NCBI RefSeq assembly: GCF_021869535.1
Contig: NW_026262674.1
Span: 2,108,001 to 2,172,000 of the forward strand
Direction: 5' to 3'
Origin: Mytilus californianus
Taxonomy: Eukaryota
Length of the DNA stretch: 64,000 bases
The notes under the pieces: model-generated
Told to the model about the DNA's origin: nothing
Database searches by the model: none
The model's input: only the letters and a program-made list of their open reading frames with translations
Shown: piece after piece, positions 1-64,000 of the stretch
Position numbering within the stretch: the first letter of the stretch is position 1
Layout of the letters: every line of letters begins with the position of its first letter
Translations under genes and position numbers: made by a program

Positions 1-1331
1 GTATGGTATACAAACAAAGTTTTGCTTTATTGGAGCTTACCCTATAATTGTTTACCTTTTACGCATTGTGACTTGGATGGAGAGTTGTCTCATTGCACTC
101 ATACCACATTTTCTTATTTCGTTATACAAATAAAGTCTCATGTTATCATGTTTCAAACTTGAGCGAATGTAATGTTGATAATAATAGTACTTTTTTCGTA
201 TTCCATGTTTTAGTCATGTGGGAAAATGCTCAAAATTTGCAAAAACGGTTTATGTTTGGCTAGCCATAAAACCAGGTTCAACCCACCATATTTTCTTAAA
301 ATGTCCTATACCAAGTCAGGAAAATGGCATTTGTTATCAATAGTCCGTTTCTATGTATGTTGGCATTTGTTTTTGTTGCAGTTCATTGTTTCTGTTGTTC
401 CGTTGATGTCCCCTTACAGTTGATGTGTTTCCCTCAGTTTAGTTTGTAACCCGGATTTGTTTTCGCTTAATCTATTCATCTGTACAACATCATGTTTGAA
501 ATAGAAAAAGAATATTTCTATGGGACACACATTCCCCCACTTGTTAATATACAGCATATTCGGCAATTTTCCCATTTATAAAGGGATATAACTCGAGAAC
601 GTAAAAGTGATGCCAGAAATACGAACTTGATATGTGTTTTGTGGCATTGAATATTGTATATAGGTTTCATACAATTTAGTTGATGCTATGTAAAACTATA
701 GTGCGGAAACTGCAAATTCAGCAATTTTCCATTTATAAGGAACATAACTCTAAAACGATAAAAGTGACGCCACAGAAAGTCGAAACTGATCTGATCCGTG
801 TTTGGAAATAATAAGCATTGTGTATAAATTTCATATAATTTGGTTGAGGCAAACTAAAGTTGGTGGGGTTCGTGCGGCTCAGGCTTTAGTTTTTTTATGT
901 TGTGTTTTGTATACTGTTGATTATCTTCTGGGCTTTTTCTTTATATTTTTGCCATAGCGGTGTCAGTTTAATTAAAACGAATGAGTTTGAATGTCCCTTT
1001 GGTATCTTTCGAGATTCAAGATTCAAAGTTTTATTCAAAGTCGATGCTCAATAACTTTCATTAACAAAAGCTAAAGTGAGCTTTTCAAATAGACACTATC
1101 TTTTTTTTTAGAGGACGGAAACCAATTTCAGCAGAAGGCGGGGGCATACAAATGTTAAAGAGACTATGACACACTATTTCACAATTGTTTACTTCATTAT
1201 TTTGCGTTTTTGTGTCTCATGTATGTACTTCTCTCCATAGTACTAGCAAAAACTTATAAGAACGCTAACGGATAAAAAAGTTTTACTTTATTCAACTTAA
1301 CATAATTAATTTACAACACCATTATATAGTG

Positions 1332-1337
1332 TTTATT
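1332..1337 (-). promoter_or_regulatory. Candidate polyadenylation signal AATAAA (a second copy at 1287-1292)
   Basis: tttatt on the + strand, shortly 3' of the stop codon. Confidence 0.45.
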
Positions 1338-1350
1338 TCCGTAGAACTGA

Positions 1351-1505
1351 TTAGTAAACAGGATTTACACATTTATATTGACATCCTTGTTTGCAACATT
1401 TCTTCTTCCCAAGACAAGATGAATCGTTTCTACAGCTTCGTCGGACATAACACCTTGAGTTTGGGTATCGGTCTCTCGGGCATTTGTCTGGTGTTGGCTT
1501 ATTTT
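1351..1505 (-). CDS. Terminal exon: basic WAP domain ([51 protein letters not shown])
   Basis: 8-Cys WAP spacing; acceptor tttttactttgtag; phase 1; stop TAA. Confidence 0.92.
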
Positions 1506-4500
1506 CTACAAAGTAAAAAGCATTGATAAGACATAAATACAACAAAAATGCACGCGTTGTAGTACTTAACATTCCCCTACGCGCGATTAAAAGTATCGGA
1601 AACAAGAAGAAAATGTCTAACGTTTCCAAGTGCCTCAGTCGCCAAGTGGTTTTAGTAGTAAAACTACTGTATCACTAGCCTGTCAACTCCGCAGCTGTGA
1701 GTTCGAATCTCGAACATGACAGATGCCCTCGACTCCAATCATAATTGACTAGGATTGTCCGCTTTCCTTCGGTAGTTCTCTGAGTGCGGTCAGGCTTCCT
1801 ACATAAAAACTGACAGCCACAATATAGCACAATAGTGCTGAAATGGCATTAAACACCAATTGAGGGTAAAAAATGATCAAAGTTCTTGCCAAATACGGTT
1901 AAGGTTATCTATTCCGGATACAAAATGAAAACAACGCGTCATAAATTTCATGCGTCCGACGCTCTTTCAGGATTTACCTTTATCAGGAACGCCAAAAGCC
2001 GAATATCTACATCTGCTCGTCATGTAATAAAACCAGCTCGTGTAAAAATTACTGAAATGTTCAAAAATAAATTGTGATTACCGTCAGGACAACAAGCAAA
2101 GTATTCATCAGCTGGTCCCCCTAGACAGCTATATCCAGCTGGACACTTGTTAGAGCCGATAACCATTCCACAGGAAAGTGTTGGATGAGGATCACCAAAT
2201 TTACAAGCTATAAATATACAAAATATAAAAATATCTTTTATAATCATGATTAGTATGTATTCATGTATGTATTTGTAGATTCTTCTGTTATTCGGAGCAC
2301 CCCTCGAGAGTTGCAAGGGTACAGTGGAATCCGAGTATACTCCCTATTTTGATTAATGTAGATGTGTCACGAACGTATTTACAACAATATTTACATAGAA
2401 AATTCAAACCCTTATCCAAAAGGAGTACTAGGACACCGGGAAATCTGTTAGTATATTGTGCTCTATTGAAAAATGTGAATAGTTCTTATGTTGTATTTCA
2501 CTGCATAAGTGCTATAAATGTCATCATCATTTGGCTTGAAACATTGACCAATCAATAGCAAATTAGAGTGGCTTTGGTGGTCGAGTGTTCTAGGAAGTTC
2601 CTTTACAGTGATCATGACTAGCCTTTCAACACTAACGATGTGAGTTCGAACACTTGTCGTGGCGATTATTTGACATTGATTGACCGTCGGTGGTTCTTTG
2701 TCTGGGTCATCTGACCTCCACCGCCAGTAAAACATGGTCGAAATGATTGAGCCAAGGTCGCTGAAAGTGTCATAAACACCAAAAAAAAAACAAAAACGAC
2801 CATAGACAATTGACCACTCACGTCTTGAGAACAAGAGTGTACAAACACTAAAGTGTCTTCTGTAGACCGCGTGTCTGGCGTAAAAATATATTATAAGTTT
2901 CTTTTGGCAACTTCTCCTCTAGTTTAATGTTAAACATCTTATTTTATCATTTTGAGCTGGGAGCTCTGGATGAAAACTTATAAAAAGAAACCGGTCTTCG
3001 GTTGGAGCGTAATTGGTATCTTTAATCGTATTGTATAATGCTTTCTAGGACATTAATGTATTCATGTGCCTGTCCCAAATCAGGAGCCTGTAATTCAGTT
3101 GTTATCGTTTATTGCTGTATATCTTTTTTGTTTTTCGTTGATTGTTTTGTACATCAGGCCGTTAGTTTTCTCGTTTGAACTGTTTTACATTTGTCATTTC
3201 GGGGCCTTTTACAGCTTACTATGCGGTATGGGTTTTTCTCATTGTTGAATGTCGTATGGTGACCTATATCTGTTAACTTCTATGTCATTTGGTATCTGGT
3301 GGAAAGTTGTCGCATTGGCAAACATACCACATCTTCTGACTTTTAAATCTATGAAAATCTTGTTTATGATTTAGTTACTTACGGATTTTACAGCAGACTG
3401 AGTTTTTACAGTAGGTTCCTGATGGACACGGTTTACTGTCCAATGGTCCAAATCTGCAAGTCCCTTGAGGCGTCCCCTTTTCACATGCTATATGAATATA
3501 TATGTGCAATAATTACGAATTTTGAGTTGATATATATTTTACAATAAAATATAATACGATAGAAGTCATGTGGGTTTTTTTTAGGAAAACTAATTTCCAT
3601 TTTATGCTTCCGGTTTCATTAGAGGAATTTATTGATATTCTTTTGTTAATATATACTTATCCTTTCTTTAAACAGAAATGTAAACAAAAATGTGTTATTA
3701 ATTTACTAGAACAAATTGTTTCCAAAGACCTATTACGTTATTCCAAATGAGGATTGCAACATCCCTTCTTTCCATCGCATAAAAAACACAGTCAGGTCTG
3801 TTTGAATTGCGACGTATTATTCAATACTATTAATTTGAAATTGGGCGGTTGTAAAGGTTCACTGACATGAATTAATTCGAGAAAAAATATATGTAGAAAC
3901 AGAGTCAAAGGTTAGAGTGCTCCAACGCATAACAGACTAACAACAACGCTATTTGTGAAAAAGTAAAATAAAAAAAATACCGAACTCCAAGGAAAATTCA
4001 AAACCGAAAGTACCTTATCTAATTGCAAAATCAAAAGCACAAACACATCAAACGAATGGAAAACAACTGTCATATTCCTGACTTGATACAAGCATTTCCT
4101 AATGTACAAAATGGTGGATTAAACCTGGTTTTGGTAACATTGGCATAAGTTTAACAATTTTGAGTGAAACTTCAAAGAAAGGGACCAATTTTATCGTACA
4201 ATGTGTATACAATTAACGTTTTAACTCTTTATTTAAATGGTTATTAATTTGAAGTCCCACATAAAGTCAACTGTTGCAGAATTATTATTTTGATTTCAGG
4301 GGCCTTGGTAGCCAAGTAGTATAATTAGTCAACTAAAGTATCACTAGCCTGTCAACACAGATGTTGTGAGTTCGAATCCCTCAAGTGACAAGTGCGCTCG
4401 ACTCTTTATTGACAAGAATTTTCAGTTTTCGTACCGAAGGTCGGTGGTTTCCTCCGGGCACTCCGGCTTCCTCAACAAATAAAAATACTGCCACGAAATA

Positions 4501-7500
4501 GCACAAAAGTGCTGAAGTGGTGTAACGCCAATCAATCAATCCATCATTTCTATCAGATTCAGAATGTTTTAAAGGAAATGTGATGCATTACAAATAGACA
4601 ATACTAACATTCAACTATATGTAAATGCCATGCCAATAGCCCAGTGTGAGACCATTTTTATCAACCATTCTGTTCGGATGTCTGCGAGAAAAGAGTCTAT
4701 AGCTGGAAATATGGAATAAACTACTTGTCAATTTGGTTTATCTCCCCAACACCCCTTTCTAGACATTTCATAAAGCTCACCTTTTTTAGACCTTACTCAC
4801 CAGGTAGACATTGGCATGTCTGACACACATTGACGTCAGACTTATAACCGTATGGACATGGTCTGCTGCATTTTATTTGCGGACATACTGAGAAACAAAA
4901 AATAGATAAATTACACACATTCTAGATATAGATTCATATGATAGTAACAAATATACAGAAAATTATGTTCTAAATATCGTCCAGTTTTAGAGTTTGCTGG
5001 AATAAAAAATAATCAGATACGCTTCCATTGAATTGTTTCATATCTTTCATGTCGGGGCTTTTTATAGTCGATCATACGGTATGGGTTTTTTCTCATTGTT
5101 GAAGGCCGTACGGTTGCCTATTTTTGCTTACATCCTCTTTATTTGAACTTTGGTGGATAGTTGTCTTATTTTCAGTCATACGTCATCTCCTTATTTTTAT
5201 ATTTATAACAAACTGTTTGTTTTCGAGTACGACCTTGCACAGATCATATACGTTAAAAAAATTTCGTCCATCATATGATTTTAATGATTTTTGTTATCTT
5301 TTCCTTTTTGTTTTTAAATTTCATGTTTTATCGTGTATCAGTATTACTTCACGTCATATCACGGTATTCAATTTCAAACCAACCTTCACTGTTGGCACTG
5401 AAATTGGCTTATCGTTTATATTGTTTTTGTACCCAGTATTGGACAATATTTTTAATGCTGTTTATCATAGACTGTAATGGATGTAAAACGTATGGAACAG
5501 AATCGTTCTATACAATTGATCAAATATATCACTACAAACCAGTAAAAGTCTGAAATGGCCTATATCTGTACTCGACTGTACTGATTTTTACTCGACCAGT
5601 CTGAATTGGTCTGAATTTTACTTAATATTACTCGACCCAGTCTTAACCATACTCGACTGTACTGATTTGTACTTGACCCTTATCTTTGCTATTGAAAATA
5701 GTCTAAACTATTACTCGACCAGTCTGAAACAGTCTTAACCCAGTCTGGACCAGTACTCGACCAGCTCTCGACCTATTTTTTCAGTCTGAACCATACTCGA
5801 CCAAAGGTCTGAACAATACTCGACCAGTCTGAACCATACTTTACCAAATAACCTCTGCTTTATAATTTTGATTGTTTAAATAACTTTCTCTTTAACTTAC
5901 ATGACAACAGCCACAATTAAATAAAGATATATATAAAAACATTTTTTACATTCTTTAATAATACATTAGGTATTCTCTTAGATTTGGCAAATCGAGATAG
6001 TTAAATTATCTAATTTAAAAGTCTGAGTCTTGTTAAATAAAAGACTTGTTTTACCTGAAAACCACACCTATACTGAGGGTAATAAAACCTTATTAAAAAT
6101 AAGGTGTTTTTTGTTTGGCATGTGTTTTTTTTTTAAACAAAACTTGATTTTCCTAAATTCCTAAATAAAAACGAATGTAGGACAGAAAGTCAGAGGACAA
6201 AAAGTCACAATTCAGTTTTGAGGTTATTTTTCTTTGAACAATAGAACACTTATTTTTAAAAAAACATTTTTGTATTTTTCTTGAAACAATATCAATAATG
6301 ATCAAATAATTGTTAAGAAAACAAAATGTTACAATGTCTTGGTACTTAAATGGCTTCATGGTGCCAAGAAATATATCCTTTGCATGATTAAAATTTTATA
6401 AATCTTTATTTATCAAATTAAGTCTTATGAACAATTTCCTAAACTGTAAAATGAATATGTGTCATAAAAAGTAAACATTTCAAGATCTTTCTCATAAATA
6501 TTCAATCAATTGTATACAAATTATTTGTGACTTTTTGTCCTATCAAATTTGTGACTTTCTGTCCAGTGACTTTCTGTACTTAGGTTTCATGGTTATATAC
6601 AATAGTTATATAACTATCTTTTAAATGAGGTAACAACAGCCAACAAAATCACTGACATTGTTTAACCTTATATCAGAAATATATCTATTCCTATTCATAA
6701 TTTGGGATATATATATATTTTAAAAGGGATAAAAAATTCAAGAAATGAATAAAATTTTTCTTCTGATTAGGGGTAAACTATAAAGTAATACATCCTGCTT
6801 GACGCACACTGATTAAAAAGATCACACCTGTTCAGAGAGTAATAAATTTTAAATAACATCCATTGAAAATTACAACATCCTGTAAAACTTAAATAACAAG
6901 GCCTTTGAATTCACTAGATAAATAATACACGAGTTTAAGAAAAATATGGTTTTCTTTTTACCTGTAAAACACCTGTACTGAGGTAATTAAACCATTAAAC
7001 CTTATTAAACTGTTTCTTGTATGCCATGTCTTTAATTTTGACAAAACGTATTTAAATTTAATTAAAATAAATTTCTACTGCAACTTTGGAATACATTTCC
7101 TTTTTTAAAAGGTTATCAAGGATAAAAAGATGAAAGTTTTATTATTATTATTATTATATTAAATTTTTGATTTTACAAAACAAAGGTGTCAATTCTAACA
7201 TTTATTAAGTTGCTTTATATACTATTTTATATATATTTTGATAAAAAAAAAATTGAATAACATTTAAGATATTTGAATAATGGTTGAAAGTTATAGTATT
7301 TTTGATGCATAAATCAATGTGAACATGATATCATGTATATGAAAATTCATTTAACGAACTTAATTTATTACATGATATTTTTTTAATCCAACCAGAAATT
7401 TGATCACCTTGTTTTATTTTAATTTTAAATGTGATATACATTTTATATATATATATATATATATGAATAACAGTTCCTAAATTAATGAAAAAATAATATA

Positions 7501-10500
7501 GATAGATACAAAAAATAGGTTTAGGTTGGTTAAGACTTGGTCGAGTATGGTTCAGACTAGGTCGAGTATGGTTCAGACTAGGTCGAGCATGGTTCAGACT
7601 TGGTCGAGAATGGTTAAGACTATGTCGAGTATGGTTCAGACTCGTATAAAATGGTTAAGTACTGGTCGAGTAAAGGTCGAGTACAAGTTCAGACTGTTTA
7701 GTATCGTTCAGACTACAGTCGAGTAATATCAAGTAAATTTCAGACCAATTCAGACTGGTCGAGTAAAAATCAGTTCAGTCGAGTACAAATATAGGCCATT
7801 TCAGACTTTTACTGGTTTGTAGTGTATATGATTAACAAATGAACAGAAGCTTTATCTAACAATATCATTGTTGTGTTCGTAGAAGACCTGTCTTTTGAAT
7901 CACCGTAATCAGGTACGCTCTGACTACGACCTGAAGGAGTTGAAACCTCGTGTAAGTGTTTATAAACTAGACATTTGACACTTTAACATTTTATTTTACT
8001 AACACAGTTTAATCTATTAATGTGTCTGTCCCATGTAAATCAGTGATTGTCGTTTGTTTCTGTATATCATATTTGTTTTTTTGTTTTTTGTTTTATGCTT
8101 TTATTTCGGTGCCTTTTTCAGCTTGTTATGCTGTATGGGTTTTACTTATTGTTGAAGGCCGTACGGCGATCTATAGTTGATTTAATTTATGTTATTTTGG
8201 TCCCTCATTTATAGTTGTCTCATGCTTTTTGCAATCATACCACAACCCACATATCATATTTCGAACAACATGTATCATAAATCTCTTTTTATGTGTGTAA
8301 CGCCATTTATATATGCAATTTGGTGAATGTTACAACTGGTTTACAGTAATTGACCTTTTCAGAATCTAAAGAAATATGACGTTTTTAACCAATCAAAACA
8401 TTTTTGTGTACGTTTTTGAAAATATTACCCATAATACATTAGATTCTACGACGGCGAATTAGGACGCTTTTTAACATACCATAAGGACAGCATACTCCAC
8501 TGCCGCCTGCTGAGGGTGTGTTGCATTGATATCGAGCGGGACATCTTTGTTGACCTGAACCACAGCTGATTGATCCTAATGGACTAACATTACCCTTACA
8601 TCCTAAAATAGAAAACAAAATGTGAAAGACAGACGAAAGATACCAAGGGACATTCAATCTCGTAAGTCGACTACGCCATGCTTAAAAAAGAAAAAGACCA
8701 AAAGATAAACACCAAACTGTTAGGACAAAGTTCAATCAACAAATGAGAACGCATGGAACGAAAAGTACCCAGTTATTTTTTGATGTAATAACGAATATAT
8801 AATCAGGCTAATTTCTTTTTGTATATCATCTCACATTTTAAATCTATACAACAGACCATTATTACCTGTTTTGCATCTACAAGTTGGACAGTTGTTTTCA
8901 TCAAGAACATTTCCAAAGGGACAGAATATAGCACAAACAGGTCCACATCTAGGTTCTGTAAAAACCGTAAATGTATTAACATTTATAACATTTTATTTAA
9001 TAATCCTTTTCTAGTATGTTAATCAATTTTTTGAGAAGAAACTAAGAAAGAATATAAATACTTAATAAAATAGAAATATACCATTACATTCGGATTTTCC
9101 TGAACGATAAGGAGAATAAGAAGGAACGTAGGTGGCAATCGAAACATGTACGGATGATGTCCGAAGAATCGAGTTGAAAATACAAATAAAAAATCTCGTC
9201 TAAAAAAAGGAACAGAAACGAAACAAAAGATTGAGCATCGCGAATACCAATGAAAATCAGAAACGAACTCGGTCAAAATGTCAATAAAAGCGATCTAATG
9301 ATTTACAAATACATGTACGCAGACATTTCTAGCAGGAATGCGGATTTCCAATCAAATTTTCGTGTGGAATGTACTTTGCACATTATAAAACTGTTGCAGC
9401 AACTGTTTCTGCTTCTATCTTACATAACATCTTTTGCCTGTGTGAGAACACATTTCTTGTACAAACTCATTCGTCCAAAATCTTGTTTCTACGAAATATT
9501 CGCCACTGTACATTAAAATTACAATCAACTAATATTGAATAATGGAAGTTCTTTCACCCTAAAAACCGAAAACATTTGCGACTTTAATGTGGAATAAAAG
9601 TATACCATTAGTGCATTGATAATAAGTTGTACAGTAAAATCAGTGATACGTAAAGAAAAAAAATTATCAAAAAAGGTACACCACAGAATCTTTTTTCGTA
9701 AAGATTTCATGATCCATCATAATTTTCATGCGGCGATAAAAACCTTTTGCGCTGATTTCGGCGTAAAACAAACATCAATCAATCAATTACTCAATGATAT
9801 ACCAGAACTACGAATTCCTACATATTATCAACTATTGTAGGAACATCCTGCATCTGTTTAAAACGTAAAACTTTCCTTACAAAACGTAATGGAGGACGTT
9901 CATTAAACAAGACCGTGGGAACAACAATGAAATTCTATATGTGATTGCACCGCGCCTAAAAAAATACAAAGTCAAATGTGTAATTATGTTATTCAATTAA
10001 AGTAGGTATTATTGAATGTTGAACGTAAGTCAACCAGACATATATGTATATATATAATTGATGTCTCACCAAGTATAACATAAATGATTTTATTTTTTAT
10101 TTTATTAGAAAATATTGTTTTGTTGAGTATGTTCCTTTTATGTCTTTACTTGTTAAATTTGTATATACAATGCTGTACGTAAACTTCAACACTTTTTACC
10201 TCTGCTAGTGAACTATCAGTTCCCGAGGGTATCATCAGCTCAGTAGTCAGTACTACGGTGTTGACAAAATTTATAAAAACCTTTCTAAAATTGTCCGTTT
10301 ATAAATTTTGAAATTATAAAGAAACTAAGGTTTCAACTCCCTCAGGCAAAGTTGATCTTAGATGATTTAGGCTATTTTAAAGGTCCTTTTTGTCATATAG
10401 CTCTTCAACTGGTTCGGTTCTTATACATTTTTGGCTTTCACATTTTTCGGCTTTTAAGGTTCCTGATAAAGGTAAATAAAAAAAAGCGCCTTGGACTCAT

Positions 10501-13500
10501 TACATTTAAAGCGTGTTGTTTTCATTATTTATCTAATATTTACAAAATCCTGCATTGTTTTCATATATTTAACTTACTACATGTACATGTTTGACAGCCA
10601 TTTGCGTCAATCACATAACCGTATGGACATGATTTGCACTTGTAAAGAGGACATTCTGAAAAATATATGTGCACATTTTTAGAAATATCTTAAAGTATTC
10701 ATTTTGTCCAATGTTATAGTTGTCTTTTTGGCATTGTGTCATAGATCAAATTTATTCGTTCAGTGTATGTTTACTTGTTTTTGTTAATATGTCTTTTTGA
10801 TTGAGTTAAGCCATTTTAATTGATATTTTATAGTGTGTCTTTCTATGTTGTAATATTACACTACTATTTCAGGTGAGGGTGAAGGTTGGCGCCTGTCAAA
10901 ACGTTTAAACCCGCTGCATTTGTTTGCACCTGTCCTAAGTCAGGAACCTGTTGTTCAGGGGTTATCGTTTGTTGATGTGTTGCTAAAGTGTTTCTCGTTT
11001 CTCGTTTTTTATATAGATTAGACCGTTGGTTTTCCAATTTGAATTGTTTTACACTAGTCATTTTGGGGCCGTTGATAGCTTGCTGTCTAATGGCAGATAT
11101 TGTAAGTTAGAGCATCACTAAATGAGCATGGGCGGTTCATAGGATGAAGCATTTGAGTTGATCCAGAGTTCTAATGAGGTTCGTGTTGCTCAATATACCC
11201 ATTACAATTTGTGTTATCGTTTTTTAAGTTATGCTTCTTTTATTCTTTTGGACATGCCATTGCCTTAGATGACTTATTCTATTTCTTTCTGTATTTTCAC
11301 TTTTTTTGTATAAGCTTGAGGTAAGCATTTTGAACAACATCATGACGGTTTTTGTCCTATGCAATTTGTCTTTTCTAACATGTCTATAATTTGTGAACAT
11401 TCAGATTTTTGTTATAATTTCAAATTCAACAATGAATGCAAACAACTATATGCAGAAGTGGCAAGCATTGTTATTTTGCAAAATTCACATAATAATCATG
11501 ATGGTCATTTAGTTCTTCTAAACACAATACTGTAAAATTAATATAAAAATTGTAACCAAATTTAAGAAATAAATTACTATACTAGTATACAGTAAGCACA
11601 ACCAGAAGACATTACTAACTTAGAGATAACATACCATACGGACAACACACTCCTACACCATTTTGAGCTGTTTTACACTGGTATTTAGAGGGACATCTTG
11701 GCTTGCCTAAACCACAGCTGACTGACGGTAAAGGACTTGCAATATCCGTACATCCTGAAAAAAAAATATACAGTACAGTACCTTTTTTCTGTCGGATAAA
11801 AAATATATTGAAACACGAGAGAACTAAAACTGTCAGAAAAATCAAAACCAGCAAAAAGTTGTATTAATGGCGTTGTCAGTTTGTTTTCGATCTATGAGTT
11901 TGACTGTCCCTCTGGTATCTTTCGTCCCTCTTTGATACCGTCATTGACTATATCAGAAGACACTGTTAAAAAAAGGCAAAAAAGGGAACCATAATCATTA
12001 AAGAGCAATAACTACAAGCATCAGTCAGAAAAGATGTCATTCGTCGTTTAACAGTCTACAAATTCCTTTTGGGCTTTTTAAAACTTCTTCTGGTATTGAA
12101 CATTGCTTCATTAACGTCTGGTAAATCAACTTTTATCTCTTTTATTGATCACTATGAATGAATACACAAAAGAATATTTACAGATCGTTTTAAACAATTT
12201 TATGCTATTTTGTTTAATTCGCGTTTACAAAACTTTGAATGTTTGAAATACTAAGGCTTTTCTACCTCAGGAATAGATTACCTTAGCTGTATTTGGCAAA
12301 ACTTTTAGGAATTTTTGGTCCTCACTGCTCTTCAAATTCGTACTTTATTTGGCCTTTTTAATTTTTTTTGATTCGAGCGTCACTGATGAGTCTTTTATAG
12401 ACGAAACACGCGTCTGGCGCAAATACAATATTTCAATCCTGGTATCTGTGATGAGTTTATTTACCTGTTTTGCATTTACAAATTGGACAGTTGTTCTTAT
12501 CTATCACGTTACCAAATGGACAGAATATTTCACATAATGGTGGACACTTCGGTCCTGAAATGAGATTTAATGTTAGTGATAAAAGTTTGAAATCATGTCG
12601 TAGAAGATGATTGTTACAGAATCTATCTTTTACATTTTTTTTATAATAGCCACATCTACAGTTTTTTTTTGTGTTTTCGAACAAAATTATAAACACCAGA
12701 ACGATTTATTTGCGAAAAAAAAAGGGAAATAGTGAATAACCTTTAAACATATTGTCAGGTTATGAACAAACAAACGAATTGAAAAAATACATTTTACGCT
12801 CTTACGCAGAAAACCATTTAAGTTCCGTGATTTTTTCACACGAAACAGATAAGGGGGCTCAGTTGCCGAAAGATCTAGGTAATTAAACTACTGTATCACT
12901 ATCCTGTCACAACAGAGGTTGTGAGTTCGAATCCCGCATAGGGCAGGTGCACTTGACTCCCAACTTAATTGACTATGATTGTTTTCCTACAAACTGTTGG
13001 TGGTTCACCCTATGCACTCTGGTTTCCTCCACCAATAAATACTGACCTCCACGATTTGGCATAACAGTGTTGAAAGTGGCGTTAAACGTCTATCAATAAA
13101 TCATCAATCATGGAACAGATAATGTGATCTGTATAGCTGAATACGCACATATAAATTAGCATTATATTTGATTATATATATCATCGTAGCTTTCATTTTC
13201 TCTGTTCGAATTAAACATATTTTAGAAATTACAAAAGTAATCTAGATAACTAATAAGGCAGTCCTTTATAGCTTGCTGTTCGGTGTGAGCCAAGGCTCCG
13301 TGTTGAAGACCGTACTTTGACCTATAATGGTTTACTTTTACAAATTGTGACTTGGATGGAGAGTTGTCTCATTAGAAATCATACTCACATCACATATAAA
13401 ACTAAAGACTGAGCAACATAAACCCCTTCAAAAACTTGGTGTGATCTCAGTAGCTCTAGAAGGGAAAACAGATCCTGCTCCATAATAAAGATCGCATGTA

Positions 13501-16500
13501 CTTACTTGGTTTATCTATACATTTATCTTGGCATTCAGTTAGTAATTCAAAATTGTTGGCGTTTCCTTGGCATCCACCATATATAAACTTTTCACATTTC
13601 ATTGTTTTGAGATTGAAGAAATATCTTGGGAAACTGCCTTTACATGGTCCGGGTTGTTTGGGTAAGCGACAATCTAAAAAATATAGATAATTGTAATTTT
13701 TTTTCAAGATGGATCATATCATAATCTTTCCAAGTTCAAGGTTGTTTTGGTTAGTGACAATCTAAAAAAATCTAAATCATTGTAAAATCTTCCAAGATAG
13801 AACATATCATAAACTTTACAAGTTCAAGGTTGTTTTGGGTAGTGATAATCTAAAGAAATAAATACTTGTGAGATCTTCCAACGATACATGGCCCGAGAAC
13901 ACAGTTATTTCGTAGTGCATTTCTTTTAGACAATAAACTCAAATTAAAAAAATCGCACCTGCTCTATCTCAAAAAGATTTTTACAGTGTAGTGTACTACT
14001 ATTGATACAAATAATATCAAAATTATAGAAACTTCTACCAGCTCTAACTCAAAATATTGACAATTCTGTGTTAAGGGGGGCTAAAATTCAGTTTGACAGC
14101 TTCAGACATTCTAATTTTTGACCTTTTTTAACTGGACCAAATCACTACTTAACATAAAGATTCAGCACCCAAATTTTTTTAACATGTAATTTCATCCCCT
14201 TTCTTAATATTTCATGCATAAAATATCAAGAAATAAATTGGGAAAGTGTATAAAAAAAAAATGTAAGTTATACACTGTTCACACTAGGGACTATATTCGT
14301 AGACAACGAAAACCAAAGGACGATAACTGTGTCCTTGGACCTAATAGGATAGAAAGACTTGACCAATTTAAATAAAACTTTGCATGACCTAAGCTTAGGC
14401 AATTATAAGATAGTTGGCCAAGTTTCATGGCCATAGGATATATATTATAGAAACTAGGGCCATTTTAATATTGAAATTTGGTGGGTTTTTTTTTTGACGT
14501 TCAAATCAATTATTTTCAACTGTCAAGATTTTGGCCTAAAAAATTTAAATATTGCAAAAATTAGCTTTTTAAATACTCTTGAATTTAATATAATAAGTAT
14601 TAAAAGCAACGGAACACTCATTTGATTTATCAGATTTATTACAGTTATTCAAAAGTCAAATTTATATGAGCCTGTGCCTGAAGATAGAGATTTTCGAATT
14701 AAGGGAAGCCTTACATAAACATGCATTTTTTTCAACCAATTTGAAGTTTTTGAAGTTTTTTAACCATACATTATTCTTCCATATATATTAAATGTACTTT
14801 AAATGTAAAGAAAAGTTACAAAAAGCATACCACATGAGTATAAAATGGTCTTAGGCCATGTAAGACTGAGAATTATTTAGAGTCGATTTAGGCTGTAGCC
14901 CATATTTACATATAAAAATGCACACAGAGGCTATAAGAAATTGAAATTTGTTACTTTTTGCTCATTTCTATGCTAAGATGTCATGATACAAGAAGTCTAA
15001 TTGCAAAAGGACTCTTGAATTCAACTTTTTTTGGCAGACAGTATGGTCTGATGACCAGTTTTTCACTTTTCAATGGAAAACTTGCATGTAGTTTTAGTCT
15101 CATTTGGCATATATTTGAACCACTTACTATCCTAGAGAAGAAAATTATGGTAGCATATGAAATGAATAGGGTGTACTGATCATTGTAAAGTGTTTTTTTA
15201 CAGATTTAGTGAAATATTTGTGATGGACTACAGATTTTATGTACAAAGCTCTTCACATTTCACATACATCAAACAGGCCGTTTAACCAGGGACATAAATA
15301 CAAATATTCTGCACATTTTTTCTGTGATAATCTACTTTTCTATAGATTCCGAGTTCACAAATGGTTAATTAAATTTGATTTAAGCATAGAAACACAAATA
15401 TCAGGAACATAAAAAGCTGTCAGATAGAAAGTCAGCATGGCTCTTAGGCATAAAATGGAAACTGCTTTAAAATGCTTATTTTAGCCGTATAATGCCAAAA
15501 TGGGACATTTTAACAGAATTTCTGTCAAACAAAGATGTAAATCCTTTACTTTTATTGAGTTTGACAAATTGAAACCAGCAAACCATTCAGGAAAGTTGCC
15601 AAAGTACAGAATCTACATTTACGGAATTCATCTCTTAGGCCCGAGAACACAGTTATTTCGTAGTGCATTTCTTTTAGACAATAAACTCAAATTAAAAAAA
15701 TCGCACCTGCTCTATCTCAAAAAGATTTTTACAGTGTAGTGTACTACTATTGATACAAATAATATCAAAATTATAGAAACTTCTACCAGCTCTAACTCAA
15801 AATATTGACAATTCTGTGTTAAGGGGGCTAAAATTCAGTTTGACAGCTTCAGACATTCTAATTTTTGACCTTTTTTAACTGGACCAAATCACTACTTAAC
15901 ATAAAGATTCAGCACCCAAATTTTTTTAACATGTAATTTCATCCCCTTTCTTAATATTTCATGCATAAAATATCAAGAAATAAATTGGGAAAGTGTATAA
16001 AAAAACAATGCAAGTTATACACTGTTCACACTAGGGACTATATTCGTAGACAACGAAAACCAAAGGACGATAACTGTGTCCTTGGACCACATATCATAAA
16101 GAAACAAAATTATCTTAAGATCGAAAATAAAGCATGACACGAAAGAATTATTTCCTATATAAATTTAACTTGACTTTATTGGAGTATAATTGTCTTACAA
16201 AGGATAAACAGTTGAGTAATAATGAAACAAAATATTTTACCGCCATCAGGTTGTATCTATAATACAGGATACAACTAATGGCGCATTGTCATTCAAAATA
16301 AAGATGGTTGTGTACTGACCGGTGAATGACATTATTTCATGCATACTCAGATCGATAACATATAAACATAAATTTAAAAAGTTGCTTCTGCAAAAAATCG
16401 ATCAACACTGATGAATGCTGAAAAATTTAGACTACTTTTGTTGAAGAGTTATTGGGGAACATAGACGGAAATTTGACTAGCAACAGGTAACTAACTGTCC

Positions 16501-19500
16501 CTGAACGCGTTTTTGCTAAAGGTTCTTTGAACATAGCGAGGTATTTTTCACTCACGCGGCGTTAGTGTTAACTTCCAAATTTCTTTGTAACATTATCATT
16601 ACTATCATTATCACACAAAAATATAATATATAAAAAAAGATGTGGTATGATTGCCGATGAGATAGTTCTACACAAGACACCAAAATGACACAGAAATTAA
16701 CAACTATCGGTCACCGTACGGCCTTCAACAATGATCAAGGCCCATACCATAAGTCTTGTTAAACAAGTATTAAATGATACCTTTATTGCATGGAATGATA
16801 CCAGGAGGGCCATAACATTTCACTCCATCTACATAGAATATTTTTGCTTTACCATCAGTGCAAAGCCATGGTGGAGGAGGGGAGTACATCGGACAAGGAT
16901 CTAAAAACACAAGTAAGAAACAAATAAGGAATGTTGCATCATTGGCATTAAATAAAGACGTTTCATCGAGGGGACATGAGTTCTATTTTTTTTTTCATTA
17001 TCGAATCTATCAGACATACGCATATTGCATATGTAATGGAAGGTATTTTTTTCTTGGAAAAGGAAAAATAACTATCGATGTCCCTTTGTCCATAACAAAT
17101 GCAATGTCTGCCGATATTTATACATATCATCAAGAAAAACATTGTCAAGCGTACAGTCAAGATGATAATAATAACATGAATTAAACTACCTTTGCACTGG
17201 TGCAAAAATGTGGATCAGGATCTACTTACTCTTTCGAAGCACCTAAGATCAGCCCCAGTTTTTGATGGGGATCATGTTGCTTAGTCTTTAGTTATCTATG
17301 TTGTGTTTTGTGTACTGTTGGTTGACTCTTGGTCTTTTTTCTTTTTTTTTAGCCATGGCGTTGTCAGTTTTTTTTCGACTGATGAGTATGAATGTCCCTT
17401 TGGTATCTTTCGCCTCTCTTTTAATGGTAAATAATCAACTAATTCGACATTACAAATTAGGAGATCTGGTATGATTGCTAATGAGACAAGTATTTACCAA
17501 CATCATTTTTTTACCACTATAAGACATTTGTTTCACTGTCACTTTTCAAAATTGTTTTTGAATTTGATGTATCGCTTGAGTAAATAAAAAAAAAAGTAAA
17601 ATAAGTATTAGTACAAGATACTGCAAGTTTATCAAAAAGGGTGACTGTAATCTTTTCTTATTTGCCTCTATATGAGGGTCTGGATGGGGTTTACAGAATA
17701 CAGAATAATGGACAAATGTACAAAATAAATGTAAAAATATAAACATAGAGAAAAAAAAGGACAAAATAAATAAAGAATAGAGAATAATTGGGTGTTAAAA
17801 TATAAGAATAGAGAATACTGAGCAAAACCAAATAAAGAATACAGAAAACTGGCTGAAAAGATTAAAAAATACAGAAATTGAGGTCCCCCATAGAGACCCT
17901 CTTTTATGTTAATGTTTTAACAAAAGACTGTGTCTACTTACCTTGTCTGCATTTACATATCTCACAGCCATTTTCGTCCTTTTGAAATCCTAATGAACAT
18001 TTTATTAAAGGACATAATATTTCGGGGCATACTAAAAAAGAAATTCAAGTTTTTATTAACATTGTTCAAGCAGCATCAATTGTTATGAATGTATTTTCAC
18101 ACGTAAACAAAACAAGGATGAAAAATTATTTTCTTTTATCATGTTAACCCATGGTCATATAATTTAGAGATAATGTTGATTTTGTTGTAAATTATCAATT
18201 ATTTGTTTTAATAGTTAATTCTACTTGTGAAATTCATTTGAAACTTCAATATAAAAGGCATTCTGTTAATTATTTTTTTCAAGGTCAAACTTATCAACGT
18301 CGGTTCACTCATTATGACGTCGGTGAGATGTCCGGGTCAATGTTATTAGGTTACAGGTCAACGTCTTTGACGTCACAAAGCCGTGACATGCAATTTTATG
18401 AAGAACTGAGCAGAGTGATATAGACAGTGGAAACACCGAAATAGACAAATAAATAATCGTTTTTCTGCAAAAAGGAATCTTCCAGATATAGGTGCATCTG
18501 ATATCACGCAATATAGATGGCAGAAATAGCCCTCAAAATGACAAATTTTAATGTAAAACAATTCAAACAAACAAAATGTGAAGTAAAATTACTCAAGGTA
18601 AAAATAGGTTTTAAATGGATATTAGAAGTTCTGTTTTGCATTAGAAACAGAATGACTACCATACAATATGAAAATAAGAAGATGAGGTATGATTGCCAAT
18701 GAGACAACTATCCACCAAAGATCAAATAAAATGGATGTAAGCAATTATAGGCAACCGTACGGCCTTCAACAATGACAACAACTCATACCGTGTAGTCAGC
18801 TATAAAAGGCCTCGACATAAAAGATATGAAACAATTTAATTGAGAAAACTAATTTATAACAAAACAATTTACGAAAAACAATTATAAGACGTGAACCAAC
18901 GACAACCACTGAACTAACGGATCCTGACTTGGGACAAGCACATAAAGACTGTGGCTGGGTTAAACATTTTTGTAAACGCTCAACCCTGCCCTAACCTGGG
19001 ACAGTGGTGTACAGTACAGTACAACATAAGAACAAACTATAAAAATCAGTTGAAAATGCTTACTCATCAGATCGACACAAAGAAAAACATTAAACAAAAA
19101 ACAGACAAGTCGTGTCAGTTTTTTTTTTTATCTATCCCTCATCCCTAACAACAAAAAAGACACTTAGTTCAGATCTGAGAGTACTCGCAGTTGCTGACAG
19201 CTAGTTCAAAGCCAATAACAACTAATAAAAAAAATCATGTATCTAAGATTAAAATATCAATCAGTACAAATCCAACATCCAATGGATTTAGTGTAAAAAC
19301 ATCATTAACAGTCAGAAAAAAACAAGAACTTGTGCAATGACAAAATATAGGTATCAACAAAATCAATAAGCTTATTATGATGAACTTGTAGTGGTATTAT
19401 TCAAAAGCGTGTAAAAAATATCATTGACAACAGCATGAACAATGGAATAGAGAATGAAGAAAATGAATTGTGAAAATGAAAAGAAAGATCTGCATAACAG

Positions 19501-22500
19501 TTACGCTGTTTTTTATTGCTTCTTTTTTAAGTTTCACCGCGGAAAAGATTTCACATACCTTTGCCTTTGCACGATGTACCACAGGAAGGATTGAAGCAAC
19601 ACATTTGACCTGAAAATATATCTTAAAAATTAAGGAAATTGAGAAACATAGTTGTATATTGTAAACGTGATGTTCTTGAATACACTGTGATTTTTGTGGA
19701 TTTTTTCAAGTTCAACTGATTTTTAAAGAGTTAACTCCCATGTTCTGTACCCACTTAAAACGCCATCGTTTGTCATAGCGTGACACCAACAGGTGAAATA
19801 TCAATAATTAGCATAGAAAGAGGAGCATGTCCGCTAGCTTAAAATTCAATATCATATCTTTAACATAATATTAAGCGATACAGTGTTTTTGGGGCTAACT
19901 TAAATGTTTAAGAACGTTTAAATGTAAGCTTGCTTGACAAATATTAATAATAAACAAAACGTTTAAGGTTGCAGTGGCACGGGTCACAGTAAATTATTCC
20001 AAAAACAGGCAATCAAAATATTATGAAAAAATGTTAGACGAAAATAACGTTCTTGTAGCCTTAGAGTTTCTTACCAAATAATATTCATTTTGCATGTCCA
20101 GGTAATTATAGAAGTACATATTATCATATATGCTTGTAATTAAAAGCAAACACTGTACTTCGTATATGAAAACCATCCTCTTAATCTTAAATTTGAACAT
20201 TATGGAGAATAAAACTATTTAAAAAGGTTGGCTTATTATAAACTTGTTTTCTAAGAGGCTTTTAAAATGGTTTTATTGTTATCTGACATTAATGATTTTC
20301 CTGTTGAATATTTTCATTTTTAACGCTTTAGCCGTGACCTATCTATTCTACTGACATAACGAGTTCCGATGTGTTAGCCGGCATGACCTAAAACGACGAA
20401 TCAAAGAATTCACCTTTATATATAACTGATTTAGAACAATGGTGTTGATTAAAAATTACACCATTCCAGGCCCATTTGTTTTCCATATAATAAATATTAC
20501 CAATAATTAACAAGTTCTGGGTCGAATCCGATACCAATACCAATAGTAACTGTCACGTGTAGTTTCAGCTTGTAATAAGAAAACCAGGATGGGTTCAAAC
20601 AGAAATGTTTTGAGAGCAGATGAAACTGTGCACCTTATAACCAGGATGACTTTATCAGATGACAATACGAATACTAACAATCCAGACTAAAAATAAGGCA
20701 TAGGTTCTTTTATTCAGTCACGGTTGTCGCAGGTGTGTTTTAGTTCTATATACAACAATACACTGACCTGGTTTACATTCAGTATCTGCGTTACATAACT
20801 GCTGGTAACGAACACACACAGGACATTCTGTGCTACCTTGGTTATTGAGACAAACTGGACATCCAGGACGGTCACCCTATTTGGATATAAAAACAGATCA
20901 ATTTATTATAGTAATCATTATGGTGTTTCTACTTCGTCATAGTCCCTACCTCTAGTTTATTGAATACATAAGTAAATGTAAAAACAAATAACAATGTCAA
21001 TAATGTTCCTTTTTACCTGATAAATCATAATTTCTTCTTTGTTTTTAAGAGGGGGCAAGATATTTTCTGTTAAGGTAGTTGATGTGTCTCCCTTGGTTTA
21101 GTTTGTAACCCGGATTTGTTTTCTCTTAATCGATTTATGACTTTTGAACAGCAGTATACTACTTTATATCTATGGAAGAATTTAGTAAAGGTTTTAAGTA
21201 ATTTGTGGTAACGAAATCCTTGACTTAATAATTTACCAGTTATTCATAGATTACGTTCATTAAAATTCAAAACGTCACAACAGACACGGGCATAGCGAAC
21301 GAGTTGTGATATATAAACACCGTAAGATGGTGCCAAAGGAACATCACCATCCAAAAAAGGAAAAAAAACAATAGGGAACGAAAAATCGTCCCCTTTGTCG
21401 TAATCTTTAGTGTGAAGTTTCCCGTGTTAAAACTGAAATATCTAAATCTAGGAAAGGACAGTTATTATCGTTTACATTTGATTTATTTAAAGTAACTTCC
21501 TTTGGGTAAATTTCGGCAGTATGTTTAGAAAATTCTTGATTATGTAACACAACATTTCATCAAGATAACGGTAAGTTTTGTTGAATTTATCAATTAAATG
21601 CAATTGAGACGGGTCTTTACTGTTTTTGGTCATAAGCTGTGATTCATAACAGTACAAAAACAAATCTGCTATTATAGGGGCGCAATTAGTGGCCATAGGA
21701 ATACCTACAGCCTGTCGATAAACTTTGTTGCCGAAACGTACATAAATATTATCAAGGAGAAAATTACCAGCTTCAATCATCTCATCACACCTCTAGTAAG
21801 TATATCTAGCATATTTACCTTTCTCGTTAGAGAAGAAGGCTTTAAATGAGTTGCATCAAATATATATGCATTCAGATTTACCAAACGACCATTTAATTGA
21901 TTAGGAAAACTTTTGTTTGATAAGTTTGTTTGGAAGTGTAGTGTAAAGAGTTGAAAAGTCAAAACTGTAAACAGAATCAAAAGGACCATCAGAGGCACGT
22001 AACTTATCTAAAACACCCAAAGATTTTTTTACGCTTCAAAAATAGTTATTTCTACTATTTTCATATATTTTATTACAAAAGTTAATGATACGTTCTTTGA
22101 TAGTAGTTAAGGAACTAGTTAAAAGCACTGAAAGATCAGTTGAAAAACACTTACTAGAGCATGTAGAGACCGAGATGAAACGATATTTTGCTGGTTTGTT
22201 GTGTAGTTTAGGTAACCAATACATAGTAGGGACCTTCAAATATTCAGAAGAGGCCTTAAGCTGTAATGTGGTTATGATATGTTTGTTTACTATATGACTC
22301 TCTGTGGAGCGTACGGACTTGAATGTAGATGAATTTAAAATTTCATTCTTAAGAACGTCCGTGTAGTATTTACGGCATACCACCACCACATTGTTGGCTG
22401 CTTTGTCGGCCGGTACAAACACAAACCGCTTTAAAAGTTCTTGAAGTTTATTTCTGATTCTAGAAATAGGCGTATTATGTACTCTTTTATTTATTTCTGA

Positions 22501-25500
22501 TTTTTTTTCAAAATGTGATATTCGAATATCCCCAACATTCATGCACTTATTTAAATAAGAATCAAGAGATTTTTTTATCAGATTTTAGTATACATTATTG
22601 CTTAGGGAACAGTTAAAGACCGCCTCTTGGTGCGGGATTTTCTCGCTGCATTGAAGACCCATTGGTGGCCTTTAACTGTTTCCGGTCTTTGGTCGGGTTT
22701 ATGTCTCTTTGACACATTCCCCGTTTCCATTCTCACTTCTAATGGTTTTATTCTTCTTATTTAATCACTTTTCTACAAACTGTCAGAAATATTTGGCTAT
22801 TTTGTGGATGATACTAAGTACTTAGTCTACATTCAGTCAAGTATAAGAGATAGATAATTTACATTATCGATGGTTCATAAATTTTGTTATGTGTAAGGGT
22901 CATTTACGATACATTTACAAATTCGCTACTATGTGTAAAAAGTAAAATAACAAAAACACTGAACTACAAGGAAACTTCAAAACGGAAAGTCCCTAATCAA
23001 ATGGCAAAATCAAACACTCAAACACATCAAACGTATGGAAAACATCTGTCATATTGTTTACTTGGTACAGATTTTTCCTTATTGAGAAAATGGTAGATTA
23101 AACCTGGTATTATAGCTAGCTAAACCTCTCACTTATATGACAGTCGCATATATTTCAAATATTGACAGCAATATGTGGAGCAAAACAAACAGACACATAA
23201 GGTAAAAATGTAAAAAATTTGGGTACAGCAGTCAACATTATATTACAATCTTAATCACTATAATAACAAACAATTATGTCACCTCTCTACCTGTTATGAT
23301 TCTTTACCGCATTTAACAGAAACAGTTGGTGGGAAGAGATAGAGTAGACCCTTCCGGAACAAAGGAGTGCACTGATTTTAATCTTAAATGTCTGTGTAGA
23401 GCTTTACCAGCCGTTTTTACACTTCATTGTTTGTTTAAACAAATATAAACAAAAATACCGAACTGGAAGGTAAATTAAAAAATTGGAGATGTCCAATAAA
23501 CCTGGCAAAATCAAACGCTCGACCATATCAATCAACGGAACGATTGGAAAATTTTGAAGTTTATTCTTGACTTAGTACGAACATTTTTATAAAAAAAGAA
23601 AAAAAAGAAAAAAAAAAAACCATAACCCGTGTTTGAACCTGGCTTTAAAGATAGCGAAACCTCCAACTTGTAAGACAGTTGTGTATAGTGTCATTATATT
23701 GACAACAAAAATTATGTAATTATTATAACATTAACCTATGACATTTAACTTTCCCTTTTTATTCTTCTACAGACTCTTTGAATATAAGAAGTTACATACT
23801 TTTAAAGGATCAGTGCAAGCAAAATTTCCACATGGTTTTCTACAACATTTTTGATTTCCTAAAATGTAAAATGTTTAAACATTAGCAAAGCACCGGGTAG
23901 ATGAAAGGCAAACAAATTAATGAAATATAATTACAGATAATATCATCGAAAATGCTAGGTAGCTTTTCAAATCGTACTACGTTCTCAGTAAATATCAGTC
24001 CTTGGAAAAGTAAAATCAATACGGATAAGAATCTTAGATAAAGCAGTACTTTTTACATACAGTTATTCAATACAAGTGGCACATTAGTTTCAAGGATATG
24101 TTAGAAGACGTTTGCTCAATCAAACGGGGGCGGAAAAAAAATAATAAAAATACATCAAACAGTTCACAAAACAGAGAAAAGTCAGACTTTACAGAGAAAA
24201 CGTTAGACTTTATAAAAAAATGAAAACATTAACCGTAGAAGGGAGGTCCTCAAAAACATAGAATAACCGTTTGTTGATAAATTGAATAGAAGCCTAGCAC
24301 TTGTAGAAGTATATGTTGATGGCATTCCAGTTAAATTGCTAACTGATGTGATTGATCTTTTTCCAATGCCAACATGTTTTCAAACTAGACAATCATTTTG
24401 ATCGAAAATGTTTTAAATCGAAACAATATACACCAGACCTGTAGTTTATCAGTGATCACAGAGCTTTCGGAGGTGTTGTACACTTTTTGCTTATACTTTG
24501 CTTATAGTATGTTACACCTATATTAACCATAATAAATTAATAATAATACGTGATGAAAATTTCTTATTGTCCAGACTTTGAAAGTCATTTGAACAGATTT
24601 TCTGGTTATTATAATATTAAGAAAAAATTAAATCAATGTATGAATATGTACTATACTTAGGCCGTGCTCACATTGATCTCAACTCGGTGTGGTGTAAATG
24701 TACTCAACACTTAAACTAAACTCTATTACGTCCCCATTGATAAAAATCAATGTATATATATAGTTTAAATCCGGTTTTGAACACATGCAGTCGATAGTAA
24801 ATGTAGAACTTGTGTTGGTTAAGTGTACATAAAACTGGATATTAAGAACGTGGATTTTATTATGAATATTAAAAAAGTTACATATATTGAATAAAAGTGA
24901 TTATAATAATATTATGAATGAAGTTATTTACCTATTTATATGACAAAAACTTAAAAAATTGCTCATCCAAAAACATGATTAAACTTGATAGCCTTCGTGG
25001 AGGATTGGATTTTCAGTGGGAGGGGGGATTATTATCTGATAGAATATTCATTTTACACCGATTGATAGAACGGCTAATTTATTTAGTGCGAAAATTATTT
25101 TCATTCTTTGTACACAACTATTTCGTTTAGAGTTCTGCATTTTGTAGGTGAAAATATTTATTTTCATCATGTCTTGCACAAGATTATTTTTTACAGTTAG
25201 TTCCAGTCCAGACTATTCATTTCCAAAATTAACCCGTGGGTGTCTGGGGGAATAGAAATATGGTCACTTAGGTCTTCTTCCGATCGGCCGTAAAACCCTT
25301 CCCTAAGTGGGGCGTCCGTTTGGCTGTGCGAGATGTACAAGTACTCAGCCACGTCTGGTCAGAGTGGAAACATGAAATCCGATGTCTCGTTTCGAGAGAA
25401 TGGCCTGTTGCAATGCAAAATTTCTGTCCCACTTCAATATACTGTCATTTTCAAATGGCAGTCAAAATTGCCCGATTTTCATCTCGGATGGTCTCTATTA

Positions 25501-28500
25501 CATGACCAACCTATTGTGTTTATTGTCAATTTGTTCTAGTCTTGAATATGCACGAAATACTTGCCATTGATTGTTAAGCTACAGACAATCAATCAAATAA
25601 CCATTCTCAAAATCCTTTTATGCCTATTGTTACACTGTTTTAGCTTGTTTTAATCCATAGAACGAGACTCTTAAGGTACCGACCATTCATCCTCGTGGGA
25701 AAAACCATTATTATTCTTACATTAATAAAACAAAAAATAAAAAATCAATCACATATTGGAACATTTTCTAAACTCTATGTTTAAAACCCTAGCCTTTCAT
25801 TTACAATGGAATTAAACGATTTTTATCATTTCCCTCTCTCTCTGAAAACCAATACATTATTTACCCCACTCCCTCCTCAAAAACAAATATAACTGAAAAA
25901 TAAAAAAAAAGATATGAATCGGTATGCTCATAAAAAAAGTTTAAAGAAAACATTCATTCAATTATATGTCATGTACATGTAAATTACGTGCACATGTTGT
26001 TTACTGGTGTGAACAATTTTCATGTACAGGTAATTAAAACCAATGTACAGGTAATTAAAACCAATGTACAGGTGAGAACAAATTTAATGTGAAACCAGTG
26101 TGCATTACATGAAACTAATTGTAAACAGGTTTACAGTCAACGATGTTCGGTGTGAAAACGGCCTTAGTCCCATGTGCATGTTTTAATGTTTATACCTAAT
26201 CTATAACGTATAATCGACAAAGAATACTTAATTTAAGGATTGTTGATCAGAAACTTTGGATTCTTATTAATTGTCGGGTTATGTTGGCGAAGTTTACAGA
26301 CCTTGATAAAAAAATCAACACAAAAAGCATGGAGCAAGAGAAAAATAAGTGAAATGATAAAGCAATGTTAAATTGTTTTTTGTGTATTTTCAATTCTATC
26401 CAATTTTTTTTATTTTCTAATCTTTGTTTTAACTGTTGTAAAATGATGAATTGTAAAGATTTTTCTGAATCGGTTGATACTATTTTCCGTCCAAATATGT
26501 TTTCTTTTCTTTCATCACGTTTTTTCAGCTATGCGATTGCCGCATTTCAAACGAAAGGTCATTGCATAAAGGAAAAGCAGACGACGGTTTAGGCTGGTCC
26601 TCTCCCTTGCAACATATACCTTATATCTGTCAGAGCCAAACAGATAAAGGACAGGGAACCAGTCTAACGACGGTTTTTATAAAATGAAGGATTTCCCTTT
26701 AAACAAAAGACCTTATACACGTGTTTTGTAGTAAAATGTAGCCATTCAAATATATAAACATATTCATCTTGTCGTTAAATATTTAGAGACTTTAAGATCT
26801 GATCTGATAATATGACTTTTCAGGTAATCATTTTAATAAAATAGTTGATAACAGATGTTCAATCATTAAGATGTCATTATTTATTTTTGTAGTTACATGA
26901 AAAATTACTGGCAATCTGATTAATGTTCTGATAATTTTTACATCAGCCAATGAAATTTCAGCCTTCAAATTTTTGAATGTGTGTATTACCCCGACAAAAC
27001 CAGAGGATCCCGAAAGGTCTTTAAAACAGAAAGTAGAACGGAGCGTTTTCAGATCCTTGTATGCCAAGCTTAAACACAGGAACTGTATTTTAATCAGATT
27101 GAATTACTTGTAAAATGAACTTACTACTTTTACAGTCTGCGTCAACATGACAGTTAGAAATCACACGAATACGTTTACAAATTTCTGGTACCTCCTTCGG
27201 AAATGACGGACAAACTCCATGTCTAGGTTTTGGGGGCTACAATAAAAAAAAATCAAATAAAAGTACACGCTTGGGAACATTGACGAAAATAAGAAGTAGT
27301 ATATCGAATACAATAAAATATCGTTTGCCTTCAAATAATACGAATACACTAAAACGGAGCTCTTTTATATTTAAAGATTAACATTTGTATTCTTGGAATG
27401 AGTAATATAGACACTTAATGTTCATCAAAAAGGTGGTCATTTTAATGGACAAGCGACAATAGCCTTTTTATCTAATATTTATTTATTTTTGTATCTAGAG
27501 ATTATATCAAAATAAGTATACGTTTTCATTTTGATAAAAATAAATAGGATTCGTGAATGCGTTACATTTGGAAAATATTTACTCACATTTGGTTTTACAG
27601 GATATACACATCCTGTTCCACAAATAACCCCGCAACATATTTTACCTGTAACGTGAACATAAAGTATATATTTTCGGCAAGTTATAAACTTATAGAAATG
27701 TAAATCCGTAATTTATCACAAGAAGGAGTTTAACTGTATTCAATAAATCGGTTGTTTTCTTTTCGCATCGCGGTATTTCTGTGAACGATGATAACCATGA
27801 GTTATGTGTCAGGTTCAAGAATAATGTTTATATTAAAATGCATATGTTGACATCAAAATTTTCATTACAAATGTATCCATGTATTACAAAAAAAAAAAGA
27901 CTAGTTGACTCGTATGTCTAAAATTGACAAGTTAAACGGCTTTAAAAAATAAGTTGTCGATAAGAAATGTTTTATCTAATATTTTATAATTTACGTAAAA
28001 TTATGTCATAGTACTAGAATGAGCAGTACTCAATATATACAGATAATTGTATTAATCCACAGATACGATTTCCATTGACCATTGGAATCAGTGGTAGGAT
28101 ATCAACTCACAGGTAAAGCTACTCACTAAACGAACACTTTTTACGGCAAGTGACCCCACGATTTCAGAATGGTGTTCTGTGTTTGAATGTCTCGCTTTCA
28201 TTTGAGATGGAAAACAGCCACCAAATCGATCGCTTGTTTATACATCATACAGCACATTCGTTTTAGGAGCTTAAAAAAAACCTTACACGTCAAAGATACA
28301 ATTGTTTAATACCAAACAGTAACTTTATTACCTAACTTACCACGACAAGAAGATAAAACTTATGAAGCGGAATGAAATCCTTAGTAACTTTTTTGAAAGA
28401 TGAAAAGAATCTATATCAGAAACAGAGGATTACTAAGAAATTAAAATAACACTTTTACATGAAGCAAAAACATAATGAAAGCTTGAAATCAATGCAACGA

Positions 28501-31500
28501 CAGTTTTGAAAATTTAAATCGAGGATTGCTTAAAATAGGAAAATAACAGCTTTGTCTGAACCAAAAATATAATGAAAGCTAAGGATGTAAAGGCTGTACT
28601 GTAATCCATGCAACACAAATTTTCACAATTTAATTCGAATCTTCAAAGTTAATCCAGCAATGAATGTTATTAATTATAAATTAACCTTTTTGACATTCTT
28701 TATCATGACTACATGCCTGGCTGAATAACAAACATTGTGGTTCGGGTTTTCGCACAGCCGGACAGCCTGGTCGAGGACCCTGCAATATTGATTGTCATAA
28801 AGTTCATAAATTACATTGACAAATTTCATTTTTAGAAACTAAACGTACAATTCTGTTATAATGACAACTGCTGCATCGTATTGTTTTGTTCTTGCTTTAA
28901 AAAAAAATCAGAACATCTGCAAAATCATTTACCTGCAGAGTTTTGTTTTACTACATTAAGCCTTAATTTATGGGAACTTCTTTACACAGAGAAATATTTA
29001 GTTGCAAAACATTAAACGTAATGCAGTGGTCGAAGATATCAAACAAATCCAATAAATTTCATCACCTCAAACAGTACGAATAAACAATTTCTGGACAAAG
29101 TTGACCTATGACTACTTGTTAAAAAAAATTAGCTACACGATGTTTTTTCAAAGAATGGTGGAGAAAAACAAATATTTTTATAAGGGAAGGATGATTTTTA
29201 ACATTTTATTTCAATAAATAAAAGAGTCAAATGTATTTTATTATAGAAAAACAAAGGATATGACACAAAATCAGTACATGCACATCAATAAAAAAAACAC
29301 ACAGAAAAAGCAAAGGATCAGCGCTTTTATTACCTCAAAGTCACAGTGAGACCTTCAAATCGGAGCAGAAAAAAAACCCCACCTCACGTTCAAGTTTAAG
29401 ACGCCCCCTAGAACCGGTTTGATTATACGCGTATAAGTAATAGCTACTTACCGATATCGGTTCTTTACAGTTCTGAGATCCACAGATATCTGGGCAGCAT
29501 TTCTTACTACCTGGAAAAGGGGAATAACAAGTGTACTTAGAATAAACTCAATTGGCGTTTTCAGTGTCAACTTCCGAAGCAAGGTTATCGGCTCCTCAAA
29601 TTTTCCCGAAATCCTGCTTTTAATACGGTGATTGTTTGTCGAGTTTATGAGCTTCGGTACTTGCTTGGAAGTTGGTACAGTGTGCTACTATTTAGAACAT
29701 CTCTTGCAATGATGTCATTGGTAGACACATGCCGACCAATTAATTGTTAGATATTTTATTTGCACTTCAGGATGTTCGCTACTCTTCTTTTTGACTTTTT
29801 GTCAGATATTCCTATTCCTCTAGTATTATCCATGTAGTGCCGATGAAAAAAAATTTGCCCGCTAACCAATATTTTATTTTCATTATTTTATTATATATAA
29901 TTAAAAAGACATTTTTCAAAATCTCATACAATCCTTGTTATTTATTCAGAGTTTTTGAAAGAAAAATGGAGCCAATTTAAAATGTAATACAAGTCTACAG
30001 AGAATCATTTCCCGCCAATTTTTGTAATGGCTTATATCTCGAAAACAAGGAAACGGACCCTACATTTTTTTCGGCTCTTTTAGTTCCGTTACTTTAATAC
30101 TATTATGTTTAACAGTCTTTTTAAAAGCTTGTTATTTTGCAAAAGAGTAGCGAACATCCTCTAGCAAACAGAAGTGGTGTGTTGTTTTACTGTTGCTGTT
30201 ATCTCAATCTGATTAAAATACAGATCCTGTGTCCAAGCTTGGCTTAAAAGGATCTGAAAACGCTCCGTTCTACTTTCTGTTTTAAAGACCTTTCGAAATC
30301 CTCTGGTTTTGTCGGAGTAATACACACCTTTAAAAATTTGAAGGCTATAATTTAATTGGCTGATGTTATAATTACCAGAACAGAAATAAAACTGAGAGTT
30401 GTCAGATCCTTGTACGCTAAGCTTGGACACAGGATATGTATTTTAATCAGATTGCTGTTATCTTGAATTAATATACTAGTACTTTAATGCTGAGATAACA
30501 TCTATACTTGTTCCGAAAATAATCAAACAAGAACAAGTCGGACGATTCCATGGGAAACTAAACCATAAGTCCATTACAGATAACAGTCAACATTACAGAT
30601 AACAGCCAACAAAATACTTCGCAGACAAATTGCTGAGCCACACGATCTCAACTAATTGCCGGCAGTGAACCCAATAATTTAGTAACGATACGCACTTTTC
30701 GTTCGCCTAGTATCTCTCCAAAAGGTTAAAAAATCACATGAAATGCTGATATATATTATCGAGACCTTGCATTGTTTATTGTTTATTTTAGACTTTTGGA
30801 ATTTGGATATACGTTTTAATATGTTATACATAAAAAATGAGATGTGAGTCATATCGGTGAACATGAATTTGACATTTAATGTCCCTTTACATGTATAAAA
30901 TTTAAAGAGGGAATCATTTCCCGCCAATTTTTAATGGGTTATATCTTCAAATAAGGACACTTTTTTTACTTTTTGAGTTCCGTTATTTATATGCTTTCAA
31001 TTTATAACAGTCTTTTAAAAAGTTTGTTATTTTGAAACGGTGGAGCAAACATCCTTTAACAAACAGAAATGATGTGATAATATTTCTATTGCTGTTGTCT
31101 AGAATTTATATACTAGTGTTTTAATGCTTATATAACATCTATACTTGTCTCAAAATAATCAAACAAGAACAAGTCGGACGAGTCCATTGGAAACCAAATC
31201 ATAAGTCCATTATAGTTGACTGTCAACCAAACACATCGACGAAAAGTGGCTTAGCAACACGATCTCAACTAATTACCACAAGACGGGTGCCACATGTGGA
31301 GCAGGATCTGCTTACCCTTCCGGAGCACCTAAGATCAGCTCAGTCTTTTGTTTTCTATGTTGTGTTTTGTGTAATGTTGTTAGTCGTGTTTGTCTGTTGT
31401 TCTTTTCCTTTTTAGCCATGGGTTTGTTTTCGACTTATGAGTTTGAATGTCCTTTTTGTATCTTTCGCCTTTCTTTTAATTACCAGCAGTGACCCTAAGA

Positions 31501-32872
31501 ATTTTGTAACGACTTGACTCTCCCCAAAATGTTCATTATCACTTCTTGGTAATAGTTTCCTAGGTCTATACATCAATTATCAATAAATCATTATGTACCT
31601 TTACAATCGGCGTCATTTCCATAGCAATTAGAACCGACTCTGGCTCTCTTGCAGAACTCAAGAGGTTTTTCGTTTACAGCGGGACATATACCAGGTTTTT
31701 GCTTTTGTTTCTGAAATTGTAATTTATCACAATAATGTTATACCGACCGAGTTACAGTTTTATTACCCATCAAATGTTGAGATATAGCAGGTTACCCTAA
31801 GGAGTAAGCATTTAAGTCAACAGCTAGACATGAATGTATTTTGTTCTTAATAGTGTCTGGCTAATGTCACTCTTACGGCTTATAAGATTTATTGAACAAA
31901 ATAAGAATCATAAGAAACTATAATTTATGGTATGAAACAGTTCTAGAATTCATCAAATTGAATGAGATAAATATTTTGCGATAAATGTACGAGCATTGTG
32001 TCGTCTTTATATGGTAGAGGGTAGATTTATAAAAAAAAAGTATCACAATGCTTTAAATATGTTGATATTGAACAGAGAGTGTTTAAATGTATTTGACGCT
32101 GGACGTTTTTTTTTTATTAATGCTGTCTAAATCTTTGACTGAAGAAATTTTGATAAATCACATATTAGAGTTCACATCGTCTATGTCATTTCATTTCTGT
32201 AATGAAGATGTTTATGAATTCCGTCCTTATTGGCAATTATACCTGATTTATTTCTCATTACTTCAAACAAACATTACTCACGATTGGGGTGACGCATTCT
32301 TTTCCACATTTTTGTGGGCAACATACTTTGCCTAGAAAATAACAATAACAATTTATTCAACTATTGTGTGTCTGCACAATTTATCATTCATACAATTCAG
32401 AAAAATTTGTGACGCATTCATATTATCATAAAAGACATTATTGCAAGTGATGACATTTATTTGGTAGAATTTCTCTTATTCTTTAAGTCGGTTACACTGT
32501 ATCCAGGTGAAAGAACCTATAACGGTAATTAAAACCAGAAAGGATTGTGACCAAAAGGGGATGTGGTTACATGTAACCGATCGGAATTCAAATAAGCTTT
32601 GAAAGTTAAATTTAATAATTTGTCACCATGATTTCTACTTCGTTTAGATCGGTCTGAGTAGTCGAACAACTGTTTAATTGGCCTATCAAGACTGATGTTG
32701 TGAGTTTGAATCCACTTGTGGCAGGTTCATTCGACTCCAATTTTAATTGACAAGGATTGTCAGTTTTCCTACCGAAAGTCTGTTGTTCTCTCAAGGAGTT
32801 CCGGCTTTCTTCACTAATAAAAACATTTGTGATAAAAGTGGTGTTAAACACCAACCAATCAATCAATTAAAC

Positions 32873-32903
<31 letters not shown>

Positions 32904-34704
32904 GTTTAGATCTGTAAAATACTGAAAGGTAACTTATCAAAAATCAAAACACAAAAGAATTCGTTTAATATAATTATTGTACTTCAATTGTTTACATATA
33001 TTTGAAGCTTGAAGCGTATTTTGGTAATATGAATTTTAAACGTTTATCTTATCTTTAGAATGAATATCGTGTAAATTAGGGGAAATTTCTTATGGACAAT
33101 ATTTTTAGTGTTGTTATTTTATGAGCATTGTTTAGTTGTAATTTTTGTTTTTAATTTTTGGAGTACTTTTAAGTTAAGAAAATGCATTAAACAGATTATA
33201 GTTGTTAACAGTTATACATAGATAACATTGCCGACAAAATAGCTAAATATTTCAAGATATATTTCTAACCCCCATGACAGTTCGTATCTATATAAGATAT
33301 GCGAATTAATAACCACTAAGACATAAATACTAACCATCAAGACAGTTTGTATCTGTGTAAGATATGTTAATTACTAACCACTAAATTAGTTTGTATCTGT
33401 GTGAGATATGTTAATTACTACTCACTTACCAAGACATAAATACTAATCACCATGACAGTTTGTATCTGTGAAATATGTTAATTTCTAACCACATAGACAT
33501 AAATACTAACCACCAACACAGTTGGTATCTCTGTGAGATATGTTAGTTACTAACCACCAAGACATAAATACTAGCCACCAAGACAGTTGGTATCTGTGTG
33601 AAATATGTTAATTACTAACCACCAAAACATTAATACTAACCACCAAGACAGTTGGTATCTCTGTGAGATATGTTAGTTACTAACCACCAAGACATAAATA
33701 CTAGCCACCAAGACAGTTGGTATCTGTGTGAAATATGTTAATTACTAATCACCAAAACATTAATACTAACCACCAAGACAGTTGGTATCTCTGTGAGATA
33801 TGTTAGTTACTAACCACCAAGACATAAATACTAGCTACCAAGACAGTTGGTATCTGTGTGAAATATGTTAATTACTAACCACCAAAACATGAATACTAAC
33901 CACCAAGACAGTTGATATCTGTGTGAAATATGTTAATTACTAACAACCAAGACATAAATACTAACCATTAAGACAGTTGGTATCTCTGTGAGAGCTGTTA
34001 ATTACTCACCACCAAGACATAAATACTAACCACCAAGACAGTTGGTATCTGCGTAAGATATGTTAGTTACTAACCACCAAGACAGTTGGTATCTCTGTGA
34101 GATATGTTGTTAGACATAAATACTAACCACTAAGACAGTTGGTACCTGTGTAAGATATGTTAGTTACTAACCACCAAGACAGTTGGTATCTCTGTGAAGT
34201 ATGTTAATTTCTAACCACCAAGACATAAATGCTAACCACCAAGACAGTTGGTATCTGCGTAAGATATGTTAGTTACTAACCACCAAGACAGTTGGTATCT
34301 CTGTGAAATATGTTAATTTCTAACCACCAAGACATAAATACTAACCACCAAGACAGTTGGTAGCTCTGTGAGATATGTTGATTACTAACAACCAAGACAT
34401 CAATACCAACCACTAAGACAGTTGGTATCTACGTAAGATATGTTAATTACTAACCACCAAGACATAAATACTAAACACCAAGACAGTTGGTATCTGTGTA
34501 AGATATGTTAATTACCAACCAACGAGACGGTTGGAATCTGTATAAGATATGTTAATTGCTAACCAACAGGGCAGTTGGTATCTGTGTAATATATGTTTAT
34601 TACTAACCACGATGACAGTCGGTATCTGTTTGACATTGATCAACTTTTAGGTAACTGTTACATCTCACACTTCGGTTCAATACTGGACAACGTGGATTTG
34701 CTGA
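1351..34704 (-). CDS. Spliced gene (20 coding exons found, 5' end missing) for a multidomain Cys-rich, probably secreted protease-inhibitor/matrix protein: 5 WAP, 5 antistasin-like, 1 Kunitz, 4 lustrin-type Cys modules, 1 unassigned 4-Cys module
   Basis: Exons in transcript order: 34704-34608, 32331-32282, 31710-31599, 29510-29452, 28779-28686, 27645-27587, 20876-20768, 19609-19559, 18031-17942, 16900-16781, 13673-13506, 12554-12465, 11754-11635, 10655-10578, 8955-8866, 8602-8480, 4887-4801, 3487-3383, 2207-2082, 1505-1351. All have AG acceptors, all but the last have GT donors, and phases match. They join into a stop-free 660-aa frame ending in TAA at 1351-1353. Confidence 0.88.
1631..1860 (+). 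mobile_element. tRNA-derived SINE (resembles molluscan V-domain SINEs such as RUDI)
   Basis: A-box/B-box-like gccaagtggt...gtgagttcgaatc; tail aaactgacagccacaatatag...gcattaaacaccaat; four further copies in the window. Confidence 0.7.
2082..2207 (-). CDS. Exon: lustrin-type Cys module ([42 protein letters not shown])
   Basis: 6-Cys C..C..CP.GY.C..CCP pattern; tag acceptor, GTAATC donor; phase 1-1; 126 nt. Confidence 0.88.
2567..2790 (+). mobile_element. tRNA-derived SINE, same family
   Basis: B-box gtgagttcgaac; tail ctgaaagtgtcataaacacc. Confidence 0.6.
3383..3487 (-). CDS. Exon: lustrin-type Cys module ([35 protein letters not shown])
   Basis: 6 Cys; tag acceptor, GTAAGT donor; phase 1-1; 105 nt; not in the ORF track. 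Confidence 0.85.
4299..4542 (+). mobile_element. tRNA-derived SINE, same family
   Basis: gtgagttcgaatccc B-box; V-like core ggtggtttcctccgggcactccggcttcctc; (caat)n tail. Confidence 0.75.
4801..4887 (-). CDS. Exon: antistasin-like module ([29 protein letters not shown])
   Basis: 6-Cys antistasin-type spacing; acceptor ttttttgtttctcag, donor GTGAGT; phase 1-1; 87 nt. Confidence 0.87.
5530..7824. mobile_element. Non-autonomous TIR DNA transposon with CACTAC...GTAGTG termini (probably CACTA/EnSpm-like), intronic
   Basis: Long near-perfect TIRs (cactacaaaccagtaaaagtctgaaatggcctatat...); many subterminal ~20-bp actcgaccagtctgaa repeats at both ends; flanked by tatat on both sides; no transposase ORF. 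Confidence 0.75.
8480..8602 (-). CDS. Exon: lustrin-type Cys module ([41 protein letters not shown])
   Basis: 6 Cys; ttttag acceptor, GTATGT donor; phase 1-1; paralogue of 11635-11754. Confidence 0.88.
8866..8955 (-). CDS. Exon: antistasin-like module ([30 protein letters not shown])
   Basis: 6 Cys; tttttacag acceptor, GTAATA donor; phase 1-1; paralogue of 12465-12554. Confidence 0.88.
10578..10655 (-). CDS. Exon: antistasin-like module ([26 protein letters not shown])
   Basis: 6 Cys; tttttcag acceptor, GTAAGT donor; phase 1-1; 78 nt. Confidence 0.87.
11635..11754 (-). CDS. Exon: lustrin-type Cys module ([40 protein letters not shown])
   Basis: 6 Cys; tttttttcag acceptor, GTATGT donor; phase 1-1. 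Confidence 0.88.
12465..12554 (-). CDS. Exon: antistasin-like module ([30 protein letters not shown])
   Basis: 6 Cys; tttcag acceptor, GTAAAT donor; phase 1-1. Confidence 0.88.
12853..13110 (+). mobile_element. tRNA-derived SINE, same family
   Basis: gtgagttcgaatccc; gcactctggtttcctccaccaataaa; gttgaaagtggcgttaaac. Confidence 0.75.
13506..13673 (-). CDS. Exon: Kunitz/BPTI domain, P1 = Lys ([56 protein letters not shown])
   Basis: Canonical 6-Cys Kunitz with F.YGGC.GN.NNF motif; tttttag acceptor, GTAAGT donor; phase 1-1. Confidence 0.93.
13650..13889 (-). repeat. 88-bp tandem repeat (~2.7 units) copying the Kunitz-exon acceptor plus the first ~25 exon nt
   Basis: Acceptor-like tag|AT junctions with exon-like starts at 13673, 13761 and 13849 (88-bp spacing); the copies read DCH* and DYHYPKQP*. 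Confidence 0.8.
13890..16088. mobile_element. 2.2-kb composite insertion: two ~452-bp direct repeats (13890-14341, 15638-16088) around a 1.3-kb non-coding core; 4-bp TSD ACAT
   Basis: Repeats are near-identical; each has imperfect TIRs ggcccgagaacacagttat / ataactgtgtccttggacc; acat at 13886-13889 and 16089-16092; removing the insertion restores the interrupted 88-bp unit. Confidence 0.8.
16781..16900 (-). CDS. Exon: 4-Cys Pro-rich module of unassigned family ([40 protein letters not shown])
   Basis: Strong acceptor tttcttacttgtgtttttag; donor GTATCA (an earlier possible donor GTAAAG would end the exon at 16853); phase 1-1; 120 nt open. Confidence 0.72.
17942..18031 (-). CDS. Exon: antistasin-like module ([30 protein letters not shown])
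   Basis: 6 Cys with D.NGC..C.C motif; ttcttttttag acceptor, GTAAGT donor; phase 1-1. Confidence 0.88.
19559..19609 (-). CDS. Exon: C-terminal half of WAP4 ([17 protein letters not shown])
   Basis: CC..C..C pattern; ttttcag acceptor, GTATGT donor; phase 1-1. Confidence 0.85.
20768..20876 (-). CDS. Exon: N-terminal half of WAP4 with two extra Cys ([36 protein letters not shown])
   Basis: tag acceptor, GTCAGT donor; phase 0-1; joins in frame to 19559-19609. Confidence 0.85.
21165..22560 (-). mobile_element. Decayed Penelope-like retroelement reverse-transcriptase fragment, intronic and sense to the gene
   Basis: Motifs [58 protein letters not shown] and [37 protein letters not shown], interrupted by in-frame stops and frameshifts. 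Confidence 0.85.
24660..26163. mobile_element. Non-autonomous PIF/Harbinger-like element with a SINE nested inside
   Basis: Imperfect TIRs ggccgtgctcacattga / tcggtgtgaaaacggcc; tta on both flanks (TWA-type TSD). Confidence 0.55.
25297..25597 (+). mobile_element. Second SINE-like dispersed family (other copies ~48870-49205 and ~57040-57295)
   Basis: Shared core gtacaagtac.cagccac.tc.ggtcaga...ttgcaa.gcaaaatttctgt and tail gccac/ttgga..ttaagcaac.a.caatc. Confidence 0.55.
26912..27101. mobile_element. Internally deleted copy of the same MITE, in the opposite orientation
   Basis: Shares its interior and caatctgatt/aatcagattg ends with 30205-30454; flanks aattactgg / aattacttg (8/9 match). Confidence 0.65.
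27587..27645 (-). CDS. Exon: C-terminal half of WAP3 ([20 protein letters not shown])
   Basis: tacag acceptor, GTGAGT donor; phase 1-0. Confidence 0.86.
28686..28779 (-). CDS. Exon: N-terminal half of WAP3 ([31 protein letters not shown])
   Basis: ttgcag acceptor, GTTAAT donor; phase 0-1. Confidence 0.85.
29452..29510 (-). CDS. Exon: C-terminal half of WAP2 ([20 protein letters not shown])
   Basis: cttgttattccccttttccag acceptor, GTAAGT donor; phase 1-0. Confidence 0.87.
30205..30454. mobile_element. 250-bp MITE, Mutator-like (9-bp TSD ctgttatct)
   Basis: ~36-bp TIR caatctgattaaaatacagatcctgtgtccaagctt; TSD at 30196-30204 and 30455-30463; empty site visible in the duplicated copy near 31090. 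Confidence 0.8.
31278..31476 (+). mobile_element. ~200-bp high-copy dispersed element (ggagcaggatctgcttacccttccggagcacc family) with an 8-bp TSD taattacc; relatives at ~17209-17420 and ~53870-54090
   Basis: TSD at 31270-31277 and 31477-31484; absent from the twin copy near 30655. Confidence 0.65.
31599..31710 (-). CDS. Exon: N-terminal half of WAP2 ([37 protein letters not shown])
   Basis: KPG.CP WAP start motif; tttcag acceptor, GTACAT donor; phase 0-1. Confidence 0.87.
32282..32331 (-). CDS. Exon: C-terminal half of WAP1 ([17 protein letters not shown])
   Basis: ttattttctag acceptor, GTGAGT donor; phase 1-0. Confidence 0.87.
32650..32903 (+). mobile_element. tRNA-derived SINE, same family
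   Basis: gtgagtttgaatcc; aaagtggtgttaaacacc; (caat)n tail. Confidence 0.7.
33265..34629. repeat. Minisatellite of alternating 44-bp and 21-bp subunits (65-bp dimer) derived from the WAP1 exon end and its donor site
   Basis: Units actaaccaccaagacagttggtatctgtgtaagatatgttaatt and actaaccaccaagacataaat; the last unit overlaps the exon end at 34608-34629. Confidence 0.88.
34608..34704 (-). CDS. Exon: N-terminal half of WAP1 ([32 protein letters not shown]); the most 5' exon securely found
   Basis: ttttaaccacag acceptor, GTTAGT donor; phase 0-1. Confidence 0.84.
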
Positions 34705-35491
34705 CTGTGGTTAAAAAAAATAGATAGTATTTTTATTTATATTAAAAATGCTAATATATATGAATACAACAGTTTAATAGTAATTAAATATTACACCCAA
34801 TAGAAATAGATCCCCAAGTATATTATATTATGTGTGATTAAAGAAAAATATATCTCTAGGTACGAACTTACACAAACTTTTTAATTGTTGTAGGATACGA
34901 ACAGTGTACTTATTTATCGTTCTTTGTTTCATCATTAATGCCTATACGAGCAAGTTTACGAAAGTACTACTTCTTATTAATTCTCTATTACATATGAATA
35001 AGTTTCTTTTTGGCTTATTACATTATAAATTATCAAGTTATGATTCTTAAATTATACACAATTATGTAGCGTCAGTTTTGATCTATTTTTCAAAATTTAC
35101 ATCACAATTCAGCACAGATGACTTTGGCTGAAACCTATGATCCATAGAATTGGCACCCTTTTGTAACAGAACACATTGGATTGTAAGTTTCAGCAAATGT
35201 TTTTTTTTTTGACTGACTTTGGTGTCTATACTGTACTCTTATGAAGACAACTGGTTCACTTAGCATTTAGGGGTTTTAATATATATACAGATTAAAATAC
35301 CAATTTGAGAATATGGCCCTTTTGCATATTTAATTATTTTCATTTACATTCAAGGCCACATTTTTGCAAAAGTGAACTTGGTCTTTAAGTCCATGATGCA
35401 ATCGATGTTTTATTGTTATAATGTTTAACTGGATTATTTCTGATAAGTTTTTAAATGATTTTAAATGGATGACGGTCAATATGATTTGACT

Positions 35492-38400
35492 ACAAGTAGT
35501 AAGACGGAAATCCTTAGACAGGGAAATAAAGGGGATGGGAACAACAAGTAGTAAGACGGCAAGCCTTAGACAGGGAAACAAGGGGGATGGGAACAACAAG
35601 TAGTAAGACAGAGGGCCTTAGACAGGGAAATAACGGGACTGGGAACAACAAGTAGTACGACAGAAAGCTTTAGACAGGGAAAGAAGGGGACTGGGAACAA
35701 CAAGAGTAAGACAGAAAGCCTTAGACAGGGCAAGGAGGGGCTGGGAACAACAAGTGGTAAGACGGAAAGTCTTAGACAGGGAAAGAAGGGGACTGGGAAC
35801 AACAAGTAGTAAGACAGAAAGCCTTAGACAGGGAAAGAAGGGTACTGTGAACAACAAGTAGTAAGACAGAAAGCCTTAGACAGGGAACAATAGGTTGGAA
35901 ACAAAAAGTAATAAGACGGACAATCTTAGATAGGGAAAGAAGGGGGCTGTGAACAACAAGTAGTAAGACAAAAAGCCTTAGACAGGTTACGAAGGGGCTG
36001 GAAAAAAAAGTAGCAAGAAGGAAAATCTCAGATAGGTAAAGAAGGGGCTGGGAACAACAAGTAGTAAGACGGAAAACATCAGAGAGGAAAAGAAGGGGAC
36101 TGGGAACAACAAGTAGTAAGACAGAAAGCCTTAGAATGGGAAAAAAGGGGGCTGGGAACGAGAAGTAGTAAGACGGAAAGCCTTATAAAGGGAAACAAGG
36201 GGCTTGGATCAACAAGTAGTAAGACAGAAAGCCTAAGACAGGGAAAGGAGGGGCTGGGAACAACAAGTTGTTAAGCGGAAAGCCTTAGACAGGGAAACAA
36301 GGGGACTGGGAACAACAAGTAGTAAGACAGAAAGCCTTAGACAAGGAAAGAAGGAGACTGGGAACAACAAGTAGTAAGACAGAAAGCCTTAGACACGGAA
36401 AGGAGGGGACTGGGAACAACAAGTAGTAAGACAGAAAGCCTAAGACAGGGAACGGGGGGGGGGGCTGGGAACAACAAGTGGTAAAGCGGAAAGCCTTAGA
36501 CAGGGAAACAAGGGGACTGGGAACAACAAGTAGTAGGACAGAAAGCCTTAGACAAGGAAAGAAGGGGACTGGGAACAACAAGTAGTAAGACAGAAAGCCT
36601 TAGACACGGAAAGGAGGGGACTGGGAACAACAAGTAGTAGGACGGAAAGCCTTAGACAGGGTAAGGAGGGGACTGGGAACAACAAGTAGTAAGACAGAAA
36701 GCCTTAGACAGGGAAAGGAGGGGCTGGGAACAACAAGTAGTAAGACAGAAAGCTTTAGACAGGGAAAGGAGGGGCTGGGAACAACAAGTAGTCAGACAGA
36801 AAGCCTTAGACAGGGAAAGGTCGGGCTGGGAACAACAAGTGGTAAGGCGGAAAGCCTTAGACAAGGAAACAAGGGGACTGGGAACAACAAGTAGTAAGAC
36901 AGAAAGCCTTAGACAAGGAAAGAAGGGGTCTGGGAACAACAAGTAGTAAGACAGAAAGCCTCAGACAGGGAAAGAAGAGGACTGGGAACAACAAGTAGTA
37001 AGACAGAAAGCCTTAGACAAGTAAAGAAGGGGACCGGAAAAAACAAGTAGTAAGACAGAAAGCTTTAGACAGGGAAAGAATGGGACTGGTAAAAAAGAAG
37101 TAGTAAGACAGAAAGCCTTAGACAGGGAAAGAAGGGGACTGTGAACAAACAGTAGTAAGACAGAAAGCCTTAGACAGGGAAAGGAGGGGTTGGGAATAAC
37201 AAGTAGTAAGACAGAAAGCCTTAGACAGGGAAAGGAGGGGCTTGGAACAACAAGTAGTAAGACAGAAAGCCTTAGACAGGGAGAAAAGGGGACTGGGAAC
37301 AACAAGTAGTAAGAGGGAAAGCCTCACACAGGTAAAGAAGGGGCTGGGAACAAAAAGTAGTAAGACGAAAAATATTAGATAGGGAAAAAAGGGGCTGAAT
37401 ACAACAAGAGGTCAGACGGCAAGCCTTAGACAGGGAAAGAAGGGGGATTGGAACAACAAGTAGAAGACAGAAAGCCGTAGACAGGAAGAGAAGGGGACTT
37501 GGAACAACAATTAGTTAGAGCGAAAGCCTCACACAGGTAAAGAAGGGGCTGGGAACAAAAAGTAGTAAGACAAAAAATATTAGATAGGGAAAAAAAGGGG
37601 GCTGAATACAACAAGTGCTAAGACGGCAATCCTTAGACAGGGAAAGAAGGGGGATGGGAACAACAAGTAGTAAGACAGAAAGCCTTTCGCAGGGAGAGAA
37701 AGGGACTGGGAACAACAAGTAGTAAGAGGGAAAGCCTCACACAGGTAAAGAAGGGACTGGGAACAAAAAGTAGTAAGACGAAAAATATTAGATAGGGAAA
37801 GAAGGGGGCTGTGAACAAAAAAAAGTAAGACGGAAAGCTTCTGACAGGGAAAGAAGGGGGGATAAGAACAACAAGTAGTAAGACAAAAAGCCTAAGACAG
37901 GTTAAGAAGGGGCTGGAAAAAAAGTAGCAGGAAGGAAAATCTCAAATAGGTAAAGACGGGGCTGGGAACAACAAGTAGTAAGACGGAAAGCATCAGAGAA
38001 GGAAAGAAGGGGACTGGGAACAACAAGTAGTAAGACAGAAAGCTTAAGACAGGGAAAAAGTGGACTTGGAACAACAAGTAGTAAGACAGAAAGCCTTAGA
38101 CAGGGAAAAAAGGGGGCTGGGAACAAGAAGTAGTAAGACGGAAAGCCTTATACAGGGAAACAAGGGGCTTGGAACAACAAGTAGTAAGACAGAAAGCCTT
38201 AGACAGGGAAAGGAGGGGATTAGAACAACAAGTAGTAAGACAGAAAGCCTTAGAGAGGGAAAGGAGGGGCTGGGAACAACAAGTGGTAAGGCGGAAATCC
38301 TTAGACAGGGAAACAAGGGGACTGGGAACAACAAGTAGTAAGACAGAAAGCCTTAGACAAGGAAAGAAGGTGACTGGGAACAACAAGTAGTAAGACAGAA

Positions 38401-41400
38401 AGCATCAGACAGGGAAAAAAGGGAACTGGGAACAAGAAGTAGTAAGACAGAAAGCCTTAGACAGGGAAAGGAGGGGCTTGGAACAACAAGTAGTAAGACA
38501 GAAAGCCTTAGACACGGAAAGGAGAGGACTGGGAACATTAAGTAGTAAGACGGAAAGCCTTAGACAGGGAAAGGAGGGGACTGGGAACAAGAAGTAGTAA
38601 GACAAAAAGCCTTAGACAGGGAAAGGAAGGGACTGGGAAGAACAAGTAGTAAGACAGAAAGCCTTAGACAGGGAAAGGAGGGGCTGGGAACAACAAGTGG
38701 TAAGGCGGAAAGCCTTAGACAGGGAAACAAGGGGACTGGGAACAACAAGAAGTAAGACAGAAAGCCTAAGACAAGAAAAGAAGGGGACTGGGAACAACAA
38801 GTAGTAAGACAGAAAGTTTCAGACAGGGAAAGGAGGGGACTGAGAACAGGAAGCAGTAAGACAGAAAGCCTTAGACAAGGAAAGAAGGGGAATGGGAACA
38901 ACAAGTAGTAAGATAGAAAGCGAAAGCTTTAGACAGGGAAAGAAGGGGACTGGTAACAAGAAGTAGTAAGATAGAAAGCCTTAGACAGGGAAAGAAGGGG
39001 ACTGTGAACAACAAGTAGTAAGACAGAAATCCTTAGACAGGGAAAGGAGGGGCTGGGAACAACAAGTAGTAAGACAGAAAGCCTTAGACAGGGAGAGAAG
39101 GGGACTGGAAACAACAGTTAGTAAGAGGGAAAGCCTCACACAGGTAAAGAAGGGGCTGGGAACAAAAAGTAGTAAGACGAAAAATATTAGATAGGGAAAA
39201 AAGGGGGCTGAATACAGCAAGCCTTAGACAGGGAAAGAAGGGGGATGGGAACAACAAGTAGTAAGACAGAAAGCATTAGACAAGGAGAGAAGGGGACTTG
39301 GAACAACAAGTAGTAAGAGGGAAAGCCTCACACAGGTAAAGAAGGGGCTGGGAACAAAAAGTAGTAAGACGAAAAATAATAGATAGGGAAAAAAGGGGGC
39401 TGAATACAACAAGTGGTAAGACGGCAAGCCTTAGACAGGGAAAAAAGGGGGCTGGGAACAAGAAGTAGTAAGACAGAAAGCCTTATACAGGAAAACAAGG
39501 GGTTTGGAACAACAAGTAGTAAGACAGAAAGCCTTAGACAGGGAAAGGAGGGGCTGAGAACAACAAGTAGTAAGACAGAAAGCCTTATACAGGGAAACAA
39601 GGGGACTGGGAACAGCAAGTAGTAAGACAGAAAGCCTTAGATAGGGAAAGGAGGGGCTGGGAACAACAAGTGGTAAGGCGGAAAGCCTTAGACAGGGAAA
39701 CAAGGGGACTGGGAACAACAAGTAGTAAGACAGAAAGCCTCAGGCAGGGAAAAAAGGGAACTGGGAACAAAAAGTAGTAAGGCAGAAAGCCTTAGACAGG
39801 GAAAGGTGGGGCTGGGAACAACAAGTAGTTAGACAGAAAGCCTTAGACACGGAAAGGAGGGGACTGGGAACAACAAGTAGTAATACGGAAAGCCTTAGAC
39901 AGGGAAAGGAGGGGACTGGGAACAACAAGTGGTAAGGCGGAAAGCCTTAGACAGGGAAACAAGGGGACTGGGAACAACAAGAAGTAAGACAGAAAGCCTC
40001 AGACAAGGAAAGAAGAGGGCTGGGAACAACAAGTAGTAAGACAGAAAGCCTCAGACAGGGAAAGAAGGAGACTGAGAACAAGAAGTAGTAAGACAGAAAG
40101 CCTTAGACAAGGAAAGAAGGGGACTGGGAACAACAAGTAGTAAGACAGAAAGCCTCAGACAGGGAAAGAAGGGGACTGGGAACAAGAAGTAGTAAGACAG
40201 AAAGCCTTAGACAAGGAAAGAAGGGGACTGGGAAAAACAAGTAGTAAGACAGAAAGCTTTTAGACAGGGAAAGAAGGGGACTGGTAACAAAAAGAAGTAA
40301 GACAGAAAGCCTTAGACAGGGAAAGAAGGGGAATGTGAACAACAAGTAGTAAGACAGAAAGCCTTAGAAAGGGAAAGAAGGGGTTGGGAACAACAAGTAG
40401 TAAGACAGAAAGCCTTAGACAGGGAAAGGAGGGGCTGGGAACAACAAGTAGTAAGACAGAAAGCCTGAGACAGGGAGAAAAAGGGACTGGGAACAACAAG
40501 TAGTAAGAGGGAAAGCCTCACACAGGTAAAGAAGGGGCTGGGAACAAAAAGTAGTAAGACGAAAAATTTAGATAGGGAAAAAAGGGGGCTGAATACAACA
40601 AGTGGTCAGACGGCAAGCCTTAGACAGGAACAGAAGGAGGATGGGAACAACAAGTAGAAGACAGAAAGCCTTAGACAGGGAAAGAAGGGGAATGTGAACA
40701 ACAAGTAGTAAGACAGAAAGCCTTAGAAAGGGAAAGAAGGGGTTGGGAATAACAAGTAGTAAGACAGAAAGCCTTAGACAGGGAAAGGAGGGGCTGGGAA
40801 CAACAAGTAGTAAGACAGAAAGCCTTAGACAGGGAGAAAAGGGGACTGGGAACAACAAGTAGTAAGAGGGAAAGCCTCACACAGGTAAAGAAGGGGCTGG
40901 GAACAAAAAGTAGTAAGACGAAAAATATTAGATAGGGAAAAAAGGGGCTGAATACAACAAGAGGTCAGACGGCAAGCCTTAGACAGGGAAAGAAGGGGGA
41001 TTGGAACAACAAGTAGAAGACAGAAAGCCGTAGACAGGAAGAGAAGGGGACTTGGAACAACAATTAGTAAGAGGGAAAGCCTCACACAGGTAAAGAAGGG
41101 GCCTGGGAACAAAAAGTAGTAAGACAAAAAATATTAGATAGGGAAAAAAAGGGGGCTGAATACAACAAGTGCTAAGACGGCAATCCTTAGACAGGGAAAG
41201 AAGGGGGATGGGAACAACAAGTAGTAAGACAGAAAGCCTTTCACAGGGAGAGAAAGGGACTGGGAACAACAAGTAGTAAGAGGGAAAGCCTCACACAGGT
41301 AAAGAAGGGACTGGGAACAAAAAGTAGTAAGACGAAAAATATTAGATAGGGAAAGAAGGGGGCTGTGAACAAAAAAAAGTAAGACGGAAAGCTTCTGACA

Positions 41401-44400
41401 GGGAAAGAAGGGGGGATAAGAACAACAAGTAGTAAGACAAAAAGCCTAAGACAGGTTAAGAAGGGGCTGGAAAAAAAGTAGCAGGAAGGAAAATCTCAAA
41501 TAGGTAAAGAAGGGGCTGGGAACAACAAGTAGTAAGACGGAAAGCATCAGAGAAGGAAAGAAGGGGACTGGGAACAACAAGTAGTAAGACAGAAAGCTTA
41601 AGACAGGGAAAAAGTGGACTTGGAACAACAAGTAGTAAGACAGAAAGCCTTAGACAGGGAAAAAAGGGGGCTGGGAACAAGAAGTAGTAAGACGGAAAGC
41701 CTTATACAGGGAAACAAGGGGCTTGGAACAACAAGTAGTAAGACAGAAAGCCTTAGACAGGGAAAGGAGGGGATTAGAACAACAAGTAGTAAGACAGAAA
41801 GCCTTAGAGAGGGAAAGGAGGGGCTGGGAACAACAAGTGGTAAGGCGGAAATCCTTAGACAGGGAAACAAGGGGACTGGGAACAACAAGTAGTAAGACAG
41901 AAAGCCTTAGACAAGGAAAGAAGGTGACTGGGAACAACAAGTAGTAAGACAGAAAGCATCAGACAGGGAAAAAAGGGAACTGGGAACAAGAAGTAGTAAG
42001 ACAGAAAGCCTTAGACAGGGAAAGGAGGGGCTTGGAACAACAAGTAGTAAGACAGAAAGCCTTAGACACGGAAAGGAGGGGACTGGGAACATTAAGTAGT
42101 AAGACGGAAAGCCTTAGACAGGGAAAGGAGGGGACTGGGAACAAGAAGTAGTAAGACAAAAAGCCTTAGACAGGGAAAGGAAGGGACTGGGAAGAACAAG
42201 TAGTAAGACAGAAAGCCTTAGACAGGGAAAGGAGGGGCTGGGAACAACAAGTGGTAAGGCGGAAAGCCTTAGACAGGGAAACAAGGGGACTGGGAACAAC
42301 AAGAAGTAAGACAGAAAGCCTTAGACAAGGAAAGAAGGGGACTGGGAACAACAAGTAGTAAGACAGAAAGTTTCAGACAGGGAAAGGAGGGGACTGAGAA
42401 CAGGAAGCAGTAAGACAGAAAGCCTTAGACAAGGAAAGAAGGGGAATGGGAACAACAAGTAGTAAGATAGAAAGCGAAAGCTTTAGACAGGGAAAGAAGG
42501 GGACTGGTAACAAGAAGTAGTAAGATAGAAAGCCTTAGACAGGGAAAGAAGGGGACTGTGAACAACAAGTAGTAAGACAGAAAGCCTTAGACAGGGAAAG
42601 GAGGGGCTGGAAACAACAAGTAGTAAGACAGAAAGCCTTAGACAGGGAGAGAAGGGGACTGGAAACAACAATTAGTAAGAGGGAAAGCCTCACACAGGTA
42701 AAGAAGGGGCTGGGAACAAAAAGTAGTAAGACGAAAAATATTAGATAGGGAAAAAAGGGGGCTGAATACAGCAAGCCTTAGACAGGGAAAGAAGGGGGAT
42801 GGGAACAACAAGTAGTAAGACAGAAAGCATTAGACAAGGAGAGAAGGGGACTTGGAACAACAAGTAGTAAGAGGGAAAGCCTCACACAGGTAAAGAAGGG
42901 GCTGGGAACAAAAAGTAGTAAGACGAAAAATAATAGATAGGGAAAAAAGGGGGATGAATACAACAAGTGGTAAGACGGCAAGCCTTAGACAGGGAAAAAA
43001 GTGGGCTGGGAACAAGAAGTAGTAAGACAGAAAGCCTTATACAGGAAAAGGAGGGGCTGAGAACAACAAGTAGTAAGACAGAAAGCCTTATACAGGGACA
43101 CAAGGGGACTGGGAACAACAAGTAGTAAGACAGAAAGCCTTAGATAGGGAAAGGAGGGGCTGGGAACAACAAGTGGTAAGGCGGAAAGCCTTAGACAGGG
43201 AAACAAGGGGACTGGGAACAACAAGTAGTAAGACAGAAAGCCTCAGACAGGGAAAAAAGGGAACTGGGAACAAAAAGTAGTAAGGCAGAGAGCCTTAGAC
43301 AGGGAAAGGTGGGGCTGGGAACAACAAGTAGTAAGACAGAAAGCCTTAGACACGGAAAGGAGGGGACTGGGAACAACAAGTAGTAATACGGAAAGCCTTA
43401 GACAGGGAAAGGAGGGGACTGGGAACAACAAGTGGTAAGGCGGAAAGCCTTAGACAGGGAAACAAGGGGACTGGGAACAACAAGTAGTAAGACAGAAAGC
43501 CTCAGACAGGGAAAGAAGGGGACTGAGAACAAGAAGTAGTAAGACAGAAAGCCTTAGACAAGGAAAGAAGGGGACTAGGAACAACAAGTAGTAAGACAGA
43601 AAGCCTCAGACAGGGAAAGAAGGGGACTGGGAACAAGAAGTAGTAAGACAGAAAGCCTTAGACAAGGAAAGAAGGGGACTGGGAAAAACAAGTAGTAAGA
43701 CAGAAAGCTTTAGACAGGGAAAGAAGGGGACTGGTAACAAGAAGAAGTAAGACAGAAAGCCTTAGACAGGGAAAGAAGGGGAATGTGAACAACAAGTAGT
43801 AAGACAGAAAGCCTTAGAAAGGGAAAGAAGGGGTTGGGAACAACAAGTAGTAAGACAGAAAGCCTTAGACAGGGAAAGGAGGGGCTGGGAACAACAAGTA
43901 GTAAGACAGAAAGCCTGAGACAGGGAGAAAAGGGGACTGGGAACAACAAGTAGTAAGAGGGAAAGCCTCACACAGGTAAAGAAGGGGCTGGGAACAAAAA
44001 GTAGTAAGACGAAAAATTTAGATAGGGAAAAAAGGGGGCTGGATACAACAAGTGGTCAGACGGCAAGCCTTAGACAGGAACAGAAGGAGGATGGGAACAA
44101 CAAGTAGAAGACAGAAAGCCGTAGACAGGGAGAGAAGGGGACTTGGAACAACAAGTAGTAAGACAGAAAGCCTCAGACAGGGAAAGAAGGGGACTGAGAA
44201 CAAGAAGTAGTAAGACAGAAAGCCTTAGACAAGGAAAGAAGGGGACTGGGAACAACAAGTAGTAAGACAGAAAGCCTCAGACAGGGAAAGAAGGGGATTG
44301 GGAACAAGAAGTAGTAAGACAGAAAGCCTTAGACAAGGAAAGAAGGGGACTGGGAAAAACAAGTAGTAAGACAGAAAGCTTTAGACAGGGAAAGAATGGG

Positions 44401-47400
44401 GCTGGTAACAAGAAGTAGTAAGACAGAAAGCCTTAGATAGGCAAAGAAGGGGAATGTGAACAACAAGTAGTAAGACAGAAAGCCTTAGACAGGGAAAGGA
44501 GGGGCTGAATACAACAAGTGGTAAGACGGCAAGCCTTAGACAGGGAAAGGAGGGGCTGAGAACAACAAGTAGTAAGACAGAAAGCCTTATACAGGGAAAC
44601 AAGGGGACTGGGAACAAGAAGTAGTAAGACAGAAAGCCTTAGACAAGGAAAGAAGGGGACTGGGAAAAACAAGTAGTAAGACAGAAAGCTTTAGACAGGG
44701 AAAGAAGGGGACTGGTAACAAGAAGAAGTAAGACAGAAAGCCTTAGACAGGGAAAGAAGGGGAATGTGAACAACAAGTAGTAAGACAGAAAGCCTTAGAA
44801 AGGGAAAGAAGGGGTTGGGAACAACAAGTAGTAAGACAGAAAGCCTTAGACAGGGAAAGGAGGGGCTGGGAACAACAAGTAGTAAGACAGAAAGCCTGAG
44901 ACAGGGAGAAAAGGGGACTGGGAACAACAAGTAGTAAGAGGGAAAGCCTCACACAGGTAAAGAAGGGGCTGGGAACAAAAAGTAGTAAGACGAAAAATTT
45001 AGATAGGGAAAAAAGGGGGCTGGATACAACAAGTGGTCAGACGGCAAGCCTTAGACAGGAACAGAAGGAGGATGGGAACAACAAGTAGAAGACAGAAAGC
45101 CGTAGACAGGGAGAGAAGGGGACTTGGAACAACAAGTAGTAAGACAGAAAGCCTCAGACAGGGAAAGAAGGGGACTGAGAACAAGAAGTAGTAAGACAGA
45201 AAGCCTTAGACAAGGAAAGAAGGGGACTGGGAACAACAAGTAGTAAGACAGAAAGCCTCAGACAGGGAAAGAAGGGGATTGGGAACAAGAAGTAGTAAGA
45301 CAGAAAGCCTTAGACAAGGAAAGAAGGGGACTGGGAAAAACAAGTAGTAAGACAGAAAGCTTTAGACAGGGAAAGAATGGGGCTGGTAACAAGAAGTAGT
45401 AAGACAGAAAGCCTTAGATAGGCAAAGAAGGGGAATGTGAACAACAAGTAGTAAGACAGAAAGCCTTAGACAGGGAAAGGAGGGGCTGAATACAACAAGT
45501 GGTAAGACGGCAAGCCTTAGACAGGGAAAGGAGGGGCTGAGAACAACAAGTAGTAAGACAGAAAGCCTTATACAGGGAAACAAGGGGACTGGGAACAACA
45601 AGTAGTAAGACAGAAAGCCTTAGACAGGGAAAGGAGGGGCTGGGAACAACAAGTGGTAAGGCGGAAAGCCTTAGACAGGGAAACAAGGGGACTGGGAACA
45701 ACAAGTAGTAAGACAGAAAGCCTGAGACAAGGAAAGAAGGGGACTGGGAACAAGAAATAGTAAGGCAGAAAGCCTTAGACAGGGAAAGGTGGGGCTGGGA
45801 ACAACACGTAGTAAGACAGAAAGCCTTAGAAAGGGAAAGAAGGGGTTGGGAACAACAAGTAGTTAGACAGAAAGCCTGAGACAGGGAGAAAAGGGGACTG
45901 GGAACAACAAGTAGTAAGAGGGAAAGCCTCACTCAGGTAAAGAAGGGGCTGGGAACAAAAAGTAGCAAGACGAAAAATATTAGATAGGGAAAAAAGGGGG
46001 CTGAATACAACAAGTGGTAAGACGGCAAGCCTTAGACAGGGAAAGAAGGGGGATGGGAACAACAAGTAGTAAGACAGAAAGCCTTTCACAGGGAGAGAAG
46101 GGGACTGGGAACAACACGTAGTAAGAGGGAAAACCTCACACAGGTAAAGAAGGGGCTGGGAACAAAAAGTAGTAAGACGAAAAACATTAGATAGGGAAAG
46201 AAGGGGGTTTAAGAACAACAAGTAGTAAGACAAAAAGCCTAAGACAGGTTAAGAAGGGGCTGGAAAAAAAGTAGCAGGTAGGAAAATCTCAGATAAGTAA
46301 AGAAGGGGCTGGGAACAACAAGTAGTAAGACGGAAAGCATCAGAGAGGGAAAGAAGGGGACTGGGAACAAGTAGTAAGACAGAAAGCTTAAGACAGGGAA
46401 AAAGGGGACTGGGAACAACAAGTAGTAAGACAGAAAGCCTTAGACAGGGAAAAAAGGGGGCTGGCAACAAGAAGTAGTAAGACGGAAAGCCTTATACAGG
46501 GAAACAAGGGGCTTGGAACAACAAGTAGTAAGACAGAAAGCCTTAGACAGGGAAAGGAGGGGCTGAGAACAACAAGTAGTAAGACAGAAAGCCTTAGACA
46601 GGGAAAGGAGGGGCTGGGAACAACAAGTGGTAAGGCGGAAAGCCTTAGACAGGGAAACAAGGGGACTGGGAACAACAAGTAGTAAGACAGAAAGCCTTAG
46701 ACAAGAAAAGAAGGGGACTGGGAACAACAAGTAGTAAGACAGAAAGCCTCAGACAGGGAAAAAAGGGAACTGGGAACAAGAAGTAATAAGAGAGAAAGCC
46801 TTAGACAGGGAAAGGAGGGGCTGGGAACAGCAAGTAGTAAGACAGAAAGCCTTAGACACGGAAAGGAGGGGACTGGGAACAACAAGTAGTAAGACGGAAA
46901 GCCTTAGACAGGGAAAGGAGGGGACTGGGAACAAGAAGTAGTAAGACAGAAAGCCTTAGACAGGGAAAGAAGGGGCTGGGAACAACAAGTAGTAAGACAG
47001 AAAGCCTTAGACAGGGAAAGGAGGGGCTGGAAACAACAAGTAGTAAGACAGAAAGCCTTAGACAGGGAAAGGAGGGGCTGGGAACAACAAGTGGTAAGGC
47101 GGAAAACCTTAGACAGGAAAGGAGGGGCTGGGAACAACAAGAAGTAAGACAGAAAGCCTTAGACAAGGAAAGAAGGGGACTGGGAACAACAAGTAGTGAG
47201 ACAGAAAGCCTCAGACAGGGAAAAAAGGAGACTGAGAACAAGAAGTAGTAAGACAGAAAGCCTTAGACAGGGAAAGAAGGGGAATGTGAACAACACGTAG
47301 TAAGACAGAAAGCCTTAGAAAGGGAAAGAAGGGGTTGGGAACAACAAGTAGTAAGACAGAAAGCCTGAGACAGGGAGAAAAGGGGACTGGGAACAACAAG

Positions 47401-48535
47401 TAGTAAGAGGGAAAGCCTCACACAGGTAAAGAAGGGGCTTGGAACAAAAAGTAGTAAGACGAAAAATATTAGATAGGGAAAAAAGGGGGCTGAATACAAC
47501 AAGTGGTAAGACGGCAAGCCTTAGACAGGGAAAGGAGGGGCTGGAAACAACAAGTAGTAAGACAGAAAGCCTTAGACAGGGAAAGGAGGGGCTGGGAACA
47601 ACAAGTGGTAAGGCGGAAAACCTTAGACAGGGAAAGGAGGGGCTGGGAACAACAAGAAGTAAGACAGAAAGCCTTAGACAAGGAAAGAAGGGGACTGGGA
47701 ACAACAAGTAGTGAGACAGAAAGCCTCAGACAGGGAAAAAAGGGGACTGAGAACAAGAAGTAGTAAGACAGAAAGCCTTAGACAAGGAAAGAAGGGGACT
47801 GGGAACAACAAGTAGTAAGACAGAAAGCTTTAGACAGGGAAAGAAGGGGACTGGTAACAAGAAGTAGTAAGACAGAAAGCCTTAGACAGGGAAAGAAGGG
47901 GACTGTGAACAACAAGTAGTAAGACAGAAAGCCTTAGACAGGGAGAGAAGGGGACCGGGAACAACAAGTAGTAAGAGGGAAAGCCTCACACAGGTAAAGA
48001 AGGGGCTTGGAACAAAAAGTAGTAAGACGAAAAATATTAGATAGGGAAAAATGGGGGCTGAATACAACAAGTGGTAAGACGGCAAGCCTTAGACAGGGAA
48101 AGAAGGGGAATGGGAACAACAAGTAGTAAGACAGAAAGCCTTAGACAGGGAGAGAAGTGGACTTGGAACAACAAGTAGTACGAGGGAAAGCCTCACACAG
48201 GTAAAGAAGGGGCTGGGAACAAAAAGTAGTAAGACGAAAAATATTAGATAGGGAAAAAAGGGGGGCTGAATACAACAAGTAGTAAGACAGAAAGCCTTAG
48301 ACAGGGAAAGAAGTGGGGATGGGAACAACAAGTAGTAATACGGAAAGCCTACGACAGATAAAGAAGGGCTGGAAGCAATAAGTAGTAAAACGGAATGCCT
48401 CAGACAGGGAAAGAAGGGGTCTCGGAACAACAAGTTGTAAGACGGTAAGCCTTAGACAGGGAAAGAATGAGGCTGGAAACAACAAGTAGTGAGACGGAAA
48501 GCCTTAGACAGGGAAAGGAAGGGGGCTGGGAACAA
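35492..48535. repeat. ~13-kb satellite array of 51/52-bp monomers (~250 copies) with higher-order repeats
   Basis: Consensus cttagacagggaaagaaggggactgggaacaacaagtagtaagacagaaagc (40/52 purines); block duplications at offsets of ~3554 and 981 bp. Confidence 0.97.
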
Positions 48536-51500
48536 ACAAACTAATTAAAGACAATTAAAATCGAGATTCAGATAACAGTTTGACTATTAAAAGGTCAATG
48601 CGTTATGTTTCCATCTACCGCCATCCTCCGAGGCATATTGACTTCGGGTGTGAAGTCAGTTTACTGTCTTAAAGTTCCGTTGTTCATGCGCATTACGAGA
48701 GTGTTCCGTAAGAAAAGTACATATCGGAGATGTGTTAGTTTGTAAGTATGGACACAAATATCATTACATTAAAAAAAAACAAGTTTTAAAAATCCAACTT
48801 TATTTATTAACAACCACATGGGCTACTGAGGAATAGAAACATGATCACATTGGTCTTTTGCGACCGGCATAAAAATCCTTGCCAAAGTGAAGTGTCCATT
48901 TGGCTAAGCAGGATTTACAAGTACGCAGCCACATCCGGTCAGAATGAGGTGCATCGAGTAGAGAGAGTGCCACGCTCTCGGCACCTAAAGAACCATTGAA
49001 ACAACTCTTTGATGGGTCAGTAGGTGACCTGTTGCAAGGCAAAATTTCTGTTCCTATCCAAAATACCTTCATTTTCCAGTGGCATTTCAAATTTCCCCGA
49101 CCGTCACCCCGGACGCCCTCACTTACAAGACCTACCTACTGTTGTTATTGTTAATTTGTTCTCATTCATGAAATATTTGCCACTGGACATTAAGCAACCA
49201 ATAATCTTTGCAATACCGTTAGGTTACCTTACTACGCACGAAGGTATATAAAATGTATATTAGGAAAATGTTATATACACGTTATGTCGCATACATACGT
49301 GTAGTTATTAGATCTTTGACCCCCATTGCAATAAATGAGAAGTAACGGGAACGCCTAATCCGTATTAGAATGATACAATTAATCCTATTTTATAGTGTTG
49401 TACTGTGAAATTACAATATACATTAAGTCTTTTAGTGATATTTTATTGTAATAAGCGCAGCAGGTATGAATGACATTTGACTTTAAACTGTACAAATGTC
49501 GATGTAACAATTGATATTCGGAATCCTCTAGTTTTATCCATGTAGTGCTACTAAAAGTTTTGCCCAATAAACCTTACTTTTCTTTTTATAATTCTATTAC
49601 ATATAGTTTAAAAAGCAATTTTGGAAAATTTTATTAAATTCTTTTTATTTTTTATAGTTTTTGAAAGAAAAAGGGTGCTAAAGTTAAATGTATGAAAAAT
49701 CTAGAAAGGATCATTCCCCGCCAAATTTTCAATTGCTTATATCTTAAAAACAAGGACAATTACCTATCATTTTTTTCTGCTTTTTAAGTTCAGTTATTTA
49801 TTTACTATCTTTTTTCTTTCTCTCATTTAATTTAGCACAACAGTCTTTGTGATGTTTGTATTTAATAGCTATAACTTTGTCAATTAAAAATATATTGAGA
49901 CAAGCAAAATAAACATATTGAAGAAGATTTACAGGTAGCTTAGACAGATTCATGAAATGTGTATTTATAGAAAATATCTCATTGTGAGATCTTATCAACA
50001 AAAAGAGCTTTTATTTTAACCAACCTTTCAACTTTGTATAAGGTTTTGGACATTTCAAATATTTTGACCTCCAGCATTACTGAAGAGACGTTTATTATTG
50101 AAATGCGCATCAGGTGCAAAACATTACTACATAAACTACAATTCCTTTATTAAGATATTTGGACCAATACACTTAGTAACTGTTAGAGTGATGTTAGTAC
50201 AAGTGATGAATTCAAAAATTATTATTGTGTATATTTTAACTAATTTGATTCGTTTAGAAAGAGTCATATGTTTAACTTTATTTTCTTCAAGGTAGACTTG
50301 AAAAAAACATAAGGAAAAATGATATTGCACGGTTATTTTTAGAATATTTGACACAATCGAAAAAACAAGCAATTGAATTGGTGCTCTTCCTCGGGCTTAT
50401 TTACAATAATAATTAAACAATCGTAACCTTTTGCATGAGGTCGATACGAGGAGATATATAACTTTGTCCTCAGTCAATATACTTCTTTCAGGTCGATATT
50501 ATACAATCATAGACTTGGTATGAGGTTGATACGAGGTCATATCGACCTAAGAGAAGCATATGGACCTAGAACGAATTCCGAGGTCGTTATGCTTCTCTAG
50601 GTCGATATGACATCGTATTGACCATAACCACTACAATTTTTATATTATTAGTCAACAACTATTGCATGAACAATGTAAAATGAGGGGATTTCTAGAATGT
50701 ATTTTAATAACATGCTGTATGCCCTGGGCAACATGCTGTTTTTGACCTACGAAAAGCTAAACACAACAGTATTGGCGTGCAAACTGAGTAAATACAAATG
50801 TACATGTGATCATTCGATTAATAACATATTCTCGTACCGACCTCATACAAAGGCTATTTTTGTATAATATACCTGATTAGATGAAAGATTTTCAACAAAG
50901 GGAATCTGACGTAATTTCGTGTACCATATGTATTTTTCTATGTTACAATAAAAGAACATTATTCGTCCGTATCTTATGCTTACTTAGGCAAAACATAAAT
51001 TGAAGAGGCTACATTTACTTATTGAAATAGAAATTGCAACCATTTTTCGTTCATTACCTTTTAATCTATAAACTTTTAGACCAAGCACTTGTGTGCTTTA
51101 TAAAATCATTGTAGATATCATAAACTATTTTGTAAAGAAAGAAATAGTTTTTCACGAGATGAATGAAAAACTTTTTAACAATTCTTTCAAGTAATCTAAT
51201 ATTTCAAAAAAGTGATATCAATTTAAAAGATTTAGAACACATCTGTGAAATATTATATAGTATGTATGGTCTTTTCAATTCTGAAAAGTTCTTACAAGTA
51301 GAAATTGCATATTAAAATAATCACGTGTTAAGTTATAAGATTCAATATATATGTAATATTATCATTTCAGTTAATTTGTACTAATGTTGTGCCCTAGGTG
51401 CATCCGTGTCTTTAGTGCGAAGTAAACGTAACATAAATGTAAAAAAAAAGTTGTAATTTTCCGTCGTTGAACATAACCAGGGCAGATATCATCAGTAGAA

Positions 51501-54090
51501 ACACCTATGAGAATAATTTATTATTATGGCATTATTGATTAAGTTAACAACAATAGATCACTGTACGAACTTCAACAATGAGCAAATTCCACACCACATA
51601 ATAAGCTTTAAACGGCCCCAAAATGACAAATATAAAACAATTCAAACGATAAAACTGTCATGTTGTGAAAATGAGTGAAATTGTAAATTTTAGCATTTGC
51701 TACTTTTTATTTTGCGTTTGGTATCAAAGGTCATTATTTCTATCTAATTAGTTTCAATATTTTTATTTCGCAAGAAGTGCATTTTGTTCGGGAAATCAGA
51801 TTTTGAAATATTTTTGAAATAATTTTATTTGAGACATTTATTAGTCGTGTTAGCACTACTTAGCATATCTATAGATTAAGATTAAGATTATGTCGTGAGA
51901 ATACTTTTTGATAACAATAGTTATCTATTTAATTTACTTGTCAAAATACAAACTGTTTATAGAGTGAATAATGTCAATTAACACATAATTTTATCTGCTT
52001 TCGATACATTTCAATGTTTGGAAACAACTTGTTTACATCTCTTTTCGTCCCTTTTTATATTTTCATTGGTCAAAACGTGTCTATGGTCATATGTTTCATA
52101 TGGACCCTTTGTCATCTGAAATTGGAACAGGTCTGTTGGAATATACAACATACTATTTATTTAAATGGCGGACTGAAATTGACAAAAAACGTAACAAACA
52201 AATGAAACAATCAAAATCTATAATCAACAAATATCTAATCACGTCAAAACTAACGGCTGATTCACGTACAAAATAATGAACAAAACAAAACAAAAACAGA
52301 CGGCAACCACTAAATACGGTCTATAGATATATATATATATATATATATATTCAGCTGATCTGTGATATTCCACCTTCATGCCTTATGTATCATGTACTGT
52401 GTTACGACGCTAGATAAAAACTGACGAGGAAAGGTAACACCAGGCCACCGAAAGCTTTATTTTTGTCGAGCCTAGATGGTCGGGTGGTCTAGCACGTCGG
52501 GCATAGTGCAAGGCGATATATATATATAGTATGTTATATAATAAGGTTTCGAGGAGAACGAAAATATATCAATATATTATATTTCATTAATGAAATAAAG
52601 ATGAGTAATACACTTGTGTCTTTTAAAGCAAAATGTTATAATTTTTTTTTAAGGCAGATTAATATGTTGTTTTTTTCATTAATATCTATATAAATTTTTA
52701 TATTGTGTATTCATCATCTTAATATTGTATGTACTTTATGTATATGTTATTATTATTTTGAGGGCTTTCAGGAAGATAAGTTTTAATTAATGGGATTATC
52801 CTCTTCAAATAAAAATATTATTTATTGATATTTACTTATTTATTTATAAATGTTAATACAAATGTTGAAGAACTAATGGATATCCAACCGGACTGTTGCT
52901 ATATGTTACAAATTATGTACCTTCTTTGTATATACATCTTTTACAGTAAATAAACTGAATATCAAAGAAATAGCTGTTAATTTAAATAATCATAGCATTA
53001 GTTTATATAAATAATACTTACATGTGCATGCTGAATAAGATAAAGGATCAAGATCCCAGCTTGCCACATTCTCGTACGATCAAGTTAACTTGTAAATGAA
53101 TACTGGTCAGACAACGTCTTAAATTTATAACTTGTGATTTATCGATATTTAACCGACTACATGTGATTTAATACACGTAAAAGGTGTGCTTACAGGAACA
53201 ATATTTAAGTGGGAAAGTTAATATATAACAAAATTCTTCATAAAAATTGATGTGCCATATTGCGCAAAACAAACATATGCAAATTAGGTAAATAAAAATC
53301 TATTAATCTGATAATTGATTACATACGTATACCTTAAAGCCAAGACAAAAAATGCACTACATGAATTATACTACAAAAAAAAATTCTATTCTTCCAACAA
53401 CAAGAGATTTTTATTCTAAAAATATCACGAGATAAACTTTGAATACTATCAGCACCGGGGGTAATATCTGCCTTGTACGCGCTTTGGTACTGACATCATT
53501 TAGATTACTGAAATCAATGTAAAAATGTAAACTTTTAGTCCACGAACTTATATATGATAAAATTAAGATACAGCTCCCTCAGTTTTTATATGTCAATATG
53601 GTTTGATGGATTTAAATATCCATTCCATGATTAAAAATGTATCTAAATAGGTTTATTACAGAGTTTTATAAGCAACACGATCAGTGCCATCAGTGGTGCT
53701 GAAACGGATTTTCCTTTCTAAGAACCTGCTTTTACCAATGATTTTAATTTTGGTAGGGTGGTAGTTGGTCAATTGACTGTTTAATGTTTATCATCGTAAC
53801 CACAATCACGTCCTCTGTTTTTCGAATGTAACATCACCGAATTAGACTTATCACCGAAATTGCACTTACATGAGCAACACGACGGATGCCGGACACATTT
53901 AGTCAGGATTCGTTCACCATTCGGTACCACATGAGATCACCTCCGTGATTTTAGTAGGGTTCGTGTTTGCTGAGTCTTTTTTTTTATGTTGTGTTTATAA
54001 GACTTTTGCATGTCTATTTGTCGTTTTTCATTTTTTGCTATGGCGTTGACGGTCTTTGACGTTTGAGTTTGAATTTCCCTTTAATATCAC

Positions 54091-54093
<3 letters not shown>

Positions 54094-54147
<54 letters not shown>
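54094..54147 (+). repeat. (CT)n microsatellite, ~27 units
   Basis: Direct reading. Confidence 0.95.
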
Positions 54148-54149
<2 letters not shown>

Positions 54150-55477
54150 GGCACTAGCGACTGTATTTTTAAAATCTGTTTACCTTGAATATGGTGTTGA
54201 CCTATCTTTCACCTAGAAAATACTTTATACATGTAGAATGTGTTTTTGAATTAATATCATTTCATCGAGAGGGAATTAATACGATAAATTACACGATGAA
54301 TTAATAAAAGCATTTTCGCTGCTGTCTGTAAAAAAGTAACCTCTTTATCATAAAAGTCTTTTGATAGAAAATAAGCAATGCATTTCGTGCTCTGAATAAT
54401 AGTGAAAAAGAGAGTTCTCCGAGTTTGATTTTGAGTTACATCATTTGGAGAGAAAACAATTGGGCGATTAAAGAGGATGTGAATTTATTTTAGAAAAGTT
54501 TTTGATTTAATATTTTTCTTTTAATTTGAAACATGAAGAAATCTGGGAAAAAAATTAGCTTATTCCATTTAAAAAGTAAAATAAAAAAAATACCGAACTA
54601 CAAGGAAAATTCAAAACGGAAAGTCCCTTATCAAATGGCAAAATCAAAAGCTCAAACAATCAACCGAATGGAAAACAACTGTCATATTCCTGACATGTCT
54701 CATCACTTTGCGTCCGTTGATAACTTTTCAAAACAATCATCTCCTCTGCAACTAGCTCGCCTGTTGGATCTAAACTTGTCCACAATAATCCTTGACGATA
54801 GTTTCGAAGGCATAAGTCAGATTATGTAATTAAATTAGGACATCGTTGCGTAATTAATAGACCCGGAACGTTCTGGGGCTTGATATATTGTATATATAGA
54901 CATTCCATTAATCATTGAAGATTTATAATAAATCTCTTGTCAAAAAACTATCAAAATGTCCCTTTACACCATTTGCATACATTTATGATATATATATTTA
55001 TTGATTTGTTGCAATAACAAGCATATGGGTCAAGGCAAAAACACAAATGTGAACATATATTTTTATTTAATCATACACACTTTAAAAGTACACAACCGTT
55101 TCGACTTCGCTAATGACTTTTTTTAGTACTTTCATAAACAGCTGGAAAAAGTTCAAACTTAGGGCTAAGAATTTCTTGTATTCGTATATATTAACAACTT
55201 AATTAAGTATATATAAATATCATGCAAATTTGCAGTGCATGTGTGACTTAGTACATGCTAAAAACAAAATCTTTCGTTGTTAGTGCGTGCGTCAAAAAAT
55301 GAAACTCAGATTCTGTGAAATATTCAGGCGTTTGAATATAACTAAAAGAGTTCCTATGTCCCTGCGTTGCACATATTTATATACCCAAGGTTACTAACTA
55401 AAAAAAAACCTTTTAATTTTTTGTTTCTTAAAACTTTTTAAACATATCTTAGAGAAATAAAGACTTATAATATTTTC

Positions 55478-55690
55478 AAGGGGCATAACTCTTTTAAACA
55501 TATTTGATCGGCACTGATTTTCATAACTTGATAGAGCCATTGCTTATATAAACCTTTGGTATAAGTTTGATAAAAATCTGGCGAAAATTGTACACATGAG
55601 AGCGCTAACAAGACCAGAGAGAAAGACGGACGAATGGACAAACGTAGGGTATGTCTATGTCCCCCAAAACGCGTCGCACGGGGACAAACA
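55478..55690 (+). mobile_element. Helentron/HINE-like (pearl-type) non-autonomous fragment; related pieces at ~540-1150 and ~62790-63430
   Basis: aagggcataactc-type core, gacggacg microsatellite and a GC-rich 3' hairpin (gtcccc...gggac); family assignment is inference. Confidence 0.45.
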
Positions 55691-58600
55691 TGGGAACAAT
55701 AGACACAAATTTTAAATCTGGTACACTCAAACCTCAAGAAAATAAGTCCATATTTTTTTTTTGTAATACGCTTATATGTAGATTGCGTGGGACGTATAAG
55801 AAATCATGGTATAATACACATCAAACAGAAACATTGATATAAATACTTGTTTTATTGATAATTGTTTTAATTTGTTTGTAAGGCTTAAATAATGCAGACT
55901 TAGATATTGAGTAATACAACATTGATTTGACCTGACCTGGAATTAATTTAACGGATAGGAAATGTAGAAACATTCTATATATAATTAAGCTGCGTCGGAT
56001 ATAAATCGATCTTATGCAAGCGCACGTATACATAGATATAAGAAGATGTGGTATGAGTGCCAATGAGACAACTCTCCATCCAAGTCAAAATTTATAAAAG
56101 TAAACCATTATAGGTCACAGTACGGTCTTCAACACGGAGCCTTGGCTCACACCGAACAGTAAGCTATAAAGGGCCCCAAACAATTACTAGTGTAAAACCA
56201 TTCAAACGGGAAAACCAACGGTCTAATCTATATAAAAAAACATGTACATTTAGTTGATTTTTGGAGCGTTCAAATACGAAATGAAACGATTTCTATCCGA
56301 CGCAGCTCAATTAATATTATACAACTCGTCTTAACATCAACCCAACAATGTAAGATCTGTAAATTTGCTTTCGCAAATGTTTTGTTCTTCCCTATATATA
56401 TATAAACAAGTGTAAACTGAAAACAACGTTCAAACCTATGATTGCGTTGGATAAAAACCTCAATTTGTTTACGTGTGCATGTAAAATAAATTTCTAGGTA
56501 GAGGGGTCTAAATACAGCACAAACAACATTTTCCAAAAGACCAAAATAGAGAAAAAGTATATTTTAACAAAATGCATTTGACTAACAGGTCGAACAACGG
56601 ATGTTCTTAAACCCTGCTGACTGCCATTGGCGATTGCCAAATAAATTGATCACCAGTACAAAATGGATCTTAGTATTAATTTAATACCAAACAAAAAACA
56701 ATAAACTTGTGGAAAAGATGGTTAACCTCAATTGTAAGGTGCAAAAATTTTAATACACCATATCCGGATTTCGACATTTAATGTCTCTTCAGTGATGTTA
56801 GGGATCGAAACGGTATTTGGAAGGACATATAATTTACCTCAATTAAGGATAGACTCTTGAATTTTAAAGAGTCAAAATAAATAGGATGAACGGATCATAT
56901 AAACCCAAACGGAAAAATATAAACAAGTCTAAATTGAAAACAACGTTCAAACCTATGATTCCGTTGGATAAAAATCGCAATTTTTATACGTGTGCTATAT
57001 GTATCCAAGAAAGGTCAAAGATGTGTATTCATAAAGGTAAAGTCAAATGCCTCGTGTAACGAAAATATCTCGATCTCTTGTACGATATAGCACCTCTGTC
57101 ACACCAGTAGGTGGCCTATTGCAAAGCAAAATATCTGTCCCGATTTAACATGCAATAATTTTCCATTTTACAATTTTCAGCCATCTATCCAGGTTGACGC
57201 AATGTGTGCTTGTTAGATTTTTGTTAATTTGTTCTGTTCATAAAAATATGAATGAAATATGTGTCACTGAACATTAAGCAAGCAACAATCAAATCTTAAA
57301 CAGTGAAAAGTAACGTTTCTTACTTACAATTACATAGCCATCAAGATAATAACCTAACAAGTGAAATATATGGGGTACTTTTACAAATTATACATGAAAA
57401 GTACTATTACACATTTCAGATCGGTTTGTGGACCGACATTATTGTAAATAGTCCATAAGAATTATTTGTTATTTCTATAAAAGTATTTCAAGATAGGATA
57501 TACATTAACATAATAATACCTTGATTTTCTTTGATATTGTGTTAATATTAACTTAGTTCTGCACATGACATTGAGAACTTCGGGCAATTGATGTGAGTAT
57601 TTTATCAAAAAATAAATATCCGTCGTTTTTTCTAATTTATTGTTGTTAATTGAATCATTATTTATCAATGCATAGAAACATTATCTTTGTAAGAGATCAA
57701 TTATCAATGGCGCGCCTTTAACACCATACTGTTAGAGTGAATGATTTCATCAATACCAAAAACATGTCCAAAAACAAAAATAGGCAACGATCATTGGTAA
57801 ATATGTCACTGAAATTATTGGATGACAAATGAATCTGTAAAGTGAGCGTGAATTATTGTCGTGGAATTCAGAAGGTACTTATAAGTTAATATAATAGACT
57901 TTGAAATAGAGCAAAATGTACAAACAACATGTTACACATTGCACATATTTGTTTATGGCAGAATGTATGCGGTATAATCATGTAAAGTTCATATTTATGT
58001 ATACATGTATAAATATATTATCAAGAAGTGTTCATTGCAGAAAAAAAAACTGTAATGTTCATTGTAATTTTATGAATAGAATTGAGAATGGAAACGGGAA
58101 ATGTTTCAAAGAAACAACGACGCAACCAAACAGCTAAAAACAGTCCCAAGCCACCGATGTGTCTGCAACGCAGCGTAAAAACCCTGCACCCAGAGGCGAG
58201 CTTGAGCTGGCCCCTCACCAATAATGTATACTAGTTCAGCAAATTAGATGCCACACTATTAAAGGTCCGAAACATATAAATGAACTAAAATTTAACAACA
58301 CACAAGACTAACAAAGGCTAGGGTATTTTATCAAAAATAAATATCCGTCGTTTTTTCTAATTTATTGTTGTTAACTGCCAAAGCCACCGATGGGTCTGCA
58401 ACGCAGCGAACAAATCCTGCACCCAGGGGAGAGCTTCAGCTGGCCCCTAAACATTAATGTATACTTGTTCTGCGAATTGGACGCCACACAATTAAAGGGT
58501 TTAAACATATAAATGAACTTAAATTTAAAAACACACAAGACTGACAAAGGCTAGGGGTTTTTGATTTGGGACAAGAGCATAAATGCAGCGGTGTTAAAAA

Positions 58601-58889
58601 TGCTTTGTGAGATCTCAAGCCTCCCCAATCCCTCTAGCCAATGTGGAATACACAAACACATCATTACGCACAGTAAAACTCAATTTAAAAGAAGCCCGAG
58701 TCCGATGTTAGAATAGGTAACAGAAGAAACTAAGCAAAATGACAATAATCAACATAAATCTACAAAGAACTACTAGTAATTACTGACATGCCAGCTTCAA
58801 ACCTCCAATAAACTGATCGAAATATTACGTCTTCATCATATGAAAATTAGGCACAATCCTTTCCGTTAGGGGTTTAATATTATAAGAAA

Positions 58890-59160
58890 AAGTATAACAA
58901 CAAATATACAGAACTCCAAGGAAAATTCAACACGGAAAGTCCTTCATCAAGTGGCATAATCAAAGCTCAAACACATCAAACCAATGGAAAACAACTGTCA
59001 TATTTCTGACTTGGTACAGGCATTTCCTTATGTAGAAAATAGTGGATTAAACCTGGTTTTATAGCTAACTAAACCTCTCACTTGTATGACAGTCGAATAA
59101 AATTCCATTATATTGACAACAATGTGTGAACAAAACAAACAGACACTATAAAAACAAACA
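58890..59160 (+). repeat. High-copy dispersed family (aaaataccgaactcc..ggaaaattcaaaacggaaagtccc...); other copies ~250-400, 3960-4110, 22930-23260, 54575-54700
   Basis: Recurring near-identical segment. Confidence 0.65.
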
Positions 59161-62100
59161 AATATGTCAACAAAAGAAAAACAAAATTCATTATAGACAA
59201 ACCATATAAGCAAAAATGAAAGACAAGAATACTAAAATTTACCATAGTACGATAACACAATGAAGGGATGTATAAGTACCGATTCACATCAAAGTAAAAT
59301 TGAGAATGGAAATGGGGAATATGTCAAAGAGACAACAACCCGACAAAAAGAGCAGACTACAGCCGAAGGCAAATTACCATTTCTTTTTCTTTTCAATTTG
59401 AAGTATCATACTTATGAATTTAATTAACCAATCTTACCAATGCTACGTAAATGTATGCATTATATGTATTATATAAATTCGCATGTAATAAAACTTCTTG
59501 TAAGAGTACTATAATTATAGTTAAGGTTAACTTTTAATGAACTGTCAATTGTACTTTTAAAAGCGATGTAATTAAATTTAAATCAACCCTCGACCCCAGG
59601 ATCCGCCAATGGTCATACATTACATTAAGAATAAGCATGCATAGCAGAAGATTAAATTGAAAAGACAATCCGCAGCCCCCCACCCAACCCCAATCCCCCC
59701 CCCCCCCCCCAACAAATCCCCCTAGAATATCAAATTGTCCTCACCTTAAGTACAATGTTAGTCCAAAGTATCATCTATTATTAGATTAGCTTACATAGTA
59801 TTAGCTTATGATGATGTGGTACGCATAAAATAATTAATTTTGTTATGTATATTATACGTTGAATGCATGTAGTACAATTTTTTGTACTTGTTGACCGATG
59901 ATTTATTTTGTTTATTGTTAAAATAAAATAATAAATTTCATTGGACAAAAACTTCTATTTCCTTGTTCAATGTTGTTGTTTATGATGGCCTGGAAGACAA
60001 TTACAATATTTTCTGGTTTTTATTTCATTTTCATACAGGATTAATACAGACAGATAACTTATTATTTACAAAAAGATGATACCGTGGTTACAGAGGATTA
60101 TCTCAGATATATATGCATCCTTGTTTATATTTTACTTGTTTTTTTTTTTAGGATCTGGGGGATCTTTCGTTTCTGTGTTCTTTGATTTTAGGTCAGTTTT
60201 CTGTATTCTTTATATGTTTGTCCAGTTTTCTGTATTCTTTATATGTTTGTCCAGTTTTCTGTATTCTTTATATTTTAGCACACCGTTATTCTCTTTTTTC
60301 TTCATTTAATTTCATTTTTTTATCCATTTTTCTCTATTCTGTAAACCCCCATCCTGACCCTCTTGCGGGACTTCAGTGCACTGTTTGTCACCTATAGGTT
60401 TTTTGCAGGGTTTGATTGCTTCTCTTAAATTCTCTGTTGAGTCTTTTATAGATGAAACGCGCGTCTGACGTATAAACAATTTGAAGTCTGGTATAATTGA
60501 TGAAGTTATACCTAGTATGTGTAAAATAAGAACACAACTAGTTTAAGTTCTTTAGAATAGTCTATTTGTCTATTCCGTAATTGACCCTACACTTAAAGAT
60601 CCATTTTGTGAATTGGTTCCCCTAGCAAGGACATATTGATATTTTAATTGACAATGAAGAACTAATGGAAAGAGCAAATTTATTTTTGGTTTTGATAAAA
60701 CTCTTAAATATTTATATCTAAAGCTTGTTTGTCCTTTCTTTTAATTTTGTTAAAACGCTTTTATTTTAAAGTATTTGTATAACATATAGTCTTGGTTGAT
60801 AATTGTGTTGATAGCTGCATTTTATTGTTCGGTTGATGAAGTCGTCTTTAAATGATTGACCTTCGGGTGTTTGTTTTCGTTTCTGTGACTCGTTAGGAAT
60901 TTATAGCTAAACAGTCAGGTCATATAGATGGGTACAGTCCTAACCTGTACAGCTAGTTAACTTAATAAGCAGATTTTATGACTGATTAAAGTTAACTTAG
61001 GACCGGTTTTATGACTGCTGTGACCGGTCCTAGGACAGAATTTGTGTTAACTTAAAAAGCAGACTTGGTCCTAGGACTGTTTAATGATTGCCCGAAAAGT
61101 TAACTTCAAGACAGGTCCATGGCCAGAATTGAAGTTAACTTTGGACGAAGTGCCACAAGCAGTCCTACACACAAGTTAACTTATGACCAGGTCTGCTATC
61201 AAAAGTCAAACCAGACTTGTTCTTACAAAAGTTAACTTTGGTTTGGTCCATGATAAAGTTAACATGATCAAACGTTAACTTTGGTCTGGTCTGCTCATCT
61301 AAGATAAAGTTAACTTGATTCCAAGTTAACTTTGGTCTGGTCTGCTCTTCCAAGATAAAGTTACCATGATCCAAAAATCCGTAAAAATAATTACTATGTG
61401 AAATTATTTGATATACAACGCTCAGTCTTCTTGTTTTCGTTCAGTTCGTTAGCTGTCTGGTCAAAACAAAAGTATACCCTCCGCCAACAATTTCAGCCAG
61501 CTTGCATTGCGCATGTGACGGGATTATCTCAGCTACGCAGCAATACCTCTGCACTGCCAATCATTGCATTTTTTTTTTTATCACAGGTCAGTCTTTTAAA
61601 TGATTTTTTTATACCCTAAGTTCTATCAACTTACAACTCACATTTCATTAGTTAGACTACAGTTCATAGAACAGGTCACGTCAAATATCCTGTCATACAG
61701 TGTTTTGCAAGCATCCATAGTTCCCGCAAACTAAACGCTTTACAACAAACCAGGATTCAGCGAATTCGACGGAAAGTATTTTCAAAATTAGCTAAGATGA
61801 TTTCCTAAGTACTACTGGATCTGTTTCGATGCTGTCGGTTCCAGACCACTTCTTATTTTGGAACTTCTTGATGATTCAAATATAAACTTTCATTCTTCAA
61901 TGTAATCTGTATGAAATACGTGTATCTGTAACAAAGACACGAGTCTATTCTTTCTTTGTCATAAGTATCATACTATTGAAACTTATGCAAATGTCATCTT
62001 TAATTTGGGCAGCGAACATCCTCAAATGGTTTAAATACTGGTGAGTTTAAATTTTAAGTGACTACTGCATTAATTTTTTTCATTATTATTTACTTTGTTC

Positions 62101-62279
62101 GAAAATGAGCAACGTTCATGGTCTACAAATCTATTGTCAGTCAGGCGAAGAACATACCTGGTATAGTTGTGTCCTTATGTAATAACATGTGTACTAATCA
62201 AACGAATTAAACTTTCGGTTGACAGAGCGCCACTTGACAGTCTCCCGAAAGACAAAACTGTTTCCGTTCACTTAATGGT

Positions 62280-64000
62280 AAACAAATGAATTTTCTTTAT
62301 TGGAACTTATACAAATAAAGTCTCCTGTTATCATGTTTCCATCTTGAGCGAACAGTTATGTTAATAATACATGTAATAATAGTACTTTTTAAGTAACTGT
62401 TTATTTTGAGGTCCTATTTGTATTTCGTGTTTTAGTCTTGTGGGAAAATGCTAAAAATTTCCAAAAACCTTTTATGTAAAATTTTAGTATTTATAAATAA
62501 TAACACAAAAAGCTCTTACATTGTAACGTAGAGCTGCGATTAAAACATATTTTGAAATTGTTTTGTTCGAAATTGGACATACTTCCTTTTATTCAGTATT
62601 CTATCAAGATGAAGCTTTATGTGTTGTATGTGACCTCTACTATTACGAATAAATAATGATGTTGAGGTCATGTCAATGAGACAACAAAACATAACAACTA
62701 AATATTCAGCAATATAGAAGACAATAATCAAAACTATTTGTCAATGGCCAGGCATCTGTACAACATCAAGATTGAAATAGAACAAGAATATTTCTATGGA
62801 ACACACATTCCCTCGCTTGTGAATATACTGCATATTCCATGTATTCGGCAATTTGTCCATTTATAAAGGGATATAACTTTAGAACGGTGAAAGTTATGCC
62901 ACCAAATACGAACTTGATATGTGTTTGGTGGTATTAAATAATGTGTATACCTTTCATAACATTTGATTGAGGATAGATTTTTCATTTAAAAAGTGAGATA
63001 ACTCTGGAACTATGAAAGTGACGCCACCAAAAGTTGAAACTGATCTGTCTTTGGAAATAATAAGCATTGTGTATACATTTCATATAATTTGGTTGAAGCA
63101 AACTAAAGTTGGTGGAGTTTGTGCGGCTCAGTCTTTAGTTTTTTATGTTGTGTTGGGTATATTGTTGTTTGTCTTTTGGGCTTTTTCTTTTTTTTCCATA
63201 GCGTTGTCAGTTTAATTAAAACATATGAGTTTGAATGTCCCTTTGGTATATTTTAAGATTCAAGATTCATAGTTTTATATACAGACAATAACTGTCATAA
63301 ACACAAGCTATAGTGAGCTTTTCAAGGCGACTATCTTTTAGAGAACGGAATCTAATTTTGGACGTCCGGTCGTACAGACGGACAAGGGTAAAACTCAATG
63401 CCTCATTCACCTTAGTGGCGGGGGCAACCAAATGTTATAGACTATTTAACACTATTTCACAATGGTTTACTTCATAATTTTGCGTTTTTTGTCTCATTAT
63501 CATGATTATAAAAAAGAAGATGTGGTATGAGTGTCAATGAGACAACTCTAACAATGTCACAATGTATAAAAAACAATTATAGGTCAAAGTACGGCCTTCA
63601 ACACGGAGCCTTGGCTCACACCGAACAGCAAGCTATAAAGGACCTCAAAATTACTAGTGTGAAACAATTCAAACAAGAAAACCAACGGTCTATATAAATA
63701 ATAAGATGTGGTATGAGTGCCATTAAGACAACTCTCCATCCAAGTCACAATGTATAAAAAGTAAACAATTATAGGTCAAAGTATGGCCTTCAACACGGAG
63801 CCTCGTCTAACACTGAGTAGCAAACTATAAAGGACATCACCATGACTAGTGTGAAATAATTCAAACAGGAAAACTAACGGTCTAATATTCTATATATAAA
63901 ACTATATAAAAAAAGGGAAACGAGAAACACCTATGAACCACACCAACAAACGAAAACCACTGAACAACAGGCTCCTGACTTGATAGTACTAGCAAAAACT
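62280..64000 (+). repeat. Segmental duplicate of window positions ~10-1254 (the 3' flank of the gene)
   Basis: Collinear blocks, e.g. tatacaaataaagtctc, catctgtacaacatca..ttgaaatagaa, ttttgcgtttttgtg/tctcat and the terminal tagtactagcaaaaact, each copy with its own insertions. Confidence 0.85.
63510..63983 (+). repeat. High-copy dispersed family (aagaagatgtggtatgagtgccaatgagacaac...), here in tandem; other copies ~40-120, 3050-3345, 8100-8240, 10860-11090, 13257-13390, 16636-16750, 18660-19070, 56040-56240
   Basis: Near-identical ~150-400 bp segments recurring in both orientations. Confidence 0.7.

Follow-up and report, generated by a model that had tools for sequence, protein, structure and literature searches.

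The shell matrix of Lottia contains mosaics of WAP and antistasin domains (PMC3374290), and bivalve shell proteomes include WAP and Kunitz inhibitors (PMC5854119), two families also enriched in the foot and mantle of mussels (PMC5549309). Lustrin A, from the nacre of Haliotis rufescens, and other Lustrin_cystein (PF14625) proteins combine lustrin-type Cys-rich modules with a C-terminal WAP. All of these module types are found together in a single gene of Mytilus californianus, located in a 64,000-nucleotide stretch of contig NW_026262674.1 (positions 2,108,001 to 2,172,000; here called the window, to which all coordinates refer). The gene lies on the minus strand and comprises 23 small exons, from 53069 to 1351 (51.7 kb), whose conceptual translation is a product of 733 aa with 114 Cys. 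AG/GT borders flank every one of the 23 exons, their phases are compatible and no stop interrupts the joined frame. A first-pass annotation, made from the sequence alone, had proposed 20 of them, between 34704 and 1351, and every one is present on the minus strand with canonical borders; its stop-free frame of 660 aa also exists, but the path is 665 aa long and has no start codon. The addition of exon 1 and two overlooked exons gives the present totals and a fifth WAP-like module, thus correcting the earlier exon count, protein length and number of N-terminal WAPs.

From its N-terminus, the product consists of a signal peptide, four WAP domains, a 10-Cys WAP-like module, an antistasin repeat, a 4-Cys hairpin and a Kunitz domain, which are followed by two antistasin/lustrin-type/antistasin cassettes, two lustrin-type modules and the C-terminal WAP. 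Exons mostly encode one module each and have phase 1-1 borders, a layout that explains how the number of modules varies between species (594 to 1139 aa). The signal peptide is encoded by exon 1 (53022–53069), which contains the ATG, is 16 residues long (MWQAGILILYLIQHAH) and ends at a phase-0 GTAAGT donor; its presence supports the earlier proposal that the protein is secreted. It starts MWQAGILILYLI, in agreement with the N-termini of all homologues (P0048, P0047, P0046, P0001 and P0003), and has its collinear counterpart in exon 1 of the M. trossulus orthologue (locus L001, 10001–10048). A TATAAAT box at 53123–53129, about 60 nt 5′ of the ATG, was read from the sequence as a putative core promoter, and the region containing promoter and exon 1 (52980–53430) shares 78% identity with the M. 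trossulus locus. Since the signal-peptide exon lies beyond a 13-kb satellite (35492–48535; 52/103-nt units, about 253 copies), the satellite falls inside intron 1 (34705–53021, 18.3 kb), whereas intron 1 of M. trossulus is about 3.8 kb long and holds no copy of it. At the opposite end, the last exon (1351–1505) encodes the C-terminal WAP (Pfam, 36.2 bits) and a TAA stop (1353–1351), with two AATAAA poly(A) signals just 3′ of it (1337–1332 and 1292–1287).

Each of the domains WAP1 to WAP4 is split across two exons at position 25 of the Pfam profile. WAP1a (34608–34704) was located by Pfam and WAP1b (32282–32331) by the splice path, both together with tblastn searches using homologues. WAP2a (31599–31710), WAP2b (29452–29510), WAP3a (28686–28779), WAP3b (27587–27645), WAP4a (27125–27236) and WAP4b (23800–23858) are connected by RNA: run X1 yielded one 1972-nt minus-strand contig in which the five exons from WAP2b to WAP4b are spliced exactly at the predicted borders (CT..AC on the plus strand), while its loose ends map to the end of WAP2a (31601–31630) and to the start of WAP5a. 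Six of the 22 junctions are seen directly in RNA, among them WAP4b to WAP5a, which ties the WAP block to the remainder of the gene. The first-pass annotation had instead joined WAP4b directly to the antistasin module, which requires a donor at 23796; this splice is contradicted by the RNA, where WAP4b, with a phase-0 donor, has 23800 as its last base and runs into 20876. The divergent fifth module, between WAP4 and antistasin module 1, is built from WAP5a (20768–20876), into which the contig runs, and WAP5b (19559–19609), both identical in P0048; it scores 16.4–19.3 bits against the Pfam WAP profile, below the gathering score.

Downstream, the five antistasin repeats reach 32–40 bits against a Pfam gathering score of 21.2: module 1 (17942–18031; 40.2 bits), module 2 (12465–12554; loop C-E-I-F-C), module 3 (10578–10655; loop C-K-S-C), module 4 (8866–8955; loop C-A-I-F-C, guamerin-like) and module 5 (4801–4887; 35.1 bits). 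The Kunitz/BPTI domain (13506–13673; 76 bits) has a Lys at P1, as its K11 aligns with K15 of BPTI, and its loop equals that of SmCI domain 3 in the PDB alignment. Pfam thus backs the WAP, antistasin and Kunitz assignments made previously. The lustrin-type assignment holds in that four modules match Lustrin_cystein (11635–11754, 21.6 bits, also supported by a profile search; 8480–8602, 22.9 bits; 3383–3487, 11.1 bits, included in alignment A1; and 2082–2207, 26.6 bits), but with 11–27 bits each of them remains below the gathering score of 27. The 4-Cys module (16781–16900), predicted to form a long β-hairpin (AlphaFold2 pLDDT 82), gave no match in Pfam, Atlas or the PDB, and is seen again in other Mytilus proteins, after antistasin modules.

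The gene is expressed: one RNA data set out of four contains its transcript, and a sample of about 6% of the raw RNA-seq run X21 had no exon reads. The gene is also under purifying selection, with a dN/dS of 0.21 relative to M. trossulus over 2127 sites. This value, the six exact RNA junctions and the 522 aa identical to a RefSeq protein indicate that the gene is not a chance pattern. That protein, P0048 (M. californianus ‘uncharacterized protein ZC84.1-like’, 626 aa), agrees with the window product at every residue from WAP4b through to the stop (100% identity), and all splice junctions in this part are the same as in the window gene. WAP2 and WAP3 are missing from it, the identity of its exon 1, WAP1a/b and WAP4a to the window exons is 81–94%, and its gene extends over 108 kb instead of 51.7 kb, so P0048 is a chimeric model or else represents a different 5′ block, from a paralogue or haplotype. 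A database of 5.8 billion proteins does not contain the 733-aa form.

Orthologues or paralogues, all of them automatic predictions, are found in M. trossulus (‘cysteine-rich motor neuron 1 protein-like X1’, P0046, 1003 aa), M. galloprovincialis (LOC143051872, P0001, 895 aa) and M. coruscus (unnamed proteins P0047, P0049 and P0050). They share one module per exon, the signal peptide and the order of WAPs, WAP5-like module, antistasin, 4-Cys, Kunitz, antistasin/lustrin-type cassettes, two lustrin-type modules and WAP. In some, the Kunitz domain is followed by an additional WAP; they also differ in the number of antistasin repeats (5 to 16) and in the presence or absence of WAP2 and WAP3. None of the five N-terminal WAPs is missing from P0046, and each exon of the M. 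trossulus locus, from the first to the last, is collinear with its counterpart in the window. The gene had been presented as hidden and its architecture as unrecognised, a novelty that is mostly gone because the gene is partly in RefSeq and same-order orthologues are already annotated in three Mytilus species. As the family is annotated, as uncharacterised proteins, the main gain is the corrected gene model.

The product of this single 23-exon gene is most likely a secreted multi-headed serine-protease inhibitor, a role predicted from its modules. An inhibitory function is plausible on the basis of the canonical Kunitz loop with P1 Lys, a textbook inhibitory type kept in orthologues, and of the alignment of the antistasin modules with the half of guamerin, antistasin and hirustasin that bears the reactive site. 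Each disulphide-locked module would act as an independent “head” outside the cell, inhibiting serine proteases by the standard mechanism. The Kunitz head would target trypsin-like enzymes, and the WAP heads and antistasin modules 2 and 4 (C-E/A-I-F-C, near C-M-I-F-C of guamerin) would more likely act on elastase- or chymotrypsin-like or microbial proteases. The protein would shield shell matrix, byssus, mucus or haemolymph, as a secreted matrix or surface, from proteolysis. Several features speak against inhibition: the antistasin modules have P, E, K, A and S as P1 equivalents, three of the five thus having Pro, Glu or Ser, and loops of differing length; the N-terminal 4-Cys subdomain found in leech inhibitors is missing from every one of them; and WAP5 scores below threshold. 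We know of no biochemical activity for the Lustrin_cystein and 4-Cys modules, which also counts against this reading.

It is possible, with a clearly lower probability, that the protein has a structural or matrix role in shell, byssus or adhesive, its inhibitor folds being co-opted as stable, disulphide-rich building blocks, as modifiers of mineral growth or to bind metals. The non-canonical P1 residues of several antistasin modules would fit such a role. Literature precedents point the same way and weigh against inhibition: structural or crystal-growth-modifying roles are discussed for the shell-matrix proteins lustrin A and WAP-bearing perlwapin (PMC5854119), and metal binding has been proposed for a byssal antistasin-like protein of Perna (PMC6508894). 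WAP-antistasin mosaics are, moreover, abundant in the Lottia shell matrix (PMC3374290), and the sea-star adhesive protein Sfp8 carries repeats of both domains (PMC9382459). The lustrin-module relatives P0002–P0006 join Lustrin_cystein and WAP through Pro-rich linkers, like lustrin A, but the 733-aa product has none of the Pro-rich, Gly/Ser-rich or acidic low-complexity stretches typical of matrix proteins; the conserved Kunitz loop also argues against a purely structural protein, and no proteomic match was found. Inhibitory and structural roles are nevertheless compatible.

An immune or antimicrobial effector, secreted by haemocytes or epithelia and acting on microbes or their proteases, appears improbable. 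The fast change in module number between Mytilus species would fit an arms race, and crustacean and abalone WAP/antistasin proteins are antimicrobial or immune-responsive according to work cited in PMC9382459 and PMC5549309, but the overall dN/dS does not point to pervasive positive selection. That the exons belong to two genes, an upstream WAP-only one and a downstream antistasin/Kunitz/lustrin one, or are pseudogenised relics is very hard to sustain: the first four exons of P0048, drawn from elsewhere over its 108-kb range, make the gene models of the region unstable and X21 had no exon reads, but the RNA contig runs unbroken from WAP2a to WAP5a, P0048 links WAP4b, WAP5 and antistasin module 1 and continues to WAP6, the M. 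trossulus gene is collinear throughout, and the frame is intact under the selection described above, so the single mosaic gene proposed initially is supported.

The multi-headed inhibitor proposed here can finally be compared with systems beyond Mytilus. Kunitz domains and lustrin-type Cys modules are likewise combined in secreted matrix proteins of the nematode ZC84.1 and papilin types, the former being the origin of the RefSeq name, but these have no WAP or antistasin arrays, and the similarity is limited to single domains (6–9% query coverage), papilin-like proteins being matched through the Kunitz domain. The sea-star proteins Sfp8, Sfp3 and Sfp15 and the byssal antistasin-like protein of Perna viridis are also secreted, Cys-rich, repetitive WAP/antistasin proteins of marine holdfast secretions (PMC9382459, PMC6508894), with other partner domains (FAMeT and others). 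Lotgi1|201804 and Lotgi1|239125 of Lottia gigantea are secreted mollusc WAP arrays interrupted by antistasin-like domains as well, for which Kunitz, Lustrin_cystein or 4-Cys modules are not reported (PMC3374290); their presence in the shell was established by mass spectrometry. Lustrin A, as described in the literature, contains neither antistasin nor Kunitz modules, and the mussel protein in turn has none of its Pro-rich spacers, Gly/Ser-rich or basic domains; all four mussel lustrin-type modules score below the Pfam gathering score, unlike those of the relatives P0002–P0006 and P0010, which pass it and also carry WAP. With respect to leech antistasin, hirustasin, guamerin and bdellastasin, the five mussel modules correspond to the 26–27-residue, 6-Cys reactive-loop half of the 10-Cys domain, with two loops of different length and P1-equivalents that depart from the Arg or Met of the leech inhibitors, and modules 2 and 4 have loops near the C-M-I-F-C-P-N-G of guamerin.

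The gene was found on the minus strand of the M. californianus contig, where it extends from 53069 to 1351 (51.7 kb) and comprises 23 exons encoding a 733-residue protein with 114 cysteines. The sequence is free of N, with a G+C content of 30–35% except for a strongly skewed block at 36–48 kb. From ~34.7 kb down to 1.35 kb, the minus strand contains Cys-rich stop-free stretches in the order listed in the first-pass annotation, which had described a 20-exon gene. Listing the AG acceptors and GT donors shows that each single-exon module is flanked by phase-1 introns and that each N-terminal WAP is composed of a phase 0–1 exon followed by a phase 1–0 exon. Two further exons with exact phase fit, WAP5a (20876–20768, phase 0–1) and WAP5b (19609–19559, phase 1–1), encode a 10-Cys WAP-like module located between WAP4b (donor 23800, phase 0) and the first antistasin repeat, Ant1 (phase-1 acceptor). 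With this pair, the model from 34704 to 1351 contains 22 exons and 717 residues. Without it, a 20-exon, 665-residue frame is still open, but requires a weaker donor at 23796, and this is evidently the model first proposed. That stop-free path from WAP4b (23796) to Ant1 was ruled out, as an RNA contig and four homologues run from 23800 into WAP5a.

Both the 22-exon and the 20-exon versions lack a start codon. A 5′ exon adjoining WAP1a was discarded, since a stop just upstream of 34710 closes the open frame. A scan of 34705–64000 for an ATG together with a hydrophobic stretch and good donor site returned a single candidate for exon 1, on the minus strand at 53069–53022. This exon codes for a Met and, after it, the hydrophobic core GILILYLI, which is kept in all the full-length homologues, and is therefore predicted to be the signal-peptide exon of a secreted product. 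A TATAAAT box, a candidate core promoter, lies 60 nt 5′ of the ATG, and two AATAAA signals are found within 65 nt past the TAA stop. When seven homologues were compared with the window by tblastn, all 23 exons were matched, and no match was obtained beyond them for the additional WAP and lustrin-type modules known from M. trossulus and M. galloprovincialis. The gene initially proposed is real, although its model was incomplete, having missed exon 1 and the WAP5 pair. Rfam and tRNA scans detected no RNA genes in the window.

RNA reads and contigs were examined over the 5.9 kb at 23760–29700, a stretch connecting the WAP block with the region common to the gene and the RefSeq protein. A 1972-nt contig from run X1, whose organism label is identical to that of the genome runs, matches the minus strand in spliced form, with the segments 29452–29510, 28686–28779, 27587–27645, 27125–27236 and 23800–23858. 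All four skipped parts are bounded by CT..AC on the plus strand, that is, GT..AG for the gene, and the loose ends of the contig match exactly at 31601–31630 (the end of WAP2a) and 20846–20875 (the start of WAP5a). Six junctions thus coincide exactly with the prediction. The join between WAP4b and WAP5a contradicts the 20-exon path and places the WAP block in the same transcript as the downstream block. Regarding the rest of the contig, 326 nt precede WAP2b, compared with 307 coding nt in the model, leaving ~19 nt of 5′ UTR, and by length arithmetic its 3′ end would land in the exon of Lus4, the last lustrin-type module; this is consistent with the gene model, short of proof. Over the same 5.9 kb, raw RNA-seq reads of X21 (~6% sampled) and the contig runs X22 and X23 gave no exon coverage, only short repeat-like matches, and expression is therefore restricted. 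Three stretches of 35–50 nt in the WAP4a–WAP4b intron (25305–25340, 26631–26666 and 26940–26988) have many read and contig matches in each of the four runs. The matching reads are flanked by sequence unlike the window, and the stretches are probably pieces of a dispersed repeat carried in abundant transcripts.

The modules were classified against Pfam. For WAP (PF00095, a 41-position profile with a gathering score of 20.8 bits), the last exon, WAP6, scores 36.2 bits, and the paired half-exons of WAP1–4 give separate matches at profile positions 1–25 and 25–41, their spliced counterparts in orthologous proteins reaching 25.7–36.4 bits, above the threshold. WAP1–4 and WAP6 each contain eight cysteines with a central CC doublet and regular spacing, in agreement with the PF00095 pattern. 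WAP5, at 16.4 bits (in the identical copy of the RefSeq protein) and 19.3 bits (M. trossulus), falls short of PF00095, contains ten cysteines instead of eight and, judging from its sequence, is WAP-like only. The Kunitz domain belongs to PF00014 (76 bits, with a cut-off of 21), its fold model agrees with Kunitz structures, and K11, aligned to K15 of BPTI, is the P1 residue. Among solved structures, the closest relative is domain 3 of SmCI, an annelid inhibitor; the two domains share the same ten-residue loop. The domain is missing from the hmmscan and precomputed Pfam lists for three full-length homologues (P0046 of M. trossulus, P0001 of M. galloprovincialis and P0049 of M. coruscus). A true absence was ruled out, as the excised domain scores 77 bits, and its omission in such long Cys-rich proteins is probably a composition-filter artefact, able to mislead architecture searches.

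The five antistasin modules score 32.2–40.2 bits with PF02822, a 26-residue 6-Cys repeat with a gathering score of 21.2, and belong to that family. They align to the 6-Cys reactive-loop half of guamerin, antistasin and hirustasin, spanning only residues 24–50 of hirustasin and 30–56 of guamerin, and are not complete 10-Cys leech-type domains with a basic or Met P1, the N-terminal 4-Cys subdomain being missing. In the three leech proteins, P1 is the residue following the second Cys; by this rule the five modules carry P, E, K, A and S at the equivalent position. The loops of Ant2 and Ant4 (C-E/A-I-F-C-P-F-G) resemble that of guamerin (C-M-I-F-C-P-N-G). The four lustrin-type (Lus) modules score 21.6, 22.9, 11.1 and 26.6 bits with PF14625, each below its gathering score of 27. 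A profile built from their alignment (A1) reaches five proteins (P0002, P0004–P0006 and P0010) at E-values of 1e-13 to 1e-47, which themselves pass PF14625 with 38–67 bits and also carry WAP domains. Finally, the 4-Cys module has no match in Pfam (E ≤ 1), the ESM Atlas, the PDB searched with Foldseek, or 48,161 chains compared with VIA-align. Its AlphaFold2 model is a long β-hairpin (pLDDT 82), and in other Mytilus proteins it is always located after an antistasin repeat.

The same Lus profile, searched against 1.84 billion representative proteins, found only 45 in all, and the family is therefore narrow; the best full-length matches and their relatives are, without exception, Mytilus predictions. 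They include a 626-residue M. californianus RefSeq protein (P0048, “uncharacterized protein ZC84.1-like”), P0046 (1003 residues, “cysteine-rich motor neuron 1 protein-like X1”), P0001 (LOC143051872, 895 residues) and three M. coruscus proteins on one contig, and their N-terminal signal peptide is the same as that of the exon 1 candidate at 53069. The gene is thus already partly annotated in RefSeq, P0048 being 100% identical to our model from WAP4b through to the stop codon at every junction, WAP5 included; it lacks two WAP domains. Its first four exons are just 81–94% identical to the window copies (53069–53022, 34704–34608, 32331–32282 and 27236–27125) and appear to have been taken from another place. 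The P0048 gene range covers 108 kb (GCA_021869535.1) and is overlapped in its entirety by a 1183-residue WAP/antistasin model. This suggests that a tandem paralogue or haplotype copy lies upstream and that the P0048 model may be chimeric or have an alternative 5′ end. Homologues of each of the five N-terminal WAPs, WAP2 and WAP3 among them, are present in P0046. The M. trossulus locus (L001), with a gene of 31 kb, is collinear with the window from 53430 to 1220 and has an identical exon layout. A codon comparison between the two orthologues yielded pS 0.357, pN 0.096 and dN/dS 0.21, with WAP2, WAP3 and WAP5 under constraint equal to that of the other modules. The 733-residue form with WAP2 and WAP3 was not found in the databases searched.

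The introns contain several repeats. A 13-kb satellite at 35492–48535, with 52/103-nt units in ~253 copies and a strongly purine-rich plus strand, is located wholly within intron 1 (34705–53021). It is lineage-specific, since the orthologous M. trossulus intron of ~3.8 kb has no copy of it; nor does that intron contain a copy of the minisatellite at 33368–34629 (44/65-nt units, ~18 copies), which extends from the WAP1a donor over the initial 1.2 kb of intron 2 and is unmatched in the M. trossulus locus. A dispersed, SINE/MITE-like repeat of ~180 nt is found in introns of both genes with 70–86% identity, at 3150–3336, 5028–5201, 8072–8244 and 18661–18852 in the window and at about 4940–5130, 8970–9160, 13360–13555 and 24950–25127 in L001. 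The minus strand at 21490–22584 carries intronic ORFs of 182 and 101 residues, which are retroelement-like and have the appearance of a mobile-element remnant; neither this region nor the other long intronic ORFs match Pfam.

A broader reading, which we consider improbable, is that the locus is part of a mytilid-specific, fast-evolving cluster of combinatorial inhibitors, generated by phase-compatible exon shuffling and swapped 5′ blocks and including the 4-Cys domain. Ant–Lus–Ant cassettes and the frame-preserving WAP2–WAP3 block would be gained, lost or alternatively skipped, and tandem paralogues would supply common 3′ exons with alternative 5′ blocks, made up of promoter, signal peptide and WAPs, an idea hinted at by the 108-kb RefSeq model, with its first four exons unlike those of the window. 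The family would also bear a previously unclassified 4-Cys β-hairpin domain, always after an antistasin repeat.

For an uncharacterised Mytilus protein in which one chain joins four Cys-rich module families, this work yields a corrected, RNA-supported model of 733 residues and 23 exons that includes the signal peptide as well as WAP2/3 and WAP5. The full sequence permits the proteomes of shell, byssus, mucus and haemolymph to be searched and the domains to be expressed for inhibition assays. The family is a clean case of module gain and loss via phase 1–1 exon shuffling, and the 4-Cys module represents a small domain without family or fold assignment. On sequence grounds, a secreted multi-inhibitor is a reasonable reading of the product.

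With respect to known systems, Cys-rich repeats alternate with Pro-rich domains in lustrin A, and its C-terminal WAP is preceded by a Gly/Ser-rich domain and a basic one (PMC3374290, PMC5854119). The 733-residue product is not of this type: its similarity is limited to the lustrin-type modules and the C-terminal WAP, and it has no Pro-rich or Gly/Ser-rich regions. A second group of proteins reached by the Lus profile (P0002, P0004, P0005 and P0006) combines modules of the Lus3/Lus4 type with WAP domains and long poly-Pro linkers, to which P0006 adds a tail rich in Gly and Tyr; this group is far closer to lustrin A in character. Among the abundant proteins of the Lottia shell matrix are WAP arrays interrupted by antistasin domains (PMC3374290), and bivalve shell proteomes contain WAP and Kunitz proteins (PMC5854119); in mussels, both types are enriched in the foot and the mantle (PMC5549309). 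WAP and antistasin repeats have further been described in adhesive proteins of sea stars and in a byssal protein of Perna (PMC9382459, PMC6508894). The novelty that the first-pass annotation had attributed to the architecture is largely removed, the gene being partly annotated and this type of mosaic known. Because WAP/antistasin/Kunitz mosaics have already been described from mollusc shells and marine adhesives, current views are not overturned, and the Mytilus protein is a variation on a known theme.
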